In this document: positions 1 to 64,000 of the stretch, piece after piece
Position numbering within the stretch: position 1 is the stretch's first letter
Layout: each line of letters opens with the position of its first letter
Assembly: GCA_963707655.1 (NCBI GenBank)
Contig: OY970172.1
Span: 736,001-800,000 of the forward strand
Reading direction: 5' to 3'
Length of the DNA stretch: 64,000 nt
Origin: an uncultured bacterium
GTDB taxonomy: Bacteria > Babelota > Babeliae > Babelales > Vermiphilaceae
Made by a program: the position numbers and the translations under genes
Notes under the pieces: generated by a model
What the model was told of the DNA's origin: nothing
The model's database searches: none
What the model saw: the letters and a program-made list of their open reading frames with translations, nothing else

Positions 1-984
1 ATCGGGAATTTTTTGCAGCGGAAATTGCTCAAGATCAACATCTCCTTCAAGCGTTATCGTGAGAGTGGCCCCTTCCCCTTCATGCATTACTGACGGAGAA
101 AGAGATGCATATATCTTTTGGCAATGACCAATACCATCAACTCTGCCTTTGTACGGCGGAAGCGGATCAACCATAAGAGTAGCCGCATTGGAATATATAG
201 TTTTTGCAATACGTGTGCCAAAAAGGGTTGAAAAAAAATCATACTGCTCCGGGCGCATCGTGTAATCAATCCGGTATGCAGGGACAACTATTTGACCGGT
301 CTTGTTGGGATATATTTCCCATTGCCATTGAATATAGTCGGCCACAACCCCGTTAACCTCTTCGCGCCCAACACGCGCTTCTTGCCGGTTTTTAATTATG
401 TATCCCTGATCTTTCTCCGGCTCGGGTTCAACAACCGTATGAAACTCAATAGACGGGTCAAGACGATAAAAACGGAGCGTAGCATATATTTTTTCGCCGA
501 CTACTGCTTTTTCACTACTTAAAAACAAATGAGCCAAAGCTAACTCGTCATTCTTTTTTTGATGACGCTGTTGCTGATGCCGTTGCTGCTGACGAGCAAC
601 TGCTTGATCACTCACTACAACTTCAATCGGCTCTGAGACCAAAACAGTAGTTCCTGATTTCACTCGTGCAGGGCCAAATGTGTAGGTGCCCGGTTTGTCA
701 ATACGCGCAGCAAAACTATAGGTAACGCGTGATACCCCATTTATACTTACCATTTTAAAGCCGGTTCGGTGCAACGGGCCAATGGGGGATTTAATTTCAG
801 GAGTAGAAAAATCTGCGGTGCCTCCTTCAATAGTCACTTCTAAATTAAAAGGTTGCCCGATTCCAGCTGTGTCTAATTGTTCGCCATTTGCCATGCGCGC
901 ATCTAAACTGATTTGAGCATGCGTAACAGAAATAACACATATGAGAATCGACCATATAAAATTACCAACGCGGGGCATTACCAT
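1..984 (-). CDS. batD: BatD-family protein, partial (3' end runs off the window)
   Basis: Not in the ORF track because it has no stop in the window. Manual translation from ATG at 984 gives MVMPRVGNFIWSILICVISVTHAQ...GQPFNLEVTI...PGTYTFGPARV...YSNAATLMVDPLP. It has a signal peptide and BatD-like motifs and follows batA-batB-TPR. Confidence 0.75.
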   Translation of the reverse strand, partial: MVMPRVGNFIWSILICVISVTHAQISLDARMANGEQLDTAGIGQPFNLEVTIEGGTADFSTPEIKSPIGPLHRTGFKMVSINGVSRVTYSFAARIDKPGTYTFGPARVKSGTTVLVSEPIEVVVSDQAVARQQQRHQQQRHQKKNDELALAHLFLSSEKAVVGEKIYATLRFYRLDPSIEFHTVVEPEPEKDQGYIIKNRQEARVGREEVNGVVADYIQWQWEIYPNKTGQIVVPAYRIDYTMRPEQYDFFSTLFGTRIAKTIYSNAATLMVDPLPPYKGRVDGIGHCQKIYASLSPSVMHEGEGATLTITLEGDVDLEQFPLQKIPD

Positions 985-2044
985 TTTTGCTCCTTTTTGG
1001 TTGCTGATTATCAATCATCATTTTAATGAGTTGCTTGTTAAGCTGTGCATCTTGTTTGTCCTGCTTTTCAACAATTTCTGCCAAAGCAGCATCAAGCTTT
1101 TCCAGGCCCTGATTTTTTCTAGTTTCCTGCTTTTGCTCACCGGCTGATTTTCCCGCTTGTTCTTCTTTTTCATCTTTCTCAGCAGCTGCTTGCCCGGCGT
1201 CCGCTTTCTCTTGCTTGGCCTGCTCCTCTTTGCTCATAGCATCGGATGATTGGGAATTATTATTTTTTTGTTTGTCAGCATTGTGTTGCGATTCAGAATC
1301 TTTTTGTTCCTGCTTTTTTCCTTTATCTGATTGTTCTTTTCCTGAATCTGACTCTTCTTCTTGCTCCCCCTGATCATCTTTTTCGTGCTCCTCGGCGCTA
1401 TTCTGCGATTGCTCTTTATTCTGTCCTTTTGATTGGTCCTGAGAACCTGATTCATTATTTTCATTTTGTTGGTTGTCTTGATCAGATCCTTCTGATTGTT
1501 CATTTTTTTGATCAAAATTTTGTTTATCTTTTTTGTCTTGTTTATTCTTTTGATTATTGTTTTTATCTTTTTGCTGCTGCTGTTGTTGCTTGTTCTGCTC
1601 TTCCTCTTGCTTCTTTTTGAGCATATCTTTCACAATCTCAAGATTTTTTTTAGCTCTTTCATTATCAGCATTCAAGCGCAATACTTCTTCATAACGCGCA
1701 ATTGCATCTTCTAATTTATCCTGCTTGGCGTAAGCATTGCCTAGATTGAATAATGCCTGCTCATGCAATAAAGAGGCCTCTTCTTTACTCAGGCGAGCTG
1801 CACGCTCAAAATAACTGACTGCCTGATCAACACTGTTTTTTTTGTACGCAATTACTCCTGCATCATACAAATAGTGCGCCTCATCAGGATGATCAACAAG
1901 TGCAGGCGTCAACAACTGCTCTGCTTTTTGCCAATCTCCTTTGTTGCCCGCAGCCACTGCGCGATCATAAGAAAATAATGGCTTTGCTTGCATAGAGCCA
2001 AAAGAAAATAAAATAAAAAATGTAGATATAAAAAAATGCTTCAT
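962..2044 (-). CDS. TPR protein (BatC-like) with a long Q/E/K/N-rich low-complexity tail
   Basis: Signal peptide; TPR motifs (YLYDAGVIAYK, ALFNLGNAYAK, YEEVLRLNADNERAKKNL); ATGA overlap with the batB stop. Confidence 0.8.
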   Translation of the reverse strand: MKHFFISTFFILFSFGSMQAKPLFSYDRAVAAGNKGDWQKAEQLLTPALVDHPDEAHYLYDAGVIAYKKNSVDQAVSYFERAARLSKEEASLLHEQALFNLGNAYAKQDKLEDAIARYEEVLRLNADNERAKKNLEIVKDMLKKKQEEEQNKQQQQQQKDKNNNQKNKQDKKDKQNFDQKNEQSEGSDQDNQQNENNESGSQDQSKGQNKEQSQNSAEEHEKDDQGEQEEESDSGKEQSDKGKKQEQKDSESQHNADKQKNNNSQSSDAMSKEEQAKQEKADAGQAAAEKDEKEEQAGKSAGEQKQETRKNQGLEKLDAALAEIVEKQDKQDAQLNKQLIKMMIDNQQPKRSKNGNAPRW

Positions 2045-3042
2045 AGTAGCCATTCAATCACCAAACAGATAAAAGCGGACAATACAAACCAAGCATATTT
2101 TTCCTCATAGCTCTCTCTTTTAGTTTCATCAATTTTTTCTTTATCGAACGCAGACAACCGATCTATCATAACCTGAATGTCAGTCGCATCAGAAGTTGCA
2201 TGTTGGTAAAAACCACCCGTTTCTTTTACCAATTTTTTTAGCAATGGCTCATTCAAACGTGATATCACAACAGCCCCTTTGCTATCTTTTTCATAGCCGG
2301 TCTGCTGACCGCGCTGATCAAATGACGGTACCGGCGCCCCATCGGTGCTGCCCACACCAAATGCAAAAATGCGCAAATCGAGCGCTAACGCTTCTTTTTT
2401 AACCCGCGCCAAATCGTCAGAAAAATCTTCTCCGTCGGTCAAGATTACCAATAATTTATTTTTACGGTCAGCCATTTTTGAGAACAGCGCAATTCCTTCT
2501 TTAATAACCTGATCAAGAGCTGTTCCTCCCGCAGAAGTAGAATGGGAATCAACCTGATCCAAAAACATAAAAAATGAATCATAATCGGTAGTCAGCGGGC
2601 ACACAAGGCACGGAGCACCTGCAAACAAAAGCAAGCCAACGCGATCAAAAGGCAAGCTATTAACCAATGAATGAATTTTTTCTTTGGCAAATGTGAGCCG
2701 ATCAGGAGTCATGTCTTTGGCAAGCATGCTGCGAGAAATATCAAGCGCAATCAAAACATCGCGCCCCTGGTATGTGATCTGTTCCTCTTTTTTATTCCAT
2801 TGCGGGCGAAGCAGGGCAAGAATAAGTAATGTTATACCAGCGAAGAACAACAATGATTTAATAATCTGCCTACTCAATGAATAATGTTGTATCAACGAGC
2901 GTTGTTTGCCGCCCCCAGTCAGTATTGAGACAACCTTTTGTCTCCGTTGCACCATATACACAAGAAGAGTTATAACGGGAACCAAGATAAAAAAAAGAAT
3001 CGCATGCTCATACGATCCCCAATGAATATCAAATCTGTTCAT
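2041..3042 (-). CDS. batB: VWA-domain membrane protein, BatB-like
   Basis: MIDAS motif DISRSM, DRVGL, LTDGED; N- and C-terminal TM helices. Confidence 0.85.
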   Translation of the reverse strand: MNRFDIHWGSYEHAILFFILVPVITLLVYMVQRRQKVVSILTGGGKQRSLIQHYSLSRQIIKSLLFFAGITLLILALLRPQWNKKEEQITYQGRDVLIALDISRSMLAKDMTPDRLTFAKEKIHSLVNSLPFDRVGLLLFAGAPCLVCPLTTDYDSFFMFLDQVDSHSTSAGGTALDQVIKEGIALFSKMADRKNKLLVILTDGEDFSDDLARVKKEALALDLRIFAFGVGSTDGAPVPSFDQRGQQTGYEKDSKGAVVISRLNEPLLKKLVKETGGFYQHATSDATDIQVMIDRLSAFDKEKIDETKRESYEEKYAWFVLSAFICLVIEWLL

Positions 3043-4028
3043 AAACTAAACCATATCAATGATGAAAGAATTAACTCAAAACAAAGCAGTATCAAAGCTG
3101 CAAAAATAAATGGCATAAAAATATCGTGACTATGCGTGTAGCGATCAACCTCATATTTTGTTTTTTCTAGTGCATCTATCGTGTCGTATACGCCACGCAT
3201 ATCTTTTGCATCGTGCGCTTTGAAATATTGTCCGCCAGTATCATGCGCAATTGTCTGCAATAATTTTTTATCATATCCCTGCGTGGGAACCATGCCTAAT
3301 CCCGGCACGAAGAAATAGGGTTTATAACCGCCAACCCCAATCGTATATATTTTGATTCCTAATTGCTTGGCAATAGAAATGGCAACCTGAGAATCAAGAT
3401 CACTCTCGCTCGGTGCACCATCGGTTAACAAAATAATAATTTTACTTTTTGCGGGAGAATTTTTTAAACGATTAGCAGCTGTGACCAATGCGGTAGAGAT
3501 GCAGGTTTCATTTGGATCGAGCAAGCCAATTTGCACGTCGGCAATAATGTCACGCACCATTTTTTTATCAAGCGTTAATGGACAACGGGAAAATGCTTCC
3601 CACGCAAAGAGCACCAATCCTATTGAGTCGTTGGTGCGTTTGTTTACAAAATGCAATGCCTCTTCTTTTGCAATGGCAATGCGCGAGCGTGGATCTTTTT
3701 CATCATCAATTCCCTGCATACTGCCGGAAATATCAAGCACCAACACAATATCAATACCATGCATGCTGGTTTTCGAATGCACATCTACCAGCTGCGGCAT
3801 GGGGATAACAAAAATTAAAAGTAAAAATACCACCACGCGCATAAGGGCGAGAATTTTTTTATGCGGATGTGTGGAGGCATGACCATGTGTTTGTAGTTGA
3901 GCACCCAATGAGTACTTATAGACGGTCCCCGTGTACCAAAATCTTTTTGCGTACAGTATCAACAGCAAAACGGGGATAAGCAATAAAAACAAGTAAGGAT
4001 AAACAAATTGGAAAGAAGTAGTGAACAC
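3039..4028 (-). CDS. batA: VWA-domain membrane protein, BatA-like
   Basis: GIDIVLVLDISGSM, SKIIILLTDG, IYTIGVG, TGGQYF. Confidence 0.85.
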   Translation of the reverse strand: MFTTSFQFVYPYLFLLLIPVLLLILYAKRFWYTGTVYKYSLGAQLQTHGHASTHPHKKILALMRVVVFLLLIFVIPMPQLVDVHSKTSMHGIDIVLVLDISGSMQGIDDEKDPRSRIAIAKEEALHFVNKRTNDSIGLVLFAWEAFSRCPLTLDKKMVRDIIADVQIGLLDPNETCISTALVTAANRLKNSPAKSKIIILLTDGAPSESDLDSQVAISIAKQLGIKIYTIGVGGYKPYFFVPGLGMVPTQGYDKKLLQTIAHDTGGQYFKAHDAKDMRGVYDTIDALEKTKYEVDRYTHSHDIFMPFIFAALILLCFELILSSLIWFSL

Positions 4029-4031
4029 TTT

Positions 4032-4754
4032 TTATTCCTTGTTCTGCTCAATGAACCAGCGATGCACTCTATCATGAAAAATTTCATCAGATTCATTGTC
4101 GCCTTTATAAAGCGGTTTGCCAACCGTCACGGTTATTGGTGCACAGTGTATCCAAAAAGTATCCGGTGGATAGGCAATGTTTACTCCTTTAATAAAGATC
4201 GGCACTACTGGGCGATTCATTTTTTTTGCCAGTATAACAAAGCCGGCAAAAAAATCATGAATTTTGCCATCATCATAGCGCCCACCCTCAGGAAAAATAA
4301 TTACATGACACCGCTTGCCATTCACCCGCTTTATTGCCGCAATCAGAGTGCGCATGCCTGCTATAGGACTACTCACATCAACCAAGACGGCAACTTTGGG
4401 CAAGATAAAGCGCAAAATAGGGGACGACATCAAGGTATTAATCGCCATCCACACATGCGGGTAGCCACGCAACGCATAAACAAGCAGAGGAATATCCAAC
4501 GATGATTGATGATTGGCCGCAATAATTGCCGGCTCATGCGGCATGTTTTCCAAACCGCTATAGCTGATCGGCATGCATGAAGTTTTGAGCATCAGCCAAC
4601 AAAAGCTATATTCGAGCCAATAATAGAATTTTGTTTCAAATCCCCACCTGCGTGGCAATAGAAAAAGAATGAGCATCGGCGCCAAATAGGTCGCCATGAG
4701 AACAAAAAGAATGAACCGAGAAAAAAGTGTTTGAGCTACTACTGCTGCTTTCAT
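4032..4754 (-). CDS. plsC: 1-acyl-sn-glycerol-3-phosphate acyltransferase
   Basis: NHQSSLD and FPEGGR acyltransferase motifs, PVVPIFI. Confidence 0.85.
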   Translation of the reverse strand: MKAAVVAQTLFSRFILFVLMATYLAPMLILFLLPRRWGFETKFYYWLEYSFCWLMLKTSCMPISYSGLENMPHEPAIIAANHQSSLDIPLLVYALRGYPHVWMAINTLMSSPILRFILPKVAVLVDVSSPIAGMRTLIAAIKRVNGKRCHVIIFPEGGRYDDGKIHDFFAGFVILAKKMNRPVVPIFIKGVNIAYPPDTFWIHCAPITVTVGKPLYKGDNESDEIFHDRVHRWFIEQNKE

Positions 4755-4763
4755 AGATTCCTT

Positions 4764-5510
4764 TTAAGACTTTTTACCATAATAAAGATTAAATTGATCA
4801 TGTATTTTTTTGACATAAAAGTTAGTTACATAGCAGATGGGTATCACGAGCGCCAATCCCCCAGCTATGAGCGTACCCGGCATTACAGATGCCGGCAAAT
4901 ATGCATAGATGGGCCAGAATATAGATTGCACCACCCACAGAGGTAAAAAATAACCAAATAACCAAAATGGCGCATTGTAGATAAACATTTTAATGGTGCG
5001 CCATAATGCCATGAAGCAATTAACAAAGCTCGGCTTGGTATCAACAAAAAAAAGAATCCAAGCCCACCACAATGGCTGATCTAATTTAAATATGAGATGA
5101 AATGAAGGGAACAACCCAAGTTTGAATAACAGAAATCCGAGAGCACTAACAGCCACACCGAACAGCGCGAGACAAACAACAAAATAAAGAAAATGCTTTT
5201 TATACGACAAGAAATAAGAAATATTTTTTTTAAGGGTTGAGGGCCGGGCAGCAAGTATTGTTGCAAAAAGTAAGAGCAACACAAATAACACAGCAAACGC
5301 AAAGACTACTACTGCATAAGCATAAGTGCGCGGAACTACGAAAGAAAAAACAAACAGCGCAGCGAAAAATAAACCAATAAACAACCCAAGACGAGTTATA
5401 AGAGTTTTGTAGGTTTGCACTATAGAATTGAGAGTGACCAATAAAAAAAGCTTAAAGTTTTTTGGTCGCAGTATCTCGAGTGAATCTTTCCATGCTTCTA
5501 ACAAATTCAT
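4764..5510 (-). CDS. Hypothetical integral membrane protein
   Basis: 248-aa ORF with about 6 hydrophobic segments and a GGAGA RBS upstream. Confidence 0.75.
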   Translation of the reverse strand: MNLLEAWKDSLEILRPKNFKLFLLVTLNSIVQTYKTLITRLGLFIGLFFAALFVFSFVVPRTYAYAVVVFAFAVLFVLLLLFATILAARPSTLKKNISYFLSYKKHFLYFVVCLALFGVAVSALGFLLFKLGLFPSFHLIFKLDQPLWWAWILFFVDTKPSFVNCFMALWRTIKMFIYNAPFWLFGYFLPLWVVQSIFWPIYAYLPASVMPGTLIAGGLALVIPICYVTNFYVKKIHDQFNLYYGKKS

Positions 5511-5584
5511 TTATTTCTCCTGAATATTGTATGTAAATTCAGGATTCATTTTACCTCGTTTTTTATTTTTTTAAATGTTGGCAC

Positions 5585-5617
5585 AAAAAAAGGAGGAGAT
5601 TTTGAGTCTCCTCCTTT
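5585..5617 (-). terminator. Intrinsic terminator
   Basis: AAAGGAGGAGA/TCTCCTCCTTT inverted repeat with a T-tract on the minus strand, downstream of 5671..6273. Confidence 0.7.
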
Positions 5618-5670
5618 ATAAGTTATATGTACTGTTTCAATACAAAAAATTATGTTTGTTGTTGAGATTG

Positions 5671-6273
5671 TTATTGATTGGTACCACATTTTTCTTGTTG
5701 ATCATTGCCGCTTTGCGCTTGCTCAGTCGGGGTAGCATCTTTTTTGGCCATCCAGTCATAGAGCATTTTAGCAGTTATCGCAACCAGACCTGTTCCGGCA
5801 ATTGCGATTGCGAATATTGCTGCTCCTCTATTCACAGCACTCATGCGCCTTGCATGTTCAAAGTCCATTGCTGCTGCTGAGGAAAGCGCATCTCGCATCT
5901 TTTGTACCATCTCATGCTGAACGTCATTTTCTACACAAAGGTCAAGATATTCAACTATATCATGATAGTTACAATAGCAGGTCATTTTTTTTGTAACGTC
6001 CCAAAACCTAGCCTCTTTGCCGTAAAACTCGATATGGTCTATTTGAAAGGATAAAAATCGCAGCAAGCTCTCGCCCATGGTCTCAAGAGATTGAGTACTT
6101 TCTGGATTACAAAAACGCTTCTTATTCTCTAAATAAGAGTCTATGTTAAACATTTTTTGCATAGCGCTCACCGTTGCGTCTCCGGCAATCTGATCCATGG
6201 CAAAGCTGTTGCTACAAAAGGTGATCCAAGTCAAAATTACCAATGCCAGGCGATTAAATTTATTATTATTCAT
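5671..6273 (-). CDS. Hypothetical secreted protein with a C-terminal hydrophobic helix
   Basis: Signal-like N-terminus ending SFA|MDQ; hydrophobic AAIFAIAIAGTGLVAI near the C-terminus. Confidence 0.7.
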   Translation of the reverse strand: MNNNKFNRLALVILTWITFCSNSFAMDQIAGDATVSAMQKMFNIDSYLENKKRFCNPESTQSLETMGESLLRFLSFQIDHIEFYGKEARFWDVTKKMTCYCNYHDIVEYLDLCVENDVQHEMVQKMRDALSSAAAMDFEHARRMSAVNRGAAIFAIAIAGTGLVAITAKMLYDWMAKKDATPTEQAQSGNDQQEKCGTNQ

Positions 6274-6687
6274 AACATTCCATCCATTAAAATAATTGAT
6301 AATTATCACACTTATATATATTTTTCATTTTAGGCTGATTCAAAAAAAAGTCAACTTGAATTTAACGCGCGACTCTCATTGAAACCTTATGTCCAGGTTT
6401 TCTCCCCCATCTTAGCGGGAATGGGCCAAAAACTTTTTTGAGAGCCATAAGAGGAAAACCTTGAGTGCTCCAGCGCCCTGACCTCCCTTCAATTCCTAAT
6501 GAGCATTATTAATTGATGTTTTTTACCCATTTGGCCGATTATTTGACTTTTAGAAAATTTTTCACATATTATAAAAAAGAGTAGTAGACAAAATAAGCTC
6601 ACATGATACAAATATACATTACTTTTTACTATTCCAACCAAACACGACAAAAGGGTTTTACCCCATTATTAGGGATTATAATTATTT

Positions 6688-8941
6688 ATGAAAAAATTAT
6701 TAATTGTAGAGTCACCCGCCAAAATTAAAACGATTACCAAGTTCTTGGGAAAAGATTTCAAGATCATGTCCACTATGGGCCATGTCAAGGATCTTCCTAC
6801 CAAAGAGCTGGGGGTGACCATTAATAAATCTATAAATATTGATTATGTTCCCATTAAGAACAAAGAGAAAACTATTGCGGAAATCTGCAAAGCTGCTTCA
6901 ACTTCTGATGAAATCTATTTAGCGCCCGATCCTGACCGTGAGGGTGAAATTATTGCCTGGCACATTGAGCAGGAAATACAAAAAGTCGTTAAAAATAAGG
7001 CAAAAATTCATCGCATCACCTTTAACGAAATTACCAAACCGGCCATGCTTGAAGCAATTGATCACCCGGGAGATGTTGATCTTGATAAAGTTGCCGCTCA
7101 ACAAGCACGCCGCGTGCTTGATCGCTGGGTGGGCTATGAAGTATCCCCTATTTTATGGAAAAAATTAGCTCCGGGCCTTTCTGCCGGGCGCGTGCAATCT
7201 GTTGCTCTCCGCCTGATTGCCGATCGTGAAGAAGCTATTCGCGCCTTTAAGCCAGAAGAATATTGGACCGTTGTCGGCCAATTTTTACATGGTAAAGATT
7301 CTATTGAAGCAGAACTGACTGAAATAGGCAAAAATAAAGCTGAAATCAAAAATCAACAGCAAGCTGATGAGCTGGTTGAAAACATCCAAAAAGAAAGCTA
7401 TGTTATTGATTCGATTATTGATAAAGCAACGCACCAAAAATCCACTGCCTCCATTTATGACCAGTACTTTGCAGCAGGCAGCATTTAATCGCTTGGGCTT
7501 CAGTGTTAAAAAAACCATGCAAGTTGCCCAACAATTATATGAAGGTATGCCGCTAGAAGACGAAGCACTCCCGTTGCGTTAATTACCTATATGCGTACCG
7601 ATTCGTTCCGCCTTTCTGATACGGCGTTAAAACAAGCGCGCGATTTTATTGGCAAAAATTTTGATAAAGAATATTTGCCCAAAGAGCACAACGTTTATGA
7701 AAAAGCAAAAGGAAAAGGCAAAGCAGCTGCAGCGCAAGATGCTCACGAAGCGGTGCGTCCGATTAATGTGAACATCACTCCTGAGAAAGCACATAAATAT
7801 CTACCCAAAGATGTTGCAAAGCTTTATGAACTTATTTGGAAGCGCTTTGTTGCCTGCCAAATGAAGCCAGCATTATATGCACAGCGCCAAGTGGTTATTA
7901 AAGGGGGAGAATTTACCTTTAAAGTCACCGGTTCAACCCTCATATTTGATGGATTCTTGAAAGTGTACGCCGCGGACGAAGATGAAAAAGAAGACAAAGA
8001 ATTATTCCTCAAGGGCTTAAAGCTAAAGAAAAAGTTAATCTTAAAAAAGTGATGCCAAAGCAGCATTTTACTCAACCGCCACCACGATATACTGAAGCTT
8101 CATTGGTCAAAGAGATGGAAAAAGAGGGCATTGGCCGACCAAGTACCTATGCCACTATCATGAACACTATTCAGGCGCGCCACTATACCGCTCTTGATAC
8201 AAAAAAAGATTTACTCCGACTGAACTGGGAATGACGGTAACCAAAATTTTGGTTGAAAATTTACCAAAGATTATGGATCTCAAGTTCACGGCACATATGG
8301 AAGAAGATCTTGATAAAATTGCTCAAGGTGATCTTGATCGAGATACGTTATTGCGCGGGTTTTATGAAGCGTTCCAGCAAGATGTAAAAGAATTCAAAGG
8401 CAAAGATGGTAAAAAAGTTGCCGAACCGACCGACATTACCTGTCCAGAATGTGAAAAACCCAATCTGGTGATTCGATTTGGAAAAGCAGGAGAATTTTTG
8501 GGTTGCCCAGATTATCCTGATTGCGCGTTTACTACCAATTTTAAACGTGATGAAAAAGGGGATATTGAAATTGTAAAAACTGAGGGCCCTAAACTGCTCG
8601 ATGAAAAATGTCCAAAATGCGGCAAACATCTGCGCCAGGTTATTGGTAAGTTTGGTCCCTTCGTTGCCTGTTCAGGGTATCCTGACTGCAAATATATTAA
8701 GCAAAAAAAGGCGGAAGTTCCCTGCTTATCATGTGGCGGCTCATTGGTTGAACGTCGTTGGCGCGGCGGTACTTTCTGGGGATGTTCAAACTATCCAAAA
8801 TGTAAGTTCGCCGTATTTGGTGATATTGAAGAAACCCCATGTCCGCAGTGTTCGCGCGCTTACATGGCAAAGAAAGTTGATAAACAAGGAAACGCAACCC
8901 TGCTTTGCACCGATAAAAAATGTGGGTACAAAAGTAGTTAA
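6688..8941 (+). CDS. topA: DNA topoisomerase I with C-terminal Zn-ribbons, split by four apparent single-base indels
   Basis: [30 protein letters not shown] (active Tyr), [18 protein letters not shown] and repeated CPxC motifs run across ORFs 6688, 7367, 7591, 8049 and 8231. Confidence 0.93.
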
Positions 8942-8975
8942 AAATAAATAACAAAAAAGAAAAAAAGGAGAAGAA

Positions 8976-9434
8976 ATGAAGAAGCTGCTCGTATTAATTC
9001 TTGGACTCTGCGCAACGCATGCTATGCAACAAAACCAAAAGCCATCTGCCGATGTTATGGCTTTACTTAATCAACATCAGCAGGAACTAAATGCGCTTAT
9101 TAGATTGGCGCGCCAAGATCAAAATCAACAGATAAAAAATGCTGCCAATCAGGTTGTGCACATTCAAAATCAACTTAACCAGATGCAGCATAGCGCAGCC
9201 GGCACCGCTTCACAAGGGGACCAACCACCTGCTGCGGTAAAAAAACTTGTTGAACAGCATCAACAAGCGATACAAAACCTTATTAAACAGGCTCAAGGGG
9301 CCGGATCTGCTCAAGTCAAACAAGCCGCACAAAAACTTGAAGCAACACAAAATAATATACGCAACAAGATGGAAAATTCATCGCAATCAAACGCCAATAT
9401 TCGCCAACGCAAATTAGCAACTAGAATTCAATAA
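8976..9434 (+). CDS. Secreted Gln-rich helical protein with an internal duplication
   Basis: AGGAG RBS, signal peptide THA|MQQ, two similar units of about 50 aa. Confidence 0.8.
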   Translation: MKKLLVLILGLCATHAMQQNQKPSADVMALLNQHQQELNALIRLARQDQNQQIKNAANQVVHIQNQLNQMQHSAAGTASQGDQPPAAVKKLVEQHQQAIQNLIKQAQGAGSAQVKQAAQKLEATQNNIRNKMENSSQSNANIRQRKLATRIQ

Positions 9435-9436
9435 TT

Positions 9437-9484
9437 AAAAAAAAGATAGCGGAGCATCTCTATAATGCCCCGCTATCTTTTTTT
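9437..9484. terminator. Bidirectional intrinsic terminator
   Basis: AAAAAAAGATAGCGG...CCGCTATCTTTTTTT between convergent genes. Confidence 0.85.
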
Positions 9485-9504
9485 GTGTCTTTTTTATCGC
9501 GCTG

Positions 9505-10230
9505 CTATTTTTTTGCCGCTGGTGCTGGCGCGCTGCTGGTCGCGGCAGTCTTTTTCTTCTTTGTGCCAAAGCAACCCTTAACATCTTGCTCTACCTCTTC
9601 CACACCAATCTTAAGTCTAGCCGCCAAATCTGCTTCAAGTTCTCCTATCCTGGCTTCATATTCTTCTGCTTGTGCTGCTGCTTTCTTTCGCGCTGCAGAT
9701 AACTTTGTTTTCAGCGCAGCAATTTGTGGTGCGAACTTTGCTTCCAACGCAGCTAAATCCGCTTTCGCTGTTTCAAAATCAGTCTCTAATGTTATTACTT
9801 GTGGCGCAAGTAGTGCCGCTAAAGACAAAACCCCTTCAACCGCCGCACCGATCGCATCAACGCCGGTTTCAACTGCCGCAACTTGTGGCACGTACGTGCC
9901 TACTGTACCGGCAAAGGCATTAAATGTTGTTAATGCTGAGGCAAGATCATTCTTGTAACCATTTATCTGCGTTGCTATAGCGGCCGCTTTAGCTTCCGAT
10001 GTAGCAGCGCTGCTGCCCGGAATTGCTGGAATGGTTACGCCGGTCAGTGCCGAGCTTACTTTTGCAGTTTCTGAAGAGACGGCCGCAGCCGCTGCTTCTA
10101 CCCCTACCGCCGAGCGTGTAGTCTTTCTTCCATTACTGGCAATCTTCAGAGCCGATGATGATTTTTCTGAACCCATGCTTGAAGCTGCAAAACATATAAG
10201 AGAAACTATACATAGATAATGCATTTTCAT
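9505..10230 (-). CDS. Secreted Ala-rich coiled-coil protein
   Basis: AGGAG RBS, signal peptide, amphipathic/coiled-coil body, basic C-terminus. Confidence 0.8.
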   Translation of the reverse strand: MKMHYLCIVSLICFAASSMGSEKSSSALKIASNGRKTTRSAVGVEAAAAAVSSETAKVSSALTGVTIPAIPGSSAATSEAKAAAIATQINGYKNDLASALTTFNAFAGTVGTYVPQVAAVETGVDAIGAAVEGVLSLAALLAPQVITLETDFETAKADLAALEAKFAPQIAALKTKLSAARKKAAAQAEEYEARIGELEADLAARLKIGVEEVEQDVKGCFGTKKKKTAATSSAPAPAAKK

Positions 10231-10363
10231 AGAGAAACTCCTTAAAAAAGAGGATACCGCTACAACGACACACCATGTATACCATTAACAGTCTTCATTT
10301 TTCTACAAAATGCAATTTTCAGGCAAAAAGCTTATTAAGCTCATGCTATCGAGCATGCGTTTT

Positions 10364-10416
10364 GAAGTTTTATAGATTCAAGAATTGGCTGTATGCATGC
10401 TGAGAAATTGTTGAAG
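10364..10416. repeat. 53-bp direct repeat, copy 1
   Basis: GAAGTTTTATAGATTCAAGAATTGGCTGTATGCATGCTGAGAAATTGTTGAAG; 51/53 identical to 16491..16543. Confidence 0.95.
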
Positions 10417-10478
10417 AAAAAACATTTTTAGTTTTCTTCATAATTTGAATTTTTTTAGATTGTACAGCGCATGATATT

Positions 10479-10509
10479 AAAAATAAACGGGCTCGATGTT
10501 CGAGCCCGT
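10479..10509 (-). terminator. Intrinsic terminator
   Basis: ACGGGCTCGA/TCGAGCCCGT hairpin followed by a T-rich tract on the minus strand. Confidence 0.65.
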
Positions 10510-10531
10510 CCAACAAAAATGTATTCAAAAA

Positions 10532-11191
10532 TTAACTAATAACGCATGAACTCCGTGGAACGAGCAAACTATCTTCATCTTCTCGACCATTTTCAACAGC
10601 ATGAGCCATTTGTTGTATACGCTGCTCAAGCGCAACAAACTCTCCTAAATCTGTAGCGTTGTTGTGTGCAAGATTGATCCTATACACATCGCCTTCCTTT
10701 AAAGCTTGGACAAGAGCTGAACGGTTCTGTGCAATGTGTGACAGCTCTTGACTTCTTATAGGGCGCAAAAAATCATATAAACGAAGCATTTGAAATTGAC
10801 TCTTATCTATCTCGCTTAAATTGTTGCGTAAATATTGCAGCCTTTCAAATCGTGACAAGCCCCATAGTTTTATCTGTACTGCCATTTGCTCATCACCATC
10901 AGCCATCCAACGCGCTATACTATTTATCCGAATTAATGTGTTATGCGCCTCTTCTAGCGAGGTTTCATATATTTGAGATGAGTCTCTATAATCATTATAA
11001 GCAAGACTCTTCTTCGTTAGCACTTCTTTTGCTTGCAATTTTCCCGCCATGAAAGCTTCTATTAATGAAATCAAGTTTCTCATGCCCGAATCTTCGACAG
11101 CATTCTGCTGAATTGCAGTTTTAGAACCGGTATCACTCATCCCATAAGCAGACAAACTCAATAGCAAGCTACACAATAAGATACTTTTCAT
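10532..11191 (-). CDS. Secreted hypothetical protein ending in a CaaX box (CVIS)
   Basis: Signal peptide AYG|MSD; last residues SSCVIS*. Confidence 0.8.
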   Translation of the reverse strand: MKSILLCSLLLSLSAYGMSDTGSKTAIQQNAVEDSGMRNLISLIEAFMAGKLQAKEVLTKKSLAYNDYRDSSQIYETSLEEAHNTLIRINSIARWMADGDEQMAVQIKLWGLSRFERLQYLRNNLSEIDKSQFQMLRLYDFLRPIRSQELSHIAQNRSALVQALKEGDVYRINLAHNNATDLGEFVALEQRIQQMAHAVENGREDEDSLLVPRSSCVIS

Positions 11192-11550
11192 TTTTTTCTT
11201 CCTACAGTGAAATATGGTGACAAAAATTATGACATACGCCCTATATTATACATTTATACGATCTTTACGCAAAATGCTTTGAGCAAAATACATAGCTGCT
11301 AGTGCGCATAATGGTCAATTCTTTGAGACTTAAAAGACCAAGCTTACTTTTGATGGATATAGTGCAACAACATTTTTCAGAATCCTTTATTTTTCTCTTA
11401 GCTTCCTTCTATAATCATAATGCAAAGGGTTATATAACGATCAATGCAAAAAAAGAAGCTTTGAAACAGTTCAGCCCGCATCATTTATGCATATTGATGA
11501 AGTGAATATTCTGTCATAACCTTTATGAGTATTACCCCTACAATCATGAA

Positions 11551-12141
11551 CTAAAATGCATAACCCAAGCTTGCGCCAAATGCAAATCCACCTATTTGCA
11601 TCCTGCCATTGCTGAATACATTTGCCATCTTTGGACAGACTCTTTTCTTTTCATACGAATATTCGCCGAAAATGCCGAGTGAGAAACAATCGGCGAGCAA
11701 CACATTAAAACCGGTATTGGCAAATAAGCCGATACCACTGCCTTTGATTACGCAGTCAACATACGGTGAATTGTTGTGTTGATGAAAGTGGAAGTAGCGT
11801 GGCCCTATTGCAAAGAAATAGTAAAAGCGTTCACAGAAATTTACTATGGGCCTTAAACCAATATCAACCGGTACTACAGCCAAGCTTGTTTTTTCGCAGG
11901 AGTTCAATGCATGGCCCCGTGCGTGGCGATAGCCGATGCTGCCATAAAGATCAAGATAATCACATAAAGGGAGCGATACACTCCCTTGAATTTCAAAGCC
12001 ACCATGATTGTAGATGTTCTTAAGCGGAGATGCAGAAAAGAAAAAGTAGCTTGGCTTTATTTCGAGCAACGGTGTCACATCGGACGCATACTGTGTCAAT
12101 GCGCACAGCAGCAGAGAAAGTCGGGCGATTTTTTTATACAT
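11551..12141 (-). CDS. Small outer-membrane beta-barrel (probably 8-stranded, OmpA/OmpW-like)
   Basis: Signal peptide, alternating hydrophobic and aromatic strands, C-terminal SLGYAF beta-signal; AAGGA RBS 7 nt before ATG 12141. Confidence 0.75.
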   Translation of the reverse strand: MYKKIARLSLLLCALTQYASDVTPLLEIKPSYFFFSASPLKNIYNHGGFEIQGSVSLPLCDYLDLYGSIGYRHARGHALNSCEKTSLAVVPVDIGLRPIVNFCERFYYFFAIGPRYFHFHQHNNSPYVDCVIKGSGIGLFANTGFNVLLADCFSLGIFGEYSYEKKRVCPKMANVFSNGRMQIGGFAFGASLGYAF

Positions 12142-12158
12142 ACTCATATCCTTTATTT

Positions 12159-14693
12159 TCACGGAACGGTGACGGTAACCGGTGCACTCATATTGCCATT
12201 GGCATCAAACGCAACTAACGAATATACTACCACAACGCCCGGTACCTGATTATGATCTTGGTACACGGACGTAGCGGCGCTTACCGTAGCGATTTGTAAG
12301 CCATCACGATACATAAGATAACCGGTCACTCCGGCTGATGAACTCGATGTCCATGTCAGCTGATTATAGAGTTCATATTCAAATCCAAAATTATTTTTCT
12401 TTTGCATACCCTGAAGATTTGATGGGGGTAAAATAGTTGGTGCAAAACCCAAGAAATCAAATTGCACAAACGTAGGGTTGCCGATCGGTAGATAAGAGAG
12501 CGAATAATTCGGAGTTGTTCCCGTAAAGGTTACGGAATCAAAGGTGCCGGTAATGGCAGAGGAAGTGAGAATGGTGTATGTTCCCGGAATGGCACTTGGA
12601 TCTAGGTCGATTTCCAAGGTGCCTGCTAAGGATGCAGGTCCGGTAACAGCGACTAAAGATGTGCCGCCGGAATCGATTTCGATATGGACAAGGCTTCCGA
12701 GGGTGCCCGTAACTGGATCTGCTGAATTGAGGGTCAAACTGCCAAGAGTGAGTGTTCCTCCCGCTATCTGGAGAGATCGTTCCGGAATTGACAAAGACAT
12801 TTCCGGTCAATGTCCCGGTCCCGCTCAACGTACCTCTTTGCGCGCTAAAGCCAATGTTTCTACAGACAAAAATCGATGCTGAATCGATTGATCCATTCAC
12901 TTTGAAATTCGCATTGTTGATCGTAATGTTCCCTTGATAATCAGTTGTTCCATTGTAAACAACAGTTCCATTTCCTTTGACAAAGACATTTGTTCCTCCT
13001 GCGCCGAAACTGGTGTCATCAATAAACGCGACTTGGTCTCCGAGTGTCAAAAGATCATTAGCATCGTTCGCCATGAATGTGAGAGAAGAACCTGCGCGCA
13101 GGAAAATACTATTTCCCAATGCTGATCCATCGGAGCCATCTGAACCACCACCGGAGACCGCCAGTTCCATGAGTTCCTGCTTGTGTTGTATTATTTGACT
13201 GTATTGAACGTGGTTGGAATCCCCGGAGAGTGCTTGTAGGGTGAAATTCAAACCGCTATCCACAAAGATAGCGCCTCCCAGACCGCTTCCGCCGCCACCA
13301 CCTCCGCCGCCAAAGCCTGATCCAACGGTAGCTGGCCCCAACTCCTCCAGATCCTCCACCCAGATTTCCTATATCAGTTCCACCTGAGGCAGTGGAGCCA
13401 TTAGAGGGTCCACCGCCTGCACCGCCACCGCCGCCAAGAGAATTACCACCTTCTGCAGGCGTAATACCAGATTGGTTGACTCCTCCGCCACCGCCCCCTC
13501 CGCCAACTCCTCCCGATCCACCTTGTACCGTATAAGCATATATCAGAAGCACCCGGTGCCAGCGCCACCGCCACCGCCCCCGCCATAGCCACCACTCCCA
13601 GCTTGTCCGTCAAATTCATTGCTAGAACCAGTTATGACGACTCCGCCGCCTCCGCCTCCTCCCCCATCTCCTCCATTGCCTCCGGAAGGCATAATGCACT
13701 ACCTCCTGGTGGTATAGATGCCTTGAGGCTGAGATCCATTCGATCCGGCGCTTCCACCACCGCCGCCGCCCGCATTACCGCCTCCGCTATCATCTCCACC
13801 GCCGCCGCCGCCCGCATTATTTCCTCCACTATTACCTCCTCCACCAGAACCAGCGGTAATTGAGAGACCATAACCATTTCCATCCTGTCCGCCATCTTGA
13901 TCCGAGCCTCCATTCCCCAGATTCGTGAGCGTTCCTATAGTGGCGCGAGATCCTAGGCCTCCGCCTCCGCCACCGCCGCCTCCACCGACTGTCGTCTGTC
14001 GAAAGAGTGACATCTCCACCATCTCCACCAAAACCCCTCCTCCAGCGCCTCCGGTGCTTCCGGTGGTTGTAATAGAACCTCCATTTCCGCTAAAGCCGCC
14101 GCCACCGCCACCCCCTCATTGCCTGTAAAGAGACCTAAATAACTTCCTCCATTTCCACCAACAGCAGAGCAATCGTTGATCGATACATTCATCAAGGTAA
14201 TTGAAGGATTTGAACCATTTAAAAAGGATTGAGGTGCGTAAATGGCCCCTCCGGCACCCATGCCACCGCCGCCGCCTGAAATTCCGTCTCCGCCATTGCC
14301 TCCTTTTGCGGTCAGGTTTTGAAAGATCATGTTTTGGATCGTCACATTCCCCATTGGGATAAAAAATCCGCTGTAAGCGCCGCTGTTACCGTCAATAGTG
14401 ACGGTAGGAGTAGAGCCTGGGTTGCCAATGGTGATATTCACAGGATTTGAGGAATTGTTAATAATCGGCAGAATTCCATTGAGTTGAATAGTCATCGGAG
14501 AGGCAAAAACAATCGCATAATCATCGGGTGTTGTGTTTAAACCTTGATTCATTGTATTCAAGCAATATCTCAGATCACCCACCTCTCCAATGCCACCCGG
14601 ATTATTATCTGAGCTTATTGTTACATTGAGCGTTGTTAAGGCACACAAAGAATGTGAAGTGAAAAGAAAAATCAAATATTTGAATTTGAACAT
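12159..14693 (-). CDS. Gly-rich autotransporter-passenger-like adhesin with a C-terminal FN3-like domain; multiple frameshifts (errors or pseudogene)
   Basis: Fragments in several frames join into: signal peptide, beta-helix (NVTIQN, GGAIY/GGAIF), poly-Gly tracts, a passenger-associated repeat (GNGTVVYNGTTDYQGNITIN), GTLSGTG, and an FN3-like end (PPSNL...LTW...GYLMYRDG...YSLVAFD). Confidence 0.7.
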
Positions 14694-14767
14694 GAGAAAC
14701 ACCTTTAATTATTTTTTAGCGTCAGGCAACTATCTTTTTAGCATCATAGTGTGTAAGAAAAAATTAT

Positions 14768-15642
14768 TCAATGCTTAAAATTTGGAAGAGAGGAAAATTC
14801 GTTTTTTTGAGGAATGTAGTTAGGTCTCATAGCGAATGCAATCGTTGCATAGCGAATTTTGCCACTTTGTGCGACAATGTGAGGAGTTGGGTAGATGGAA
14901 AATTCTGTGAGAAGCGCTCCGGGAATGAGTAAGATAGAATTTTGATCCTAACCGCGAGAAAACTTTCTGAGAGGAGAAGAAAAATCATCGACGGTGAATG
15001 ATGATTTATACGGAGAAAGAAGAAGTGATTCGTTGTCTGTGCTATCAAGAAACAGAGAAAACGCAGTTCCATCGTAATGAGGCCTTGATGGCACTGTAAG
15101 AGGGAAGATATTTGATTACCTTGAAAAGAATAGGGGGCTGTCCGTATTGAGAAGAAAAAATCGTTTCCAAACCTAACTCAGCTGCCGCCTCATCAAATAG
15201 ATCTCCGTATGGCTTTTGAATCTCAGAACAAGCTTCAAAAAAACGGATGATTTCAGGAACTGCGTTTAAATTCTGGGTAGTGAGAGCAAATAAATTCATG
15301 GAAATGGGTCGAATAATAGAAGGAGATCTGGCTTCTTCCTTCTCTTTCTGATTCGTCGTAGAAACCAAAAAAATCAGTGGAGTAGTAATTTCTATCTTTT
15401 GAGCGAATAAAACGTTCTTTTGCGCTATATAATTTTTGTGCCCAAACGGGATTTGTTTGAAGAAATTCGATGAGCTCATCAAAATATGCATAGAGAGAAT
15501 CAAACGTTGCCGTTCCATGATTCTTATCGCAAATTTCGACATACCCTGCTTGCTTGAATTGCTCTGCCAGAGGCATTGCACAAAGAGATTGAAATGCAAA
15601 CAGGAGAAAAATATAGAGGAACAAAGTCTTTCGAATAATCAT
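14768..15642 (-). pseudogene. Secreted 2OG-Fe(II) oxygenase, disrupted by two frameshifts and an in-frame TAG at 14948-14950
   Basis: Manual joining gives a signal peptide followed by KVIKY...PHYDG...IPGALL...PTPHIV...RYATIAF, i.e. the HxD...H...R signature. Confidence 0.65.
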
Positions 15643-15739
15643 GAAGGAATCGTATAATTTATTCTTCGAGGTTGTCAATTAATGCACATATTTTATGAAA
15701 ATTAAGTTGGCGCGTGAATGAAGACAACTAGCAGGAAGG

Positions 15740-16387
15740 TTATGCCATCCGGGCGAGCACCTCGTCGGTAGATAGTACCGCGTGAGCCAGATAGCGGTAG
15801 TTGATCAACGCCGCCTCGTAGCCATCGCCCCATTCCGGATGGCGAGGCCCGGCGATCGCATCCTTTACAACGGCAACTTCAAAACCTTGCTCAAGGAATT
15901 CACGCAGATGGGATTCCACGCACATGTTCGCTAACATCCCGGCTAGTATGATCTTACCGATTCCTCTCTTGCGCAGCTGCAGAATCAGGTCATTGGTCTG
16001 TGGACCAAACACCTTGTGTGGGCTAACAACGGTTGTCTTGCCATCTTGTATGTACGGCTTGAAACGATCTAGCCAGTCTGCGCCAGAATTTGAAAACCCC
16101 GTCAGATCGAGCGGTCCGACCCGTGCGAAAGTGTGCGTTTTCAACTCTACCTCTTCGAGCGGGCCATTAATCTTCCAGCCATGATCGGTGGGATAGAAGT
16201 AATGGGGTGAGATGAACAGTTCATAGTCATTCGATTTCGCGGACTTAAAAAGCCGCTCTAGATTCCCGATAATACCGTTCTGAATGACGCTGGCACCAAC
16301 CAAACCCCAACTCGTGCCCTTCTCGCTTAAAAAATCATTTTGTGGATCGATTACAACAACAGCAGTATCACGATTATTGAATTTCAT
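15740..16387 (-). CDS. Isochorismatase-family cysteine hydrolase
   Basis: VVIDPQNDF, K in SPHK, GMLANMCVESH, VVKDAIA. Confidence 0.88.
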   Translation of the reverse strand: MKFNNRDTAVVVIDPQNDFLSEKGTSWGLVGASVIQNGIIGNLERLFKSAKSNDYELFISPHYFYPTDHGWKINGPLEEVELKTHTFARVGPLDLTGFSNSGADWLDRFKPYIQDGKTTVVSPHKVFGPQTNDLILQLRKRGIGKIILAGMLANMCVESHLREFLEQGFEVAVVKDAIAGPRHPEWGDGYEAALINYRYLAHAVLSTDEVLARMA

Positions 16388-16490
16388 TCTTTGGGCTTCC
16401 CTTTTTTTTACTGATTTTACTGGAGTGTAATACCTCGTTGTCCCTGAGGTCAATATTTTTTTTTAGTGCAAAATAATAACTTCTTTTTTC

Positions 16491-16543
16491 GAAGTTTTAT
16501 AGATTCAAGAATTGGCTGTATGCATGCCGAGAAATTGATGAAG
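16491..16543. repeat. 53-bp direct repeat, copy 2
   Basis: 51/53 identical to 10364..10416. Confidence 0.95.
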
Positions 16544-16625
16544 GATAAGTGAGTGTTACTGTATCCAGCAGTGGACGACCATTGAGCAGCGAAGAAGAAT
16601 TTTTGCGTTTAAAGCGAACAATTTT

Positions 16626-17345
16626 TTATTTTTGGAAACGTTTTTTTACTTCTGTGATTTGCTCTTTATCACCAAAAACACACGCTAAGAATAATCTCTT
16701 ACTGGTGATGTTTGGTTCTGAATGAACGGCCGCGTTGTCACAATCGCCGACTAAAAAGAAAGCGCCTTCACCTTGTTTTGGGGATACACTCTTGGCAGGA
16801 TCCAGCTGCTTTGCCGCATGGATTCTTCCGGCTTTCTCATTCTCATTGCGCAGACCGTCAAGTACTATTTCCCGCTCTTCACTTGTTGCGGGGAAAAAAA
16901 GTGTGTGCGGGCCTTGGAATGTTGCAACAAATTTTGGAGGATTCTTATCATATGGTTTGTAATATCCACCGTCAATATGCCAGCGTGGTATGGCAAAGGA
17001 ATCATTTGGCTCCGACGCACGTAAAAAAATCATGACAGCTTCTTTGTTAACCATAGTTCCTGCGTATTGCACAATGCTGTTAATTACCATGCATGCTCGA
17101 GCAATATCCTCTTCCTTGGTATTGCCAAGTTCTCGCAAAAAGGGTGCTACATGCGCTTTGATCTCTTTGATTGAGCCATAATACTCAAACTGTGGAGCGT
17201 CTTTTATTTCTAATTGCTCCAGCACAGCTATATCTTCCGTGCTAATCGGTAATGGAACAAACACAAATGGTTGAGAAGCATCGGGAAGTCCGGCAAAGAG
17301 AGAAAAGTAAAAATTGCACAGTAATATAAGGATCATTTTTTTCAT
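16626..17345 (-). CDS. Secreted protein with a probable 2OG-Fe(II) oxygenase fold (DUF1826-like)
   Basis: Signal peptide; PRWHIDG, TFQGPHT, VHSEP and RLFL motifs. Confidence 0.65.
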   Translation of the reverse strand: MKKMILILLCNFYFSLFAGLPDASQPFVFVPLPISTEDIAVLEQLEIKDAPQFEYYGSIKEIKAHVAPFLRELGNTKEEDIARACMVINSIVQYAGTMVNKEAVMIFLRASEPNDSFAIPRWHIDGGYYKPYDKNPPKFVATFQGPHTLFFPATSEEREIVLDGLRNENEKAGRIHAAKQLDPAKSVSPKQGEGAFFLVGDCDNAAVHSEPNITSKRLFLACVFGDKEQITEVKKRFQK

Positions 17346-17559
17346 AAAAAAACTCACTATTCAAAAGATTGATAACACAATTTTTTAGCAAATGCTCTTC
17401 CGCATTGCGATTTTAAATACTTTGCAAATTATGCTCGTCTACTAAAAAATTATCCTAGGGATACCGATGCATGGCTAATTTTAGCGATGATAGAGTGTAC
17501 TCCTCCATTGGAAAATTTGAACGAATAAGGTTTTTTATAGACAAGCCTGAACTGCTGCC

Positions 17560-19272
17560 TCAAGCCCAAGGGGTTTCTTCTCTTTTTTTAAGTAACTTAA
17601 TCGCTGTATCACCTTTTTTATTAACGTGATGAACATTAATTCCTGGAGTGTTTAAAAGAAGCTCAACAATATTTTGGCTATTTACACAATCAGCATACTC
17701 TTTTTTGTCGCTTTCTCTATACAAGGTCTTTATAGACTGTATAGCATTTATAAGAGCTGTATCCCCTGAGTCATTAGCATAGTTGATGTTAATCCCTGGC
17801 GCTTGCAAAAGAGCTCGCACCGCATCAATATTATGGCGTCGTATAGCGTGCATGAGGGGAGTATCTTTATTCTCGCCTACATGATTAACATTCGTGTTCG
17901 CTTTTAAAAGAGCCTGTAAAATTTCTGTTCTCTCCTGCTCGGGACGATAACTGTAGCTATGATGGCTCATAACTTCAATAAGAGGAGTATTTCCAACCTC
18001 ATCTGCACGATTAACATCAGCACCTGCTTGTATAAGATCTTTCACCACGGCTGCACGGCCTTCTTGTGCGGCACGTATAAGAGCTGTTGCCTTGCGTTTA
18101 CCTGCACGATTAACATCAGCACCTGCCTTTATAAGTTCTCGCACCACGCCTGCATGACCTTCTGCGGCGGCCCGCATAAGAACTGTTTCACCGAGCCCAT
18201 TTACAGTATTAACATTAGCGCCTGCTTGTATAAGCTCGCGTACCACCTCTGCATGGCCTTTTTGCGCAGCAACCCGAAGAAGACAATTGATATCATCATT
18301 TTTATTTTTTGCCTTTATGAGCTCTCTTACAATACCTACATAACCACGCGAGGCAGCATAGTATGAAAGTGGGACCGTTTCATCCCTATCCCAGTCGCCA
18401 TCGTGCAGAGAGTAAGTAATTCCTTCATTAACATTAGCACCAGCAGCCACGAGAGCTTTGAAAACTTCAGTATAGCCACCTCTTGCAGCCTCTACAAGAG
18501 GAGTCCTACCAGATTTGTCTGCGATATTAACATCAGCACCCTCAGCTATAAGAAATTTAACAGTTTCCGTATGACCGCGAGCCGCAGCCTGGAAAAGAGC
18601 ACTACTCTTAGACCCCGATGCGGCACCCGCATCTATAAGAACTTTAACAGTTTCCGTATGACCGCGATCCGCAGCTTTTACAAGAGCAGCACTACACCCA
18701 GGCCGACTATTGATATGAGCACCCTCAGCTATAAGAATTTTAACAATGTCGGTATGGCCTTCTCCGCAAGCCGCTACAAGAGCACTATACTCGGACTCAA
18801 ACCCAGCATTAATATCAGCGCCTGCCTGTACAAGAGCTTTAACAATGTCTGCATGGCCTTTTCCGCAAGCCGCTACAAGAGCCGAAAAAGCGTTCTCAGG
18901 CTTATGATTAACATCAGCCCCTTTCTGTATAAGAACTTTAACAATGTCTGCATGGCCTGCATGTATAGCCTTTATAAGAGGAGTAAGACCTCTGTGATCT
19001 CCAGCATTAACATCAACGCCCGCAGCTATAAAAGCTTTGACCGTGTCGGTGTCGCCTCCCTTTAGAGCTTCAAGGAACTTATCATGGTCATGGGGATCTT
19101 TTGTTGAAGCAGATTGGGTAAGACCAGTAAAAAAATCGCTAATTGCGCTCGAGATATAACGAATAACAAGCCCAGGGCGATCTTCTACTGGAGCAGATGG
19201 AAACAAATATTCACCAAGCCAAATACAAAAAACAAAAAGTACAGCTACAAGAATCTTTTTGGATAACTTCAC
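17560..19272 (-). CDS. Ankyrin-repeat protein with an N-terminal signal/TM segment
   Basis: More than 12 repeats of about 33 aa (TPL/SAL..AA..GH...VK.LI..GADVN). Confidence 0.93.
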   Translation of the reverse strand: MKLSKKILVAVLFVFCIWLGEYLFPSAPVEDRPGLVIRYISSAISDFFTGLTQSASTKDPHDHDKFLEALKGGDTDTVKAFIAAGVDVNAGDHRGLTPLIKAIHAGHADIVKVLIQKGADVNHKPENAFSALVAACGKGHADIVKALVQAGADINAGFESEYSALVAACGEGHTDIVKILIAEGAHINSRPGCSAALVKAADRGHTETVKVLIDAGAASGSKSSALFQAAARGHTETVKFLIAEGADVNIADKSGRTPLVEAARGGYTEVFKALVAAGANVNEGITYSLHDGDWDRDETVPLSYYAASRGYVGIVRELIKAKNKNDDINCLLRVAAQKGHAEVVRELIQAGANVNTVNGLGETVLMRAAAEGHAGVVRELIKAGADVNRAGKRKATALIRAAQEGRAAVVKDLIQAGADVNRADEVGNTPLIEVMSHHSYSYRPEQERTEILQALLKANTNVNHVGENKDTPLMHAIRRHNIDAVRALLQAPGININYANDSGDTALINAIQSIKTLYRESDKKEYADCVNSQNIVELLLNTPGINVHHVNKKGDTAIKLLKKREETPWA

Positions 19273-19533
19273 GATAAAACCTCAATGAATAACGTTTTGA
19301 AAAACATGTCCAAGGCGGAGTCTATGGCCCTTTCCTAATCAGCTTCGTATGAGCTTTAGTAGGGCACCTCCCGTCACCAACATGCCAATCGGGGGGGCGG
19401 TATAGTGAAGGCCTTCCATTTGAATTAAATAGTAATACTTTAGTATACTTTTTATAGCTGAATGAGCAAATTTAGGGGCGCTTCAGGGCTATCTTGCGGA
19501 ACAAGGCGAGTCATATATCGTGTAGAAATGAAG

Positions 19534-19608
19534 TGGCGTCCCCAGGGAGAATCGAACTCCCATTACCGCCGTGAAAGGGCGGTGTCCTAACCGTTAGACG
19601 ATGGGGAC
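19534..19608 (-). tRNA. tRNA-Glu (TTC)
   Basis: GTCCCCATCGTCTAACGGTTAGGACACCGCCCTTTCACGGCGGTAATGGGAGTTCGATTCTCCCTGGGGACGCCA folds as a cloverleaf with encoded CCA. Confidence 0.97.
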
Positions 19609-19715
19609 GCGTATAGAATTGTATTGTGCCAGTCGCATGTCCGCCGAAGCGTTATGCGAAAACTGGCAGAGCCAGACGTAGTCTGCCAAGCCGGTAGGCC
19701 TGGATAGACGAAGAC

Positions 19716-19791
19716 TGGTGAGCCGCGTTGGAATCGAACCAACGACCCACAGCTTAAAAGGCTGTTGCTCTACCGACTGAGCTAGCGGCTC
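19716..19791 (-). tRNA. tRNA-Lys (TTT)
   Basis: GAGCCGCTAGCTCAGTCGGTAGAGCAACAGCCTTTTAAGCTGTGGGTCGTTGGTTCGATTCCAACGCGGCTCACCA. Confidence 0.97.
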
Positions 19792-19907
19792 ACACAAATT
19801 ATTAAAATTTCAAAAGAAAGAAATGAATTTTTTTGCAATTCACTACTAGAATGTATAAATTCATCATCTTTTTGTCAAGAAAAACAATATTTTATTATAT
19901 ATGTTCT

Positions 19908-21269
19908 TTATTTGCTCGGCAGTATTAATTGACTGATATAACAGTAAATCAATGTTCCCAAAAGATCCATTAATGTTGCCAAAAATGGTCCCGCCGAAAA
20001 TGCCGGGTCTATATTAAGCCTTTTAAGCAGCAGTGGAATTAAGCTACCCAAATTTACGGCAAAAAAGACAATGGCATAGAGTGCAGAACTGATCACCACA
20101 CTATACAGCAAGCTGCCGGTCGTCAAATATGCGCGCACAAAGCCAACACTGGCGAGTGCAAACGCCAAAAGAAGCGACATGAAAAATTCTCTGCGTAAAA
20201 AACGAAAAATATTAGTTGAACGTAATTCACCGGCCATCAACCCTTGAATAACTACTGCTGAAGTTTGTGAGCTAGAATTCCCTCCAGCGCCTACAAGCAT
20301 GGTGGTAAAAAACATCAATGGAACGATCATGGTATTTTCAAACGAACGCATAATAATAGCTGCAAACGATTGGGTAATCAGCAAAGTGATTAAAATTGAG
20401 CTGCGCTCGACAAAAAGACGCAAAAATGAGGTATCAAAATAGGCATATTTCATGGGAGCCAAGGCAGACATTTTTTGCAAATCCTCGCTGGCCTCTTCAA
20501 CCAATACATGAATTAAAGTTCCGCTTGGAATCACCCCCAAAAAATGATTGCCATCGCCGACTACCGGGATAGTGATTAAATCATAGTGCACCATTTTGCC
20601 GGCAATTTGTTCACGGTCCTCATCGGCCCGCGCCACAAATTCAGTATCTTTCATAATGGTAGAAATGCGTGCATTGGGACGGTGCAACACTAAATCTTCA
20701 AGCTTAATATACCCTACCAAGCGATGGGCTCTGTCAGTTATGTAAATCTGCTGATGAATATCTTTACTCAGCTGCAGGCGCTGCATCAACTTAATACTTT
20801 TTTCTACGGTAAAGTCTTCCATCAAAGTAAAGACCTCTGTTTCCATGATACCGCCGGCAGACTCCGGATGAAATTTCATCAACGAAAGCACTCTTTGTCG
20901 CGCTTTTTTGTGGAGCAAATTTAAATTCTCTTTCAACTCATGATCAGAAAAGAGATCAAAAAGATCGGTGAGCTCATCTGCAGGGAGGCCGTTCAGTGCT
21001 TCAGCCTGTTCATGCTCCGTCATAAAAGAGAGGCTTTGTGCCTTCATAACGTCAGAAAAATCATTAAAGACATCCAGCTTGAGCGTCTTGGGAAGCCGCT
21101 CAAAGAGTTGCTGAAAAATTTCGGGTGAGCTGTCGGTAAAAAAATTTGCAATATCGGCCGGATGAAGATCAATAAATTCTTGCCAGAGAGGTTTACCCAG
21201 GGTTGGGTCTTCTTGCAAAACAGCCTGCATATTGTCTCTCATTTCTTGCAGAATATTTTTAGCATCCAT
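19908..21269 (-). CDS. mgtE: Magnesium transporter MgtE
   Basis: LHPADIA, SAGGIM CBS pair, GGNSSSQ, DPAFSAGPFLATLMD; GGAGG RBS before ATG 21269. Confidence 0.93.
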   Translation of the reverse strand: MDAKNILQEMRDNMQAVLQEDPTLGKPLWQEFIDLHPADIANFFTDSSPEIFQQLFERLPKTLKLDVFNDFSDVMKAQSLSFMTEHEQAEALNGLPADELTDLFDLFSDHELKENLNLLHKKARQRVLSLMKFHPESAGGIMETEVFTLMEDFTVEKSIKLMQRLQLSKDIHQQIYITDRAHRLVGYIKLEDLVLHRPNARISTIMKDTEFVARADEDREQIAGKMVHYDLITIPVVGDGNHFLGVIPSGTLIHVLVEEASEDLQKMSALAPMKYAYFDTSFLRLFVERSSILITLLITQSFAAIIMRSFENTMIVPLMFFTTMLVGAGGNSSSQTSAVVIQGLMAGELRSTNIFRFLRREFFMSLLLAFALASVGFVRAYLTTGSLLYSVVISSALYAIVFFAVNLGSLIPLLLKRLNIDPAFSAGPFLATLMDLLGTLIYCYISQLILPSK

Positions 21270-21455
21270 AAGTGCCCCCTCCAACGGTCCAGAATTTATT
21301 ATTCCACCGCCGTGAACATTGGTTTATCTGTTCTTTTATTTCTTTTAGTACCATACTAAAGCATTCACTTCTCAATGTCTATGCTAATTCACCATTTGAC
21401 TTTAAAATCCAATATTTTAAGCTAAATAAAGGGGTTTTATAAACAGAGGGACATT

Positions 21456-22439
21456 ATGACGCAACCATTATCAATACTATCAAATAGCATTTTTACCTTT
21501 CAGGTAAAAGCCGATCAGGCAGCATGGCGCCTTGACAAGTTCATGGTTACCCAATTTCCCGCATATTCGCGTACTTTTCTGCAAGAAGTCATTAGCAATA
21601 GCCTGATTACTATTAATGGTATATCAGTGAGCAAATCAAGCGCACAGCTTAAAGAGCATGACATTATTAAGGTGACGTTTCCTCCCGCTGCCACGCAAGC
21701 CACTCAAAACGCGGCCAAAAAAGATTATTCTTACAATATTTCTATTGTAGCCAAAGAGGAACACTTTCTGATCATCAATAAGCCTGCCGGCCTGATGGTG
21801 CACAAAGCAGAAGGCAGTGATAGTGAGCCTACTGTTGTTGACTGGATCATCAATAATTTTGAAGAAATCAAACACGTGGGCGCTATTGATCGTCCCGGCA
21901 TTGTACATCGCCTTGACAAAGAGACCTCCGGCCTTTTAGTTATTCCCCGCACCAACCACGCTCACACTCAGTTTGGCGCCATGTTTAAGGACCGCACCAT
22001 TCACAAAACATATCTTGCTCTTGTGCACGGAGCGCCGCCACAAGAGGGAACTATAAACCTTCCTGTTGGCCGCCATCCAACACTGCGCCACAAAATGACC
22101 ACTTTTGCCCCCCACGATCGAAAATCAGGAATTATTCGTGATGCAATAACGCACTACAAAGTTTTACGCTATTTTAAGGATGCGGCGCTGGTGGAAGCCA
22201 AGCCGGTAACCGGCCGCACCCATCAAATCAGAGTACATTTTGCTGCGTTGGGCCACAGCCTTTTGGGGGACAAAACCTACGGGAGAGCATCAAAACTGAT
22301 ACACAGACACGCGCTGCATGCCCATGCCATTGAATTTGAATTTGAAAACAAGAGCCATCTGTTCACCTGTCCACTACCACAAGATTTTGAATCAACGCTA
22401 GATAATTTAGAAGCTGTTGTGCTAAAATTGGTCCAATAA
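21456..22439 (+). CDS. rluD: RluA/RluD-family pseudouridine synthase with S4 domain
   Basis: RLDK S4 domain, INKPAG, GIVHRLDKETSG, TGRTHQIRVH. Confidence 0.88.
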   Translation: MTQPLSILSNSIFTFQVKADQAAWRLDKFMVTQFPAYSRTFLQEVISNSLITINGISVSKSSAQLKEHDIIKVTFPPAATQATQNAAKKDYSYNISIVAKEEHFLIINKPAGLMVHKAEGSDSEPTVVDWIINNFEEIKHVGAIDRPGIVHRLDKETSGLLVIPRTNHAHTQFGAMFKDRTIHKTYLALVHGAPPQEGTINLPVGRHPTLRHKMTTFAPHDRKSGIIRDAITHYKVLRYFKDAALVEAKPVTGRTHQIRVHFAALGHSLLGDKTYGRASKLIHRHALHAHAIEFEFENKSHLFTCPLPQDFESTLDNLEAVVLKLVQ

Positions 22440-22519
22440 AAGCGTAATTGCAACGAGATAGAGCTCTATCAAAAAGAAGCACGATGGCCTAGACTGAACC
22501 GTAGAAAAAAGGGGATTTC

Positions 22520-23071
22520 ATGAAGCAATCACGATGGCTCATTGGTATCATGTTCTACGCAGCACTATCACATGGTGCATATGTCTATAGTATGGAAGAA
22601 GCATCTGATAGGGACTCTACAAGTGGTCCGAGACGTTTTCATGACTACGTTGCATCACGCGTGAAAGATCTCGGGTCAGAAATCTCTTCCCCCATACCTA
22701 TCGACGCATTGAGCTATTGCGAAAAAAAATATCATACAAATAAACCCTTGCTAAAAACAGATTCATTTGGATTATCACTTAATGATTATCACAACTTGTA
22801 CAAAGTAGCGCATGGAAAAAAAGGTGGAAAAACATTACGACGAATCTTAAAAAGGGTGCCTTACAAATCTATTGCTATAAGGACTGATTCTGGGAGATTC
22901 ACCGCTCTTCTACGTGAAAAAGAAATTATTGTTAAGATTCTTATGGATGAACATCATGAATTCTTATCTCGCTATAAGCGTAACTGGCCCATTACCTTTC
23001 TGCAAGAAAAGCGATTCAAAGCGCTCCGCAAATATGAAAACTACCCTTTTTTTATTAATGATCCGATATAA
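22520..23071 (+). CDS. Secreted basic hypothetical protein
   Basis: AAGGGG RBS; signal-like N-terminus VYS|MEE. Confidence 0.7.
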   Translation: MKQSRWLIGIMFYAALSHGAYVYSMEEASDRDSTSGPRRFHDYVASRVKDLGSEISSPIPIDALSYCEKKYHTNKPLLKTDSFGLSLNDYHNLYKVAHGKKGGKTLRRILKRVPYKSIAIRTDSGRFTALLREKEIIVKILMDEHHEFLSRYKRNWPITFLQEKRFKALRKYENYPFFINDPI

Positions 23072-23166
23072 AAAATGAAATCGGCTGGGAACGTATTCAT
23101 GTTTGAGCGCCTGTTGGGCAACTCGTACAGATAGTGCGACGAATGATGCCCCCGAACAAACAATAT

Positions 23167-23712
23167 TCAATCAATTTTGTGTCTTGCCCGTTGCTCTGCC
23201 AAGAGTTCCACCTTATCCTCATCTTCCCAAGATAGCGCTACCATCTTCATGCCTCTTGAGGCCACCAAGACACCCAAAACAGATAAGCAAACGTACGGAC
23301 CGCATGCATAAAGATCAGTGGTAGGGATTTCTGGGCGCGTAAATAAGGCACCCCCTACTGTAGCAAACCCTGCACAACACCACAGCGCTCCACACTCGCA
23401 CCCATAAGAAGCTTTATCTCGACCTTCACACATCAAGTCTCTACTTCGATTATGAAAATCCTCGTCCTGCATGTACTCGTGAATATTTTTCCGTAGTTCT
23501 CGCAGAGAGCCAAGACTTTTAAAATCAGTTGGCAATCGGTGAGCAACGGGTCCTTGCTCAGCAAACACCACTTCTTCTTGAGGTGATTTATTTTTGTGAC
23601 GCCGCACCGTGGGGCTTTCAGAATTTTCTGATGTTCCTGCAATCGATACCACGCAGAGTAAGAAAATAATGGAGAGAGAGTTCATATACAATTTCCTTGG
23701 GCTATTTTGCAT
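23167..23712 (-). CDS. Hypothetical protein with a signal peptide and a Cys-rich hydrophobic hairpin
   Basis: Two hydrophobic segments near the C-terminus separated by a short loop. Confidence 0.65.
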   Translation of the reverse strand: MQNSPRKLYMNSLSIIFLLCVVSIAGTSENSESPTVRRHKNKSPQEEVVFAEQGPVAHRLPTDFKSLGSLRELRKNIHEYMQDEDFHNRSRDLMCEGRDKASYGCECGALWCCAGFATVGGALFTRPEIPTTDLYACGPYVCLSVLGVLVASRGMKMVALSWEDEDKVELLAEQRARHKID

Positions 23713-23943
23713 GTATTCATATTCTTGCTGCCATTGTCTTATTTGTTCGAGTGCAGTATATCCTCACTTTGAAATCATGCAAATGAAAAGCTTCTCTCTT
23801 TCGTGCAGATGCGTGCACTCATGCGCCCGCCGGTCAAATTAAATCAAAAACAGATCATGAAAATAAATTCAGAATGCACTATTCAAAACCAAAGCAAAAA
23901 AAATTTTCTTGCATTTTTCTGAAAGATCAATAGCATTGTGCTC

Positions 23944-24012
23944 GAGCTAAGAAGGAATTGTAGTAATGAAGCGGTCCCCAAAACGGACCTTTACACTCCT
24001 TAGCTCTTTTTT
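23944..24012 (+). ncRNA. Candidate small structured RNA
   Basis: TTGCAT-16-TAGCAT upstream; nested stems GAGCTAA/TTAGCTC and GGTCC/GGACC; ends in a T-tract. Confidence 0.35.
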
Positions 24013-24028
24013 ATGCAAATGCTATCTT

Positions 24029-24808
24029 CTAGCAAACATCCGCAGCTTTTAACCTGTTCTTCTTACGCTTATTTTTTTGATATGTATATTTCTTCGTCTG
24101 CATGTTTGATTCTTTATTGTTCTTGATGATCGCTTCTTTGATCTGATCAAATTTTTTATCATATTGCTCAACAAGGGCCGGCTCTTGAATAATTACTACG
24201 TTCTCATGGTTGCGCTCGTTTGCCGATTTGGTCAAATTAAATGAACCGGTCCAGAGTAATGCTTTATCATGCACGTTCTTTTCAAAAACAAGAAATTTAT
24301 GATGCATGATCTCAGAAAACATACCACTTTCATTTTTTGGCTCGTACAGGTACACCATCAAGCCGGCATCTTTTAACATGTTGATTTTACTAAATTTTTC
24401 TCTGCTCGAAGCCCCATTTGCAATAATCTCTAAGCGTACCCCGCGCGCTTTTGCATCAATCAATGCCTGAGCAATAGATTTATCAGTTAACATAAAGATC
24501 GTTGCCTTGATACCGCTTTTTTCTTGCGCAATAAGATCAATCAATATCTTCTTTATATCATCATCCGGACTGAAAAAAGCCTGCTTAATGCCTGCGACTG
24601 ATGACGTGAACGGTAGATTACTTGAGCCCCGCTCTGCTGCTTGCGCGTCTTGCAATACATGCTGCTCTTTGGGCAAGCCAACAATGAAGTGTGTCTTGCC
24701 AAAAGTATGTACCGCATCACTGGCTGTAGTGATGCAAAGATTGCACAACAGGCTACTTAAAATTAGAGAAAAATATATACTCATCTGCTTCATGCCACTT
24801 CCTTTCAA
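24029..24808 (-). CDS. Phospholipase D-family (Nuc/Zucchini-like) single-HKD protein with a signal peptide
   Basis: FFSP, IAQALIDAKARGV, MHHKFLVFE, WTGSFNLT...NHENVV. Confidence 0.85.
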   Translation of the reverse strand: MKGSGMKQMSIYFSLILSSLLCNLCITTASDAVHTFGKTHFIVGLPKEQHVLQDAQAAERGSSNLPFTSSVAGIKQAFFSPDDDIKKILIDLIAQEKSGIKATIFMLTDKSIAQALIDAKARGVRLEIIANGASSREKFSKINMLKDAGLMVYLYEPKNESGMFSEIMHHKFLVFEKNVHDKALLWTGSFNLTKSANERNHENVVIIQEPALVEQYDKKFDQIKEAIIKNNKESNMQTKKYTYQKNKRKKNRLKAADVC

Positions 24809-24869
24809 CTTCTATTCATATGAGAGCAGCTTTTTTCTCTGCTGTTATTGAAAAGATAAAACTATCTCT

Positions 24870-27419
24870 TCAAAATTTCCAACGAAATTCAACTTCTGCG
24901 CCAATATCGCGATGCTCATCACGAAATCCACGCACGGTGATCTCATCAGAAACAGCATACTCAGCTTCAAAACGAATATCTTCTGACAGACTAAAATTTT
25001 TCTGTATAAGAGCGTGCCAACGCTCGCCAATATCAATTTCTATGGCGCCGCGCAACCCTGCTCTGCCCGTCTGATCGCTAAAGCTGGGAATAAAGTGTAC
25101 GTGTTTAAAGGGAGAAAAAAGTTGATCAATAGCCGCATGCAGTTTTGAATCGCTATGCTCACTATCAAAAATGATATGCTTTACCGCATGCATAAGCGCA
25201 CTTGATAAAGCGCCGCCCAAAGAATCTTCTGAGCCACCAAGCAAGAGTGAAACAATTTGTTCGTGCGTAAGGGGTGGTGATGATTCAAGCAGTATTGTTG
25301 GCTGCTGCAGCAAGCCGCTGAGTGACATGGTAATGTTATATTTTTTAATTTTGTTCTTTGCTACAAACTCAATATAAGGATTACTGCCGCTGTCCGGCAA
25401 AAAATTCACCACCCCTTTGGTGATAAAAAGCGGTCGATATGGCAATGCTATGCTACCGGAAAGAATAGACATGCTGCCGCTCATTACCGGCTCTTTGACG
25501 GAGCCGGTGATAATGAGTCGAGTCTTTATATTAGTATCCAGCAGTGGCGTTCTCACCCGAATGGCTTCTTTGGTTTCAATGACTAAATCAATATCTGCAT
25601 CAAAGAGCGGTAATGATGTTTTTGTTTGAGAAAAAAGTTGTTTTTGAAATGCAGGTGAAAAAATATTTTCTTTAAATTGTGAACGATCAAAAAAGATATG
25701 CCCTTTCAAAGACGGACTCGCACCTTCACGCTTTTCACATACCACTGAGCCAGAGAGTATAGTAAATAAATCTTTTTTAAAATGAAGCAATACTGAATCA
25801 AAGACCAAAGGAGCATAGACAAACGTAGGCGCAAAGTTATCCTCGGCAAAGTGACACTGTAAATTTTTGCAAACAATCTCACCCCGATGTAATGTGGCGC
25901 GTAGATCAGTGCCGGTTATTTTTCTTTTGGCGCAATCAATAATAAATGATCCGCGCAGATCACTCATGCAATTGTACGTTTGCGGCAAACGAATTACCGC
26001 CGATTCTAAAGATATAGTGCTGGTAATTTTATTATCAGCATACTGTCCTTGCACACGCATGGTGCCATCGCCTTGTATATCAAGCTGGACACACTGTTTA
26101 ATCAGCCCTCGGATAAAAACAATCGGCATTTTTAAAGTGAATGTGGAGTTTTCTCCCGCTATGTGCGCCAGGGTGGTTTTTTTATTTTCACCATCGGTGA
26201 ATTCAACAGATGCGTCGAGCGTCATGCTGTTCCAATCAGAAACGGTGCATTGCAAAGAGCAGCTGTTTTCAGGAACAGTAAGCTCTACAAAAGGAGCTGT
26301 CAGCGGCGTGACATTATTAAGCGCAAGACAAATTGTGCGATCAGTGCTGTTAACCGCATAAGCTCCCGCAACATTCCCTTGGTCGGAACGTATGACCACA
26401 GAGCCGCTGAGCTCTTGCATGTTTCCCGCAAAAGTTATTTTCGCATCAGTGGTGCAAGGCAAAGCGGCATGGCAAATGTTATTGCACGCAAGAGAACCTT
26501 CTACCTTAAAACCATTATTAAGTTGCCCTTTTGCTTCCAGCTGACACAAGCCTGAAGCTTGATCTGCTCCCAAGAGCGGGCCGCACACAGATGATAATGA
26601 TGCAGTGCCAGCTACTTGGAACAGCCACGTATCATTGCTTTTAGTGAGCGTAATGTTATCAAGCGAGAGTGATTTATCAGCAATCGCCGCGGTACATGCT
26701 AATGCGTTATCTGCATAAGAAGCTGCAAGAGAACATTGTTGAGCGCTGAGTAAGGGCGATACATACACAAGCTCCGCTTGAGCCTTTAGCGGCTCATTTT
26801 CAGTACAATTGCAACTAAAACGACCGGCGCATTCTGTTAGCAAATGAGAGCCGTTGTTCGATGCTGCCGCATGATGCAATTGCATTCTTGCATCCAAGTT
26901 TTTTCCTCGCCGCTCAATAACGCAGCCCCACGAGCAGGAAAATTCTCTTTTGTTTGCATGGTCATGCATCGCAAATGAACCGTCTTGCACTTTTACGCAA
27001 TTGAGCGCTATAGCAACCGGCAACGGTGCATCTTCTATCATTTTTTGTATGTGTTCTTCGATGGCAAATGTACCATCTGAAAAGCCAGAATGAGCTAATA
27101 AGTTCTCCACTTCAATATCAAGCGCAATCGTTTTATGTGCGAGCAATTGCCACCAAGAAATATGCAGTATGAATTTTTTGCAATGCCACTGCCAATCACT
27201 GTTTTTATCATGCGGCATCATGCGCATGTTTTCAATAGAAATCGTGGGAGATATCAAGCTAAATGTGTGCAATCTTCCTGAAACCGAGCAGCCCAGCGCC
27301 TGCGCAAAAGAATTATTAATTTTGTTCTCGAGCCACGTGTGCAACCATGGCTCATTAAGAAAAAGAGTAAAAGCAGTCAGCGCGCCAATAGCTAAAGAGA
27401 GAATAATTTTTTTAATCAT
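24870..27419 (-). CDS. tamB: Translocation/assembly module TamB-like protein
   Basis: N-terminal anchor, beta-rich body, C-terminal TamB-type motifs (ITGSVKEP, LESSPPLTHEQIVSLLLGG, EVEFRWKF). Confidence 0.75.
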   Translation of the reverse strand: MIKKIILSLAIGALTAFTLFLNEPWLHTWLENKINNSFAQALGCSVSGRLHTFSLISPTISIENMRMMPHDKNSDWQWHCKKFILHISWWQLLAHKTIALDIEVENLLAHSGFSDGTFAIEEHIQKMIEDAPLPVAIALNCVKVQDGSFAMHDHANKREFSCSWGCVIERRGKNLDARMQLHHAAASNNGSHLLTECAGRFSCNCTENEPLKAQAELVYVSPLLSAQQCSLAASYADNALACTAAIADKSLSLDNITLTKSNDTWLFQVAGTASLSSVCGPLLGADQASGLCQLEAKGQLNNGFKVEGSLACNNICHAALPCTTDAKITFAGNMQELSGSVVIRSDQGNVAGAYAVNSTDRTICLALNNVTPLTAPFVELTVPENSCSLQCTVSDWNSMTLDASVEFTDGENKKTTLAHIAGENSTFTLKMPIVFIRGLIKQCVQLDIQGDGTMRVQGQYADNKITSTISLESAVIRLPQTYNCMSDLRGSFIIDCAKRKITGTDLRATLHRGEIVCKNLQCHFAEDNFAPTFVYAPLVFDSVLLHFKKDLFTILSGSVVCEKREGASPSLKGHIFFDRSQFKENIFSPAFQKQLFSQTKTSLPLFDADIDLVIETKEAIRVRTPLLDTNIKTRLIITGSVKEPVMSGSMSILSGSIALPYRPLFITKGVVNFLPDSGSNPYIEFVAKNKIKKYNITMSLSGLLQQPTILLESSPPLTHEQIVSLLLGGSEDSLGGALSSALMHAVKHIIFDSEHSDSKLHAAIDQLFSPFKHVHFIPSFSDQTGRAGLRGAIEIDIGERWHALIQKNFSLSEDIRFEAEYAVSDEITVRGFRDEHRDIGAEVEFRWKF

Positions 27420-27438
27420 AAAAATAATCGGGTACCAA

Positions 27439-27933
27439 TCAGATTACGTGCCAGGAACCATCATAACGATATTTGCGTAAAAAAGAAATGTGCCCCACCC
27501 CGCTGGTAAGGGCATAGAGCGATTTTTTATTAACATCAACCAAGTAGACGGTGCCCGCCTGTATAGTGCCGTCGGCATAAAAAATAATGTGATCATTTTC
27601 AAAAGATAGCTGCTTGCCGATCGGCGCATGGGGTGATGATGGGGGTCCCTGAACTCCCGGTATAAAACCGTAACAAACTCTGCTGTTGAGCTGTTGTGTC
27701 CCGTCATCATAAGCGTATGATTTTCTACCGACATCAAAGCGCAAAACCTGCTTAGTTTGACTGCTCAATGCCTTCTGCTGTAAATACATGCACACGGTAT
27801 ACAGTTTTTCTATATCGGCCCGCACCATGAGCCCGTAAAATGAGCGGAGATTGCACAGCCCCAGGCCCGCTATCAAGGTAATGAGCGCAAGTACCACCAA
27901 TGCCTCGATAAGAGAAAAACCCTTATTTTTCAT
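27439..27933 (-). CDS. Type II secretion / type IV pilus (pseudo)pilin, GspH/FimT-like
   Basis: Prepilin cleavage motif KG|FSLIEALVVLALI. Confidence 0.85.
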   Translation of the reverse strand: MKNKGFSLIEALVVLALITLIAGLGLCNLRSFYGLMVRADIEKLYTVCMYLQQKALSSQTKQVLRFDVGRKSYAYDDGTQQLNSRVCYGFIPGVQGPPSSPHAPIGKQLSFENDHIIFYADGTIQAGTVYLVDVNKKSLYALTSGVGHISFLRKYRYDGSWHVI

Positions 27934-28042
27934 ATCTTCTTCTTTTTAATTTTTAAGATACAAAAGAGGCGGCTGGTTTGTATAGAATCGGTTTTTGAGT
28001 GCGATAGAGGAGAACAGATATAGCTATTACGTTATTAATCTC

Positions 28043-28447
28043 TCAGAGCCTGTTGTTATTATTGCCGTAGGGATTGCGGAACTTGAGGAACATTACCTGC
28101 GCTTCCGGCCTTACGCCGAGCACTATATCACCCTGCCTCACCATTTGATTGTGGCGCTCAATAATGTGACGCTGCCAGTCAATAACTTCTTCTCTGTGAA
28201 TAATAGTTTTTTGCTGCAAGGCAATAGTTTGTTTCAAATTGGCGATTCTTTGGTGAACCGTTCTAATCCATATTGCGCCCAAGACTCCGCCCAAGGCCAC
28301 CAAATATATCCCTGTAGCCAATGGAACATATTTTTTGAACCATTCAGATTTGCTCGCTGTTTGTTCACCGCCATGCAATCCAGTCAGCGGTGTGAATAAA
28401 ATCGCAAGCGCCAGCGTTATTTTTATACTATTAGCTCTTATTTCCAT
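28043..28447 (-). CDS. Hypothetical secreted membrane-anchored coiled-coil protein
   Basis: GAGG RBS, signal peptide, one TM helix, coiled coil. Confidence 0.65.
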   Translation of the reverse strand: MEIRANSIKITLALAILFTPLTGLHGGEQTASKSEWFKKYVPLATGIYLVALGGVLGAIWIRTVHQRIANLKQTIALQQKTIIHREEVIDWQRHIIERHNQMVRQGDIVLGVRPEAQVMFLKFRNPYGNNNNRL

Positions 28448-28661
28448 AGTAACCTCGTTTCTTTATCTTATGGCAGCAGAACGTGCATAATTGCCATAAT
28501 AATTTTCTGATATTTCTATTATGCATCATAATAGAAATATTTCAAACAGAAAAATCGCATAAAAAGGACAGTTTAGCGCTTAAAAAATCTGAACATTTGG
28601 CACTGCCTCCCGGCTACCTGCGTGAATGGATGTCTATTGGCGCATATCTTAAAACAGCCGC

Positions 28662-30373
28662 TTACTCTGCCAAATCTTGCTCAATAGTGGCAACAGCAAG
28701 AACTTCATCTATCGTGGTTAATCCCTGCTTGATTTTACGCAAACCGTCCTGCACCAAGAGAATCATGCCATCGGCAACTGCCTGGCGACGCAAACGAGCA
28801 GTATCGGCGCGCTCGATAGTCAGTTTGGCGATCTCACTGGTCATGCTCATTAATTCAAATATTGCAATGCGCCCCTTGTATCCCGTGTTTAAGCAGACTT
28901 CGCAGCCAACAGGAGCATAGAAAGTGATATCTTTTGCTTCTTGCGCAGTTAGCCCTATGCTCTCCAAAATTTCTTTAGAAGGTTGATATGGTTTTTTGCA
29001 GGCTTCACACAATTTGCGCACCAAGCGCTGTGCCATTGCCAAGTGTATTGAAGAAGCAATCAAAATGGCTCAACTCCCATATCAATAAGACGCGTAATGG
29101 TTGCCGGCGCACTATTGGTATGCAACGTACTGAGCACCAAGTGTCCGGTAAGCGCTGATTGAATAGCAATCTGAGCAGTTTCTGCATCACGCGTTTCACC
29201 GATCATGATAATATCAGGATCTTGACGCAAAATAGAACGCAATGCTGCAGCAAAGGTGAGCCCTATTTTTTCTTTAACCTGCACTTGACCAATACCGGGC
29301 ATCTGATACTCAACCGGATCTTCAACAGTAATAATATTTACTTCAGGAGTATTCAATTCACTCAAAATAGAATAGAGGGTAGTCGTTTTACCCGATCCGG
29401 TTGGACCGGTGATATAAATAATACCGTTGGGTTTTTGAATATTTTCTTCAAGTACTTTATAATCGCGCTGCGCTAAAATCCAGATCTTTAAGTTTTGCAA
29501 AGCTGCGTGTTTTATCAAGAAGACGCATAACCACCCGCTCACCAAACACTACCGGTAAAATAGAAACACGAATATCAATCGCCTTTCCGGCAACTTTAAG
29601 ATCGATTCTGCCCATCTTGCGGAATACGCTTTTCTGCAATATTTAAGATTGGCCATAATTTTAATACGAGAAATTAATGCACCTTGAATCCGTTTTGGTG
29701 GCGTCATGACAGGATACAAAACCCCATCAATACGATAGCGGACACTCAATTCTTTTTCAAAAGGCTCAATATGAATATCAGAAGCCCCTCGTTTTGCCGC
29801 CTGAAACAGAATATGGTTCACCAATTTAATGATGGGCGCTTCAGTTGCCATGGCCATAATATCTTTTTCTTCTATCTGGCTGAATTCAACATCTTTGAGC
29901 TCTTTGTCTTCCTCTTCTTCAAGCTCGGCAATAACCTGGCCGGCCCCCTGAATAGGATAATAGCGATTAATTGCTTCGGTAATTACCGGCTCGCTGGCAA
30001 CCATGTAGCGTGCCGAGCCGCCAAGCAAAACATTTAATTCATCAAGCGGTTGAAACTTAATAGGGTTGGCCGTGGCAATCACGAGCTTGCCGTCAATCAT
30101 GAGAGGCATTACTACGTTATCGCGCAAAAATTTAAGCGGCACTTTGGCAAGAAGAGTGAGATCTGCCATTCCATCAGTAATTTTATCTAAGTAGCCAAGA
30201 GATGCAAAATGCGCATATGCCTGGGCCAACTGAGCAGAAGTAAGCGCTTTTTTTTCAACCAAATACGCTTCAACACTCGCCGCGCCCGATGCAACGGCCT
30301 GCTCGGCTTCTTGTAATTGAGCAGGAGTAATTATGTTTTCATCAATAAGGAGTTGGCCGATAGTCTTTTTCAT
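28662..30373 (-). CDS. gspE: T2SS/T4P assembly ATPase (GspE/PilB), split by about four apparent indels
   Basis: MshEN-like N-terminus (IGQLLI), ASDIHIEP, Walker [39 protein letters not shown], Zn-binding CxxC pairs, GYKGR. Confidence 0.9.
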
Positions 30374-30556
30374 AATAACTCCGCTTAGTACATACCTAAT
30401 TCATATTATATAGTCTCTATCTTAGCAAAAAATTAATATTCTGAGATAGAGCTCCATTGGCATGATGCTAAAAATCTAGTATGTTTTAATATATATTATG
30501 TCATCGTAACTTAAATTAAGTATAGGTATATATAAATACCCAAGCAAGGAATATCC

Positions 30557-31471
30557 ATGCATTTCTCCCGCACATGTTCCATTCTCATTATTAGCGGCCT
30601 ATTATGTATCCTTAACAGTAAAGCCCTGCCCGGCTCTGGCTACTTGTGGTCCCACAAACACAAAGAGGGTGATGTCAAACCATTCAGAGGGGGCAGAACC
30701 GCGCGACAGGCCTATGCCAAAACCCATGTAACCAAAACAATGCGTTATATGAACTTTCAAGAGATGGGGGAGCGCAAAAACCTGTTGGTTAGTTACAACG
30801 ACAAATACACTGCCATTAAATATGCGGAAAAAATGATTCCCCTGTGCAATGACCTACAAGAAAAAGGGAATATCATTCTTGAACTTGCCGATCTCTATTT
30901 TGATTGTGGCAACCTGAAAGATGCAGAATTGCGCTACAAAGAGTTCTATACTTTTTATCCGGGCAACACGAGCATAGAGTATGCTCACTATAAAGCTATT
31001 TTATGCAGTTTTCACACCATCTATTCCCCTGACCGAGATCAGACAAAGACCAAAGAAACGCTTGTTCTGACTACCGAATTCCTCAAAAACAACGAACAAT
31101 TTTCTACGTACCGCAAAGAAGTATTCAATGTTCATAGTCAATGTCAAAAGCAGATATTTGATAGCGAGGCTTCAATATTCCACTTCTACCTGAATCGCGA
31201 CAGCTTTAAAGCCGCACAAAAAAGGTTGGAAAAACTTGAAAAAGATTTTGTCGATGTATTGCCCGACGCCTCTATGCAGATAGCGCACTTTAAGCAAGAA
31301 TTTATTGCCAAGCAAAAAGAGCTTGGTCTTGCACCAACGCTGGAATTTAATCCTGACCACATGGTTACTTTCTCTGGACTCATGGCTGAAGAAGCGGCTG
31401 CAAAAAAAGAGAAAGAGGAACAGGCAAAAATGGCCTCAATCAACAAACAATCTATAGCTGACCGGCTTTAA
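30557..31471 (+). CDS. bamD: Outer-membrane protein assembly factor BamD-like
   Basis: TPR-like pattern, FYTFYPG..IEYAHY, DRDQTKT, IFHFYL...KAAQKRL. Confidence 0.7.
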   Translation: MHFSRTCSILIISGLLCILNSKALPGSGYLWSHKHKEGDVKPFRGGRTARQAYAKTHVTKTMRYMNFQEMGERKNLLVSYNDKYTAIKYAEKMIPLCNDLQEKGNIILELADLYFDCGNLKDAELRYKEFYTFYPGNTSIEYAHYKAILCSFHTIYSPDRDQTKTKETLVLTTEFLKNNEQFSTYRKEVFNVHSQCQKQIFDSEASIFHFYLNRDSFKAAQKRLEKLEKDFVDVLPDASMQIAHFKQEFIAKQKELGLAPTLEFNPDHMVTFSGLMAEEAAAKKEKEEQAKMASINKQSIADRL

Positions 31472-31474
31472 ACT

Positions 31475-31834
31475 ATGAGCAAACAACAAGGATTCGCGGC
31501 TGAAACTTTTGTTGCGCAATTTTTGGAAAAGAGCGGCTTTACCATTCTTGCACGCAACTATATGAGCCGCTATGGCGAAATTGATCTTATAGGCCTAAAA
31601 AGCGACATTCTTGTCTTTGTTGAGGTAAAGCAACGGACCAACAATTCCTTTGACCTCAGCGAGCTCATTACGGTGAGCAAACAAAAAAAAATTATTATTA
31701 CCGCCAAAGAATTTCTTACCAAACATCATTATGATGAAAAAATATGCCGATTTGACGTAGCGCTGCTTGAAGGGGCGCTGCCTGCACCGGTATTAACGTA
31801 TATTCCCAATGCATACACTGACGGTAACTCATGA
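31475..31834 (+). CDS. yraN: YraN family (UPF0102) putative endonuclease
   Basis: GFTILARNY, GEIDLI, VFVEVK, RFDV. Confidence 0.9.
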   Translation: MSKQQGFAAETFVAQFLEKSGFTILARNYMSRYGEIDLIGLKSDILVFVEVKQRTNNSFDLSELITVSKQKKIIITAKEFLTKHHYDEKICRFDVALLEGALPAPVLTYIPNAYTDGNS

Positions 31835-32472
31835 ACAATGTCACAAAACGGATAATAACCGGATTATTACTTTTTTTGTTACTTATCATATTTCTTTTCT
31901 ACCTGCCCCCATTTTATTTTTCAGCTGCATTGCTGCTTATGTTGGCAGAAGTTGTACTTGTTGAATGGCCAACGCTGGCCAGGACCAGCACATGGTTGTG
32001 GCTTGTTACCCCCGCGTATCTCTTTGTCCCTTTTGGCTGTTTGATTTCTCTTAATTATTATTCGCCATGGCTCTTGTTTTTACTCTTCACCTTTGTTGCG
32101 CTGTTTGACACTGCTGCCTATGTGGCAGGAAAAATTGCCGGCAGACATAAAATCGCTCCGCGCATCAGCCCGGGAAAAACGTGGGAAGGTTTTTGTGGCG
32201 GCTTTTTGGCACTCCTGTTCGCCATGCTTTTATTGAGTCATAAAGAAAATAATACGTTTATTGCTTCTTTTATGCTGGCTCTTATTATTGCGTGCCTGGC
32301 GCTGATGGGTGATTTGGCAGAATCATGGCTCAAAAGAAGGGCGAACATCAAAGATTCCGGCTCATTATTACCCGGCCACGGTGGCCTGCTTGACAGAATT
32401 GACGGATTGCTGCCGGTAAGTATTTTCTTTTATATTGTAAAAAGCTCTATGCTCACGCTATTCGGCCAATAG
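31831..32472 (+). CDS. cdsA: Phosphatidate cytidylyltransferase
   Basis: ISPGKTWEG, GDLAESWLKR, KDSGSLLPGHGGLLDRID. Confidence 0.93.
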   Translation: MNNVTKRIITGLLLFLLLIIFLFYLPPFYFSAALLLMLAEVVLVEWPTLARTSTWLWLVTPAYLFVPFGCLISLNYYSPWLLFLLFTFVALFDTAAYVAGKIAGRHKIAPRISPGKTWEGFCGGFLALLFAMLLLSHKENNTFIASFMLALIIACLALMGDLAESWLKRRANIKDSGSLLPGHGGLLDRIDGLLPVSIFFYIVKSSMLTLFGQ

Positions 32473-32555
32473 ATAGGGATTGATACTATCTTTTCTGCAA
32501 CGCATTTCAGTATACTTTAATTATAGAGTCAGTATTGAAGTGACGAAGAAAGAGG

Positions 32556-33350
32556 ATGGCAAGCATGAAAGCAGTTTATATCTTCATTATCAGCATTTCT
32601 TTCACACTCAATGCAATGGACTCTTCCAGTAGTGACAGCACCGAAGATATGAGCCATCCAACAATTGTACTTGACGTAGATCTTATTAGTGATGAAATGC
32701 CAACAGAAGATACCTATTCCTCGGGTCTTTCCGGCGCGCGAAAGATGTGTCGAAGTTTTAGTCTGCCAATATTGACAAAACTGGGCTGGAAAAAGAAACA
32801 AATAATAACCACGGGACAAGAATTGGCAAAAACAATACACGGCGCAACCAGCGTTACCAAGCAAACATTTGAAAATCTCGGGTTCGAGTTCAATGAGGAG
32901 CAAATCAAGCTCCTGACCTCATTGGGTGTTAAACCCCGGCCAAAAGAAGAAGGAATACAACTTGCTCAAACCCTGCATAAAAAAGGGTTTTCTCTCATTC
33001 TTGCGACACATCACGATCTTCATCATTATCGAGAGTATATTAAGCATATGGAATCGGAGCACAAGATAGTAATTCCCGATATCTTTAAAGGAGCGGTGGT
33101 AATTAAGGGTCCTTATAAAAACGACTATGATACGAGCAATATCCCCTATTTTATTTCGCATAAAGCCCGTCCATCGGCAGAATATAGCAAGGGAATTCAT
33201 TATTTGAATAATAATGCACCCGCTATCTTGTTTGATACTGATAAAAGCGCGGCAGACAAGCATGATGAATCCAGCAACATTACTGCTCATCATGTATCAA
33301 CTGCTGCTCAGGTAGAAGAAATCTTGCGTATGCTAGGATATCTGCAATAA
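32556..33350 (+). CDS. Secreted HAD-superfamily-like protein
   Basis: Signal peptide LNA|MDS; IVLDVD (motif I-like) and ILFD (motif IV-like). Confidence 0.55.
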   Translation: MASMKAVYIFIISISFTLNAMDSSSSDSTEDMSHPTIVLDVDLISDEMPTEDTYSSGLSGARKMCRSFSLPILTKLGWKKKQIITTGQELAKTIHGATSVTKQTFENLGFEFNEEQIKLLTSLGVKPRPKEEGIQLAQTLHKKGFSLILATHHDLHHYREYIKHMESEHKIVIPDIFKGAVVIKGPYKNDYDTSNIPYFISHKARPSAEYSKGIHYLNNNAPAILFDTDKSAADKHDESSNITAHHVSTAAQVEEILRMLGYLQ

Positions 33351-33352
33351 CT

Positions 33353-34603
33353 CTATTTCTTCAAATAATCAACCAACGCGGCCTGCGCCACTGTTTCTTC
33401 CGTTCCGGTAACCATATTTTTTACCGTGATTATTTTGTTCTCTTGCTCCTGCGCACCAATAATTAATGCATGCGCCGCACCAAGCTTATTTGCCTTGCGC
33501 ATCATGCTTTTCATTGATCCTTCAAGCAAAACTTCTGCCCCAATATCATGCGCGCGCAACTCATCTGCAATTAAAAGCGCCAATGGTTGTTGCTCTTTTT
33601 CTACGGGAATTATTGCCTGTACCGCTTTTTGTTGCGGTAACTTGAGTGTATCTTTCATCTGCTCAAGCAGCAGCATTAATCGCTCAACCCCTATGGCCGC
33701 GCCAACAGCATGTTGATCAGTTTTGCCGCCCAGCATGGCAACCAAATGATCATAGCGACCACCAGCGCAAAAGGCATTTTGCGCTCCTAAATTGGCACTC
33801 ACAAATTCAAATACTGTTTTGCTGTAATAATCGAGACCACGCACCAGCGTTGGTTGATGCGCATACGAGATAGAGAGCAGATCTAGCTGCTCTTTTACTT
33901 GCTCCCATTCCAGTGAACAAGCGCTACACAAATGATCGGTAATTTTTGGTGCTTTGGTAAAGAGCAGTTGGCACTGTTGATTTTTGCAATCAAAAACACG
34001 CATTACATTTTTTTCAAGACGCTCTTTGCACTGAGGGCACAGCTCTTCAAAGTGATTATTTTTTAAGAAGTTGTATAAAAGGTCGCGATATGCTTTTCTA
34101 TCTTCTGCGCAGCCCAAAAAGTTTATAAGCAGCGCGTATGAAGTGATCGCCAATCGCTCATGAAACAGACGATCAAGCATAGCGATCAGCTCAACATCAT
34201 GCAAAATAGAAGGTGCACCAATAATTTCAAAGCTCATTTGATTAAATTGGCGATAACGCCCTTTTTGCGGACGCTCATAGCGAAACATGGGACCCCAGGT
34301 GAAGACGCGCCAGGGGAGTTGATCGATACCATTTTCAATAAAGGCGCGCGCAATGGGTGCGGTAGCCTCGGGGCGCAAACAGATGCTTTCTTCTTCATCA
34401 TGAGTTTTAATATAAAACATCTCTTTGTTTACCACATCGGTCTCAATGCCCAAAGAGCGTTTAAAGAGATCGGCCTGCTCGAGCAGCGGCAGCATGATTT
34501 CTTTGAATTGATAGAGTGCGGCCTGCTTTGAAGCATGGGTGATGATAAAATTGAATAAAGTAAGGTCTAAAAAATCTTGGGTGCCTTTAACACGGGTAAT
34601 CAT
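33353..34603 (-). CDS. hisS: Histidyl-tRNA synthetase
   Basis: RVKGTQDF, LRPEATA, FRYERPQKGRYRQF, LVRGLDYY, GGRYD. Confidence 0.97.
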   Translation of the reverse strand: MITRVKGTQDFLDLTLFNFIITHASKQAALYQFKEIMLPLLEQADLFKRSLGIETDVVNKEMFYIKTHDEEESICLRPEATAPIARAFIENGIDQLPWRVFTWGPMFRYERPQKGRYRQFNQMSFEIIGAPSILHDVELIAMLDRLFHERLAITSYALLINFLGCAEDRKAYRDLLYNFLKNNHFEELCPQCKERLEKNVMRVFDCKNQQCQLLFTKAPKITDHLCSACSLEWEQVKEQLDLLSISYAHQPTLVRGLDYYSKTVFEFVSANLGAQNAFCAGGRYDHLVAMLGGKTDQHAVGAAIGVERLMLLLEQMKDTLKLPQQKAVQAIIPVEKEQQPLALLIADELRAHDIGAEVLLEGSMKSMMRKANKLGAAHALIIGAQEQENKIITVKNMVTGTEETVAQAALVDYLKK

Positions 34604-34762
34604 AGTAAAATTCCTATCGGAATCAAATCATGTTTTTATTATTTTTCATAGCTTATCATACTACAAATTTTTTTTGTTTAAAAAATTGATTTGTGCGAAA
34701 ACAAAATGGTATGTATGGAATTAGTGTTCCATTTTCATCTTATTTAATACGGGAGTTGTATA

Positions 34763-36328
34763 ATGAATAAACGCATTGCATTGATGCTGCTGGTAGCAGC
34801 CAGTTCTGCATCGCATAAAATGCTGGCGATGAGTCAGTGTTTTAACCCTGAAGGAAATCTTGAGGTAAAAGCCTTAAGCAAATCATTTTTCTCGGTGCGC
34901 CCTCCTTTTCAATTAAACTCTCCTGAATTTTTAGCAGGCTGGTGGTATGACCGCCTTGATGCAAAAGGCAAAGAATGCCGCAACGGCACGCTGCAGCTTG
35001 TTGGCCTTGGTGGAAAATCAACCGATGCCTACAACTTGGCTCGCTATTTTACCTTTAATAACAGTTCAGTGCTGCACATTGTGGAACAATCGGGCATCCC
35101 TGCCACTGATATTTTATCTGAACAAGTGGATATTTACAGCGTAGACGGCACTTTTGAAAGCTTTCTTGCTTTAAAGCCCCGCTATAGTTTTGGCGGATTG
35201 GGCATTTCTTACCGTCAAGAATTTGCGCAACGCAGTGATGGCCGCGCCTTCTGGTTCTTGGCATCCGCACCAATAATCAATATTAAAACCGGCATGCATT
35301 TAGAAGAAACCATTATTAATGATGGTGGCGGTGTAAATCCGGCGGTTCCCGGCGCCGTGCCAAATGCGGTAGAAGCGTTTTCACAAACAGCTTTTGATTT
35401 TGGCAAAATTTTGTGCGAAAACAAAACCAAAACCGGGTTGGGTGACCTTACCTTGCTCCTTGGTTACAAAACAATAGCTCATGAAGATTATAGCATGAAT
35501 GGCTACATTGGTATGATCGCGCCAACGGGCAGCCGTGTAAAATCAAAAGAGATGTTTGAAGCGGTAGTTGGTAACAATCACCACTTTGGCGCCTTGCTTG
35601 GCAGCTCTGCCAGTGTTTCTCTCTGGGAATGTGAAAATGGCTCCTGCCTTGATTTTGAATTTAGCGCTCACGGTCAATTTCTCTTTAAAAGACATGAAGT
35701 GCGTTCTTTTGATTTGAAAAACAAACCATGGAGCCGCTACATGCAAATGTACGCGAACGTAGCCGCTGCAGAAGCAGCTTTTGCTGCCGACGATCTTTAT
35801 TCAAATACAACACCGGGGATCAACATTCTAACCCAACCGGTACAAGTGTATCCCGGTTTTTCAAGCACCAGCAATACGGCAGTGGTCTTTACCTCATGCG
35901 ATGGCAACAAACAATTTGAATTGGGCTACAACTTTTACGCCCGCCAATCAGAGTATGTTGAGCTTGCCTGCCCGTGGCAAGTGGGTCCGGCGCTTAAATC
36001 ATTACTTGGTTTAGGTGGCGCAACCGACAGCGTGCAACAAATAGGCAATAACTATGGCGGCAACAACGTAGTTAATCCCGATGGTGCTCCTGCCGTGTTC
36101 TCAGTTGCTGACTATAACAGCACGCAAATACAGGTAACCGATCTTGATCTGCTTTCTGCTACCCATCCGGCAATCATCAGCAATACGGTGTATGCAAATG
36201 TAACCTACCGTTGCGATGCACATGAATATCCACGATTCATCGCCTTGGGTGGCTCTTATGAATTTGAAGAGGACAACACTACGTTGAACCGTTGGACCAT
36301 ATGGTTAAAAGGTGGCATTTCATTTTAA
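34763..36328 (+). CDS. Large putative outer-membrane beta-barrel, paralog A
   Basis: Signal peptide, amphipathic strands, C-terminal WLKGGISF; shares motifs with 39599..41437. Confidence 0.75.
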   Translation: MNKRIALMLLVAASSASHKMLAMSQCFNPEGNLEVKALSKSFFSVRPPFQLNSPEFLAGWWYDRLDAKGKECRNGTLQLVGLGGKSTDAYNLARYFTFNNSSVLHIVEQSGIPATDILSEQVDIYSVDGTFESFLALKPRYSFGGLGISYRQEFAQRSDGRAFWFLASAPIINIKTGMHLEETIINDGGGVNPAVPGAVPNAVEAFSQTAFDFGKILCENKTKTGLGDLTLLLGYKTIAHEDYSMNGYIGMIAPTGSRVKSKEMFEAVVGNNHHFGALLGSSASVSLWECENGSCLDFEFSAHGQFLFKRHEVRSFDLKNKPWSRYMQMYANVAAAEAAFAADDLYSNTTPGINILTQPVQVYPGFSSTSNTAVVFTSCDGNKQFELGYNFYARQSEYVELACPWQVGPALKSLLGLGGATDSVQQIGNNYGGNNVVNPDGAPAVFSVADYNSTQIQVTDLDLLSATHPAIISNTVYANVTYRCDAHEYPRFIALGGSYEFEEDNTTLNRWTIWLKGGISF

Positions 36329-36354
36329 AATTTAATCAATAAAAAGGATATCTT

Positions 36355-38013
36355 ATGAATATCAAACAAAGCATACTACTCATCATGCTTTTTGCTGTCG
36401 CCGGCACTATGGCAATGGCCGCCAAGTACCCAAACACGAGTGTTGGCACGAACAAAGCTAATGCCGATGCAATGGCACTCTTAAAACAAGACATTTTTGG
36501 CGATACAGAGCTTACGGGTGTGACAAACATTATCAATCTCTTAAAAAGCAGAAAACAAAATTTAATTGCTGCCAATCTAGAAAAAGCGCTTTATCGGAAA
36601 ATTGCCGCTGGCAAGGAGCGTGATATCGAGACCTTGAAAGAAGGGATTAGAGCTAGAGCAGGACAATTGGCCGGTCGAGAAGAAGAATACGCAGAGTTGG
36701 AAAACAAATATCGCGAAAAATTAGCACAAGCAGAAGAGTCTGCAGCAAGAGCTAATGATCTTATGCAAGAGCGTGATAGCCTGCAACGTGAACTCGCAGA
36801 CGCAACGAGCAAAGGGGACACAGCTGCAATCGACAAGCTCAAACAGGACAATCTTGATCTTCAGGTCCAAATAACAAGGGCCGCAACAGAGCAAGCTCAG
36901 GCTAAGCAAGCATTAGAGCTGGCTAAAGCAACAGCCGCAGAGGTAGAGCGAAAATTTAACGAAGAAAGACAAAGAGCTCTTGATGCCTTCACGGAACAGA
37001 TTAATGATATTGTGAATCATTCAAAGCAATTGGCATCGGATATTGGAAAATTATTAGGTGATGATGCAACACGCGCTGCAACACTGCCTATTTTATTATC
37101 TTCAACTAAAGAATCGCTTGACGTAGTTGCCCTTCGTGCTCAAGATGACAAGAAACTGCAAACAGCTTTACTCAACGAAGCCAACAACCACCAAAGTAGT
37201 GTTAAAGATTATGCTCGTTGGATAATTATTAATGCGGCTCAAGGTGGGCATAAGTGGGCAGAAGACGCGTTAGTTAAGAATACGCACCTGGTAAAAAATG
37301 GTACAATTGAAGTACCAGCGCTCCATGAGTGGAGCCGTGATGCAATTGTACTTATGTCACCACAGTATGATTGGGCATTTAAAAAAGTAGTCGCATTGCT
37401 CGATCATAACGACAATGAACCTGCGCTACAAACGTTTGCCAAAGTGCAAGCTGACAAAGGCAATGCGAACTTTGCAAAATATTTAGTGGAAAAAGCTGTT
37501 TATGCCGCATGGAACTATGATTCTAAGCTCGGCACAGACTACGGCACATGGGTTCTGTGTATTCTCAAGAATAGCTCAGCAGCAGGGAGAGCTTGGGCTA
37601 GAGACGCAATTAAGGCAATGGCCAGCGAGCAATTAGAAATGTTTAATGACCTTCATTACAAATTTACCAGTGAGAAGATAAGAGGAGCGATACGCAACAA
37701 AAACAGCGAAAAAACTTACATAGATCAAGCACGCGCATGGGCTGTCAACCCAAACTACAAATGCTCATACACGCCGAATAATGCTTACGCAGGAAAAAAA
37801 CTTCCTGCGCAACCAAAAACGGGACGTTACAAAGTGCCTAAGCGGCCTGACTATATCCCTGAAGATACTTCTAAGCCTGTCGCGTCGCCTAGCGAGCCTG
37901 CTGAAGAGTCTGAAATGCCAGAGCCAGTAGCAGAGCCTGTTGCATCGCCTAGCGAGCCTGCTGAAGAGTCTGAAACGCCAGAGCCAATTGGAGGAAATCC
38001 TTTTTCTGATTAG
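36355..38013 (+). CDS. Secreted coiled-coil / helical-repeat protein with a Pro/Glu tail ending NPFSD
   Basis: Signal peptide, coiled coil, Sel1-like A..G...A helices, duplicated tail. Confidence 0.8.
   Translation: MNIKQSILLIMLFAVAGTMAMAAKYPNTSVGTNKANADAMALLKQDIFGDTELTGVTNIINLLKSRKQNLIAANLEKALYRKIAAGKERDIETLKEGIRARAGQLAGREEEYAELENKYREKLAQAEESAARANDLMQERDSLQRELADATSKGDTAAIDKLKQDNLDLQVQITRAATEQAQAKQALELAKATAAEVERKFNEERQRALDAFTEQINDIVNHSKQLASDIGKLLGDDATRAATLPILLSSTKESLDVVALRAQDDKKLQTALLNEANNHQSSVKDYARWIIINAAQGGHKWAEDALVKNTHLVKNGTIEVPALHEWSRDAIVLMSPQYDWAFKKVVALLDHNDNEPALQTFAKVQADKGNANFAKYLVEKAVYAAWNYDSKLGTDYGTWVLCILKNSSAAGRAWARDAIKAMASEQLEMFNDLHYKFTSEKIRGAIRNKNSEKTYIDQARAWAVNPNYKCSYTPNNAYAGKKLPAQPKTGRYKVPKRPDYIPEDTSKPVASPSEPAEESEMPEPVAEPVASPSEPAEESETPEPIGGNPFSD
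37876..37986 (+). repeat. Tandem duplication, 60-bp period
   Basis: Two copies encoding PVASPSEPAEESE(M/T)PEP at 37876 and 37936. Confidence 0.9.
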
Positions 38014-38042
38014 CATCATCTAGACTTATTTGCAAAATAATG

Positions 38043-38082
38043 ATTCCCTCTTTGTGTTACGCACAGAGAGGGAATTTCTTTT
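38043..38082 (+). terminator. Intrinsic terminator
   Basis: ATTCCCTCTTTGTG/CACAGAGAGGGAAT hairpin followed by TTCTTTT. Confidence 0.7.
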
Positions 38083-38095
38083 AGGGGCTTCATCA

Positions 38096-38818
38096 ATGAT
38101 ATACCATGAACCGAGAATAAAAATTTATTTTGGCGAAAAGGAAGATCAGCTGTATCAAGATGAATATCGTAAACTTACAGATACTCATCAATTGCTTGAG
38201 CATGCTTCTTTCGCTCGCCTCAAGCCGCTTATGGGATTAGAAAATCTTATCTTTTTGCGTCAGACTCACTCCATCCATGGCCTTACAGTAGGCAACAATG
38301 CAAAATCATTTTCCTCTTTTTTGCATGAAGGTGATTTTTTAATCACACAAGAGCGCGGCATAGGCATAGGAGTTATGACTGCCGATTGCGCACCGCTGTT
38401 GCTCTATGATATGAAAAACCATGCTATTGGCGCGGTTCATGCGGGCTGGCGGGGAACGGTAAATCAGATTCTTGCTCACGCACTGCAGGCTATGCACACG
38501 GCGTTTAAAACCGATCCTGAGCATCTGCGCGTGTATTGTGGACCAATGGCACGCTCATGTTGTTATGAAGTTACTCCCGATTTTTTATCTCATCTGCACC
38601 ATTTTTCTTTTGCAGATCAGCTCATACAAAAGCGTGGCGAAAAACTTTTTTTCGATTCTCTTTTGTGCAACCGCCTGCAGTTGCAAGCTTTGGGCGTTGC
38701 GTCTGAAAATATTAGCCTGCGCTACGCACACTGCACGATTGAAAATGATTCTTTCTTTTCTCATCGTCGCTCTCCTGCCGACTCAGGCAGACAAATGAGC
38801 GTCATTGCATTGCAATGA
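38096..38818 (+). CDS. pgeF: PgeF/YfiH family (peptidoglycan editing factor / purine nucleoside phosphorylase)
   Basis: QTHS, TADCAP, HAGWRG, CCYEV, FFSHRR, GRQ. Confidence 0.92.
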   Translation: MIYHEPRIKIYFGEKEDQLYQDEYRKLTDTHQLLEHASFARLKPLMGLENLIFLRQTHSIHGLTVGNNAKSFSSFLHEGDFLITQERGIGIGVMTADCAPLLLYDMKNHAIGAVHAGWRGTVNQILAHALQAMHTAFKTDPEHLRVYCGPMARSCCYEVTPDFLSHLHHFSFADQLIQKRGEKLFFDSLLCNRLQLQALGVASENISLRYAHCTIENDSFFSHRRSPADSGRQMSVIALQ

Positions 38819-38829
38819 ATCAAGATTAC

Positions 38830-39504
38830 TCAGGTGTTGAGCAGTTCATTTTTTATAAAAAGAGCATTGCCAAAAAACCATGATGGTTGATCAGTAAAGT
38901 CTTGAGCGACCAATGCAAAACCTTGTGATTCGATCCACGTTTTCAGTTCATGGTACAGGGGTTGCTCTTTATACGCATGAATAAAATGCACTTCGGTATA
39001 AATTGCCTTTACTGTTTTTAAAATATGTTGAGCCCCCTGCAGTATAGCCAATTCATGCCCCTGCGCATCGAGCCAGAGAAAATCAACGGCAGAAACAGTA
39101 TAGCGTTTTGCCCAGTCATCAAGAGTCGTGGTGGGCACTGTGATAGTTGTTGGATACACCGCATCTGAATGCAGCAATCTTTCATGCGGTTCATGCAGTG
39201 AGCCGGCCTGGAACGGTTTATCTGGCCGTGAGGGCTTTTGAGAGACATGAAAAAGTGCCATGCCGGTTTTGTTGCTCAACCCCATGTTATAACGATGAAT
39301 ATGCGGATACGATGCAGTGTTTTGCTCGAGAAGCGCAAAAATTTCTGGCACCGGTTCAAAGGCATGTATGGTAGCATTTGGCCAAAAAGCAGCCAATTTT
39401 TTTGTATCTGAACCATTGAATGTGCCGGCTTCTACAATGCATGGCGACGACGGCAAATATGGTTTTAACAGAGGAAAAAGTTCATGTTTTTTAATCAGAG
39501 TCAT
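38830..39504 (-). CDS. FkbM-family methyltransferase
   Basis: VEAG..NG, HAFEP, TTTLDD, DFLWLDAQGHEL. Confidence 0.88.
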   Translation of the reverse strand: MTLIKKHELFPLLKPYLPSSPCIVEAGTFNGSDTKKLAAFWPNATIHAFEPVPEIFALLEQNTASYPHIHRYNMGLSNKTGMALFHVSQKPSRPDKPFQAGSLHEPHERLLHSDAVYPTTITVPTTTLDDWAKRYTVSAVDFLWLDAQGHELAILQGAQHILKTVKAIYTEVHFIHAYKEQPLYHELKTWIESQGFALVAQDFTDQPSWFFGNALFIKNELLNT

Positions 39505-39598
39505 GGCTATATTTTTTTACGCGGTAGTTGTCATCCGTTGAGCGCGGATGTATTATCTAAAAATCAGTCTTGATGATAGTATAGCAAAAAAAGGAATA

Positions 39599-41437
39599 AT
39601 GGTGATGCGCATTTTTCGTGATATTATTTTTTTCATATTTTTTCTGCATTCTTTTGCTTATGCGGAGCAAAACTCAACTCCTTTCTTTAATGCCCGATCT
39701 CAAAATGAAGATTCTACTCGCTGGCTGGTTGGTTGGACCCATCAAGTTAACCGTCCATGCGCACAACAAAAATATTACACGCTTGCCATAACGCCAGCTT
39801 ATAGCCAAACCTTTAAGTCTCTTGATTTGGCCCAATCTCTTTTTGGCAGTGACTTGATTGAGCCAGGTTTTGATACCCCATATATTACCATTTCCGGCAG
39901 CGCGGTTAATGGCCGATACGCGGTAAATCAATGGCTGGCCGATTATTTTGGCCTACCGCCCGATTTTCAAAGTAATGTATTTTTTAAGCCGAGTATAAAA
40001 AACTCTATGCTCGATTTTAATCTGTATGTCGGCTTTTCTGACTGGGCAGAGGGTGCGTATATTAATATTTTTGGTCCCTTGGTGTATACACGCTGGGATC
40101 TGGGCATGTCTGAAATAATAATTAGTCCCGGCAGCCTCGGTTATGCACCCGGATATTTTAATGAAACGGGCGTGCCACGCGCAAACCTGCTTAATAGTTT
40201 TACACAGTTCATTGCTGAAGAAAAAGCACCGGTTATAGATGATGTCACCACCTTTATGCCATTGCGCTCTTCTAAAATGGCCAATCGCGCACTTCACAAA
40301 ATAGGATTTGCTGATTTACAAGTAGTTGCCGGCTACAACTTTATTCAAGATGAAGATTATCATATCGGCGGCAATCTGCGCCTGGTAATTCCGACCGGTA
40401 CGCGCCCTAAAGGTAAATTTTTATTTGAACCGATCGTTGGCAATGGTCATTTTTTTGAAGCGGGACTTGGTTTTTCTACTCATGGTATTATTTGGGCCGA
40501 TGTTGATCGCACACAAGAAATTGCCTTTTATCTTGAGGTATGGGTGACTCATCTTTTTTCCACGCTGCAACGGCGGGCATTTGATCTCAAGCTTGGGGAT
40601 AACAGCCGCTACATGCTCGCGCTTGGTATGACCGATCTTATCAGTGGTGGATTGTCAGACGAATCGGGGAAAGCTCCAAACTTTCAATATGATGAAGCGT
40701 TTAATCCCGTTGCCAATTTAACTACTATGCCCGCATGGGTCTCTGTTCCGTGGCAAGCGGATATTACGCTGCTTTTTAATTTTACTCATCACAATCTTGA
40801 AGCTGATTGTGGTTTTAACTACTGGGTGCGTCAACCGGAACAGATAAAAACAATTAAATATGGCTGTGCCAATCCGGTTACCGTGCAATCATGGGCGTTA
40901 AAAGGAGATGCACAAATGTTTGGCTTTACTACCGGCACTCATGACCCCGTTGCGCTTTCTGCCACTGAAAGCAATGCGACCATTCACGAAGGAGGAAATG
41001 TACTTATGAGCAATAGCAGCACCGCGGGCCAGGTTAATAATAATCTTGGCATCGATAATCCTGTGCCCGCTTATGCAGCCGGCATTGAATTATTAAATAG
41101 TAACTTTGATGCACCAATTAATACTTCTTTCCAGCCGGTATTGCTTGCCAACAAAAGCATTGCCCATTGCCGCTCAAGCACACAGGGGCTTTCGTATGCG
41201 GCCTTTATAAATCTTAACTATGTTTGGAACAATGAAAGCTGTTGGTACACCCCATATTTGGGTGGCGGTTGCAAAATTGAAATAGCTCCTGATGGGCCAA
41301 ATAACACATGCCCAAGCGTCTGCACGGCAAATTCCATACCAAATTCTCTATGCGGTTTTTGTGATGAAGACATTCGCCTTCAAGTGAATGCCTCGCAATG
41401 GACAGTGTGGCTTAAAGGTGGCGTTCGCTTTAATTAA
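39599..41437 (+). CDS. Large putative outer-membrane beta-barrel, paralog B
   Basis: Signal peptide, C-terminal WLKGGVRFN, motifs shared with paralog A; start codon uncertain. Confidence 0.75.
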   Translation: MVMRIFRDIIFFIFFLHSFAYAEQNSTPFFNARSQNEDSTRWLVGWTHQVNRPCAQQKYYTLAITPAYSQTFKSLDLAQSLFGSDLIEPGFDTPYITISGSAVNGRYAVNQWLADYFGLPPDFQSNVFFKPSIKNSMLDFNLYVGFSDWAEGAYINIFGPLVYTRWDLGMSEIIISPGSLGYAPGYFNETGVPRANLLNSFTQFIAEEKAPVIDDVTTFMPLRSSKMANRALHKIGFADLQVVAGYNFIQDEDYHIGGNLRLVIPTGTRPKGKFLFEPIVGNGHFFEAGLGFSTHGIIWADVDRTQEIAFYLEVWVTHLFSTLQRRAFDLKLGDNSRYMLALGMTDLISGGLSDESGKAPNFQYDEAFNPVANLTTMPAWVSVPWQADITLLFNFTHHNLEADCGFNYWVRQPEQIKTIKYGCANPVTVQSWALKGDAQMFGFTTGTHDPVALSATESNATIHEGGNVLMSNSSTAGQVNNNLGIDNPVPAYAAGIELLNSNFDAPINTSFQPVLLANKSIAHCRSSTQGLSYAAFINLNYVWNNESCWYTPYLGGGCKIEIAPDGPNNTCPSVCTANSIPNSLCGFCDEDIRLQVNASQWTVWLKGGVRFN

Positions 41438-41467
41438 ATTTTTTTAAAAAAAGGTAGGGGTAGTACT

Positions 41468-42472
41468 ATGTGTACCGGTATTCGTTTAAAAGCGGAAAAT
41501 AAATCAATCATCTATGCACGCACCTTGGAGTTTGGCCAGGAGACCGCATCAAACATTATTATGATTCCCCGTGAATATGAATTAAAAAGTGAAGCATCGC
41601 AAGGATTGTCTTGGCGCTCGCGCTACGCAGTTGTCGGTGCAAACATGCTCAATATCACCGGTGTTGTTGACGGCGTGAACGAAAAAGGGCTCGCCGGGGG
41701 TCTCTTTTATTTTCCTGGATATGCAGCGTATCAGAAAATTTCTGCCGATGAAATGGCACAATCGATTGCTCCTTGGGAGTTGTTGACCTGGATCCTTACG
41801 ACTTGTGAAACTGTTGATCAGGTGCGCACCGCATTACCAAAAATAAAAGTAGCAGAAATTGTTTTTAAAGAATGGAGCATAGTGCCACCCATTCATGCCA
41901 TCGTACATGAAGCGCAGGGTAAAAGTCTGATGATAGAATATATTGCAGGTGAATTGGTAATGCGTGATAACCCATTGGGTGTTATTACTAATTCTCCTTC
42001 TTTTGATTGGCACATGATTAACATGAGCAACTATATTAATCTGAGTGCAACTAATGCAGCGGCGCTCAAATCTAATGGATTATCATTTGCGCCACTGGGC
42101 CAAGGCTCAGGCATGCTTGGGTTACCCGGTGATTTTACGCCACCGTCACGCTTTATTCGCGCTGCATTTTTTAGTCAGTCTGCACAAGATATAAAAACAG
42201 AACATGAAGCATGCAAGACAGCATTTCGCCTTCTTGATCTTTTTAATATTAGCGTTGGCCTGGTGCGTGAAACGCAAGAAGGCAAAAATTATTACGATTA
42301 CACGCAATGGACAAGTGCAGCTGATCTAAGCAATAAACGTTATTATTGGCACACGTATGATAATCGCCAAGTACAAATGGTTGATCTTATGCAGATGAAT
42401 ATTACCGGCAAAGAAACAACCATTATCAAAATGCATTATGATGAAATAAAATATGATCACTCAAAAGAATAG
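41468..42472 (+). CDS. Choloylglycine hydrolase / penicillin V acylase (Ntn hydrolase, peptidase C59)
   Basis: N-terminal MCT nucleophile, ARTLEF, DGVNEKGL, TNSP, GLPGDFTPPSRFIRA. Confidence 0.92.
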   Translation: MCTGIRLKAENKSIIYARTLEFGQETASNIIMIPREYELKSEASQGLSWRSRYAVVGANMLNITGVVDGVNEKGLAGGLFYFPGYAAYQKISADEMAQSIAPWELLTWILTTCETVDQVRTALPKIKVAEIVFKEWSIVPPIHAIVHEAQGKSLMIEYIAGELVMRDNPLGVITNSPSFDWHMINMSNYINLSATNAAALKSNGLSFAPLGQGSGMLGLPGDFTPPSRFIRAAFFSQSAQDIKTEHEACKTAFRLLDLFNISVGLVRETQEGKNYYDYTQWTSAADLSNKRYYWHTYDNRQVQMVDLMQMNITGKETTIIKMHYDEIKYDHSKE

Positions 42473-43711
42473 TTAATATATTGGGTGCTTCATACACAGC
42501 TGCTTTGTTTTTTCTTTAATCTCCGTGAGTTTTTGTTCATCGGCGCGATGAGTAATTGCGGCATCAATTAATGCAACAATCTCTTTTGCCTCGTTTTCTT
42601 TCATGCCTCGCGTTGAGATTGCGGGAGATCCAATTCTAATGCCGCTGGTGATCCATGGCTTTTCCGGATCAAAAGGTATGGTGCTACGGCTTACGGTAAT
42701 ACCAACTTTTTCAAGCAACAATTCTGCTGCGCGTCCGGCAATTTCTTTTGAGCGTAAATCTACAATGAATAAATGATTGTCGGTGCCACCGGCAACAATC
42801 CGATAGCCACGCGTAACAAATTCTTGTGCCATAGTTTTGGCATTGTTGATTACCTGTTGCTGGTATTCAATAAAATCAGGTTGTAGCGCTTCGTTAAAGG
42901 CAACCGCTTTGGCTGCGATCACATTCATAAATGGGCCACCCTGCACCCCGGGAATAATGGTTTTATCAATGCTTTGGGCAAATTCTTTTTTGCACATAAT
43001 AAGACCGCCGCGTGGACCACGCAATGTTTTATGAGTGGTGCTTGTGACGAAATCAGCGTGAGGAAAAGGATTGGGATGCAGTTGCGCCGCAATAAGGCCC
43101 GCGATGTGGGCAATATCAGCCATTAAATAAGCACCTGCTTTTTTGGCGATCTGGCCAAAACGCTCAAAATCAATTGTGCGTGAATAGGCAGATGCACCGA
43201 CAACAATCAGCTTTGGCTTGTGTTCCAGAGCTAATTTTTCAACCTCATCATAATCAATCATTTCTGTTTCTTTGTTGACTCCATATTGCACACTCTTAAA
43301 AAAACGGCCCGAAAAATTGACGCCGTGACCATGAGTGAGATGACCACCTTCTGATAAACTCATGCCCATAAGAGTATCGCCGGGATTGAGCACAGAAAAA
43401 TAGACTCCCATATTGGCGTTTGATCCTGATAGTGGCTGAACATTTACATGTTCGGCATTAAATAACTGTTTACAGCGCTCTATGGCTATTGTTTCAGCCT
43501 GATCAACGTATTGGCACCCGCCATAATAACGTTTTCCCGGGTATCCTTCTGCATATTTATTAGTGAGCACAGAACCGGTTGCTTCCATTACGGCGCATGA
43601 AGCATAATTTTCAGAAGCAATGAGATCAATTTCTTGTTGCTGGCGCGTTTCTTCATTATGAATGATTGCAAAGAGTGCGGGGTCTGTTTTTTGTAAAGAA
43701 GTATTAATCAT
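42473..43711 (-). CDS. glyA: Serine hydroxymethyltransferase
   Basis: [40 protein letters not shown]. Confidence 0.97.
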
Positions 43712-43971
43712 TTTTTTGCCTATTAATGGGTTATGGAGAAGAGTTGCATTGCGGCTATTAATGTTTGATAACAAATGTTACTACATCTTAAAAAAATCAA
43801 TGAAAAATGCAAATGAGATACGCGTTAAAGTGAACGGTTTAAAAAAGCTGTTGTATTGCCTTTGTTTTTATGTTAATTACTTACGGTGTATAATAACTAT
43901 TTTATTTTTTAAGTAAGGATTATAACAATCATGGTGGTTTCCAGACGCGGCGTAATGTCTTATTGTAAAGG

Positions 43972-44015
43972 TAAAATGCCGTTTTTTGACCACACTATCA
44001 AAAAACGGCATTTTA
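43972..44015. terminator. 18-bp perfect inverted repeat, probable terminator
   Basis: TAAAATGCCGTTTTTTGA / TCAAAAAACGGCATTTTA downstream of 44078..44926. Confidence 0.7.
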
Positions 44016-44077
44016 AAATTTCTTCAATTATTTGGCTGGTAATTGTAACTCTTTATATAATGCGATGATAACGCATA

Positions 44078-44926
44078 TTATTCAGTTTCGACCTGAATAT
44101 TCCCACCGCGTTCGAATATATAAAGATCTGTATCGTCCGTTTCGAAAGTGCCTGAGGCATTATCGGCAGTAGTTACAGAAAATCTCTTTGTATTGCCATG
44201 ATCAACAGAGACCGTTTGGCCCGCAGGAGCAGTGTATTCTTTGCCATTTACGCCAAAAGTAACCTCTCCGCCTGTTCGATTGGTGACATTCCACTCACCT
44301 TGGTTTTTATTATTTATCAGTTGTTCATCAGAGTTATCATATACTGGCGCATAGTCATAATCAGCATCAGAATCAACGTTAGAACCTATGGACGGCCATA
44401 ACCAGAACCATGGGTAAAACCCAAATCCGAGCCAGCCCCACCAAGGGAGTCCCCACCATAAGCCACCAAACCAGCCCCAACCACCCCAGCCGCCCCAATT
44501 ATTGTGCCAGCCATGATTATTGTTAAAATGACCGTTGTGACCGTGTGCGCCATGAGCACCGTGAGCGCTATGAGCGCCATGTGCTCCTGCAGCGTGTGCC
44601 GTATGACCAGTTGCTGCGTGACTTGCGCCAACAGAACGTGCTGAATGCATGGTACCACTTCGTGCAGCTGCAGTATGCGCTCCGGCTGCACCGCCGGCAC
44701 GAGCATAGCCGCCTCCGCGTGCGTATCCGCCATGATAACCTCCGCCACCGCCAAAACTACGTCCGCCGCCGCCAAAGCCGCCGCCACGTCCGCCTCCTCC
44801 TCCAAAGCCGTGGCCTCCGCCACCGCCGCCATGACCTCCTCCGCCACCGCGGCTCAATAATGAATGGGATACATTGAGTAATCCCAATACCGCTACAGCG
44901 ATCATACTGTATCGTAAAATTTTCAT
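44078..44926 (-). CDS. Secreted Gly/His/Trp-rich low-complexity protein
   Basis: Signal peptide, RGGG/FGGG tract, (GAH)n, WGGW/WWG tract, small beta-rich C-terminal domain. Confidence 0.8.
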   Translation of the reverse strand: MKILRYSMIAVAVLGLLNVSHSLLSRGGGGGHGGGGGGHGFGGGGGRGGGFGGGGRSFGGGGGYHGGYARGGGYARAGGAAGAHTAAARSGTMHSARSVGASHAATGHTAHAAGAHGAHSAHGAHGAHGHNGHFNNNHGWHNNWGGWGGWGWFGGLWWGLPWWGWLGFGFYPWFWLWPSIGSNVDSDADYDYAPVYDNSDEQLINNKNQGEWNVTNRTGGEVTFGVNGKEYTAPAGQTVSVDHGNTKRFSVTTADNASGTFETDDTDLYIFERGGNIQVETE

Positions 44927-45150
44927 AATGATTCCCTTTCTAAATATTAAAATTTATCGCTATTGTCACAATATTGCCCTTTATACAAGCAAATAATCGA
45001 GACAAACCCCTTTATAGATATCATTCTTATTCAAGGCTTCATATATAGATATTAATACAATTAGAGTATCAAAGACAACGATATTGCAAGTTTTTATTGT
45101 TGATAATCTTTTTAATGATGCATAAGATCAGAAAATATATCTTCGGTATT

Positions 45151-45184
45151 AAAAAAAACCGCTTTTTTATGAGCGGCTTTTTTT
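45151..45184 (-). terminator. Intrinsic terminator
   Basis: A-tract, CCGCT/AGCGG hairpin, T-tract. Confidence 0.6.
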
Positions 45185-45206
45185 AGTAAAGAGAAAATAG
45201 AGGATT

Positions 45207-45740
45207 TTAGTTAGCCATTGGATTGTGATCTTCACTTACGTCTATTTTGTATACGGGAGCGATATTGTTTTCGCTATCTTTATTGAATTCTAAAGAGATT
45301 CTATAAAGATGTGGTTTACTCACTTCTTTTTCTCCACTCACTTTGTTTTGCCAAAATGCTACGGTTTTATCATTTTTGGTGAGTTTTATGGTATTGGTAA
45401 TCATTGAACCATGACCTTTTCCGGTATGTTCCGCCGATACATGAAGTTGGAACATGCTTGGCACTTCTTCTGAGCCAATTTCAATAATATTCTCATTAAA
45501 GTTCTTATTACCGACTGTTTTAAGGCGTAAATCGCTAATATCTTCTTGTGGTTTGCAGGTAATGTCTTTACCGCAGCGTTGGTGCACCAAATTATTTCTT
45601 TCAGTAGTAAATACGTTGATCAGCAATTGCTGGCCAGTGTGATTGGTAAGGTCAGCTAACTTAAATTGTGACCCTGCAAGTGCAGATCCGCTGATTGTCA
45701 GGCATAACAATGCGGCAATTAATTGTATATTGTTTTTCAT
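45207..45740 (-). CDS. Secreted beta-rich hypothetical protein
   Basis: Signal peptide ALA|GS. Confidence 0.75.
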   Translation of the reverse strand: MKNNIQLIAALLCLTISGSALAGSQFKLADLTNHTGQQLLINVFTTERNNLVHQRCGKDITCKPQEDISDLRLKTVGNKNFNENIIEIGSEEVPSMFQLHVSAEHTGKGHGSMITNTIKLTKNDKTVAFWQNKVSGEKEVSKPHLYRISLEFNKDSENNIAPVYKIDVSEDHNPMAN

Positions 45741-46121
45741 AGGGGGACCCTTTTTGGTTAATAAAAAAATTAAAAATATTTATTTCTAATTCTAATTGTA
45801 AATTATTTACCACCTCGTTAGTCAACATTTTTGAATAACATTTTTTATTTTTTTTATTGAAGCGTAAAAAGGCTCATATCTGCGCGCTAATTTTTATGGT
45901 GAATCAAAAAATTAGTGAGTTATTTGTTTTGGTTTAGAAGTACTTATTCCGGAGTCATATAGGCATTTGTGTGAAATTTTGGATAATAAGCGTCTCTTGG
46001 TATCAAAAAAAGAGCTATTATGCATGGCTTGAGCTCCGCATTTCCTTGGTCCCTCATAAACAAGTGCAGGCGCGTGGCTTATTAATCAGGTGGATGGGTA
46101 TCTGTCCGGCTGCTGTTAACC

Positions 46122-46158
46122 AATAAAAAAGCTCTGACCTTCATCAGAGCTTTTTATT
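46122..46158. terminator. Intrinsic terminator
   Basis: AAAAAGCTCTGA/TCAGAGCTTTTT. Confidence 0.8.
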
Positions 46159-46177
46159 AATTACCATTTTGCCTGTT

Positions 46178-46606
46178 TTACAGTTGTGGCAGCGGCTCTA
46201 TCTGGCTGAGCCGCAACAGTTCTTGTATGTTTTCGAGCTTTTCATCTCGTTTTCTTTTAATTTTTATTCTTTGTTTTTTGAGATTGTTTCTTTGTGCAAT
46301 CTGCGGCATTAATAGGTTATCATATATCCACATGCGGTCAGATATATCTCCTGCTTGCGCAAACATGGCCCTTCTAATCTGTATTTGTTTTTCTGCTTGG
46401 GCACTCTGTGCTTTTAAAGCTTCTTCTTGCGCATATAAGGCCGCCCTGTCTTCGTATTCCAAAGGCAAGCATCTTTCTGCCGCTAATTGCGCCAATGCTT
46501 CAAGCCCTGCTCTGTTTTCGCTGTTTTCATAGCCATCGTGCTCCATGGATAATGCAATACTGCCAGAAACCAGCAACAATGTGGCTATAACTATCTTGAT
46601 ATTCAT
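46178..46606 (-). CDS. Secreted helical hypothetical protein with a basic NLS-like patch
   Basis: GAGG RBS, ALS|MEH, KKQRIKIKRKR. Confidence 0.75.
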   Translation of the reverse strand: MNIKIVIATLLLVSGSIALSMEHDGYENSENRAGLEALAQLAAERCLPLEYEDRAALYAQEEALKAQSAQAEKQIQIRRAMFAQAGDISDRMWIYDNLLMPQIAQRNNLKKQRIKIKRKRDEKLENIQELLRLSQIEPLPQL

Positions 46607-46630
46607 AAGTAACCTCTCATAAAAATTATT

Positions 46631-47194
46631 TTAATTGCTCTTGTATTTACTTTTTGCTTCTTGTATCTCGGTATTGAGCGCATTTATCTTGCTCTTATAA
46701 CGATCTCGCTGAACCAGCGATTTTTTATATTCAGCTAAGGCAACCCTACGTTGTTCAGGAGTGTGAGAACTAGAGTCACTGGTGAGCTGACGAAACTCTT
46801 TGCCCAATTCATCTTCCATGATCTTGCCCTGCTCCTCAAGTATATTTTTAGCATCCTCAAGAAGCTCAACCAATGTCGCATTTTGTGGCAGGCCATTTCT
46901 TTTTTTCACCGGTGCTCGCGGCCTTAAAAGATACCAGCCGGCAAACCCAGCAATACCGATACCCGCTACAGTGCCGCCCGCTAACATCATCTTTTTTTTG
47001 TTCCAACGGCTTATTTGATGGTTTGATGGGGATATTTCTTTGAGTGCGGCAAGCAATCCGCCGACATATCGATCAACCCATGATGATGTGTGGCCATCAG
47101 CCCATGCCCCCGGCACTACACACAACAGACTGATTACAATAAACAGTGTGCGCGCGAGGATTATCACTCCCCGCCTATTATTTCTTACTGACAT
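46631..47194 (-). CDS. Secreted single-TM coiled-coil hypothetical protein
   Basis: Signal AWA|DG, TM LAGGTVAGIGIAGFAGWYLL, coiled coil. Confidence 0.75.
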   Translation of the reverse strand: MSVRNNRRGVIILARTLFIVISLLCVVPGAWADGHTSSWVDRYVGGLLAALKEISPSNHQISRWNKKKMMLAGGTVAGIGIAGFAGWYLLRPRAPVKKRNGLPQNATLVELLEDAKNILEEQGKIMEDELGKEFRQLTSDSSSHTPEQRRVALAEYKKSLVQRDRYKSKINALNTEIQEAKSKYKSN

Positions 47195-47317
47195 AAAAAA
47201 CCTCTATGAAATATGATTTTGAACCATGGTGAATCACTGATTAACCACTTCTAAAAATTTTACCATAGAAATTAATTTTTATCCAGGCGCACCACGCTGT
47301 GCCGTAAATGGGTATTG

Positions 47318-48310
47318 CTAAAAGCGTTTTGATTTGAGATCGTTTTCCAATATTACAAGGTCGCGATACACCATCTCTGCCACGCAGGCTCTGCCGGGAT
47401 AACACCTAGACCGTGGATTCATTGCTTCACGATTGATCATACAAAATTTTTGAGCCTCCTTCAGGCACTTCATTTCAGGCAATATGTTATCTGCGCCCAC
47501 ATATTTCATCGCGATTAATAGATTGGCTTTTGCTCTTGTGATTGCCTGGCGTCTTGTCATCCCTCGCTTGCCATACGCTTTTTTCTCGGGGATACGCGAT
47601 TGTTTTTTGGGTTGCGGCGTGGCCACCGGTTGCCCGGTGAGTTCGGCAATGATCTGCGCCTTGAGAGATCTGGCATGATCTATATGCGTTTTTTTGAGAT
47701 TTTTTATGACTTTTCTCAATGCTTGAGTATCATCGCCATTTATACGATAAGATTTGGGCATCCACCGACACTCCTCGTTATAAATTATTGTGTAGCATTG
47801 CAAATATTGTTTTTGTACAAGCTCTTTTTCTGCTTTCAGTTTTAGCGATATAGACTCCAACGTCGTGATCTTGGCACAAATCGATTTGATCGTTGGATCG
47901 CGGATAATCATTGCCTCACGCACAAGCACATCATTATCTGTGCCACATGGATTAATTGCATCAGAAGCAAGGAGCTCTTCAAGAAGGGAATTCAGTTCAC
48001 GGGTCTCATTTTCTACCAGCGTGTGATCGCGAATAGTTTTAGCCAACGATTCACACGTCCGCACAAAAAGATCGTATTCCCGTTCGCGTTTGCCTCGCGA
48101 GCAGCAGAAGATGCGATCAACAGAAGCACCAATGCGAAAAGCAATTGTTTCATACCGGTTGTTGGTTTGATTATTGGAAAACCCATTGTATCCATCTTTG
48201 AACGCATAAAGAGGCCGCAGATGCCATGGCGCATCGCTAGAAGATTCACCGGCGCGCATGGTATGTAGCGCGAGAGCACATTGCACAATTATGAAAATGG
48301 TAATACGCAT
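47318..48310 (-). CDS. Secreted helical hypothetical protein
   Basis: GGAG RBS, signal-like N-terminus, 330-aa ORF. Confidence 0.7.
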   Translation of the reverse strand: MRITIFIIVQCALALHTMRAGESSSDAPWHLRPLYAFKDGYNGFSNNQTNNRYETIAFRIGASVDRIFCCSRGKREREYDLFVRTCESLAKTIRDHTLVENETRELNSLLEELLASDAINPCGTDNDVLVREAMIIRDPTIKSICAKITTLESISLKLKAEKELVQKQYLQCYTIIYNEECRWMPKSYRINGDDTQALRKVIKNLKKTHIDHARSLKAQIIAELTGQPVATPQPKKQSRIPEKKAYGKRGMTRRQAITRAKANLLIAMKYVGADNILPEMKCLKEAQKFCMINREAMNPRSRCYPGRACVAEMVYRDLVILENDLKSKRF

Positions 48311-48559
48311 GAGCTATTTTCTCCGTATTAACTCAGTGAAGTTTTTTGAATAGTAAACTTTGGAGGTAAGTCTAATCGTAATCATCTGAAACTTCAATAG
48401 CATGCTCTGGTTCTGCAACGAAGAAAAGCATTCTGCAAAATTACCTAATTGAATTTCAATGCGCAACTGATACTCTTAATTAAAGAGGGTTTGTTCATCC
48501 ACAAACAGTGTGGCCAAACACCCATTCGAAGTAATCTCAAATAAAGTGGAGAACATATC

Positions 48560-49027
48560 ATGACCATCGTTAAAAAAATAAGGTTGTATATCTGCCTCGC
48601 GCTTACGACCATAACCATGGGCAATGCGCACGGGGCTGAGAGCTCCACTCAAGACGAATGGCCAGCTTATTCTTTAACGCTCGACATACACAGAAGAAAT
48701 GAAACACCGGCATATGTTAAGTTTACGCTGATGGACAGAGGGCATGAGATAGGGCACATAAACGGATACCTGCCATATGCCGATGATGTTTATGGATGTA
48801 TTCTGAGTCTGAATGTCGAGAATGCTTGGCAAGGCAAGGGTGTTGGGAGCTGGCTCCTGCAATTATTTACCAAAGAATGTGATAAGCGGGTGCATGGCGA
48901 TCTGAACCAAGGCCTCAAGTTATACTCGCTGACGGGGAGTGTTAGTTTTTATGAAAAACATGGTTTTGTTAAAGAAAATCCGAACGCCATAAATGGTCCT
49001 TTTGACATGATTCGGAAAAAAAATTGA
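48560..49027 (+). CDS. GNAT acetyltransferase with a signal peptide
   Basis: LNV...WQGKGVGSWLL acetyl-CoA motif, FYEKHGF; AHG|AE signal site. Confidence 0.85.
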   Translation: MTIVKKIRLYICLALTTITMGNAHGAESSTQDEWPAYSLTLDIHRRNETPAYVKFTLMDRGHEIGHINGYLPYADDVYGCILSLNVENAWQGKGVGSWLLQLFTKECDKRVHGDLNQGLKLYSLTGSVSFYEKHGFVKENPNAINGPFDMIRKKN

Positions 49028-49109
49028 TCAACATGGGTAATCTTTACCAAAACAGTATTTCGTTTGATTTGCAATAACATACTATCTGTACAAGATTGAT
49101 GCTTGAACA

Positions 49110-49161
49110 AATAAAAAAGCCGCCGTATCTGATTTTTAACAGGCACCGCGGCTTTTTTATT
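49110..49161. terminator. Bidirectional terminator
   Basis: AATAAAAAAGCCGC...GCGGCTTTTTTATT between convergent genes. Confidence 0.7.
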
Positions 49162-49178
49162 GTACTTTTTATGGTTAT

Positions 49179-49640
49179 TTAAAATCCATAGCCATTACCA
49201 AAAAAAGGCCCATTTTTATAGCCTAAATAATAGGGATATGCACGATAATAAGGGGGCAAATAATCTACATATGTAGGGCTTTTGTAAGAATAATAATTAG
49301 AATAATAAGGGTAATCCCACTCTGAATCATTATAATCTTCAAAATTTTGTCGTATGGGCTTATAGCTGTCTTTAAAATTTTCATCATCTTCTCTTAACCC
49401 AACAGGATTTGCATAACTATAGCCGGACCTATTGTGTCGCAATGGGCCTGAATCAGTACTTCGTGTATATCTTTCAGTAGATTCTCCTGATCCTCTACCA
49501 TGATGATGGTGCATAGAGTGCTCAGAATTTTCATAAGGGCACGGTACATCATCAGCAACATCGCAATCTGCGCGCAAGGATGCCGCTTGAAGCATGAGTG
49601 CAATGGCAAAAATTCTCAATAATAGTGTTTTTTTATTCAT
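49179..49640 (-). CDS. Secreted His-tract / Tyr-Pro-rich protein
   Basis: Signal LRA|DC, HHHHH, Tyr-rich C-terminus. Confidence 0.7.
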   Translation of the reverse strand: MNKKTLLLRIFAIALMLQAASLRADCDVADDVPCPYENSEHSMHHHHGRGSGESTERYTRSTDSGPLRHNRSGYSYANPVGLREDDENFKDSYKPIRQNFEDYNDSEWDYPYYSNYYSYKSPTYVDYLPPYYRAYPYYLGYKNGPFFGNGYGF

Positions 49641-49786
49641 TGTAGCCCTTTTTTTAATAATCTTGATATACGATAATTTTAATACAGATTAGATTAAATA
49701 ATCAATGGTTTTGCAATATTATCATTGCAGTCTGAATATTTTTAATGTTATTTTGGTAATGGCAGAAAAACAAAGGAGAAACAATA

Positions 49787-51790
49787 ATGATACGTATGAT
49801 AAAAATAGCGCTTGTGCTCGGGCTATATTCCTCTTTTTTGATCCATGGCGCTGAAATTCCCGCTCAAAATTGGGATGTATCAATACAATGTAGCGACGGA
49901 ACGGTTCACTTAACTCAACAGGAATGGGCTTCTCTCGTGAATGCATCTGAAACAATGAGAGATCTTGCAAATAATAGCCAGCAACCAGAAGACAATGCGG
50001 TGGTTCTAGACATGTCTACGATGAATAAAGAGAGACTGAAGCGTGTATTATCTCTTATACAAAATCAAACAGATATTAACAAAAAGCTGCAAACACTGAA
50101 TTTTGAAGAACAACTATACTTATTCGGAGATAGTGATTTTCTGAATATTCCCTCCATTCTTCATCCTTTAAACCCCATCATAATTGAAGGTTTATCTGCA
50201 GATAAGGGTAATTTTTTGAAAGAATTCTCCAAAAACAAACAGGATGCCGTGATACGCTTAAGCTCTTATGGCATCGATATGAGCAACACTGATATTGGCT
50301 ACGGCATGATTAAGCCCCGCCTCAATGATCTATGGGCTCCTTCGGTCATGCGTCTTACCGGCCATACAAATGACATAACGTCAGTAGCATGGAGTCCCGA
50401 TGGCACCAAGGCTGCCTCTGGATCATGGGATAACACTATACGCGTAAATGATTCTCGTACGGGAGCTTTGCTCCTAACGATCACCGGCCATACAGATGCG
50501 ATTACCTCAGTGGCATGGAGTCCTGATGGCACCAAGATTGCCTCTGGCTCACGCGATGAAACGGTATGCATCTGGAATGCTGCCACGGGCCAGCTGCTAA
50601 AAACGCTGCGGCCGCCTGCTGCATCTGTTATTACATCAGTAGCATGGAGCCCTGATAGCACCAAGATTGCCTCTGGCTCACGCGATGAAACGGTATGCAT
50701 CTGGGATGCCGCCACGGGCCAGCTGCTAAACGTGCTGAACGGCCATACAGACATTGTCACATCGGTAGCATGGAGTCCTGATGGGACCAAAATTGCTTCC
50801 GGTTCGCAGGACAAAACAGTACGCATCTGGCACGCTGACACGGGCCAGCCGCTAAACGTGCTCAACGGCCACACAGACATCGTCACATCAGTGGCGTGGA
50901 GCCCTAATGGCACCAAGATTGCCTCCGGTTCGTATGACAAAACAATACGTATCTGGGATGCTATCACACACCAGCAGTTAAACGTGCTCAGTGGTCATAC
51001 AGACATCGTCACATCAGTGGCGTGGAGTCCAGACAGCTCCAAGGTAGCCGGCTCACACGGCAAAACGATACGCATTTGGGACGTCATTACAAGCCAGCCA
51101 TTATATACGTTGGCCGACCTTAAAAAAATAAGTAATCCTACTCCTAATAACCGTCCTGCGCTTTCTCCTGTTGCGCGCGCGGCTCTTCCTAGACTTTTCG
51201 TGTTTGGTGGTACGTTTCTTTACGCCGTTGTTGGATATCTTGCCTTCTTGCGCCCTGGCACGGTTAAAAGGAGGCGTGAAATAAATGAAATGATCACCCT
51301 TAATAATACCTACAAACACAACACCAGCTTTGAACCAGGCCCTCTTCTATCAACAAATATGGCGCGTCTTGATGCAATCTATGCCATACTTCTCGCCCCA
51401 CTTGGTGTCCTCGCTGGCCTGGATAGCATACCTATACTCAAAAGTATCACTCAGAAACACCTTGCTCCCGAGCGCATTACTTCAGTGGCATGGAGCCCTG
51501 ATGGCGTCAAAATTCTGTCTGGTTCAACAAATAGGCTTGTTCGCATCTACGACGTAAAGCCACTTTTTTTTATTCGACACATTACCATGCTAGAAGCCTT
51601 TGAGCTGCTTACCACTTTTCAAGACAAGCCACTTGCGGTTGCGCAAGAGCTCTTTGATGCAATAATATTTAAGAAAATAGAGAAACAAGAAACATACAAG
51701 CTACCATTATCGAAAAAAGAGGTAATTCAATCGCTTGTGCGCACGCGCAACAACCCAAAAGCTTCTTCTTCGAATGCTACTCAACAATAG
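49787..51790 (+). CDS. Secreted Skp1/BTB-like + WD40-repeat protein
   Basis: IQCSDG...SETMRDL...DFLNIPSIL resembles Skp1/POZ; seven TSVAWSP WD40 repeats. Confidence 0.88.
   Translation: MIRMIKIALVLGLYSSFLIHGAEIPAQNWDVSIQCSDGTVHLTQQEWASLVNASETMRDLANNSQQPEDNAVVLDMSTMNKERLKRVLSLIQNQTDINKKLQTLNFEEQLYLFGDSDFLNIPSILHPLNPIIIEGLSADKGNFLKEFSKNKQDAVIRLSSYGIDMSNTDIGYGMIKPRLNDLWAPSVMRLTGHTNDITSVAWSPDGTKAASGSWDNTIRVNDSRTGALLLTITGHTDAITSVAWSPDGTKIASGSRDETVCIWNAATGQLLKTLRPPAASVITSVAWSPDSTKIASGSRDETVCIWDAATGQLLNVLNGHTDIVTSVAWSPDGTKIASGSQDKTVRIWHADTGQPLNVLNGHTDIVTSVAWSPNGTKIASGSYDKTIRIWDAITHQQLNVLSGHTDIVTSVAWSPDSSKVAGSHGKTIRIWDVITSQPLYTLADLKKISNPTPNNRPALSPVARAALPRLFVFGGTFLYAVVGYLAFLRPGTVKRRREINEMITLNNTYKHNTSFEPGPLLSTNMARLDAIYAILLAPLGVLAGLDSIPILKSITQKHLAPERITSVAWSPDGVKILSGSTNRLVRIYDVKPLFFIRHITMLEAFELLTTFQDKPLAVAQELFDAIIFKKIEKQETYKLPLSKKEVIQSLVRTRNNPKASSSNATQQ
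50353..51085 (+). repeat. Six near-identical WD40-coding repeats of about 126 bp
   Basis: Recurring TCAGT(A/G)GC(A/G)TGGAG(T/C)CC..ATGGCACCAAG units; boundaries approximate. Confidence 0.85.
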
Positions 51791-51922
51791 CCATTTTTTA
51801 TGTATTGTTTTAGTAGAATTTTTTTTGTAACGGGCTTCATAATCTTTTTATTGTAATTCCCCCAGTTTTTATTATAATCTCCGATAGTGCCTTTTGGTCA
51901 ATAAACTCACGCGATAAAAAAG

Positions 51923-52780
51923 ATGTTTGTAATGAAGAAGTTAGGGATAGTATTAATAATATTTTTTATGCTGTTGCCAGGATGCGCGCATATCAAAAGA
52001 ACAAAAATCGCGCAGCAAGACGCCCCCTTAAAACAACAAAAAAATAGTGTGCCCACCGTACAACAAAACAGCGAAAAAAAACCTATTCTTGTCTCATTTG
52101 CTCCGGCAATGTTGTACAAAAAAGATACGGACAGCAGCAGTGCACAGCTAAAAAACATGCAAGAAATCCTTGATTTGCTTCCTTCTTTAAAAGCAAGTAG
52201 CTACCTGTCACTTGCCTATCATGTATTGCTTCAAGAAACATCTCCCCTTAAAGATAAAATCACCCTGTACCATGCATTAAAAAAATTATCTCATGACCAA
52301 TCAACCAATGATGTATTACAGTTTTTTATTCACGTATTATCTGAAAATGAAGCCTATCTGACCGAACATCCTTTACGTGATTTACACACTTCTTTGGTAA
52401 ATGCCTCTTCTCTTGAGTCATCTGATTTTTTTAAAGAGCATCCTGAGATTAGTGATGTAGTCTGGCCACTTGAGGAATTATACAAAACGGGAAATAACCT
52501 GCTGCAGGAGGCGGTACGCCTTAACAATTATGCAGCGGTGCACTATTTGCTTAAAAAAGGAGCGCTGCCGCGCCACCTTGATGATCCGCGTGGAGCGGTG
52601 CTTGCTTTGGAATGGGCAGATAAATATAGATATCAGAATATTGCCCAAGAGCTTTCATTAACGCTTAATCAAATCAGCGGCGAGCATATTACGATCCTTG
52701 ACGAACTGTTATATAAAGATCCCCATGCTGCACAATTAGTGCGTAAATACGGGGGCAAAAGAGCAATTGAGCTTATTTAG
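51923..52780 (+). CDS. Putative lipoprotein with degenerate ankyrin repeats
   Basis: Lipobox-like LLPGC; GNNLLQEAV...AVHYLLKKGA. Confidence 0.7.
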   Translation: MFVMKKLGIVLIIFFMLLPGCAHIKRTKIAQQDAPLKQQKNSVPTVQQNSEKKPILVSFAPAMLYKKDTDSSSAQLKNMQEILDLLPSLKASSYLSLAYHVLLQETSPLKDKITLYHALKKLSHDQSTNDVLQFFIHVLSENEAYLTEHPLRDLHTSLVNASSLESSDFFKEHPEISDVVWPLEELYKTGNNLLQEAVRLNNYAAVHYLLKKGALPRHLDDPRGAVLALEWADKYRYQNIAQELSLTLNQISGEHITILDELLYKDPHAAQLVRKYGGKRAIELI

Positions 52781-52832
52781 AACTTGTCACAAGAATGTAA
52801 GGGGTTTGATCCCTTGATCACCAATGATCAAT

Positions 52833-53297
52833 CTAGCGGGTAGATCGCTTTTGCAACACGTCATCCTCTTGAGAACCATTGTGTCGATCGATATGTATAA
52901 AGAAATCATCGGTAGCGCCTCGTTCCGTGGCGGTACGGCGAGGCTCGCTATAACCGTTGCCCTCATCTAGTCCCAGGACGAATTCACCATCACGGTTTTC
53001 ACGCACCCTTACCTTATGACGCTCAAGAAAAGAACCCATTGTTCCCTGCTTGTGCGCAGCTCGCAAACGCTTGTCAACATTACAATCTGACACAGAGTGT
53101 ATTTTACCGTCCATCAAGACAAAAAATGATTTTCGATTATAGCCCACCTCTATATTTTTAACAGAACTGGCTGCATTGATTGTTTTTTGCGATTGGATAA
53201 AGCTGACATCCATTTGCGCCTCATGATTATTGTTTTCTGCCGCGCATAATATGAGGGGGAAGGTGAAGAATAATTTTTTAAACATAAACTCTTTCAT
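52833..53297 (-). CDS. Secreted hypothetical protein
   Basis: Short signal-like N-terminus LCA|AE; beta-rich body. Confidence 0.65.
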   Translation of the reverse strand: MKEFMFKKLFFTFPLILCAAENNNHEAQMDVSFIQSQKTINAASSVKNIEVGYNRKSFFVLMDGKIHSVSDCNVDKRLRAAHKQGTMGSFLERHKVRVRENRDGEFVLGLDEGNGYSEPRRTATERGATDDFFIHIDRHNGSQEDDVLQKRSTR

Positions 53298-53551
53298 TGA
53301 GATGCACTTTCCATGCGCATCACCTTTTAAAAACTTTACTTATTGTCAAATATATATTTCTATCTTATATAAATTAATTCACCCCTGTCAACAACAAAGG
53401 CCCTGGTGATCTGGAAACACCGCATACGCCGCTTTCGAATCACCGTAATTTTCCGATACGCTCTTCATAAGTGCCTATGCGTAAATTGACGAGCAATACC
53501 AAATGATTTATTCTTCTCCTCGATTAATAAATATATTGTAAGGAGATTTGC

Positions 53552-54913
53552 ATGAAGAGTTTATATTCTGTTGTACTGTTTTTTAGTCTCATCAATAACA
53601 ACTACGCTCACTCAACATATGACGGCTTGATAGAAAATCTTCATGCTGCCTGCGTTGACACCGTTGATTTCTTATTCACCGACATTCTTGGCTCGTTGCG
53701 CTGTGTAACCGTTCCCCTCCTCGCTGCTGCTGACGCTTTTAAGAACGGTATGGAATTTGATGGCTCATCTATTCCCGGCTATGTATCAATCTATGAAAGC
53801 GATATGCATCTCAAGCCCGATATGAACACATTGCAGATCGTAGACAATAAAGCACATGTCATATGCGATATTTATTGCTCCGCTTGCGATCCTTATGAGG
53901 GGGATCCGCGTTACTTATTGAAAAAACAATTAGAGCGCGCGAAAACATTAGGATATGAATTTTATGTAGGTCCAGAATTAGAATTCTTTTTATTAGATAA
54001 TCAAAACAACGATCCTGTTGATGCAAGCTGTTATTTTGATGCAAGCGACACAACTTCTCTTGACTATCAAAAACGCACATTGATAAATGCATTGGTACGA
54101 AACGAGATTGGTGTTGAAAAATGGCATCACGAAGTCGCCAAAGGCCAACACGAAACAAGCCTTCACTATGCTGACGCATTGGTTATGGCTGACCAAATTG
54201 TGCGCGCAAAACAAGTACTAAAAATGCAAGCGTATGAATTGGGCCTTCGCGCATTGTTCATGCCAAAGCCCTTTTTCGGCATGAACGGCAGTGGCATGCA
54301 TATTCATTTTAGTTTGTATGATAGCGCTTTATGCAAAAACGCTTTTTACGAAAAAGATAACCCACTCTATTTATCAGACACCGCGCACCATTTTATTGCC
54401 GGTGTTTTAAAATATGTGCCCGCAATGAGCGCGATTTGCAATCCTACCGTTAATTCATACAAAAGATTGGTTGCCGGTTATGAGGCGCCGGTCTATGTTT
54501 GTTGGGCGTCAAAAAATAGAAGTGCCTTAGTCAGAATTCCACAAATTGATGCAACGCAAGCATCTGCTGCTCGTGCTGAATTACGTTCGCCCGATGCCAT
54601 GAGCAATCCGTATGCGTTGTTTGCTTTGCTGTTGGCCGCAGGCTTGCAGGGCATAGAAGATGAGCTGGAATTGGCTCCTCCCGTAGAACAAAATTTGTAC
54701 AAACTTTCTTTAGAACAAATAAAAACGAGCGGCATCACTATGTTGCCCGAATCGTTGCAAGATGCGCTGATATGCTTGAGCCAAAATGATTTTGTTAAGC
54801 GCGCATTGAGCGATCGTTTTGTCCAAGAGTTTGTATACATAAAGCAAAAAGAAGTTGAGCAATTTAATCGTACAGTTACTAATTGGGAATGGAAGCAATA
54901 TGCGTCAAAATGA
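53552..54913 (+). CDS. glnA: Glutamine synthetase type I with an apparent N-terminal signal peptide
   Basis: FTDILG, FDGSSI, GPELEFF, HHEVA.GQHE, FMPKP..GSGMHIHFS, NSYKRLV.GYEAP, NRSALVRIP, ELRSPD. Confidence 0.92.
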   Translation: MKSLYSVVLFFSLINNNYAHSTYDGLIENLHAACVDTVDFLFTDILGSLRCVTVPLLAAADAFKNGMEFDGSSIPGYVSIYESDMHLKPDMNTLQIVDNKAHVICDIYCSACDPYEGDPRYLLKKQLERAKTLGYEFYVGPELEFFLLDNQNNDPVDASCYFDASDTTSLDYQKRTLINALVRNEIGVEKWHHEVAKGQHETSLHYADALVMADQIVRAKQVLKMQAYELGLRALFMPKPFFGMNGSGMHIHFSLYDSALCKNAFYEKDNPLYLSDTAHHFIAGVLKYVPAMSAICNPTVNSYKRLVAGYEAPVYVCWASKNRSALVRIPQIDATQASAARAELRSPDAMSNPYALFALLLAAGLQGIEDELELAPPVEQNLYKLSLEQIKTSGITMLPESLQDALICLSQNDFVKRALSDRFVQEFVYIKQKEVEQFNRTVTNWEWKQYASK

Positions 54914-54964
54914 CTGTATGATCATTGTTTCCGCGATGTTTCGTATTGACTGAATATCAAGATC

Positions 54965-54993
54965 TTGACATGTATATAATAGGTTGTTACGAT
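54965..54993 (+). promoter_or_regulatory. Sigma70-type promoter
   Basis: TTGACA, 17-nt spacer, TACGAT with an extended -10 TG. Confidence 0.65.
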
Positions 54994-54999
54994 CATCCT

Positions 55000-55104
55000 C
55001 ATAAATAGTTTTTGCTATTAACAATGTCCCTAAATGAACAATACATCTTTGTATTGTTCACCCCCCTAACCCTTCAGCTTTCATAGTTGGAGGGATTTTT
55101 ATTT
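55000..55104 (+). ncRNA. Candidate small RNA of about 100 nt
   Basis: Lies after the promoter; 11-bp perfect hairpin, CCCCCC linker, GU-containing terminator hairpin, T-tract; no ORF in the track. Confidence 0.5.
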
Positions 55105-55668
55105 CTGGCTGATTGCAGTAATCATCTCTAGATGGCAACTCATTTTATAGTGGTCATGAGTATGAGATTGCAGCGTGAAGTTGTTGCACAGCAACATTGG
55201 CCTGCCACGCAAAGCTTGAAGATAATTTTGAATTTTATTCGCATCTCCCTCTGCTTGCAGAACAAGAGCATCGACTTGATACCAAGTATATTTTTTTGAA
55301 ATTTTATTGTGTGTGCATGACGTAACAACGAGCCCTGCTTTTTGTGCATCTTGCATAATCATTAGCAGAACATTTTTTATGCTCTGCGCAGCATAAGCAG
55401 CATACTCTGTTTGCAATAACGCGAGCGCCTGCTCCGTAGAGGTCGTTAAGTGGTGAATATGCTTAATCTCTTTTATTCTGTTTTGGCAATGCACCATTTC
55501 AGCTTCGTACCTTTGTTGCTGCTGTGTAATCGGTTTATGCAGCAGTAAATACCAACTCATTATGCATGCACTTATTATTGTTAGGCTCAGTAGATAACGT
55601 GTGGCGCGAGAGAGTCCCGCTATGGCACCATAATAACGATTGCCACGAGGAATAAAATATGACATCAA
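55099..55668 (-). CDS. PilO/GspM-like inner-membrane platform protein
   Basis: N-terminal TM (WYLLLHKP), coiled coil, ferredoxin-like C-terminus (LQAEGD...IQNYLQAL). Confidence 0.55.
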   Translation of the reverse strand: MMSYFIPRGNRYYGAIAGLSRATRYLLSLTIISACIMSWYLLLHKPITQQQQRYEAEMVHCQNRIKEIKHIHHLTTSTEQALALLQTEYAAYAAQSIKNVLLMIMQDAQKAGLVVTSCTHNKISKKYTWYQVDALVLQAEGDANKIQNYLQALRGRPMLLCNNFTLQSHTHDHYKMSCHLEMITAISQK

Positions 55669-55708
55669 GCTACTCTTCCTTTTTTATGAAGGCTTGTTCA
55701 AACTAAAA

Positions 55709-56914
55709 TTAAAATGTTGATTTTGTCCACTGCATTGGATCAACGGCAGTGTTGTTCACGCGCAATTCCCAATGAAGATGATAGCCCGTTGCATAGCCGG
55801 TTTTTCCTAATGTACCGATAGGGTTCCCTTTGCTCACCTTTTGGCCAACAGTAATATTGGCAAAATCTTCGAGATGATAGAAGAGCGAAAGCACGCCGCA
55901 GCCATGATCAATAACTACCGTGTTTCCGCTAAATGCGTAACGGTCCTTAACCACAACAACCCCGTCTTGCGTTGCCCAAATAACGCTCTTTGGAGCATTA
56001 ATGACATCAAGAGCTTTGTGCATGTAGCGGCCGCGCTCTTGAGTGGTGCGTATGGTGCCAAAATCGCACGTAATTTTTGCTATATCAATCGGCGTGCAAA
56101 AAGTGCCGCGCCACAATTTTTCTTGTGGGGATTGCAACGCCAATTTTTGCAAGTTTTCTTCTAGATCCGCCATGGCAAGATCGATCTGCTTTTCTTTTTG
56201 TACTGTTTCTGCACTCACTTGCAAATTCTGCTTTTTGAAAGGGTACATAATGATTTGGAATTTATTTTCCAAGTTCAAGACGTTCCCAACATGATCGGCA
56301 ACTTCTATTGAAAAGAGATATTCATTAGGAGTCTCTTCACAAGGAATCGGGATAAAACACTCATAAATAGGTGATTTGGAAGACTCTTTTACGCAGTGAT
56401 AGCCGGTTGCCAAGGCATTTATTTTTGCTGCTTTAATTTCTTTATTTACTTGAAACTGAATGTGTAATGTTCTTCCCTGGAATACCTTATAATCGGCATC
56501 GGGCCTTACAAGAGCTGCTTGCAGCGGCATGTTATCAACTATAAAATTATACTGCACTGAATTCTTATTCTTGTGAAACGTTGAATCAGTCAATTCAACA
56601 GTAAGATTATGGGCACCATTTGCGATTGTTTTGGTAGGAATGGTGAACGGATAATTTTGTTGTTTACTGCCAAGGCGATAGTTGCTGCTCAGCGGCTGGC
56701 CATCGAGCAAAACGCACAGATCACCTGCTTTACTGCTCGCTATTTGACAGACAAGATCTCCCGAATAAAAACAACCCTCTTGTATACCTTGAACAGCAAT
56801 AACCGGAAGCGCTCTATCAAAACAATAGATATATATTCCCCAGCCCAGCCAACCAGTCAGAATAGTTCCTGCAACTATTCCCGCATATTTAATTTTGAAT
56901 TCCACTGAAAACAA
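55709..56914 (-). CDS. M23-family metallopeptidase
   Basis: HKALD, GNTVVIDHG, YHL, GKTGYATGYHLHWE, VDP; N-terminal TM. Confidence 0.9.
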   Translation of the reverse strand: MFSVEFKIKYAGIVAGTILTGWLGWGIYIYCFDRALPVIAVQGIQEGCFYSGDLVCQIASSKAGDLCVLLDGQPLSSNYRLGSKQQNYPFTIPTKTIANGAHNLTVELTDSTFHKNKNSVQYNFIVDNMPLQAALVRPDADYKVFQGRTLHIQFQVNKEIKAAKINALATGYHCVKESSKSPIYECFIPIPCEETPNEYLFSIEVADHVGNVLNLENKFQIIMYPFKKQNLQVSAETVQKEKQIDLAMADLEENLQKLALQSPQEKLWRGTFCTPIDIAKITCDFGTIRTTQERGRYMHKALDVINAPKSVIWATQDGVVVVKDRYAFSGNTVVIDHGCGVLSLFYHLEDFANITVGQKVSKGNPIGTLGKTGYATGYHLHWELRVNNTAVDPMQWTKSTF

Positions 56915-57226
56915 CCTCTTTTTTATAGTGCATTGAAAACAACTTTTTGACCGTGTCTTAATATAAATCTTTTTGTGCTACTTTACCAGAAAAAACCCAA
57001 GATTTTGCAGCTGTCGAATGATATGTTTGATGCCACCATACCGCATCGAGTTATTTATGTAATGATATCGCCGGAAACGTTATTAGAAATAGCCTTTTGC
57101 TTCACACGCTTTTATTGAATTATAATTTCAAATATAAACATGTGTTGACAGTGGTTGCTGTTTTTGTGGTAAAATTGCATTAATAAAGATAATTTCTCTA
57201 TGCTCATGGTAAAATAAGGAAATTTC

Positions 57227-60200
57227 ATGAATTTTAAAACAATTTTATATACATTCATGTTAATGTTGACCCCTGCACTTCTCCATGGAATGGCACAACC
57301 GCCACAACCGGTTCAGTCTATTGCCAATGATGCCAAAGCACGAGTAACCGAGGCCATACAAAAAAACGATTTTGCGGCAGCACAAAAAGTCATCAATGAA
57401 TTACAGATCACACACCAGAGCGTCAGGGCTCCAGGGCCAGCATCTGTCCTGGCAGACATGGTAAAACAGTTGCAAGTAATTTTGCAGCAAGCAATGGCGA
57501 ATTATCAACAACTGAATCAGCCGATAGCTCCCGCGCCACAACCGGCATTAGTTCTGCCTGCACCTAAATTTAATCCCCAAGCTGGGATGCTCCCAAAACC
57601 TCAACCCGCGCCGAGCACGCCAGCGCCAATGGCCTATCCGCAAGCGGGGATACTCCCAACGCCTCAGCCAATGCCAGGAGTTATACCTGCACCTAAATTT
57701 AATCCCCAAGCTGGAATGCTCCCAAAACCTCAAGCCGCACCGAGCGCGCCAGCGCCAGTGGTCTATCCGCAAGCTGGACGACTACCGGCATATCAACCGG
57801 TTCCAGTGAGCTATTCGCAGCAACCAGCGCAATCACCAACAGCTCAGCTCATGCCAGGAGTTGTACCTGGACGCCTACCGATACTTCAACCAGCGTCACC
57901 AAATACCCCGGCAACACCGCAAATAATGCCTGGACAACAACTCCAAGGACAACCAACGCCAGTAGGCTACCCGCAAGCTGGTCGACTGCCTACACCAGCA
58001 GCCCCGGTGGTAAATCCGCCCCAACAAGCTCCATCGTTGCGGGGGCAGCCCGTTGTCCCGGCACATGTACTTGCAACAATGGCAAAGAACAAACCGGCAC
58101 TCTATCCTGCAATGGCATATCTAGGGCAATACATGCAATCACCAGCACCAAGCGCACCAGCAAACATTGCGGCTGGACAGCTGCAAGTACCGGCTGCAAA
58201 TGAAATCCCCACGAGCATAGAAAATTTATCAGAGATGGAGGCGAAAACCGCGATAATCAAAGCTCTTCTTCATGGTATAGAACAAGGAATACGGGCCGGG
58301 AATACCTTCAATGCCATTGCTGCAAAAAATTGCTGGCTCCAGCATGTAATGCAGGAATGGGGTGCCGGTGCCGCCTATCAAAAATATGTTGAAGATACAA
58401 TTATCAAAGGGGTCAAGAGCCGCTATGGGTCGCTGGACACAAGCAATCAGAACACCGTAAATGCGTTCATCAGAGCCAGCGCGAGCGACCCACTTTTTGC
58501 AGCGGCTTATATATTTACTTTAGACAAAGCGGCTTTCCCTACCGTTGCAAACACTATCAAGTCTTATCAAGTCTTTAATCCATTGCAGAATCAGATAGAT
58601 CAATTCATTAAAGATCAAGAGTATGAAAAAGCCATTAGTTATGCTTACCTTTTTAAGGATTTGAGTTCAATATACCGTGAAAATCGAAGTCCTCAGCAAA
58701 ACACCGCAGGAAATCCTTTTTTGCTTGATACATTAACAATGGCCCCAGATACGTTTAAGAATATCGATGAGCAATTAAAAGGGTTATTGAGGGTCAATGA
58801 CAATACAAAAATCAGAGAGATGATTAATAATTTGTATGCAGAAAAAAAATACATCACTGCCAGTTATGTGTGGATGATTTCATCAGCATACAATGTCGTT
58901 TACTCTCAAATCCCAGCAGCAACAAGTGCAAATCAGCCCGCCGCCAGCGAGATAACGGATAGCGCTCCGTTCAATATTGCCTTTGATCAGTGGTACAGCA
59001 GCTGTAACGCGGCGCTACAAAATTCTGCGGTTAAACCATTATCTTTTGATGCATTTAAGCAGGCCATGAATATATTCATAAATAAGACCAAAGCACGATT
59101 TGCCAATGCAAATAAATGGTTCAACACCGATAACTTGAATACCAATATTCCCGAAGGAAACATACCTTATGTTGAACGCGTGCATATTCCCAAAGGCTCT
59201 ATTGTTGGGTTCCATGCTGATATTCATGGCAACGTGCAGGCATTAAACAGTTATTTGAGAGCGCTTGCAGATAAAGGTTATCTAGATAAGCAGAACCAAT
59301 TTAAAATAGCTGATCCTAATTTTTACCTCATATTTTTAGGGGACTATGTTGATCGCGGCATTTTTGGCGTAGAGGTTTTATACACTCTCATGCGCTTAAA
59401 ACTCACCAATCCCGATCGTGTATTCTTGGCACGCGGGAACCATGAAGACGCAGACTTCCAAAACGTGCTGCCTAATGGCCTACTTACCAGAGAAGTGGCT
59501 ACCAAATTTGGCGTTCAGATTGAGAATGAGCTTGCCAAACTCCTTCCATCGCTCTATAACTGCCTGCCTGTTGCACTATACACACAAGTGGGCAATGCAG
59601 CTAAAAAAGAATATATTTTGTGTTGCCATGGTGGTTGGGATGTAGGTTATGATCCAGTGCCGTTTTTAACAGCAAATAAAACCTACCATGCTTTTGATAC
59701 GCTACATTACAAAGACATACTTGATCAATTACCCGGTGACATTCGCACCACACTTCAATCGTTTGCCAACAGGTATCCGCGAGGCGCGGGGAAATACACG
59801 CAAAATCCTAAAATAACAGATATAACTAGTTTAGACTTTTTGTGGAACGATTTTTATTATGAGGATGAAACAACAGTTGCTGAATTCATGGACGGGAGAG
59901 GCTTGCAAATGGGCCAACCGCTCATACAAGCGCTTCGTAGCCTGACGGCACACAATGGTATTAATATTCAGGCTATTTTTAGAGCGCATCAGCATTCCGG
60001 CCTCAGCAGAGCCCCAATGTGGATGCGCGCAATGGTCGATAATAAAGTTACTAAATTGTGGCCACTTGCAAGATCTGCGGACCCTGCCCTATGGCTCGGC
60101 ATGGTTATTACCTTTTTAGTTTCACCTAATGAAGGATACCCAAATACCTTTGATTCCTGGGGAGAATTGCACGTGGGAGACGATTTTGTCTCATCAAGCA

Positions 60201-60313
60201 TGGAAACGTTCCAAAATAATAAAAATGTCGGCATCAAGACTGAGGTCCCAACGCCAAGTCCATCGTCGCGTTCGTTATTCCCCATGTCCTTTGGATCATC
60301 GGAACAGCTATAA
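57227..60313 (+). CDS. Secreted Pro/Gln-rich protein with a C-terminal PPP-family Ser/Thr phosphatase domain
   Basis: ADIHG, LGDYVDRG, ARGNHE, CHGG, FLWND, FRAHQ; signal peptide LHG|MAQ. Confidence 0.88.
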   Translation: MNFKTILYTFMLMLTPALLHGMAQPPQPVQSIANDAKARVTEAIQKNDFAAAQKVINELQITHQSVRAPGPASVLADMVKQLQVILQQAMANYQQLNQPIAPAPQPALVLPAPKFNPQAGMLPKPQPAPSTPAPMAYPQAGILPTPQPMPGVIPAPKFNPQAGMLPKPQAAPSAPAPVVYPQAGRLPAYQPVPVSYSQQPAQSPTAQLMPGVVPGRLPILQPASPNTPATPQIMPGQQLQGQPTPVGYPQAGRLPTPAAPVVNPPQQAPSLRGQPVVPAHVLATMAKNKPALYPAMAYLGQYMQSPAPSAPANIAAGQLQVPAANEIPTSIENLSEMEAKTAIIKALLHGIEQGIRAGNTFNAIAAKNCWLQHVMQEWGAGAAYQKYVEDTIIKGVKSRYGSLDTSNQNTVNAFIRASASDPLFAAAYIFTLDKAAFPTVANTIKSYQVFNPLQNQIDQFIKDQEYEKAISYAYLFKDLSSIYRENRSPQQNTAGNPFLLDTLTMAPDTFKNIDEQLKGLLRVNDNTKIREMINNLYAEKKYITASYVWMISSAYNVVYSQIPAATSANQPAASEITDSAPFNIAFDQWYSSCNAALQNSAVKPLSFDAFKQAMNIFINKTKARFANANKWFNTDNLNTNIPEGNIPYVERVHIPKGSIVGFHADIHGNVQALNSYLRALADKGYLDKQNQFKIADPNFYLIFLGDYVDRGIFGVEVLYTLMRLKLTNPDRVFLARGNHEDADFQNVLPNGLLTREVATKFGVQIENELAKLLPSLYNCLPVALYTQVGNAAKKEYILCCHGGWDVGYDPVPFLTANKTYHAFDTLHYKDILDQLPGDIRTTLQSFANRYPRGAGKYTQNPKITDITSLDFLWNDFYYEDETTVAEFMDGRGLQMGQPLIQALRSLTAHNGINIQAIFRAHQHSGLSRAPMWMRAMVDNKVTKLWPLARSADPALWLGMVITFLVSPNEGYPNTFDSWGELHVGDDFVSSSMETFQNNKNVGIKTEVPTPSPSSRSLFPMSFGSSEQL
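57557..57778 (+). repeat. Tandem duplication with a 129-bp (43-aa) period
   Basis: CCTGCACCTAAATTTAATCCCCAAGCTGG at 57557 and 57686. Confidence 0.9.
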
Positions 60314-60322
60314 AAAGACGGA

Positions 60323-60363
60323 TTGAAAAGCTCTCGCGCATCCAACTGACGAGAGCTTTTCAA
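60323..60363. terminator. Bidirectional terminator
   Basis: TTGAAAAGCTCTCG/CGAGAGCTTTTCAA between convergent genes. Confidence 0.8.
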
Positions 60364-61385
60364 TCTTTAGGCCCTATTGCTTTGGGAACTTCTTTGACTA
60401 CGTCTTTGGCATCTTTATCATCACGCAGTCCTTTATAGCGCCCTACGCGAAGCTTATTTGCTTGTGTCCAATTTGCAAAATGGACCTCGGCTACCATTAC
60501 AGGCTTCACCCAGAAAATATCTTTTGTCTCTCCATCATAATTACTAAAAGGGCATTTTGCGGTAGTTATTTTTGCCAATTTTTTTCCAAGCATTTCAAGC
60601 ACCGTCTGAGTATAACCGGTACCTACCTTGCCCGCGTATACAAGTTTTCCTTTATCGTAGTAGCCGACCAACAGAGCGCCAAAATATGTACGCGCACCTT
60701 TGGGTTTGGTGTACCCACCAATAACCAATTCCTGTTGCATGATGCATTTGAATTTAAGCCAATCGTGTGAGCGAACCCCAACATAGGTGCCATCGATACG
60801 TTTTGCAATAAGTCCTTCCCATTTCAGTTGGCACGCCTTTTTAAAAAATGCTACGCCATTGCCCACTTTATGTTCGGTGTAGACAAGCATTTTATTGTAA
60901 TCAAGCAGCTTTTTTAAGAGCTCCTTGCGCGCATACAGTGGCAAATTGCGTATATCATATCCTGCAACATACATGAGATCAAAGATACAATATTGAATCG
61001 GAATACTTTTTTCTTTTGTTGTACCGGCTTGGCTATTGATCCGGCCCTGCAACAATTGAAAATCTGATACCCCCGCTTTGTTTTTGCTTACTATTTCACC
61101 ATCGATAATAAAATTATCTGCTTTCTGCTTGAGCAAGGCATCTACCAGCTCGGGATAGGTATTATTCATGCTTTTTTGATTGCGCGATACAAGATATACT
61201 TTGCCTTTTTTCTTAATCACCAGGCAGCGTTCCCCATCAAACTTGTGTTCGTAAAGCCAATCATTGCGGGAGAAATACTCTTTTGTGAGAGTCGCCAGCA
61301 TGAGTGGCATGAATAACGGTTCGTCTGTTTTTTTACGTTTTTTTAAATTTTCTGCAGAGAGGCCGGTAAATAGATCTTTTTTCAT
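60360..61385 (-). CDS. ATP-dependent DNA ligase (LigD ligase domain only)
   Basis: YEHKFDGER (motif I Lys), IIDGEI, IFDL, EGLIAK, WLKFK, GKVGTG. Confidence 0.92.
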   Translation of the reverse strand: MKKDLFTGLSAENLKKRKKTDEPLFMPLMLATLTKEYFSRNDWLYEHKFDGERCLVIKKKGKVYLVSRNQKSMNNTYPELVDALLKQKADNFIIDGEIVSKNKAGVSDFQLLQGRINSQAGTTKEKSIPIQYCIFDLMYVAGYDIRNLPLYARKELLKKLLDYNKMLVYTEHKVGNGVAFFKKACQLKWEGLIAKRIDGTYVGVRSHDWLKFKCIMQQELVIGGYTKPKGARTYFGALLVGYYDKGKLVYAGKVGTGYTQTVLEMLGKKLAKITTAKCPFSNYDGETKDIFWVKPVMVAEVHFANWTQANKLRVGRYKGLRDDKDAKDVVKEVPKAIGPKD

Positions 61386-61442
61386 TTATTTTTTCCCCCT
61401 GTCATACTATACAATACAGATCCTGATGTTCTACATAAAATT

Positions 61443-61478
61443 TAAAGGGGCAAAACAGAGAAGAGTCTTGCCCCTTTA
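61443..61478 (-). terminator. Probable terminator
   Basis: TAAAGGGGCAA/TTGCCCCTTTA. Confidence 0.55.
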
Positions 61479-61496
61479 TGCGCGATATTGGTTACA

Positions 61497-61838
61497 TTAC
61501 TTAATCATTGCAAGCAATTGTTCCGCTGCTTTTTTGATCTCTTGATCCCCATCTTGGCCGGCTTGTTTTATTGCAACAAGCAGGGCGCTTTTATGCACTA
61601 CGCTAAAATCGCCAAATGGGTAAACAAATTTTGATTTATCTTTTGGGTCTGCGTCTGTATTGGTCCCCAGAAACCAGGTGCCATATTGCTCAAGGCCGTG
61701 GGTATTCAGGTAGCGGACCTGTTCACTCGGAGTTGCCTGTACTTCATCCCAGTTATTGGTATCGTGTTCAATTTCGAGCCCTTTTTTAATCATTGATGCG
61801 GCAAGATCATAGGCTGCTTTATTTAATTTTATAGCCAT
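61497..61838 (-). CDS. Hypothetical protein, 113 aa
   Basis: AAGGAG RBS; globular composition (YGTWFLG, YPFGDF..VH). Confidence 0.8.
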   Translation of the reverse strand: MAIKLNKAAYDLAASMIKKGLEIEHDTNNWDEVQATPSEQVRYLNTHGLEQYGTWFLGTNTDADPKDKSKFVYPFGDFSVVHKSALLVAIKQAGQDGDQEIKKAAEQLLAMIK

Positions 61839-62016
61839 GAAATCTCCTTTTTTTGGAAAAAATTAAGATATAATTCTTTTTTGTAGCCTATATGGTCGCC
61901 CTCCTAAAAGTCAATTATCCGAATGGATGGGACAAGGATTATTTTCATACGTTTTCCACCAATTATTGCATTTGTTATGAGCCGATTTATGTGTTATAAT
62001 TTCTATTAAATAATTA

Positions 62017-63306
62017 ATGAATGAGGCAAAAACCATGGATCGATCATACCCAAACAGTCCCGGGGTCTATTTCTTCAAAGACCAGAACAATGTCATTATT
62101 TATGTTGGTAAGGCGCTTTCTTTGCGCGACCGCATTCGTTCCTACTTTCAAAAAACAACCTCCGGCGATTTTCGATCTGACTGGAAGGTCAAATCTTTGC
62201 AAGAAGAATATCGGACCATTGAAGTGATAGTCACCGCCAATGAGACCGAAGCCCTTTTATTGGAAGCGCAACTAATCAAGGAGCATCAACCCAAATACAA
62301 TGTGTTGCTCAAAGACGGACAGCCTTTTTTATATATTATGATTACCGGCGGACACTTGCCGGAATTTAAAATTGTACGTAATAAAAAGCTAAAAGGGCGT
62401 TATTTTGGCCCTTTTATAGAAAAAATGCAAGCGCGCAAAGTATACAGCTTTTTACAGCAAACTTTTCAGCTCACCTTGTGTAAAATGAAGATTGAGCAAG
62501 GGTGTCTAAAATACCACTTGGGTACCTGTGCCGGCAACTGCCGACCCGATTTTAATGCCGCCGATTATCAATTTAGAGTCAATCTGGCTCTTGCCGCGCT
62601 TACTGATGATCAGGTAGCTTTTAAAAAACAGATACAAGAAAAGATCGTTGATTACAATCGCCAATTTTTATTTGAAAAAGCAAAGCATTTGCATGAATAT
62701 TTACTGAATATCCAACACATTTTCAGAGTATTGAAAATCCGTTTTTCTGAAGATAAATTTGCGGCTCAGGTTGCACGCATTACGGCGCCACAAACAATCC
62801 CTGCCGACATGCAGGCTCTGGCCACAGAGCTACAAAACTTTTTGGGTGTTGAAAAGCCACTCATCACGATTGATTGTTTTGACATCTCCCATTTTCAGAG
62901 CCAGGCAATAGTTGGTTCTTGCGTGCGCTTTACCAATGGGACACCCGACAAACGAAAATTTCGTCATTTTAAAATTAAAACACTACAAGAACAAAATGAT
63001 TATGCGGCACTGCATGAAATTGTGCTCCGCCGCTACAAAGAGGGAAACGATCTTCCTGATTTAATTCTTATTGACGGAGGCAAGGGTCAATTAAATGCAG
63101 TCAAGCACCTTTATCCGCAAGCACTTTTTGTCTCATTGGCAAAGCGTGAGGAGACATTATACTCTCCTACATTTCCTGATGGCAAAAAGCTTGATCTTCA
63201 TACCGGCGTTGGGCGATTATTAATTGGACTGCGTGATTATGCGCACCATTTTGCTATCACCTATCATCGCAAAAGAAAACAAATGATATTTAAAGGAGCG
63301 GTATGA
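62017..63306 (+). CDS. uvrC: Excinuclease ABC subunit C, short form
   Basis: GIY-YIG (PGVY..IYVGKA), [42 protein letters not shown]. Confidence 0.92.
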
Positions 63307-64000
63307 GCCCTGAACAATTTACCAATGCCAGCCAAGAACTTATTAACGCCAGTGCCACCATTGCGCGCGAACATCATCACGGTACACTGTTGCCGATTCA
63401 TACACTAGCCGCCGGCCTTAACCAAAGTTTGTGCCTCGATTTTTTTAGCACACTAGGTGTACCCGTTGAGCAATTAAAAAATATAGTTGAAAAAGAGCTC
63501 GCAAAATTGCCCCAAGTGAAGGGGAGCGAGCTTGCTGTTGACCCGTCACTCGATACCTTTTTGCGTGCATGCAAACAAGAAGCAGATGCCTTGGGAGATG
63601 CTTACATCAGTCTTGAGCAATTTTTAATTCAGTGGGTCAGCAACAGTGTAATGCCAAGCTCAATACAAGATTTTTTTAAGAACTTAAAAATTAACAAAGC
63701 AACTGTTCTTGCTTATTTAAAAGAGTTGAGGAAAGGGAAAACCGTGACTGATAAAAATGCTGAAAACAAATATCAAATTTTAGAAAAATATTGTATCGAT
63801 GTCACTTCTCTTGCGCGCCAGGGCAAGCTGGATCCGGTGATTGGTCGCCATGAAGAAATTAGACGCGTGATTCAAATTTTGTCCCGCCGCACTAAAAACA
63901 ATCCGGTTCTTATTGGAGAGCCCGGTGTGGGCAAGACGGCAATAGTAGAGGGCATCGCACAACGCATTATTAATCATGATGTGCCGGAAAGTTTACAGAA
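63303..64000 (+). CDS. clpB: ClpB chaperone, 5' part (runs off the window)
   Basis: ATGA overlap with the uvrC stop; manual translation MSPEQFT...[49 protein letters not shown]. Confidence 0.9.

What the first reader, a model, noticed from the sequence alone, without database searches (positions are those of the whole stretch)
5671..60313. Recurrent Met at +1 after the signal-peptidase site in many orphan secreted proteins
Seen: SFA|MD (gene starting 6273), THA|MQ (8976), ASS|MG (10230), AYG|MS (11191), LCA|MP (15642), VYS|ME (22520), LNA|MD (32556), MLA|MS (34763), TMA|MA (36355), ALS|ME (46606) and LHG|MA (57227). That is about 11 of roughly 25 signal-bearing ORFs, with cleavage sites assigned by eye. 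Established: Ala is the typical +1 residue of Sec substrates. In eukaryotes N-terminal Met is N-end-rule stabilising, MD/ME/MQ are NatB acetylation substrates, and MG/MS/MA are MetAP substrates. Inference: either the mature proteins mimic natively translated host N-termini, or the Met marks substrates for a second export step (GspE, a pseudopilin and a PilO/GspM-like gene are in this window), or new effectors arise by grafting a signal peptide onto an existing ORF.
Basis: partly seen in the sequence, partly recalled or inferred. Interest (0 to 1): 0.78.

Follow-up and report, generated by a model that had tools for sequence, protein, structure and literature searches.

The report
Methionine right after signal-peptide cleavage sites
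In this stretch of an uncultured bacterium's genome, an unusual share of lineage-specific exported proteins have a methionine at or next to the point where the export signal is cut off, which most likely marks old start codons onto which export signals were added.

Summary
All 11 quoted N-termini are in the sequence. The excess of Met at the signal/mature junction is real, but smaller than claimed.

- **Cleavage sites.** I scored sites with a published Gram-negative matrix, leaving out its P1' column. Met is at +1 of the top site in 6 of 31 signal-bearing ORFs and in a near-tie in 3 more. Two listed sites (10230, 34763) are not supported.
- **Background.** The curated Gram-negative set has Met at P1' in 0 of 307; Fisher P = 3.7e-7.
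- **Independence.** The 11 proteins are not paralogues of one another and share no DNA cassette. Ten of 11 have no Pfam family.
- **Start-site features.** The first ATGs have Shine-Dalgarno sites and open RNA; the junction ATGs have neither.
- **Relatives.** One orthologue at 41% identity keeps ..NA|MD. The only close relative's contig has its own LVA|MD orphan.
- **Grafting precedent.** Glutamine synthetase here carries a signal-like 19-residue extension that ends exactly where a homologue's Met1 lies.

Best reading (about 0.4): signal peptides were grafted as 5' extensions onto existing ORFs, and the old initiator Met survives. A functional +1 Met, a lineage-specific peptidase preference and dual initiation remain open. 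This rests on one 64-kb window; a genome-wide test is needed.

The parts
5671..6273 (-). Orphan ORF, 200 aa. Signal peptide of 25 aa, SFA|MD. Junction ATG at 6196-6198.
   Evidence: Top PWM site, 11.4 bits. Only itself found among 1.84 billion representatives. No Pfam or NCBIfam family.
8976..9434 (+). Orphan ORF, 152 aa. Signal peptide of 16 aa, THA|MQ. Junction ATG at 9024-9026.
   Evidence: Top PWM site, 7.8 bits. AGGAG before the first ATG.
9505..10230 (-). Orphan ORF, 241 aa. The listed site ASS|MG is not supported. Met at 10174-10176 lies at -2 of the top site SMG|S.
   Evidence: PWM 9.1 for SMG|S against -0.0 for ASS|M. The rule-based predictor gave CFA|A 3.08 against ASS|M 3.01.
10532..11191 (-). 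Orphan ORF, 219 aa. Signal peptide of 17 aa, AYG|MS. Junction ATG at 11138-11140.
   Evidence: Top PWM site, 10.2 bits.
15253..15642 (-). Orphan ORF, 129 aa, overlapped by a longer ORF in another frame (15045-15599) and possibly broken. LCA|MP. Junction ATG at 15574-15576.
   Evidence: Top PWM site, 5.0 bits. No family, PDB or Atlas lead.
22520..23071 (+). Orphan ORF, 183 aa. VYS|ME. Junction ATG at 22592-22594. Weak call.
   Evidence: Top PWM site at only 1.9 bits. The rule-based predictor preferred ALS|H or SHG|A.
32556..33350 (+). ORF of 264 aa. LNA|MD. Junction ATG at 32616-32618. The only Met-class protein with a relative.
   Evidence: Top PWM site, 6.0 bits. Orthologue P0002 (41% identity) keeps TNA|MD although the signal peptide has diverged.
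34763..36328 (+). ORF of 521 aa, paralogue of 39548-41437. The listed site MLA|MS is not supported. Met at 34829-34831 lies inside a 19-residue insert after the homologous site SSA|S.
36355..38013 (+). Orphan ORF, 552 aa. TMA|MA or AMA|AK. Met at 36415-36417.
   Evidence: PWM 8.3 against 9.5. Only itself found.
46178..46606 (-). Orphan ORF, 142 aa. ALS|ME or SIA|LS. Met at 46544-46546.
   Evidence: PWM 4.7 against 5.3.
57227..60313 (+). ORF of 1028 aa with a Metallophos domain at residues 664-923. LHG|MA, or a site 2 residues upstream. Met at 57290-57292.
   Evidence: PWM 6.1 against 6.3. Pfam. Only itself found.
53552..54913 (+). Glutamine synthetase with a 19-residue signal-like N-terminal extension and no Met at the junction (NYA|HS).
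   Evidence: AAGGAG lies 7 nt before the ATG. Residue 21 aligns with residue 2 of PDB 8ool_A. TIGR00653 scores 445.8 bits.
48560..49027 (+). GNAT acetyltransferase with a signal peptide. Met20 sits at the end of the hydrophobic stretch, 6 residues before the top site AHG|A.
962..2044 (-). TPR (BatC-like) protein. Met at -3 of the top site MQA|K.

Best explanation
These are ordinary Sec / signal peptidase I signal peptides. The Met at or beside the cleavage site is most likely the retained initiator Met of an ORF that once started there.

In this lineage, which exports a very large share of its lineage-specific proteins, signal peptides would have been added as 5' extensions of about 16-25 codons: a new upstream ATG with its own ribosome-binding site, a basic n-region and a hydrophobic h-region. 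The cleavage motif then evolved in the freely evolving residues just upstream of the old start, so that cutting releases the original N-terminus.

**Shown:** the excess of Met at the junction; that the upstream ATG is the working start; that the Met-class proteins are unrelated to one another; and that one normally cytoplasmic enzyme family in the window has such an extension ending at the ancestral residue 1.

**Inferred:** that the Met is a former start codon, and that the extension came second.
For: 1. Met is the most enriched residue after a small residue at positions 15-28 (6.5x; 12 of 31 ORFs against 1.84 expected). It is absent from P1' in 307 curated Gram-negative signal peptides. Former use as a start codon explains why it is Met in particular.
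2. The first ATGs look like start sites: mean anti-SD duplex energy -4.9 kcal/mol and local fold -2.5 kcal/mol. The junction ATGs do not: -0.09 and -6.4, like the other internal ATGs at -1.6 and -5.9. They are therefore not current SD-led starts.
3. The 11 proteins are not paralogues of one another at E <= 1e-3 (the one pair involving a Met-class gene is 34763 with the non-Met 39548). Their 5' regions share no DNA cassette. The events are independent.
4. Ten of 11 Met-class proteins have no Pfam family, and the six Pfam-bearing signal proteins with a usable top PWM site have Q, K, S, L, A and H at +1 (ankyrin and WD40 gave none). Of the four Met-class proteins searched for homologues, three (6273, 36355, 57227) found only themselves.
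5. Glutamine synthetase (53552) has a signal-like extension behind a strong AAGGAG. Its predicted cut NYA|H falls where Met1 of a homologue aligns. Grafting onto an existing N-terminus, exact to the residue, therefore occurs in this genome.
6. Mets also lie at -6 to +7 of the top site in further ORFs (2044, 10230, 34763, 36355, 46606, 48310, 48560, 57227), as expected if the cut can drift around an old start.
7. Gain and loss of whole signal peptides by insertion or deletion of the N-terminal region is documented in Enterobacterales: 34 gains and 145 losses of this kind (PMC5952966, section 19 read).
Against: - No homologue of any Met-class protein was found that lacks the signal peptide and starts at the Met. 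This is the direct test, and it could not be made because the proteins are orphans.
- The one orthologue pair (41% identity) keeps the Met and its neighbours N-A-M-D. That fits selection at least as well as a neutral relic.
- In 34763 the signal peptide is shared with paralogues and the Met lies in a later insert, so it is no relic there.
- In 32556 a second invariant Met 11 residues downstream, just before a by-eye HAD-like DVDLI motif, is an equally good candidate for an old start.
- No TTG or GTG (former alternative starts) was seen at +1 of the 20 non-Met signal ORFs.
- GC content of the signal-coding part does not differ between Met-class and other signal ORFs (0.374 vs 0.365, P = 0.69).
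- The sharp peak at exactly +1 needs the added assumption that the cut evolves right at the old N-terminus.
Confidence: 0.4

Rival explanations
1. The Met is selected as the N-terminal residue of the mature exported protein. It could mark a sub-secretome for a later step such as outer-membrane passage or vesicle loading, or it could give proteins that reach the host cytosol an N-terminus that looks newly translated.
For: - Met peaks exactly at +1: 6 top sites plus 3 near-ties of 31.
- It is preceded by A, S, G or T in 15 of the 19 Mets found at positions 15-28.
- It is kept, with its neighbours, in an orthologue at 41% identity whose signal peptide has diverged.
- It recurs in the related MAG contig as LVA|MD (L001 7414-8202).
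- It is confined to lineage-specific proteins, as effectors would be.
Against: - I know of no sorting or stability role for a mature N-terminal Met in bacterial secretion, and two literature searches found none.
- Ala, Ser or Gly, the usual +1 residues, would also be stabilising in the eukaryotic N-degron pathway (my knowledge), so Met is not required for that.
- The mature N-termini share no motif beyond the Met.
- The type II/IV ATPase gene is in three pieces in this assembly.
- One conserved pair is thin evidence, because the whole segment around the Met is conserved.
Confidence: 0.22
2. The signal peptidase or translocon of this lineage prefers or tolerates Met at P1', one more lineage-specific variant of the cleavage motif.
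For: - Cleavage motifs do differ between lineages, with F at -2 and non-Ala residues at -3 and -1 in low-alanine genomes (PMC3509430, passages read).
- This window shows such motifs: SFA, LFA, LCA, LNA.
- The residue after the Met (D, Q, S, P, E, D in the six firm cases) fits the published P2' preference for D, E, P and T.
Against: - None of the six Pfam-bearing signal proteins with a usable top PWM site (BatD, TPR, PLD, BamD-like, GNAT, glutamine synthetase) has Met at +1 of its top site, nor do family A (39548 and its L001 orthologue) or the L001 FKBP.
- The split is 1 of 9 against 10 of 22 by my count. It is suggestive only, and I ran no test on it.
Confidence: 0.13
3. Two in-frame starts give two products: an exported form from the first ATG and a cytoplasmic form from the junction ATG.
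For: - The codon is always ATG.
- There are precedents. The Enterobacter Tli immunity protein has proposed cytosolic forms from Mets downstream of the signal sequence (bioRxiv 10.1101/2023.03.28.534661, passages read). Salmonella PagC and OmpX have proteoform pairs with and without the signal peptide (PMC11005335, passages read).
Against: - The junction ATGs have no Shine-Dalgarno pairing: mean -0.09 kcal/mol against -4.9 for the first ATGs.
- They have no open RNA structure: -6.4 against -2.5 kcal/mol, and no different from other internal ATGs, P = 0.63.
- They have no -10-like hexamer that could give a leaderless transcript: mean 3.0 of 6 matches against 3.1.
Confidence: 0.1
4. Chance, together with cleavage sites chosen by eye to fall before a Met.
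For: - Five of the 11 listed sites are not the top site of the published matrix.
- The sample is a single 64-kb window.
Against: - A test free of site assignment gives 12 of 31 against 1.84 expected.
- Scoring that ignores P1' still puts Met first among +1 residues, at 6 of 31.
- 0 of 307 in curated data and 1 of 124 in the control ORFs.
Confidence: 0.05

Closest known systems
Sec signal peptides cleaved by signal peptidase I
   Same: Basic n-region, hydrophobic h-region, small residues at -3 and -1, lengths of 16-25 residues, and acidic, Pro or polar residues at +2.
   Different: Met at +1 in 6-9 of 31, against 0 of 307 curated Gram-negative, 0.60% of 168 Gram-positive and 1.12% of 1877 eukaryotic signal peptides.
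Gain and loss of whole signal peptides among orthologues (Enterobacterales; PMC5952966)
   Same: Whole N-terminal signal regions are inserted or deleted while the rest of the protein stays alike. [quoted passage not shown]
   Different: In the section I read, that study reports no retained Met at the junction and found gains to be rare. Here the footprint would be frequent and concentrated in lineage-specific proteins. No signal-less relatives are available to show the direction of change.
N-terminal proteoform pairs from in-frame alternative starts (Tli; PagC and OmpX)
   Same: An in-frame Met lies just after or within the signal sequence, so a signal-less product is possible in principle.
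   Different: Possible ribosome-binding sites are marked before the Tli Mets in that paper's figure legend. Here the junction ATGs lack SD pairing, open structure and a -10 box.
Lineage-specific signal peptidase I motifs (PMC3509430)
   Same: Departure from AxA in low-alanine genomes, with F at -2. The window has SFA, LFA, LCA and LNA.
   Different: The variation reported there concerns -3, -2 and -1. I saw no report of Met at +1 in the passages read.
Secretomes of Dependentiae (Chromulinavorax destructans; PMC6561590)
   Same: 44% of CDS carry signal sequences, enriched in ORFans, with many ankyrin proteins. In this window 31 of the 72 ORFs called bear a signal, alongside ankyrin and WD40 proteins.
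   Different: The window's lineage is not identified. Its nearest public genome is an unclassified MAG (SHMT 83% identical). The passages read say nothing about +1 residues.

Membership tests
Sec / signal peptidase I signal peptide | Positively charged n-region followed by an uncharged hydrophobic h-region of about 8-20 residues | tested here: met
   All 11 listed N-termini.
Sec / signal peptidase I signal peptide | Small uncharged residues at -3 and -1, with no Pro from -3 to +1 | tested here: met
   At the listed sites, -1 is A, A, S, G, A, S, A, A, A, S, G and -3 is S, T, A, A, L, V, L, M, T, A, L. Six are the top site of the published matrix.
Sec / signal peptidase I signal peptide | Cleavage actually occurs at the predicted bond | not testable with these tools
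   Needs N-terminal proteomics. No SignalP was available.
Lipoprotein (signal peptidase II) signal | Lipobox ending in Cys at +1 | tested here: not met
   None of the 11 has Cys after the junction. Only 51923 (LLPG|C) looks like a lipoprotein.
Tat signal | Twin-arginine motif in the n-region | tested here: not met
   None of the 11 n-regions has an RR pair.
Type IV prepilin leader | Short leader, cleavage after Gly, Phe or Met at +1, then a hydrophobic helix with Glu at +5 | tested here: not met
   The hydrophobic stretch precedes the Met and polar sequence follows it. The window's true pseudopilin, 27439-27933, does match PF07963.
In-frame alternative initiation (N-terminal proteoforms) | Initiation signals at the internal start: SD pairing, low local RNA structure, or a 5'-terminal AUG of a leaderless transcript | tested here: not met
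   Actual initiation was not measured.
Signal peptide gained by N-terminal extension | Relatives that lack the signal peptide and start at the junction residue | tested here: inconclusive
   Met for glutamine synthetase. For the Met-class proteins, no signal-less relatives were found, because almost no relatives exist.

The most novel reading that the evidence does not exclude
Met at P1' is a functional mark. In this host-dependent lineage, a class of fast-evolving exported proteins is released by signal peptidase with an N-terminal Met that is read afterwards, either by a second export or vesicle-loading step or by the host's N-terminal processing machinery. This would define a sequence-recognisable effector sub-secretome.
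Probability: 0.2. Interest if true: 0.8.

Novelty: new variant of a known kind. Interest (0 to 1): 0.58.

Why it matters
Met is essentially absent from the first mature position of known bacterial signal-peptide substrates: 0 of 307 Gram-negative.

- **If the relic reading holds:** the junction Met is a visible record of how a host-dependent bacterium turned ORFs into exported proteins. It would give a simple sequence criterion for dating and counting signal-peptide gains, which were found to be rare elsewhere.
- **If the Met is functional:** it would be a new determinant in bacterial protein export or in effector fate inside host cells.

Either way, the claim is cheap to test genome-wide on the full genome and its relatives.

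Tried and rejected
- **Paralogy.** All-against-all BLASTP of 72 window ORFs found two pairs (2041/3039 and 34763/39548), neither joining two Met-class proteins. Mature N-termini compared at relaxed settings gave one 12-residue match (36355 vs 8976, E = 0.15), not significant.
- **Shared promoter-plus-signal DNA cassette.** Only 10-14-nt chance matches among 31 5' regions.
- **Internal SD-led start.** Rejected.
- **Open RNA at the junction ATG.** Rejected.
- **Internal -10 box for a leaderless transcript.** Rejected.
- **Former TTG or GTG starts at +1 of the non-Met signal ORFs.** None in 20.
- **GC of the signal-coding region, Met-class vs others.** No difference.
- **Homologue searches.** 57227, 36355 and 6273 found only themselves. 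32556 found one orthologue.
- **Family and structure searches on the Met-class proteins.**
  - NCBIfam: nothing above the cut-offs.
  - Pfam at E <= 10: only a weak HAD hit for P0002.
  - PDB by sequence: no hits for alignment A1 (32556 family); one non-significant hit (E = 0.96) for 15642. A further query, the non-Met GNAT 48560, also found nothing.
  - ESM Atlas: unnamed clusters for 34763 and no usable hit for 15642.
- **AlphaFold2 model of 32556 from 3 sequences.** Mean pLDDT 38.2, too poor for a fold search, so none was run.
- **Genome scan with SHMT as anchor.** The window's own genome is not in the collection. One close relative came back (L001, 8.5 kb), plus 79 unrelated loci that I used as a control.
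- **The listing of cluster members** could not be run.
- **Not examined.** No SignalP-type predictor was available.

Full report
**What the window is.** It is 64 kb at about 42% G+C. Housekeeping genes (SHMT, HisRS, MgtE, UvrC, a BatA-D-like cluster, TamB, a BamD-like gene) are interleaved with many ORFs that match no Pfam family and begin with signal peptides, and with signal-bearing ankyrin, WD40, GNAT and PLD-like proteins. The window's own genome is not in the genome collection. The nearest record is an 8.5-kb contig of an unclassified MAG (L001), whose SHMT is 83% identical; the next hits are at 63% or less and come from unrelated phyla. I therefore do not name the lineage. The high share of signal-bearing orphans recalls what is reported for Dependentiae, where 44% of CDS carry signal sequences, enriched in ORFans (PMC6561590, passages read).

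**The observation.** All 11 quoted N-termini are there. Each first ATG is preceded by a Shine-Dalgarno-like run at normal spacing, so the long forms are the translated ones. I curated 31 signal-bearing ORFs by eye.

**Cleavage sites scored without reference to Met.** I took the published residue frequencies for P10-P10' of 307 experimentally supported Gram-negative signal peptides (PMC2638155, Additional file 2, read in full). I scored every position from 13 to 35 with the P1' column left out.
- Met is the commonest +1 residue of the top sites: 6 of 31 (6273, 8976, 11191, 15642, 22520, 32556). The 22520 score is weak, and my rule-based predictor did not admit that site.
- In three more genes (36355, 46606, 57227) the Met site trails the top site by 1.2 bits or less.
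- In 10230 the listed site scores -0.0 against 9.1 for SMG|S.
- In 34763 the top site is SSA|S. Alignment with its paralogue 39548 and the L001 orthologue puts the homologous cut there, with the Met inside a 19-residue insert.
- So the tally is six firm, three open and two unsupported.

**Is it more than chance?**
- In the same published matrix, Met at P1' is 0.00% (Gram-negative, n = 307), 0.60% (Gram-positive, n = 168) and 1.12% (eukaryotes, n = 1877).
- 6 of 31 against 0 of 307 gives Fisher P = 3.7e-7. Against 1 of 124 signal-like ORFs from the 79 unrelated loci under the same scoring, P = 2.5e-4.
- A test that needs no cleavage call: a small residue (A, G or S) followed by Met at residues 15-28 occurs in 12 of 31 ORFs, against 1.84 expected from the per-position rate in the rest of the same proteins (Poisson 6e-7). 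Met is the most enriched of the 20 residues, at 6.5x. That null does not correct for the zone's richness in small residues (33% against 23%).
- With the automatic pipeline the figures are 11 of 29 against 8 of 124, P = 5e-5. By my reading, most of the eight control cases are dinucleotide-binding-fold N-termini or membrane segments rather than signal peptides.
- The control set is crude. Its +1 residues are dominated by F, I and L, so it contains many membrane proteins.

**Independence.** BLASTP of all 72 ORFs against each other finds no pair of Met-class proteins. The first 120 mature residues share nothing significant. The 5' regions (-100 to +90) share only 10-14-nt chance matches. The cases are independent, not a duplicated family or a mobile promoter-plus-signal cassette.

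**Are the junction ATGs starts today?** They do not look like it.
- Mean duplex energy with an anti-SD octamer is -4.9 kcal/mol for the first ATGs, -0.09 for the junction ATGs and -1.6 for 66 other in-frame internal ATGs of the same genes.
- Local folding energy of 41-nt windows is -2.5 for the first ATGs (different from internal ATGs, P = 4e-4) and -6.4 for the junction ATGs. That does not differ from 65 other internal ATGs at -5.9 (P = 0.63).
- A -10-like hexamer 4-10 nt upstream, which a leaderless internal transcript would need, is no better matched than at other internal ATGs (3.0 vs 3.1 of 6).

**Relatives.**
- Three of the four Met-class proteins searched have no relatives beyond themselves: 57227 and 36355 in the 5.8-billion-protein set, and 6273 in 1.84 billion representatives read in full by HMMER.
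- 32556 has one orthologue (P0002, 41% identity). Its signal peptide has diverged, but the junction reads TNA|MD against LNA|MD, within a well-conserved acidic segment.
- L001 carries an orphan of its own with LVA|MD (7414-8202). That is 1 of 4 signal-like ORFs on the contig.
- The trait is therefore not confined to one genome.

**A graft that can be seen.** The window's glutamine synthetase (TIGR00653, 445.8 bits) starts MKSLYSVVLFFSLINNNYA|HSTYDG..., behind AAGGAG at 7 nt. Its residue 21 aligns with residue 2 of the Methanothermococcus enzyme (PDB 8ool_A). The 19-residue signal-like extension therefore ends, and the top-scoring cut falls (weak score 0.4), exactly at the position of the homologue's initiator Met, which here is His. 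This shows that N-terminal signal-like extensions are added to pre-existing N-termini in this genome, to the residue. It does not show that the same happened to the orphans.

**Weighing the explanations.**
- A former start codon is the only reading that accounts directly for the residue being Met. It fits the restriction to lineage-specific proteins: 10 of 11 without a Pfam family, while the six Pfam-bearing signal proteins with a usable top site have Q, K, S, L, A and H at +1. It also fits the scatter of further Mets from -6 to +7 around the top sites and the documented gain and loss of whole signal peptides (PMC5952966, section 19 read).
- Several results count against it: the conserved Met in the one orthologue pair, the 34763 case, a second invariant Met 11 residues downstream in 32556 that sits just before a by-eye HAD-like DVDLI motif (weak PF00702 hit of P0002, E = 0.0068, below the cut-off), and the lack of any signal-less relative.
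- A functional mature N-terminal Met would explain the exact +1 position and the conservation. It has no known mechanism, and two literature searches found no report of natural +1 Met enrichment.
- A peptidase preference is weakened by the conserved envelope proteins lacking the Met.
- Dual initiation is weakened.
- The residues after the Met (D, Q, S, P, E, D in the firm cases) match the published P2' preference (D 17.3%, E 16.9%, P 10.8%, T 10.8%). This supports the placement of the cut but does not separate the models.

**Limits.**
- The evidence comes from one 64-kb window and one 8.5-kb relative.
- No trained signal-peptide predictor was available.
- The published matrix comes from alanine-rich model organisms and may misplace sites in this lower-alanine genome.
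- The list of 31 ORFs is my own curation.

Noticed in passing
window 6688-8941 (+): DNA topoisomerase I is spread over four consecutive ORFs (6688-7488, 7591-8052, 8049-8234, 8231-8941) that match successive parts of the Pfam models. This is either gene decay or indel errors in the assembly.
   Followed up: partly
window 28662-30373 (-): The type II/IV secretion ATPase (PF00437) is split into three ORFs covering profile positions 4-72, 120-263 and 264-369. A pseudopilin with an N-methylation motif lies next to it at 27439-27933.
   Followed up: partly
window 53552-54913 (+): Glutamine synthetase has a 19-residue signal-peptide-like N-terminal extension behind a strong Shine-Dalgarno site. Whether it is exported, membrane-anchored or neither is unknown.
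   Followed up: partly
window 32556-33350 (+) and protein P0002: By eye this family shows HAD-phosphatase-like motifs (DVDLI near the mature N-terminus, then LILAT and FDTD). The only computed support is a sub-threshold PF00702 hit of P0002, and the AlphaFold2 model was unusable (pLDDT 38).
   Followed up: partly
window 12159-14702 (-) and 44078-44926 (-): There are glycine-rich ORFs. The first region is read in several overlapping frames behind one signal peptide (start 14693) and may be a broken large surface protein. The second is a 282-aa signal-bearing protein with long GGGGG runs.
   Followed up: no
window 34763-36328, 39548-41437 (+); L001 3085-5178 (-): This is a family of 520-630-aa signal-bearing proteins with no Pfam family. 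There are two paralogues in the window (25% identity) and a 65%-identical orthologue of 39548 in L001. The nearest Atlas clusters are unnamed.
   Followed up: partly
window 17560-19272 (-), 49787-51790 (+), 48560-49027 (+): Ankyrin-repeat, WD40-repeat and GNAT acetyltransferase proteins each begin with a signal peptide or membrane anchor. This is typical of host-associated bacteria that export eukaryote-like proteins.
   Followed up: no
window 19534-19608 and 19716-19791 (-): tRNA-Glu(TTC) and tRNA-Lys(TTT) genes lie here. The ORFs listed over them are spurious.
   Followed up: yes
window 8976-9434 and 36355-38013 (+): The two proteins share a short motif, AD[VA]MALL[NK]Q, near their mature N-termini (12 residues, E = 0.15 in a tiny database). 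It is probably chance.
   Followed up: partly

Follow-up and report, generated by a model that had tools for sequence, protein, structure and literature searches.

To our knowledge, secreted proteins of Gram-negative bacteria that are not lipoproteins are retained at the cell surface by few routes, namely an autotransporter barrel, a lipid anchor, a linkage to LPS or, in Bacteroidota, a PorP/SprF partner. In type Va autotransporters, a 12-stranded PF03797 barrel is part of the same polypeptide as the passenger. The TpsB barrels of type Vb are described as 16-stranded with two POTRA domains, and in the Hop adhesins of type Vf loop 1 of an 8-stranded barrel carries the passenger (PMC9289746). 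In the accessible parts of two reports on the T9SS, the barrel of the type B branch binds the cargo for surface anchoring and is usually encoded directly downstream (PMC9143113, PMC12618676), and one of them regards PorP/SprF-type partners as shuttles by which the eventual location is determined, and describes the T9SS as exclusive to Bacteroidota (PMC12618676).

In the present study, we analyzed 64,000 nucleotides of DNA from an uncultured bacterium of the Vermiphilaceae, a member of the Babeliales in the phylum Dependentiae (hereafter the window; contig OY970172.1, positions 736,001 to 800,000), in which a gene for an autotransporter-type passenger with an FN3 tail is followed by a separate gene for a small barrel. 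The preliminary description of this DNA placed the pair outside type Va and TpsB systems, and this was borne out by the absence of PF03797 from the chain, the lack of POTRA domains and the number of strands. Passengers homologous to the cargo are found fused to PF03797, as in type Va; however, the chain here ends in FN3 and a stop codon, the barrel is separate and 8-stranded instead of 12-stranded, and PF03797 had no match in the genome (88.6% complete). The pair resembles type Vb in that passenger and barrel are separate adjoining genes, but differs from it because the barrel (P0001) has 196 aa and 8 strands with no POTRA in its model, and because the recognized element is C-terminal; no N-terminal TPS domain was detected by Pfam or NCBIfam on the passenger fragment or an intact orthologue, and a TpsB search of the genome gave no match, the control genomes being silent too. 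The Hop adhesins BabA, SabA and HopQ, as far as the consulted sections describe them, likewise present a large extracellular domain on an 8-stranded barrel, whereas their domain is held covalently within loop 1 and the cargo and barrel here are two proteins with exchangeable cargos.

The closest likeness in logic is that to T9SS type B cargos (TIGR04131) with PorP/SprF, for which the consulted parts of the reports describe a Sec signal, a C-terminal tag on varied adhesin-like cargos, a cognate barrel gene downstream and orphan cargos sharing a barrel. The families differ, the tail here being a 93-aa FN3 with a hairpin. The T9SS CTD models TIGR04183 and TIGR04131 did not match P0002 (the tail), P0272 (an intact orthologue of the cargo) or paralogues (NCBIfam, E 0.01); P0001 had no PorP/SprF match in Pfam or NCBIfam and gave an 8-stranded OmpW-like model; and PF14349 (SprA) and PF11751 (PorP) had no match in the genome, although the control genomes were silent as well. 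By analogy, the working logic of the pair is convergent with that of T9SS type B and PorP/SprF. Barrels of the OmpW/OprG/AlkL, NspA and OmpA types share the fold at 8-15% identity. We found no literature report of an 8-stranded barrel as the dedicated dock for C-terminally tagged proteins of the same cell, and we rate the class as new, given that the pair departs from each of the families compared in a defining property.

Architecture of the locus

The features of the locus are listed in Table 1.

Table 1. Features of the passenger-barrel locus and other genes of the window
Feature	Position	Strand	Description
Cargo gene	12159..14693	-	Gly-rich autotransporter-type passenger and C-terminal FN3 tail, ~845 aa if intact; ATG at 14693, stop at 12159-12161
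Likely Sec signal peptide, 18 aa	14640..14693	-	Read by eye: basic N-terminus and hydrophobic core, no lipobox
Gly-rich repeat region of passenger	13279..14300 (limits approximate)	-	Contains most indels
C-terminal passenger stretch common to classical autotransporters	12453..13278	-	
FN3 anchor domain (P0002), 93 aa	12162..12440	-	Fold model and structure search
Extended A-B beta-hairpin, FN3 residues 14-25	12366..12401	-	Predicted barrel-docking element
Spacer, 17 nt	12142..12158	-	AAAGGA ribosome-binding-like site
Small outer-membrane barrel (P0001), 196 aa	11551..12141	-	Signal peptide, 8 strands, long loops L1-L4, C-terminal Phe; ATG at 12141, stop at 11551-11553
Upstream gene	14768..15642	-	Two frameshifts; signal peptide; invariant H-x-D...H...R residues
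TamB-like gene	24870-27419		Recognized by eye

The frames of the passenger are broken by approximately 12 indels in the GCA_963707655.1 assembly, while its intact orthologues have 840-862 aa (G085, G040, G089, G114, G026, G013, G059, G014 and G125). These indels look like assembly errors, and a pseudogene is disfavored by the codon-position rates, the recurrence of the indels and the splitting of core genes: in an alignment of 836 codons with G085 there was no internal stop, and the substitution rates at the three codon positions were 0.09, 0.09 and 0.34; identical indels recurred against five usable orthologues of seven compared (one comparison showed one stop), and core genes such as topA are likewise split. 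Several of the extra bases are absent from short-read contigs of relatives; among the listed short-read contigs identical to the window, none spans a break.

The hallmarks initially attributed to the passenger were upheld in part. Its status as a passenger stands because PF03797 autotransporters, some from Rhabdochlamydiaceae, are 74-81% identical to it over the corresponding region, and two GGAI motifs are present in its fragments; the labels PATR, Pmp, autochaperone and beta-helix found no support in Pfam, NCBIfam or the PDB. The N-terminal fragment and the intact orthologue had no match in Pfam or NCBIfam, P0272 having none in Pfam and P0324 matching PF03797. A lipobox pattern occurred in none of 92 full-length passenger homologues, which argues against a surface lipoprotein of the T11SS or the T2SS lipoprotein route.

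The last 93 aa of the cargo were modeled as a 7-strand FN3 fold (pLDDT 96.8), in agreement with the FN3/Ig-like domain of ~90 aa first proposed, and the best Foldseek match (2w1n; TM 0.82, rmsd 1.4 Å) supports this fold. The A-B hairpin is an addition to the standard FN3 fold, with N16, F18 and N26 conserved in its region, and the best generic FN3 matches to the tail profile mostly start at profile position ~27. Generic FN3 repeats dominated the matches when the tail profile was run against 1.84 billion representatives, and no family size was obtained.

The barrel also matched its first description as a signal-peptide barrel of ~196 aa ending in YAF, its model consisting of a signal helix and 8 strands (pLDDT 91.4). 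The signal peptide, 8 antiparallel strands, long outer loops and C-terminal aromatic residue are those of an OmpW/OmpA-like fold; the model superimposes on OmpW (2f1v) at TM 0.75 and rmsd 2.5 Å with 9% identity, and a Z score of 18.1 was obtained with NspA and OmpW. Sequence similarity to OprG and AlkL is weak (E 0.005-0.015), P0001 has no match in Pfam or NCBIfam, and one homologue falls under the PF13505 cut-off. According to the preliminary description, an ordinary OmpW/OmpA-family barrel found independently would speak against the pair. This applies in part, as the fold is ordinary and no recognized cargo adjoins the barrel at 12 of 70 loci (two of these 12 being uninspected and two fragments); P0001 nonetheless represents a family of its own, the members of which mostly go with tagged cargos.

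The barrel gene starts 17 nt past the passenger stop, as originally noted, and the two genes likely form one operon; the spacer contains no terminator-like match, and the promoter/terminator scan stayed at or below shuffle level. A short-read contig spans 12103-12371 with no differences and no gaps, although it possibly comes from the source sample and hence is not independent. A single fused frame was considered and rejected, consistent with the initial reading of separate ORFs: two ORFs were found at 35 genome and 25 metagenome loci, the short-read contig confirms the junction, and no longer form was found among 7999 candidates of 388-2000 aa in a barrel-profile search, which is weak evidence.

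The upstream gene accompanies the passenger at 31 of 40 loci whichever tail is present, and it is linked to the locus but outside the anchor pair; it had no match in Pfam or the PDB. The genome also encodes two Omp85 proteins and a T2SS-like cluster with two secretins. Since secretins are present in 150 of the 151 genomes of the phylum, they do not single out an export route.

Association of the tail with the barrel

Across the 151 genomes, the barrel gene lies directly downstream (same strand, within 200 nt) of 35 of 57 FN3-tail genes and is not adjoining in the other 22, the chance estimate being ~0.1 of 57 tails at ~2 barrel genes per ~1000 genes; these counts run over related genomes, in which kin are not independent, and leave aside ten G055 proteins with partial FN3-like tails, two of which were inspected and had no adjoining barrel. 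The tails are carried by Gly-rich passengers, beta-helix proteins (PF13229), YVTN propellers, TIG+PKD+propeller proteins, BNR proteins and CarboxypepD_reg repeats, and thus the proposal that the CTD sits on varied cargos with the barrel downstream was confirmed. A barrel is encoded in 31 of the 33 tail-bearing genomes; orphan cargos occur in genomes with a barrel elsewhere, and one barrel may serve several tandem or orphan cargos. The genome studied here also has a paralogous pair, at 1028951-1029973.

The passenger itself provides a natural swap of tails. Among its best 120 homologues, 84 end in the FN3 tail and 12 in a PF03797 barrel, with the same joining point, which consists of the last strand of the C-terminal passenger stretch and a Pro-rich linker. 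At 80 metagenome loci selected by the passenger alone, the small barrel was downstream of 25 of 33 FN3 tails (25/34 if L089, a frameshifted FN3 tail without a barrel entered under other tails, is moved over), none of 16 autotransporter forms and none of 31 others. The tails without an adjoining barrel gene include a hydrophobic helix followed by a basic tail; in these lineages, the passenger would leave the cell other than via a neighboring barrel because no such gene adjoins.

Tail and barrel also diverge together, with a distance correlation of 0.83 over 51 adjacent pairs and 0.67 among 16 non-Gly cargos, and in one propeller both tail and barrel are of the subtype typical of the Gly-rich clade. 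Since neighbors such as the upstream gene co-travel without being partners, co-inheritance accounts for part of the linkage and of the tree congruence. The hairpin, the state of which was counted from an alignment of tails, is complete in 50 of 50 barrel-paired tails, and it is shortened or lacks the aromatic residue in 5 of 27 unpaired tails, those of G021 and G036 among them, which are the two tail-bearing genomes without a detected barrel. The hairpin is intact in the other 22 unpaired tails, one of which pairs with a barrel cut by a contig end. In tandem-FN3 proteins of the family, only the last copy retained the motif in seven of eight inspected.

Tail and barrel recur together on unrelated cargos in two intracellular groups of bacteria. 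A scan of named genomes returned only two loci, one true pair and one spurious FN3 match, and coverage by named genomes outside Dependentiae is therefore thin. No barrel match was found on plasmids, an atlas search yielded generic PF13505 and FN3 clusters only, and no description of the pair was found in the literature searched, mostly open-access main texts. Two comparable arrangements were encountered: a short W-containing tail on propellers pairs with a sister barrel subfamily at 15 of 17 loci, and in Gammaproteobacteria an Ig-like tail and a ~245-aa barrel form a separate pair, to which homology was undetected (hhalign probability 0.9% and 1.7%, from shallow alignments).

Predicted complex and role of the pair

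Structure prediction of the tail with the barrel yielded a complex score of 0.81 against 0.00 for the best control, as anticipated if the two are partners, the controls being unrelated proteins and neither a generic FN3 domain nor a non-cognate barrel. Among 157 solved complexes, 116 attained the score mark, compared with 2 among 215 mismatched pairs; these counts are only rough for self-made alignments. The runs shared at least 98% of contacts with a partner pLDDT of at least 90, and ~70 contacts were predicted with low expected error. On the barrel, the predicted interface comprises residues 39-43, 78-85, 121-132 and 166-181 and takes in the conserved T85, N123 and S125; these are long loops opposite the termini, which in 8-stranded barrels are periplasmic. 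On the tail, it comprises hairpin residues 14-25 and loop 63-67.

We consider it probable that the FN3 hairpin docks on the outer loops of the small barrel and that the cargo is held non-covalently at the surface after export by another machine, probably the T2SS. Judging from general Sec and BAM biology, cargo and barrel would both pass Sec and BAM would insert the barrel, while the folded cargo may cross the outer membrane through the secretin of the T2SS. We infer this route because the genome contains a T2SS-like cluster and an 8-stranded barrel is too narrow for the passage of a folded domain. The hairpin and loop 63-67 are predicted to bind barrel loops L1-L4, orphan cargos may share a barrel whose gene lies at another site of the genome, and adhesion to a protist host may be the role of the passenger or propeller on display. 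The suggestion that the CTD is a sorting or anchoring signal and the barrel its dedicated partner is supported, and the evidence favors anchoring over sorting or export.

It is unlikely, in our estimation, that the pair is a split autotransporter, a self-sufficient secretion system whose small barrel would act together with BAM or TAM to export the cargo in trans and would afterwards retain it. The pair does stand in for a type Va barrel where the passenger is the same, two Omp85 genes and a TamB-like gene are present, and type Vf adhesins bear their passenger in loop 1 of an 8-stranded barrel (PMC9289746); however, the predicted contact requires a folded FN3 at the outer loops, folded propellers and orphan cargos without an adjoining barrel occur, the passenger also carries tails without an adjoining barrel gene, and the missing fused intermediate weighs weakly in the same direction. 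Distinctly improbable is a transient role of the barrel as a shuttle or folding partner, which would pick up the cargo at the secretin and afterwards let it go or pass it on to vesicles or a host membrane. PorP/SprF-type partners shuttle cargo according to the accessible text of PMC12618676, and the sharing of one barrel by several cargos would suit such a role, but the number of low-error contacts suggests a stable complex, and the interchange with an autotransporter barrel, which anchors covalently, speaks for retention.

We assign a very small likelihood to the two surface genes being mobile and transferred together with products that do not interact, the barrel being an ordinary OmpW-like channel or adhesin. 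The patchy distribution (34/151 genomes, scattered over families and into Chlamydiae), the plain co-transfer seen for the upstream gene and the weak similarity to OprG and AlkL are compatible with it; on the other hand, the barrel tracks the tail and not the passenger (0/47 non-FN3 loci), tail and barrel persist over unrelated cargos, the hairpin decays in internal repeats and where the barrel is missing, and the complex prediction passes its controls. Babeliales are described, in the accessible part of PMC4776705, as having a degenerate outer membrane with part of LPS synthesis lost, which would profit from scaffolding; nevertheless, a cargo that stays inside and binds the barrel from the periplasmic side is scarcely credible, as the long loops that make up the predicted interface lie on the other side from the periplasmic termini, and relatives have the passenger fused to an autotransporter barrel.

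Implications

If the FN3 tail anchors its cargo on the small barrel, the pair would constitute a further route of surface retention, made of two folds that are among the commonest "hypothetical" ones, and small orphan barrels of this class would gain a function. More tentatively, and with considerable doubt, dedicated 8-stranded barrels may be a general class of surface docks that was invented repeatedly, each with its own C-terminal tag (the FN3 hairpin, the W-tail or the Gammaproteobacterial Ig-like domain), in the boldest form of which barrel and BAM would also export in trans; this form, if true, would be a minimal two-gene system for secretion and display outside the known types.

The alternative tails on one passenger represent a natural experiment that exposes other candidate sorting signals, and the 93-aa tag and 177-aa mature barrel (residues 20-196) would make a compact display tool. 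Candidatus Rubidus massiliensis, which is grown in amoebae, is a member of one barrel cluster and would permit a native test. In Dependentiae, a phylum that relies on hosts and about whose cell surface little has been learned, the tagged cargos are candidate adhesins.

Passenger and barrel genes and their predicted folds

The product of the passenger gene opens with a signal peptide, continues with Gly-rich sequence, and then becomes beta-rich. The preliminary description stated that this product ends in an FN3-like domain and that a separate small barrel gene lies 17 nt on, and a short-read contig spans this junction with 0 differences. Passenger orthologues were present as an intact single ORF of 840-862 aa in nine other genomes, and a comparison with that of genome G085 revealed ~12 indels, a strong third-position bias, and 0 internal stops in 836 codons, which points to assembly error rather than gene decay. 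Indels are frequent in the assembly (1.09 Mb, single contig, 88.6% complete), of which the window covers G000:C1:736001-800000. Frameshifts also split topA and a GspE-like ATPase gene (names by eye), which indicates an error-prone assembly. By eye, a TamB-like gene adjoins pilin-like and GspE-like genes, and two related signal-peptide proteins with an aromatic C-terminal residue are probably larger outer-membrane barrels with big insertions.

The model of the barrel (P0001; pLDDT 91.4) comprised a signal helix and eight strands and resembled OmpA, OmpX, NspA, and OmpW at identities of 8-15%. Pfam and NCBIfam scans of P0001 gave no match. Its close named relatives are labelled Babeliaceae, Babeliales, or Dependentiae, and on this basis the genome was assigned to Babeliales. 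The tail was modelled as an FN3 domain (pLDDT 96.8), strands A and B of which are extended into a long hairpin. Since, among the top 150 generic FN3 matches, the majority align to the tail profile only from approximately position 27 onward, this hairpin marks the tail family.

Coordinates of features in the window (w) and elsewhere in the same genome (g)
Feature	Position	Strand	Remarks
Passenger gene	w, start 14693, stop 12159-12161	minus	spread over several frames
Barrel ORF, 196 aa	w, start 12141, end 11551	minus	YAF terminus
Upstream gene, ~290 aa	w, 14768-15642	minus	signal peptide; intact in loci L037:3971-4897 and L038:134-1045
topA	w, 6688-8941		frameshift-split
TamB-like gene, 849 aa	w, 24870-27933 region
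GspE-like ATPase gene	w, 28662-30373		frameshift-split
Signal-peptide proteins, 520-630 aa	w, 34763-36328 and 39548-41437
Second FN3 tail	g, 1026551-1029979		885-aa beta-helix protein; barrel paralogue directly after
Third FN3 tail	g, 671971-673320		YVTN propeller; no neighbouring barrel
Sister-subfamily or short-tail loci	g, G000:C1:321612-323962 and 27411-28535		also L046-L048, L050, L051, L141, L143-L149, L151
T2SS-like cluster	g, 881539-889978		two secretins

Distribution of barrels and exchange of tails

Three barrel genes and five genes for tagged cargos lie in the genome. The third barrel comes after an ankyrin and DUF5122 propeller with a different, short tail, and another propeller with this tail has no barrel beside it. 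Of 151 genomes of the phylum, 34 contain a match to the tail profile and 41 a match to that of the barrel. After 11 weak partial tail matches were dropped from 72 and 4 internal repeats were merged, 57 genes in 33 genomes remained, and 31 of these genomes also carry a barrel. In line with a test proposed in the preliminary description, the barrel follows the tail on varied cargos, being located no more than 200 nt downstream in 35 of the 57 genes. The 70 barrel loci comprise these 35, 15 after a cargo with a short W-containing tail, 4 after another secreted family, 3 before and 1 divergent from an FN3-tail cargo, and 12 with no recognised cargo (2 uninspected and 2 fragments among them); tandem arrangements were cargo-cargo-barrel and barrel-cargo-cargo.

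In 15 of 17 loci, a barrel of a sister subfamily comes after a propeller whose short acidic-x-M/A-W-L tail is a candidate for another docking tag, the second after the FN3 tail. A secreted family of ~470 aa, which matched nothing in Pfam or NCBIfam, directly precedes a barrel at L045-L048, in four genomes without an FN3 tail, and is possibly a third tag. Partial FN3-like tails were also recorded on ten proteins (330-610 aa) in genome G055 (contigs C4, C11, C24-C26, and C31) and at L053; a scan of one of them identified a DUF5122 propeller, and neither of the two inspected lies beside a barrel.

When residues 470-760 of an intact passenger served as the query, 551 proteins were returned, the best 120 of which end in the FN3 tail (84), PF03797 (12), or otherwise (24), the alternative tails switching at one shared strand-plus-proline junction. 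Named sources of FN3-tail passengers were Babeliales, Rhabdochlamydia, Parachlamydiales, and Chlamydiales. In 80 metagenome loci chosen by the passenger alone, the small barrel was directly next in 25 of 33 with an FN3 tail (two barrels being named from Chlamydiales) and in none of the 16 with an autotransporter barrel or the 31 with other ends. Ten of these 31 (L066, L078, L083, L084, L086, L096, L097, L101, L114, and L130; one carrier named Gammaproteobacteria) encode an unrelated 89-aa Ig-like tail with an unrelated ~245-aa PF13505 barrel next in 7 and one gene further in 1, while 1 has no barrel and 1 ends at a contig edge; this is a convergent pair on the same passenger. In another four, the passenger terminates with a hydrophobic helix and basic tail that resemble exosortase-type sorting signals; NCBIfam gave no exosortase-type match.

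Other passenger ends were also noted. A short K-Y-motif helix with no barrel next (L071, L082, L090; proteins P0282, P0300, P0330) is a candidate sorting signal of the peptide type. A basic helical tail of ~90 aa (L056, L058, L060-L062, L123) has neither a family match nor a barrel next, and P0312 and P0366 are fused to PF01588 tRNA-binding domains, which is odd for a secreted protein.

Probable partnership of tail and barrel

Tails and barrels have diverged together: their distances correlated at 0.83 in 51 adjacent pairs (0 of 2000 permutations, with kin not independent) and at 0.67 in 16 non-Gly cargos. The predicted complex, an expectation of the preliminary description, scored 0.81 against 0.00 for the best control, the controls being unrelated proteins, with contact agreement of at least 98% and a pLDDT of 90 or more for the partners. 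Of 157 solved pairs, 116 reached the mark for this score, as did 2 of 215 mismatched ones, counts that are only rough for the alignments used; as a prediction, this supports tail-barrel binding. Tail residues 14-25 and 63-67 are predicted to lie against the four long loops of the barrel, which in the standard topology are on the outer side. Conserved interface positions were N16 (46/51), F18 (45/51), and N26 (49/51) in tails and T85 (49/51), N123 (44/51), and S125 (48/51) in barrels. The full hairpin was kept in 50/50 paired tails and not in 5 of 27 unpaired tails, including those of genomes G021 (96% complete) and G036 (97% complete), where no barrel was found. Of 8 tandem-FN3 proteins of the tail family, 7 retain the motif in the final copy alone, P0242 being the exception (P0129, the G027 protein, counted once; P0173, a generic FN3 protein, and P0241, whose hairpin pattern differs, excluded).

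The gene upstream of the passenger gave no match in Pfam and PDB searches. Its invariant H-x-D, H, and R residues form a pattern like that of 2-oxoglutarate/Fe(II) oxygenases, and its product may modify the Gly-rich passenger. It was found in 31 of 40 full-flank loci, alike with FN3, autotransporter, and helical tails, and thus goes with the passenger, whereas the barrel goes with the tail. In L073 and L117, its N-terminus copies the passenger leader, suggesting that the two have recombined.

That the barrel goes with the tail and not with the passenger argues against the tail and barrel genes being non-interacting neighbours, a reading we regard as quite improbable. The observed feature is real, and its interpretation as a cargo C-terminal domain with a dedicated barrel is supported; the FN3 tail and barrel probably form a clip-on surface anchor. 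Among readings that retain a role for the barrel, it is unlikely that it exports the cargo in trans and improbable that it acts as a transient shuttle, and with the predicted interface on outward-facing loops, a periplasmic scaffold appears very improbable.

Putative route to the surface and known systems

For a clip-on anchor, passenger and barrel would both pass through Sec, the barrel would be inserted by BAM (the genome has two Omp85 genes), and the cargo would cross a secretin before capture by the barrel. Because secretins occur in 150 of 151 genomes, export via a secretin is the weakest step of this scheme. TM6 genomes have been reported with T2SS parts and two gspD (PMC4776705). No lipobox was found in 92 passenger homologues and no PF03797 in the 88.6% complete genome.

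As proposed earlier, the pair falls outside the type Va and TpsB schemes; it lacks a defining feature of each of types Va, Vb, and Vf as outlined in PMC9289746 and PMC13721041. Its working logic is like that of T9SS type B cargos with PorP/SprF, where the cognate gene likewise lies downstream and orphan cargos share a barrel (PMC9143113 and PMC12618676), although no homology of the FN3 tail or small barrel to those T9SS parts was detected. T9SS itself has been described as Bacteroidota-restricted (PMC12618676). No description of the pair was found in the openly accessible literature searched. Since the same passenger bears interchangeable tails, the position after it behaves as an exchangeable localisation cassette.
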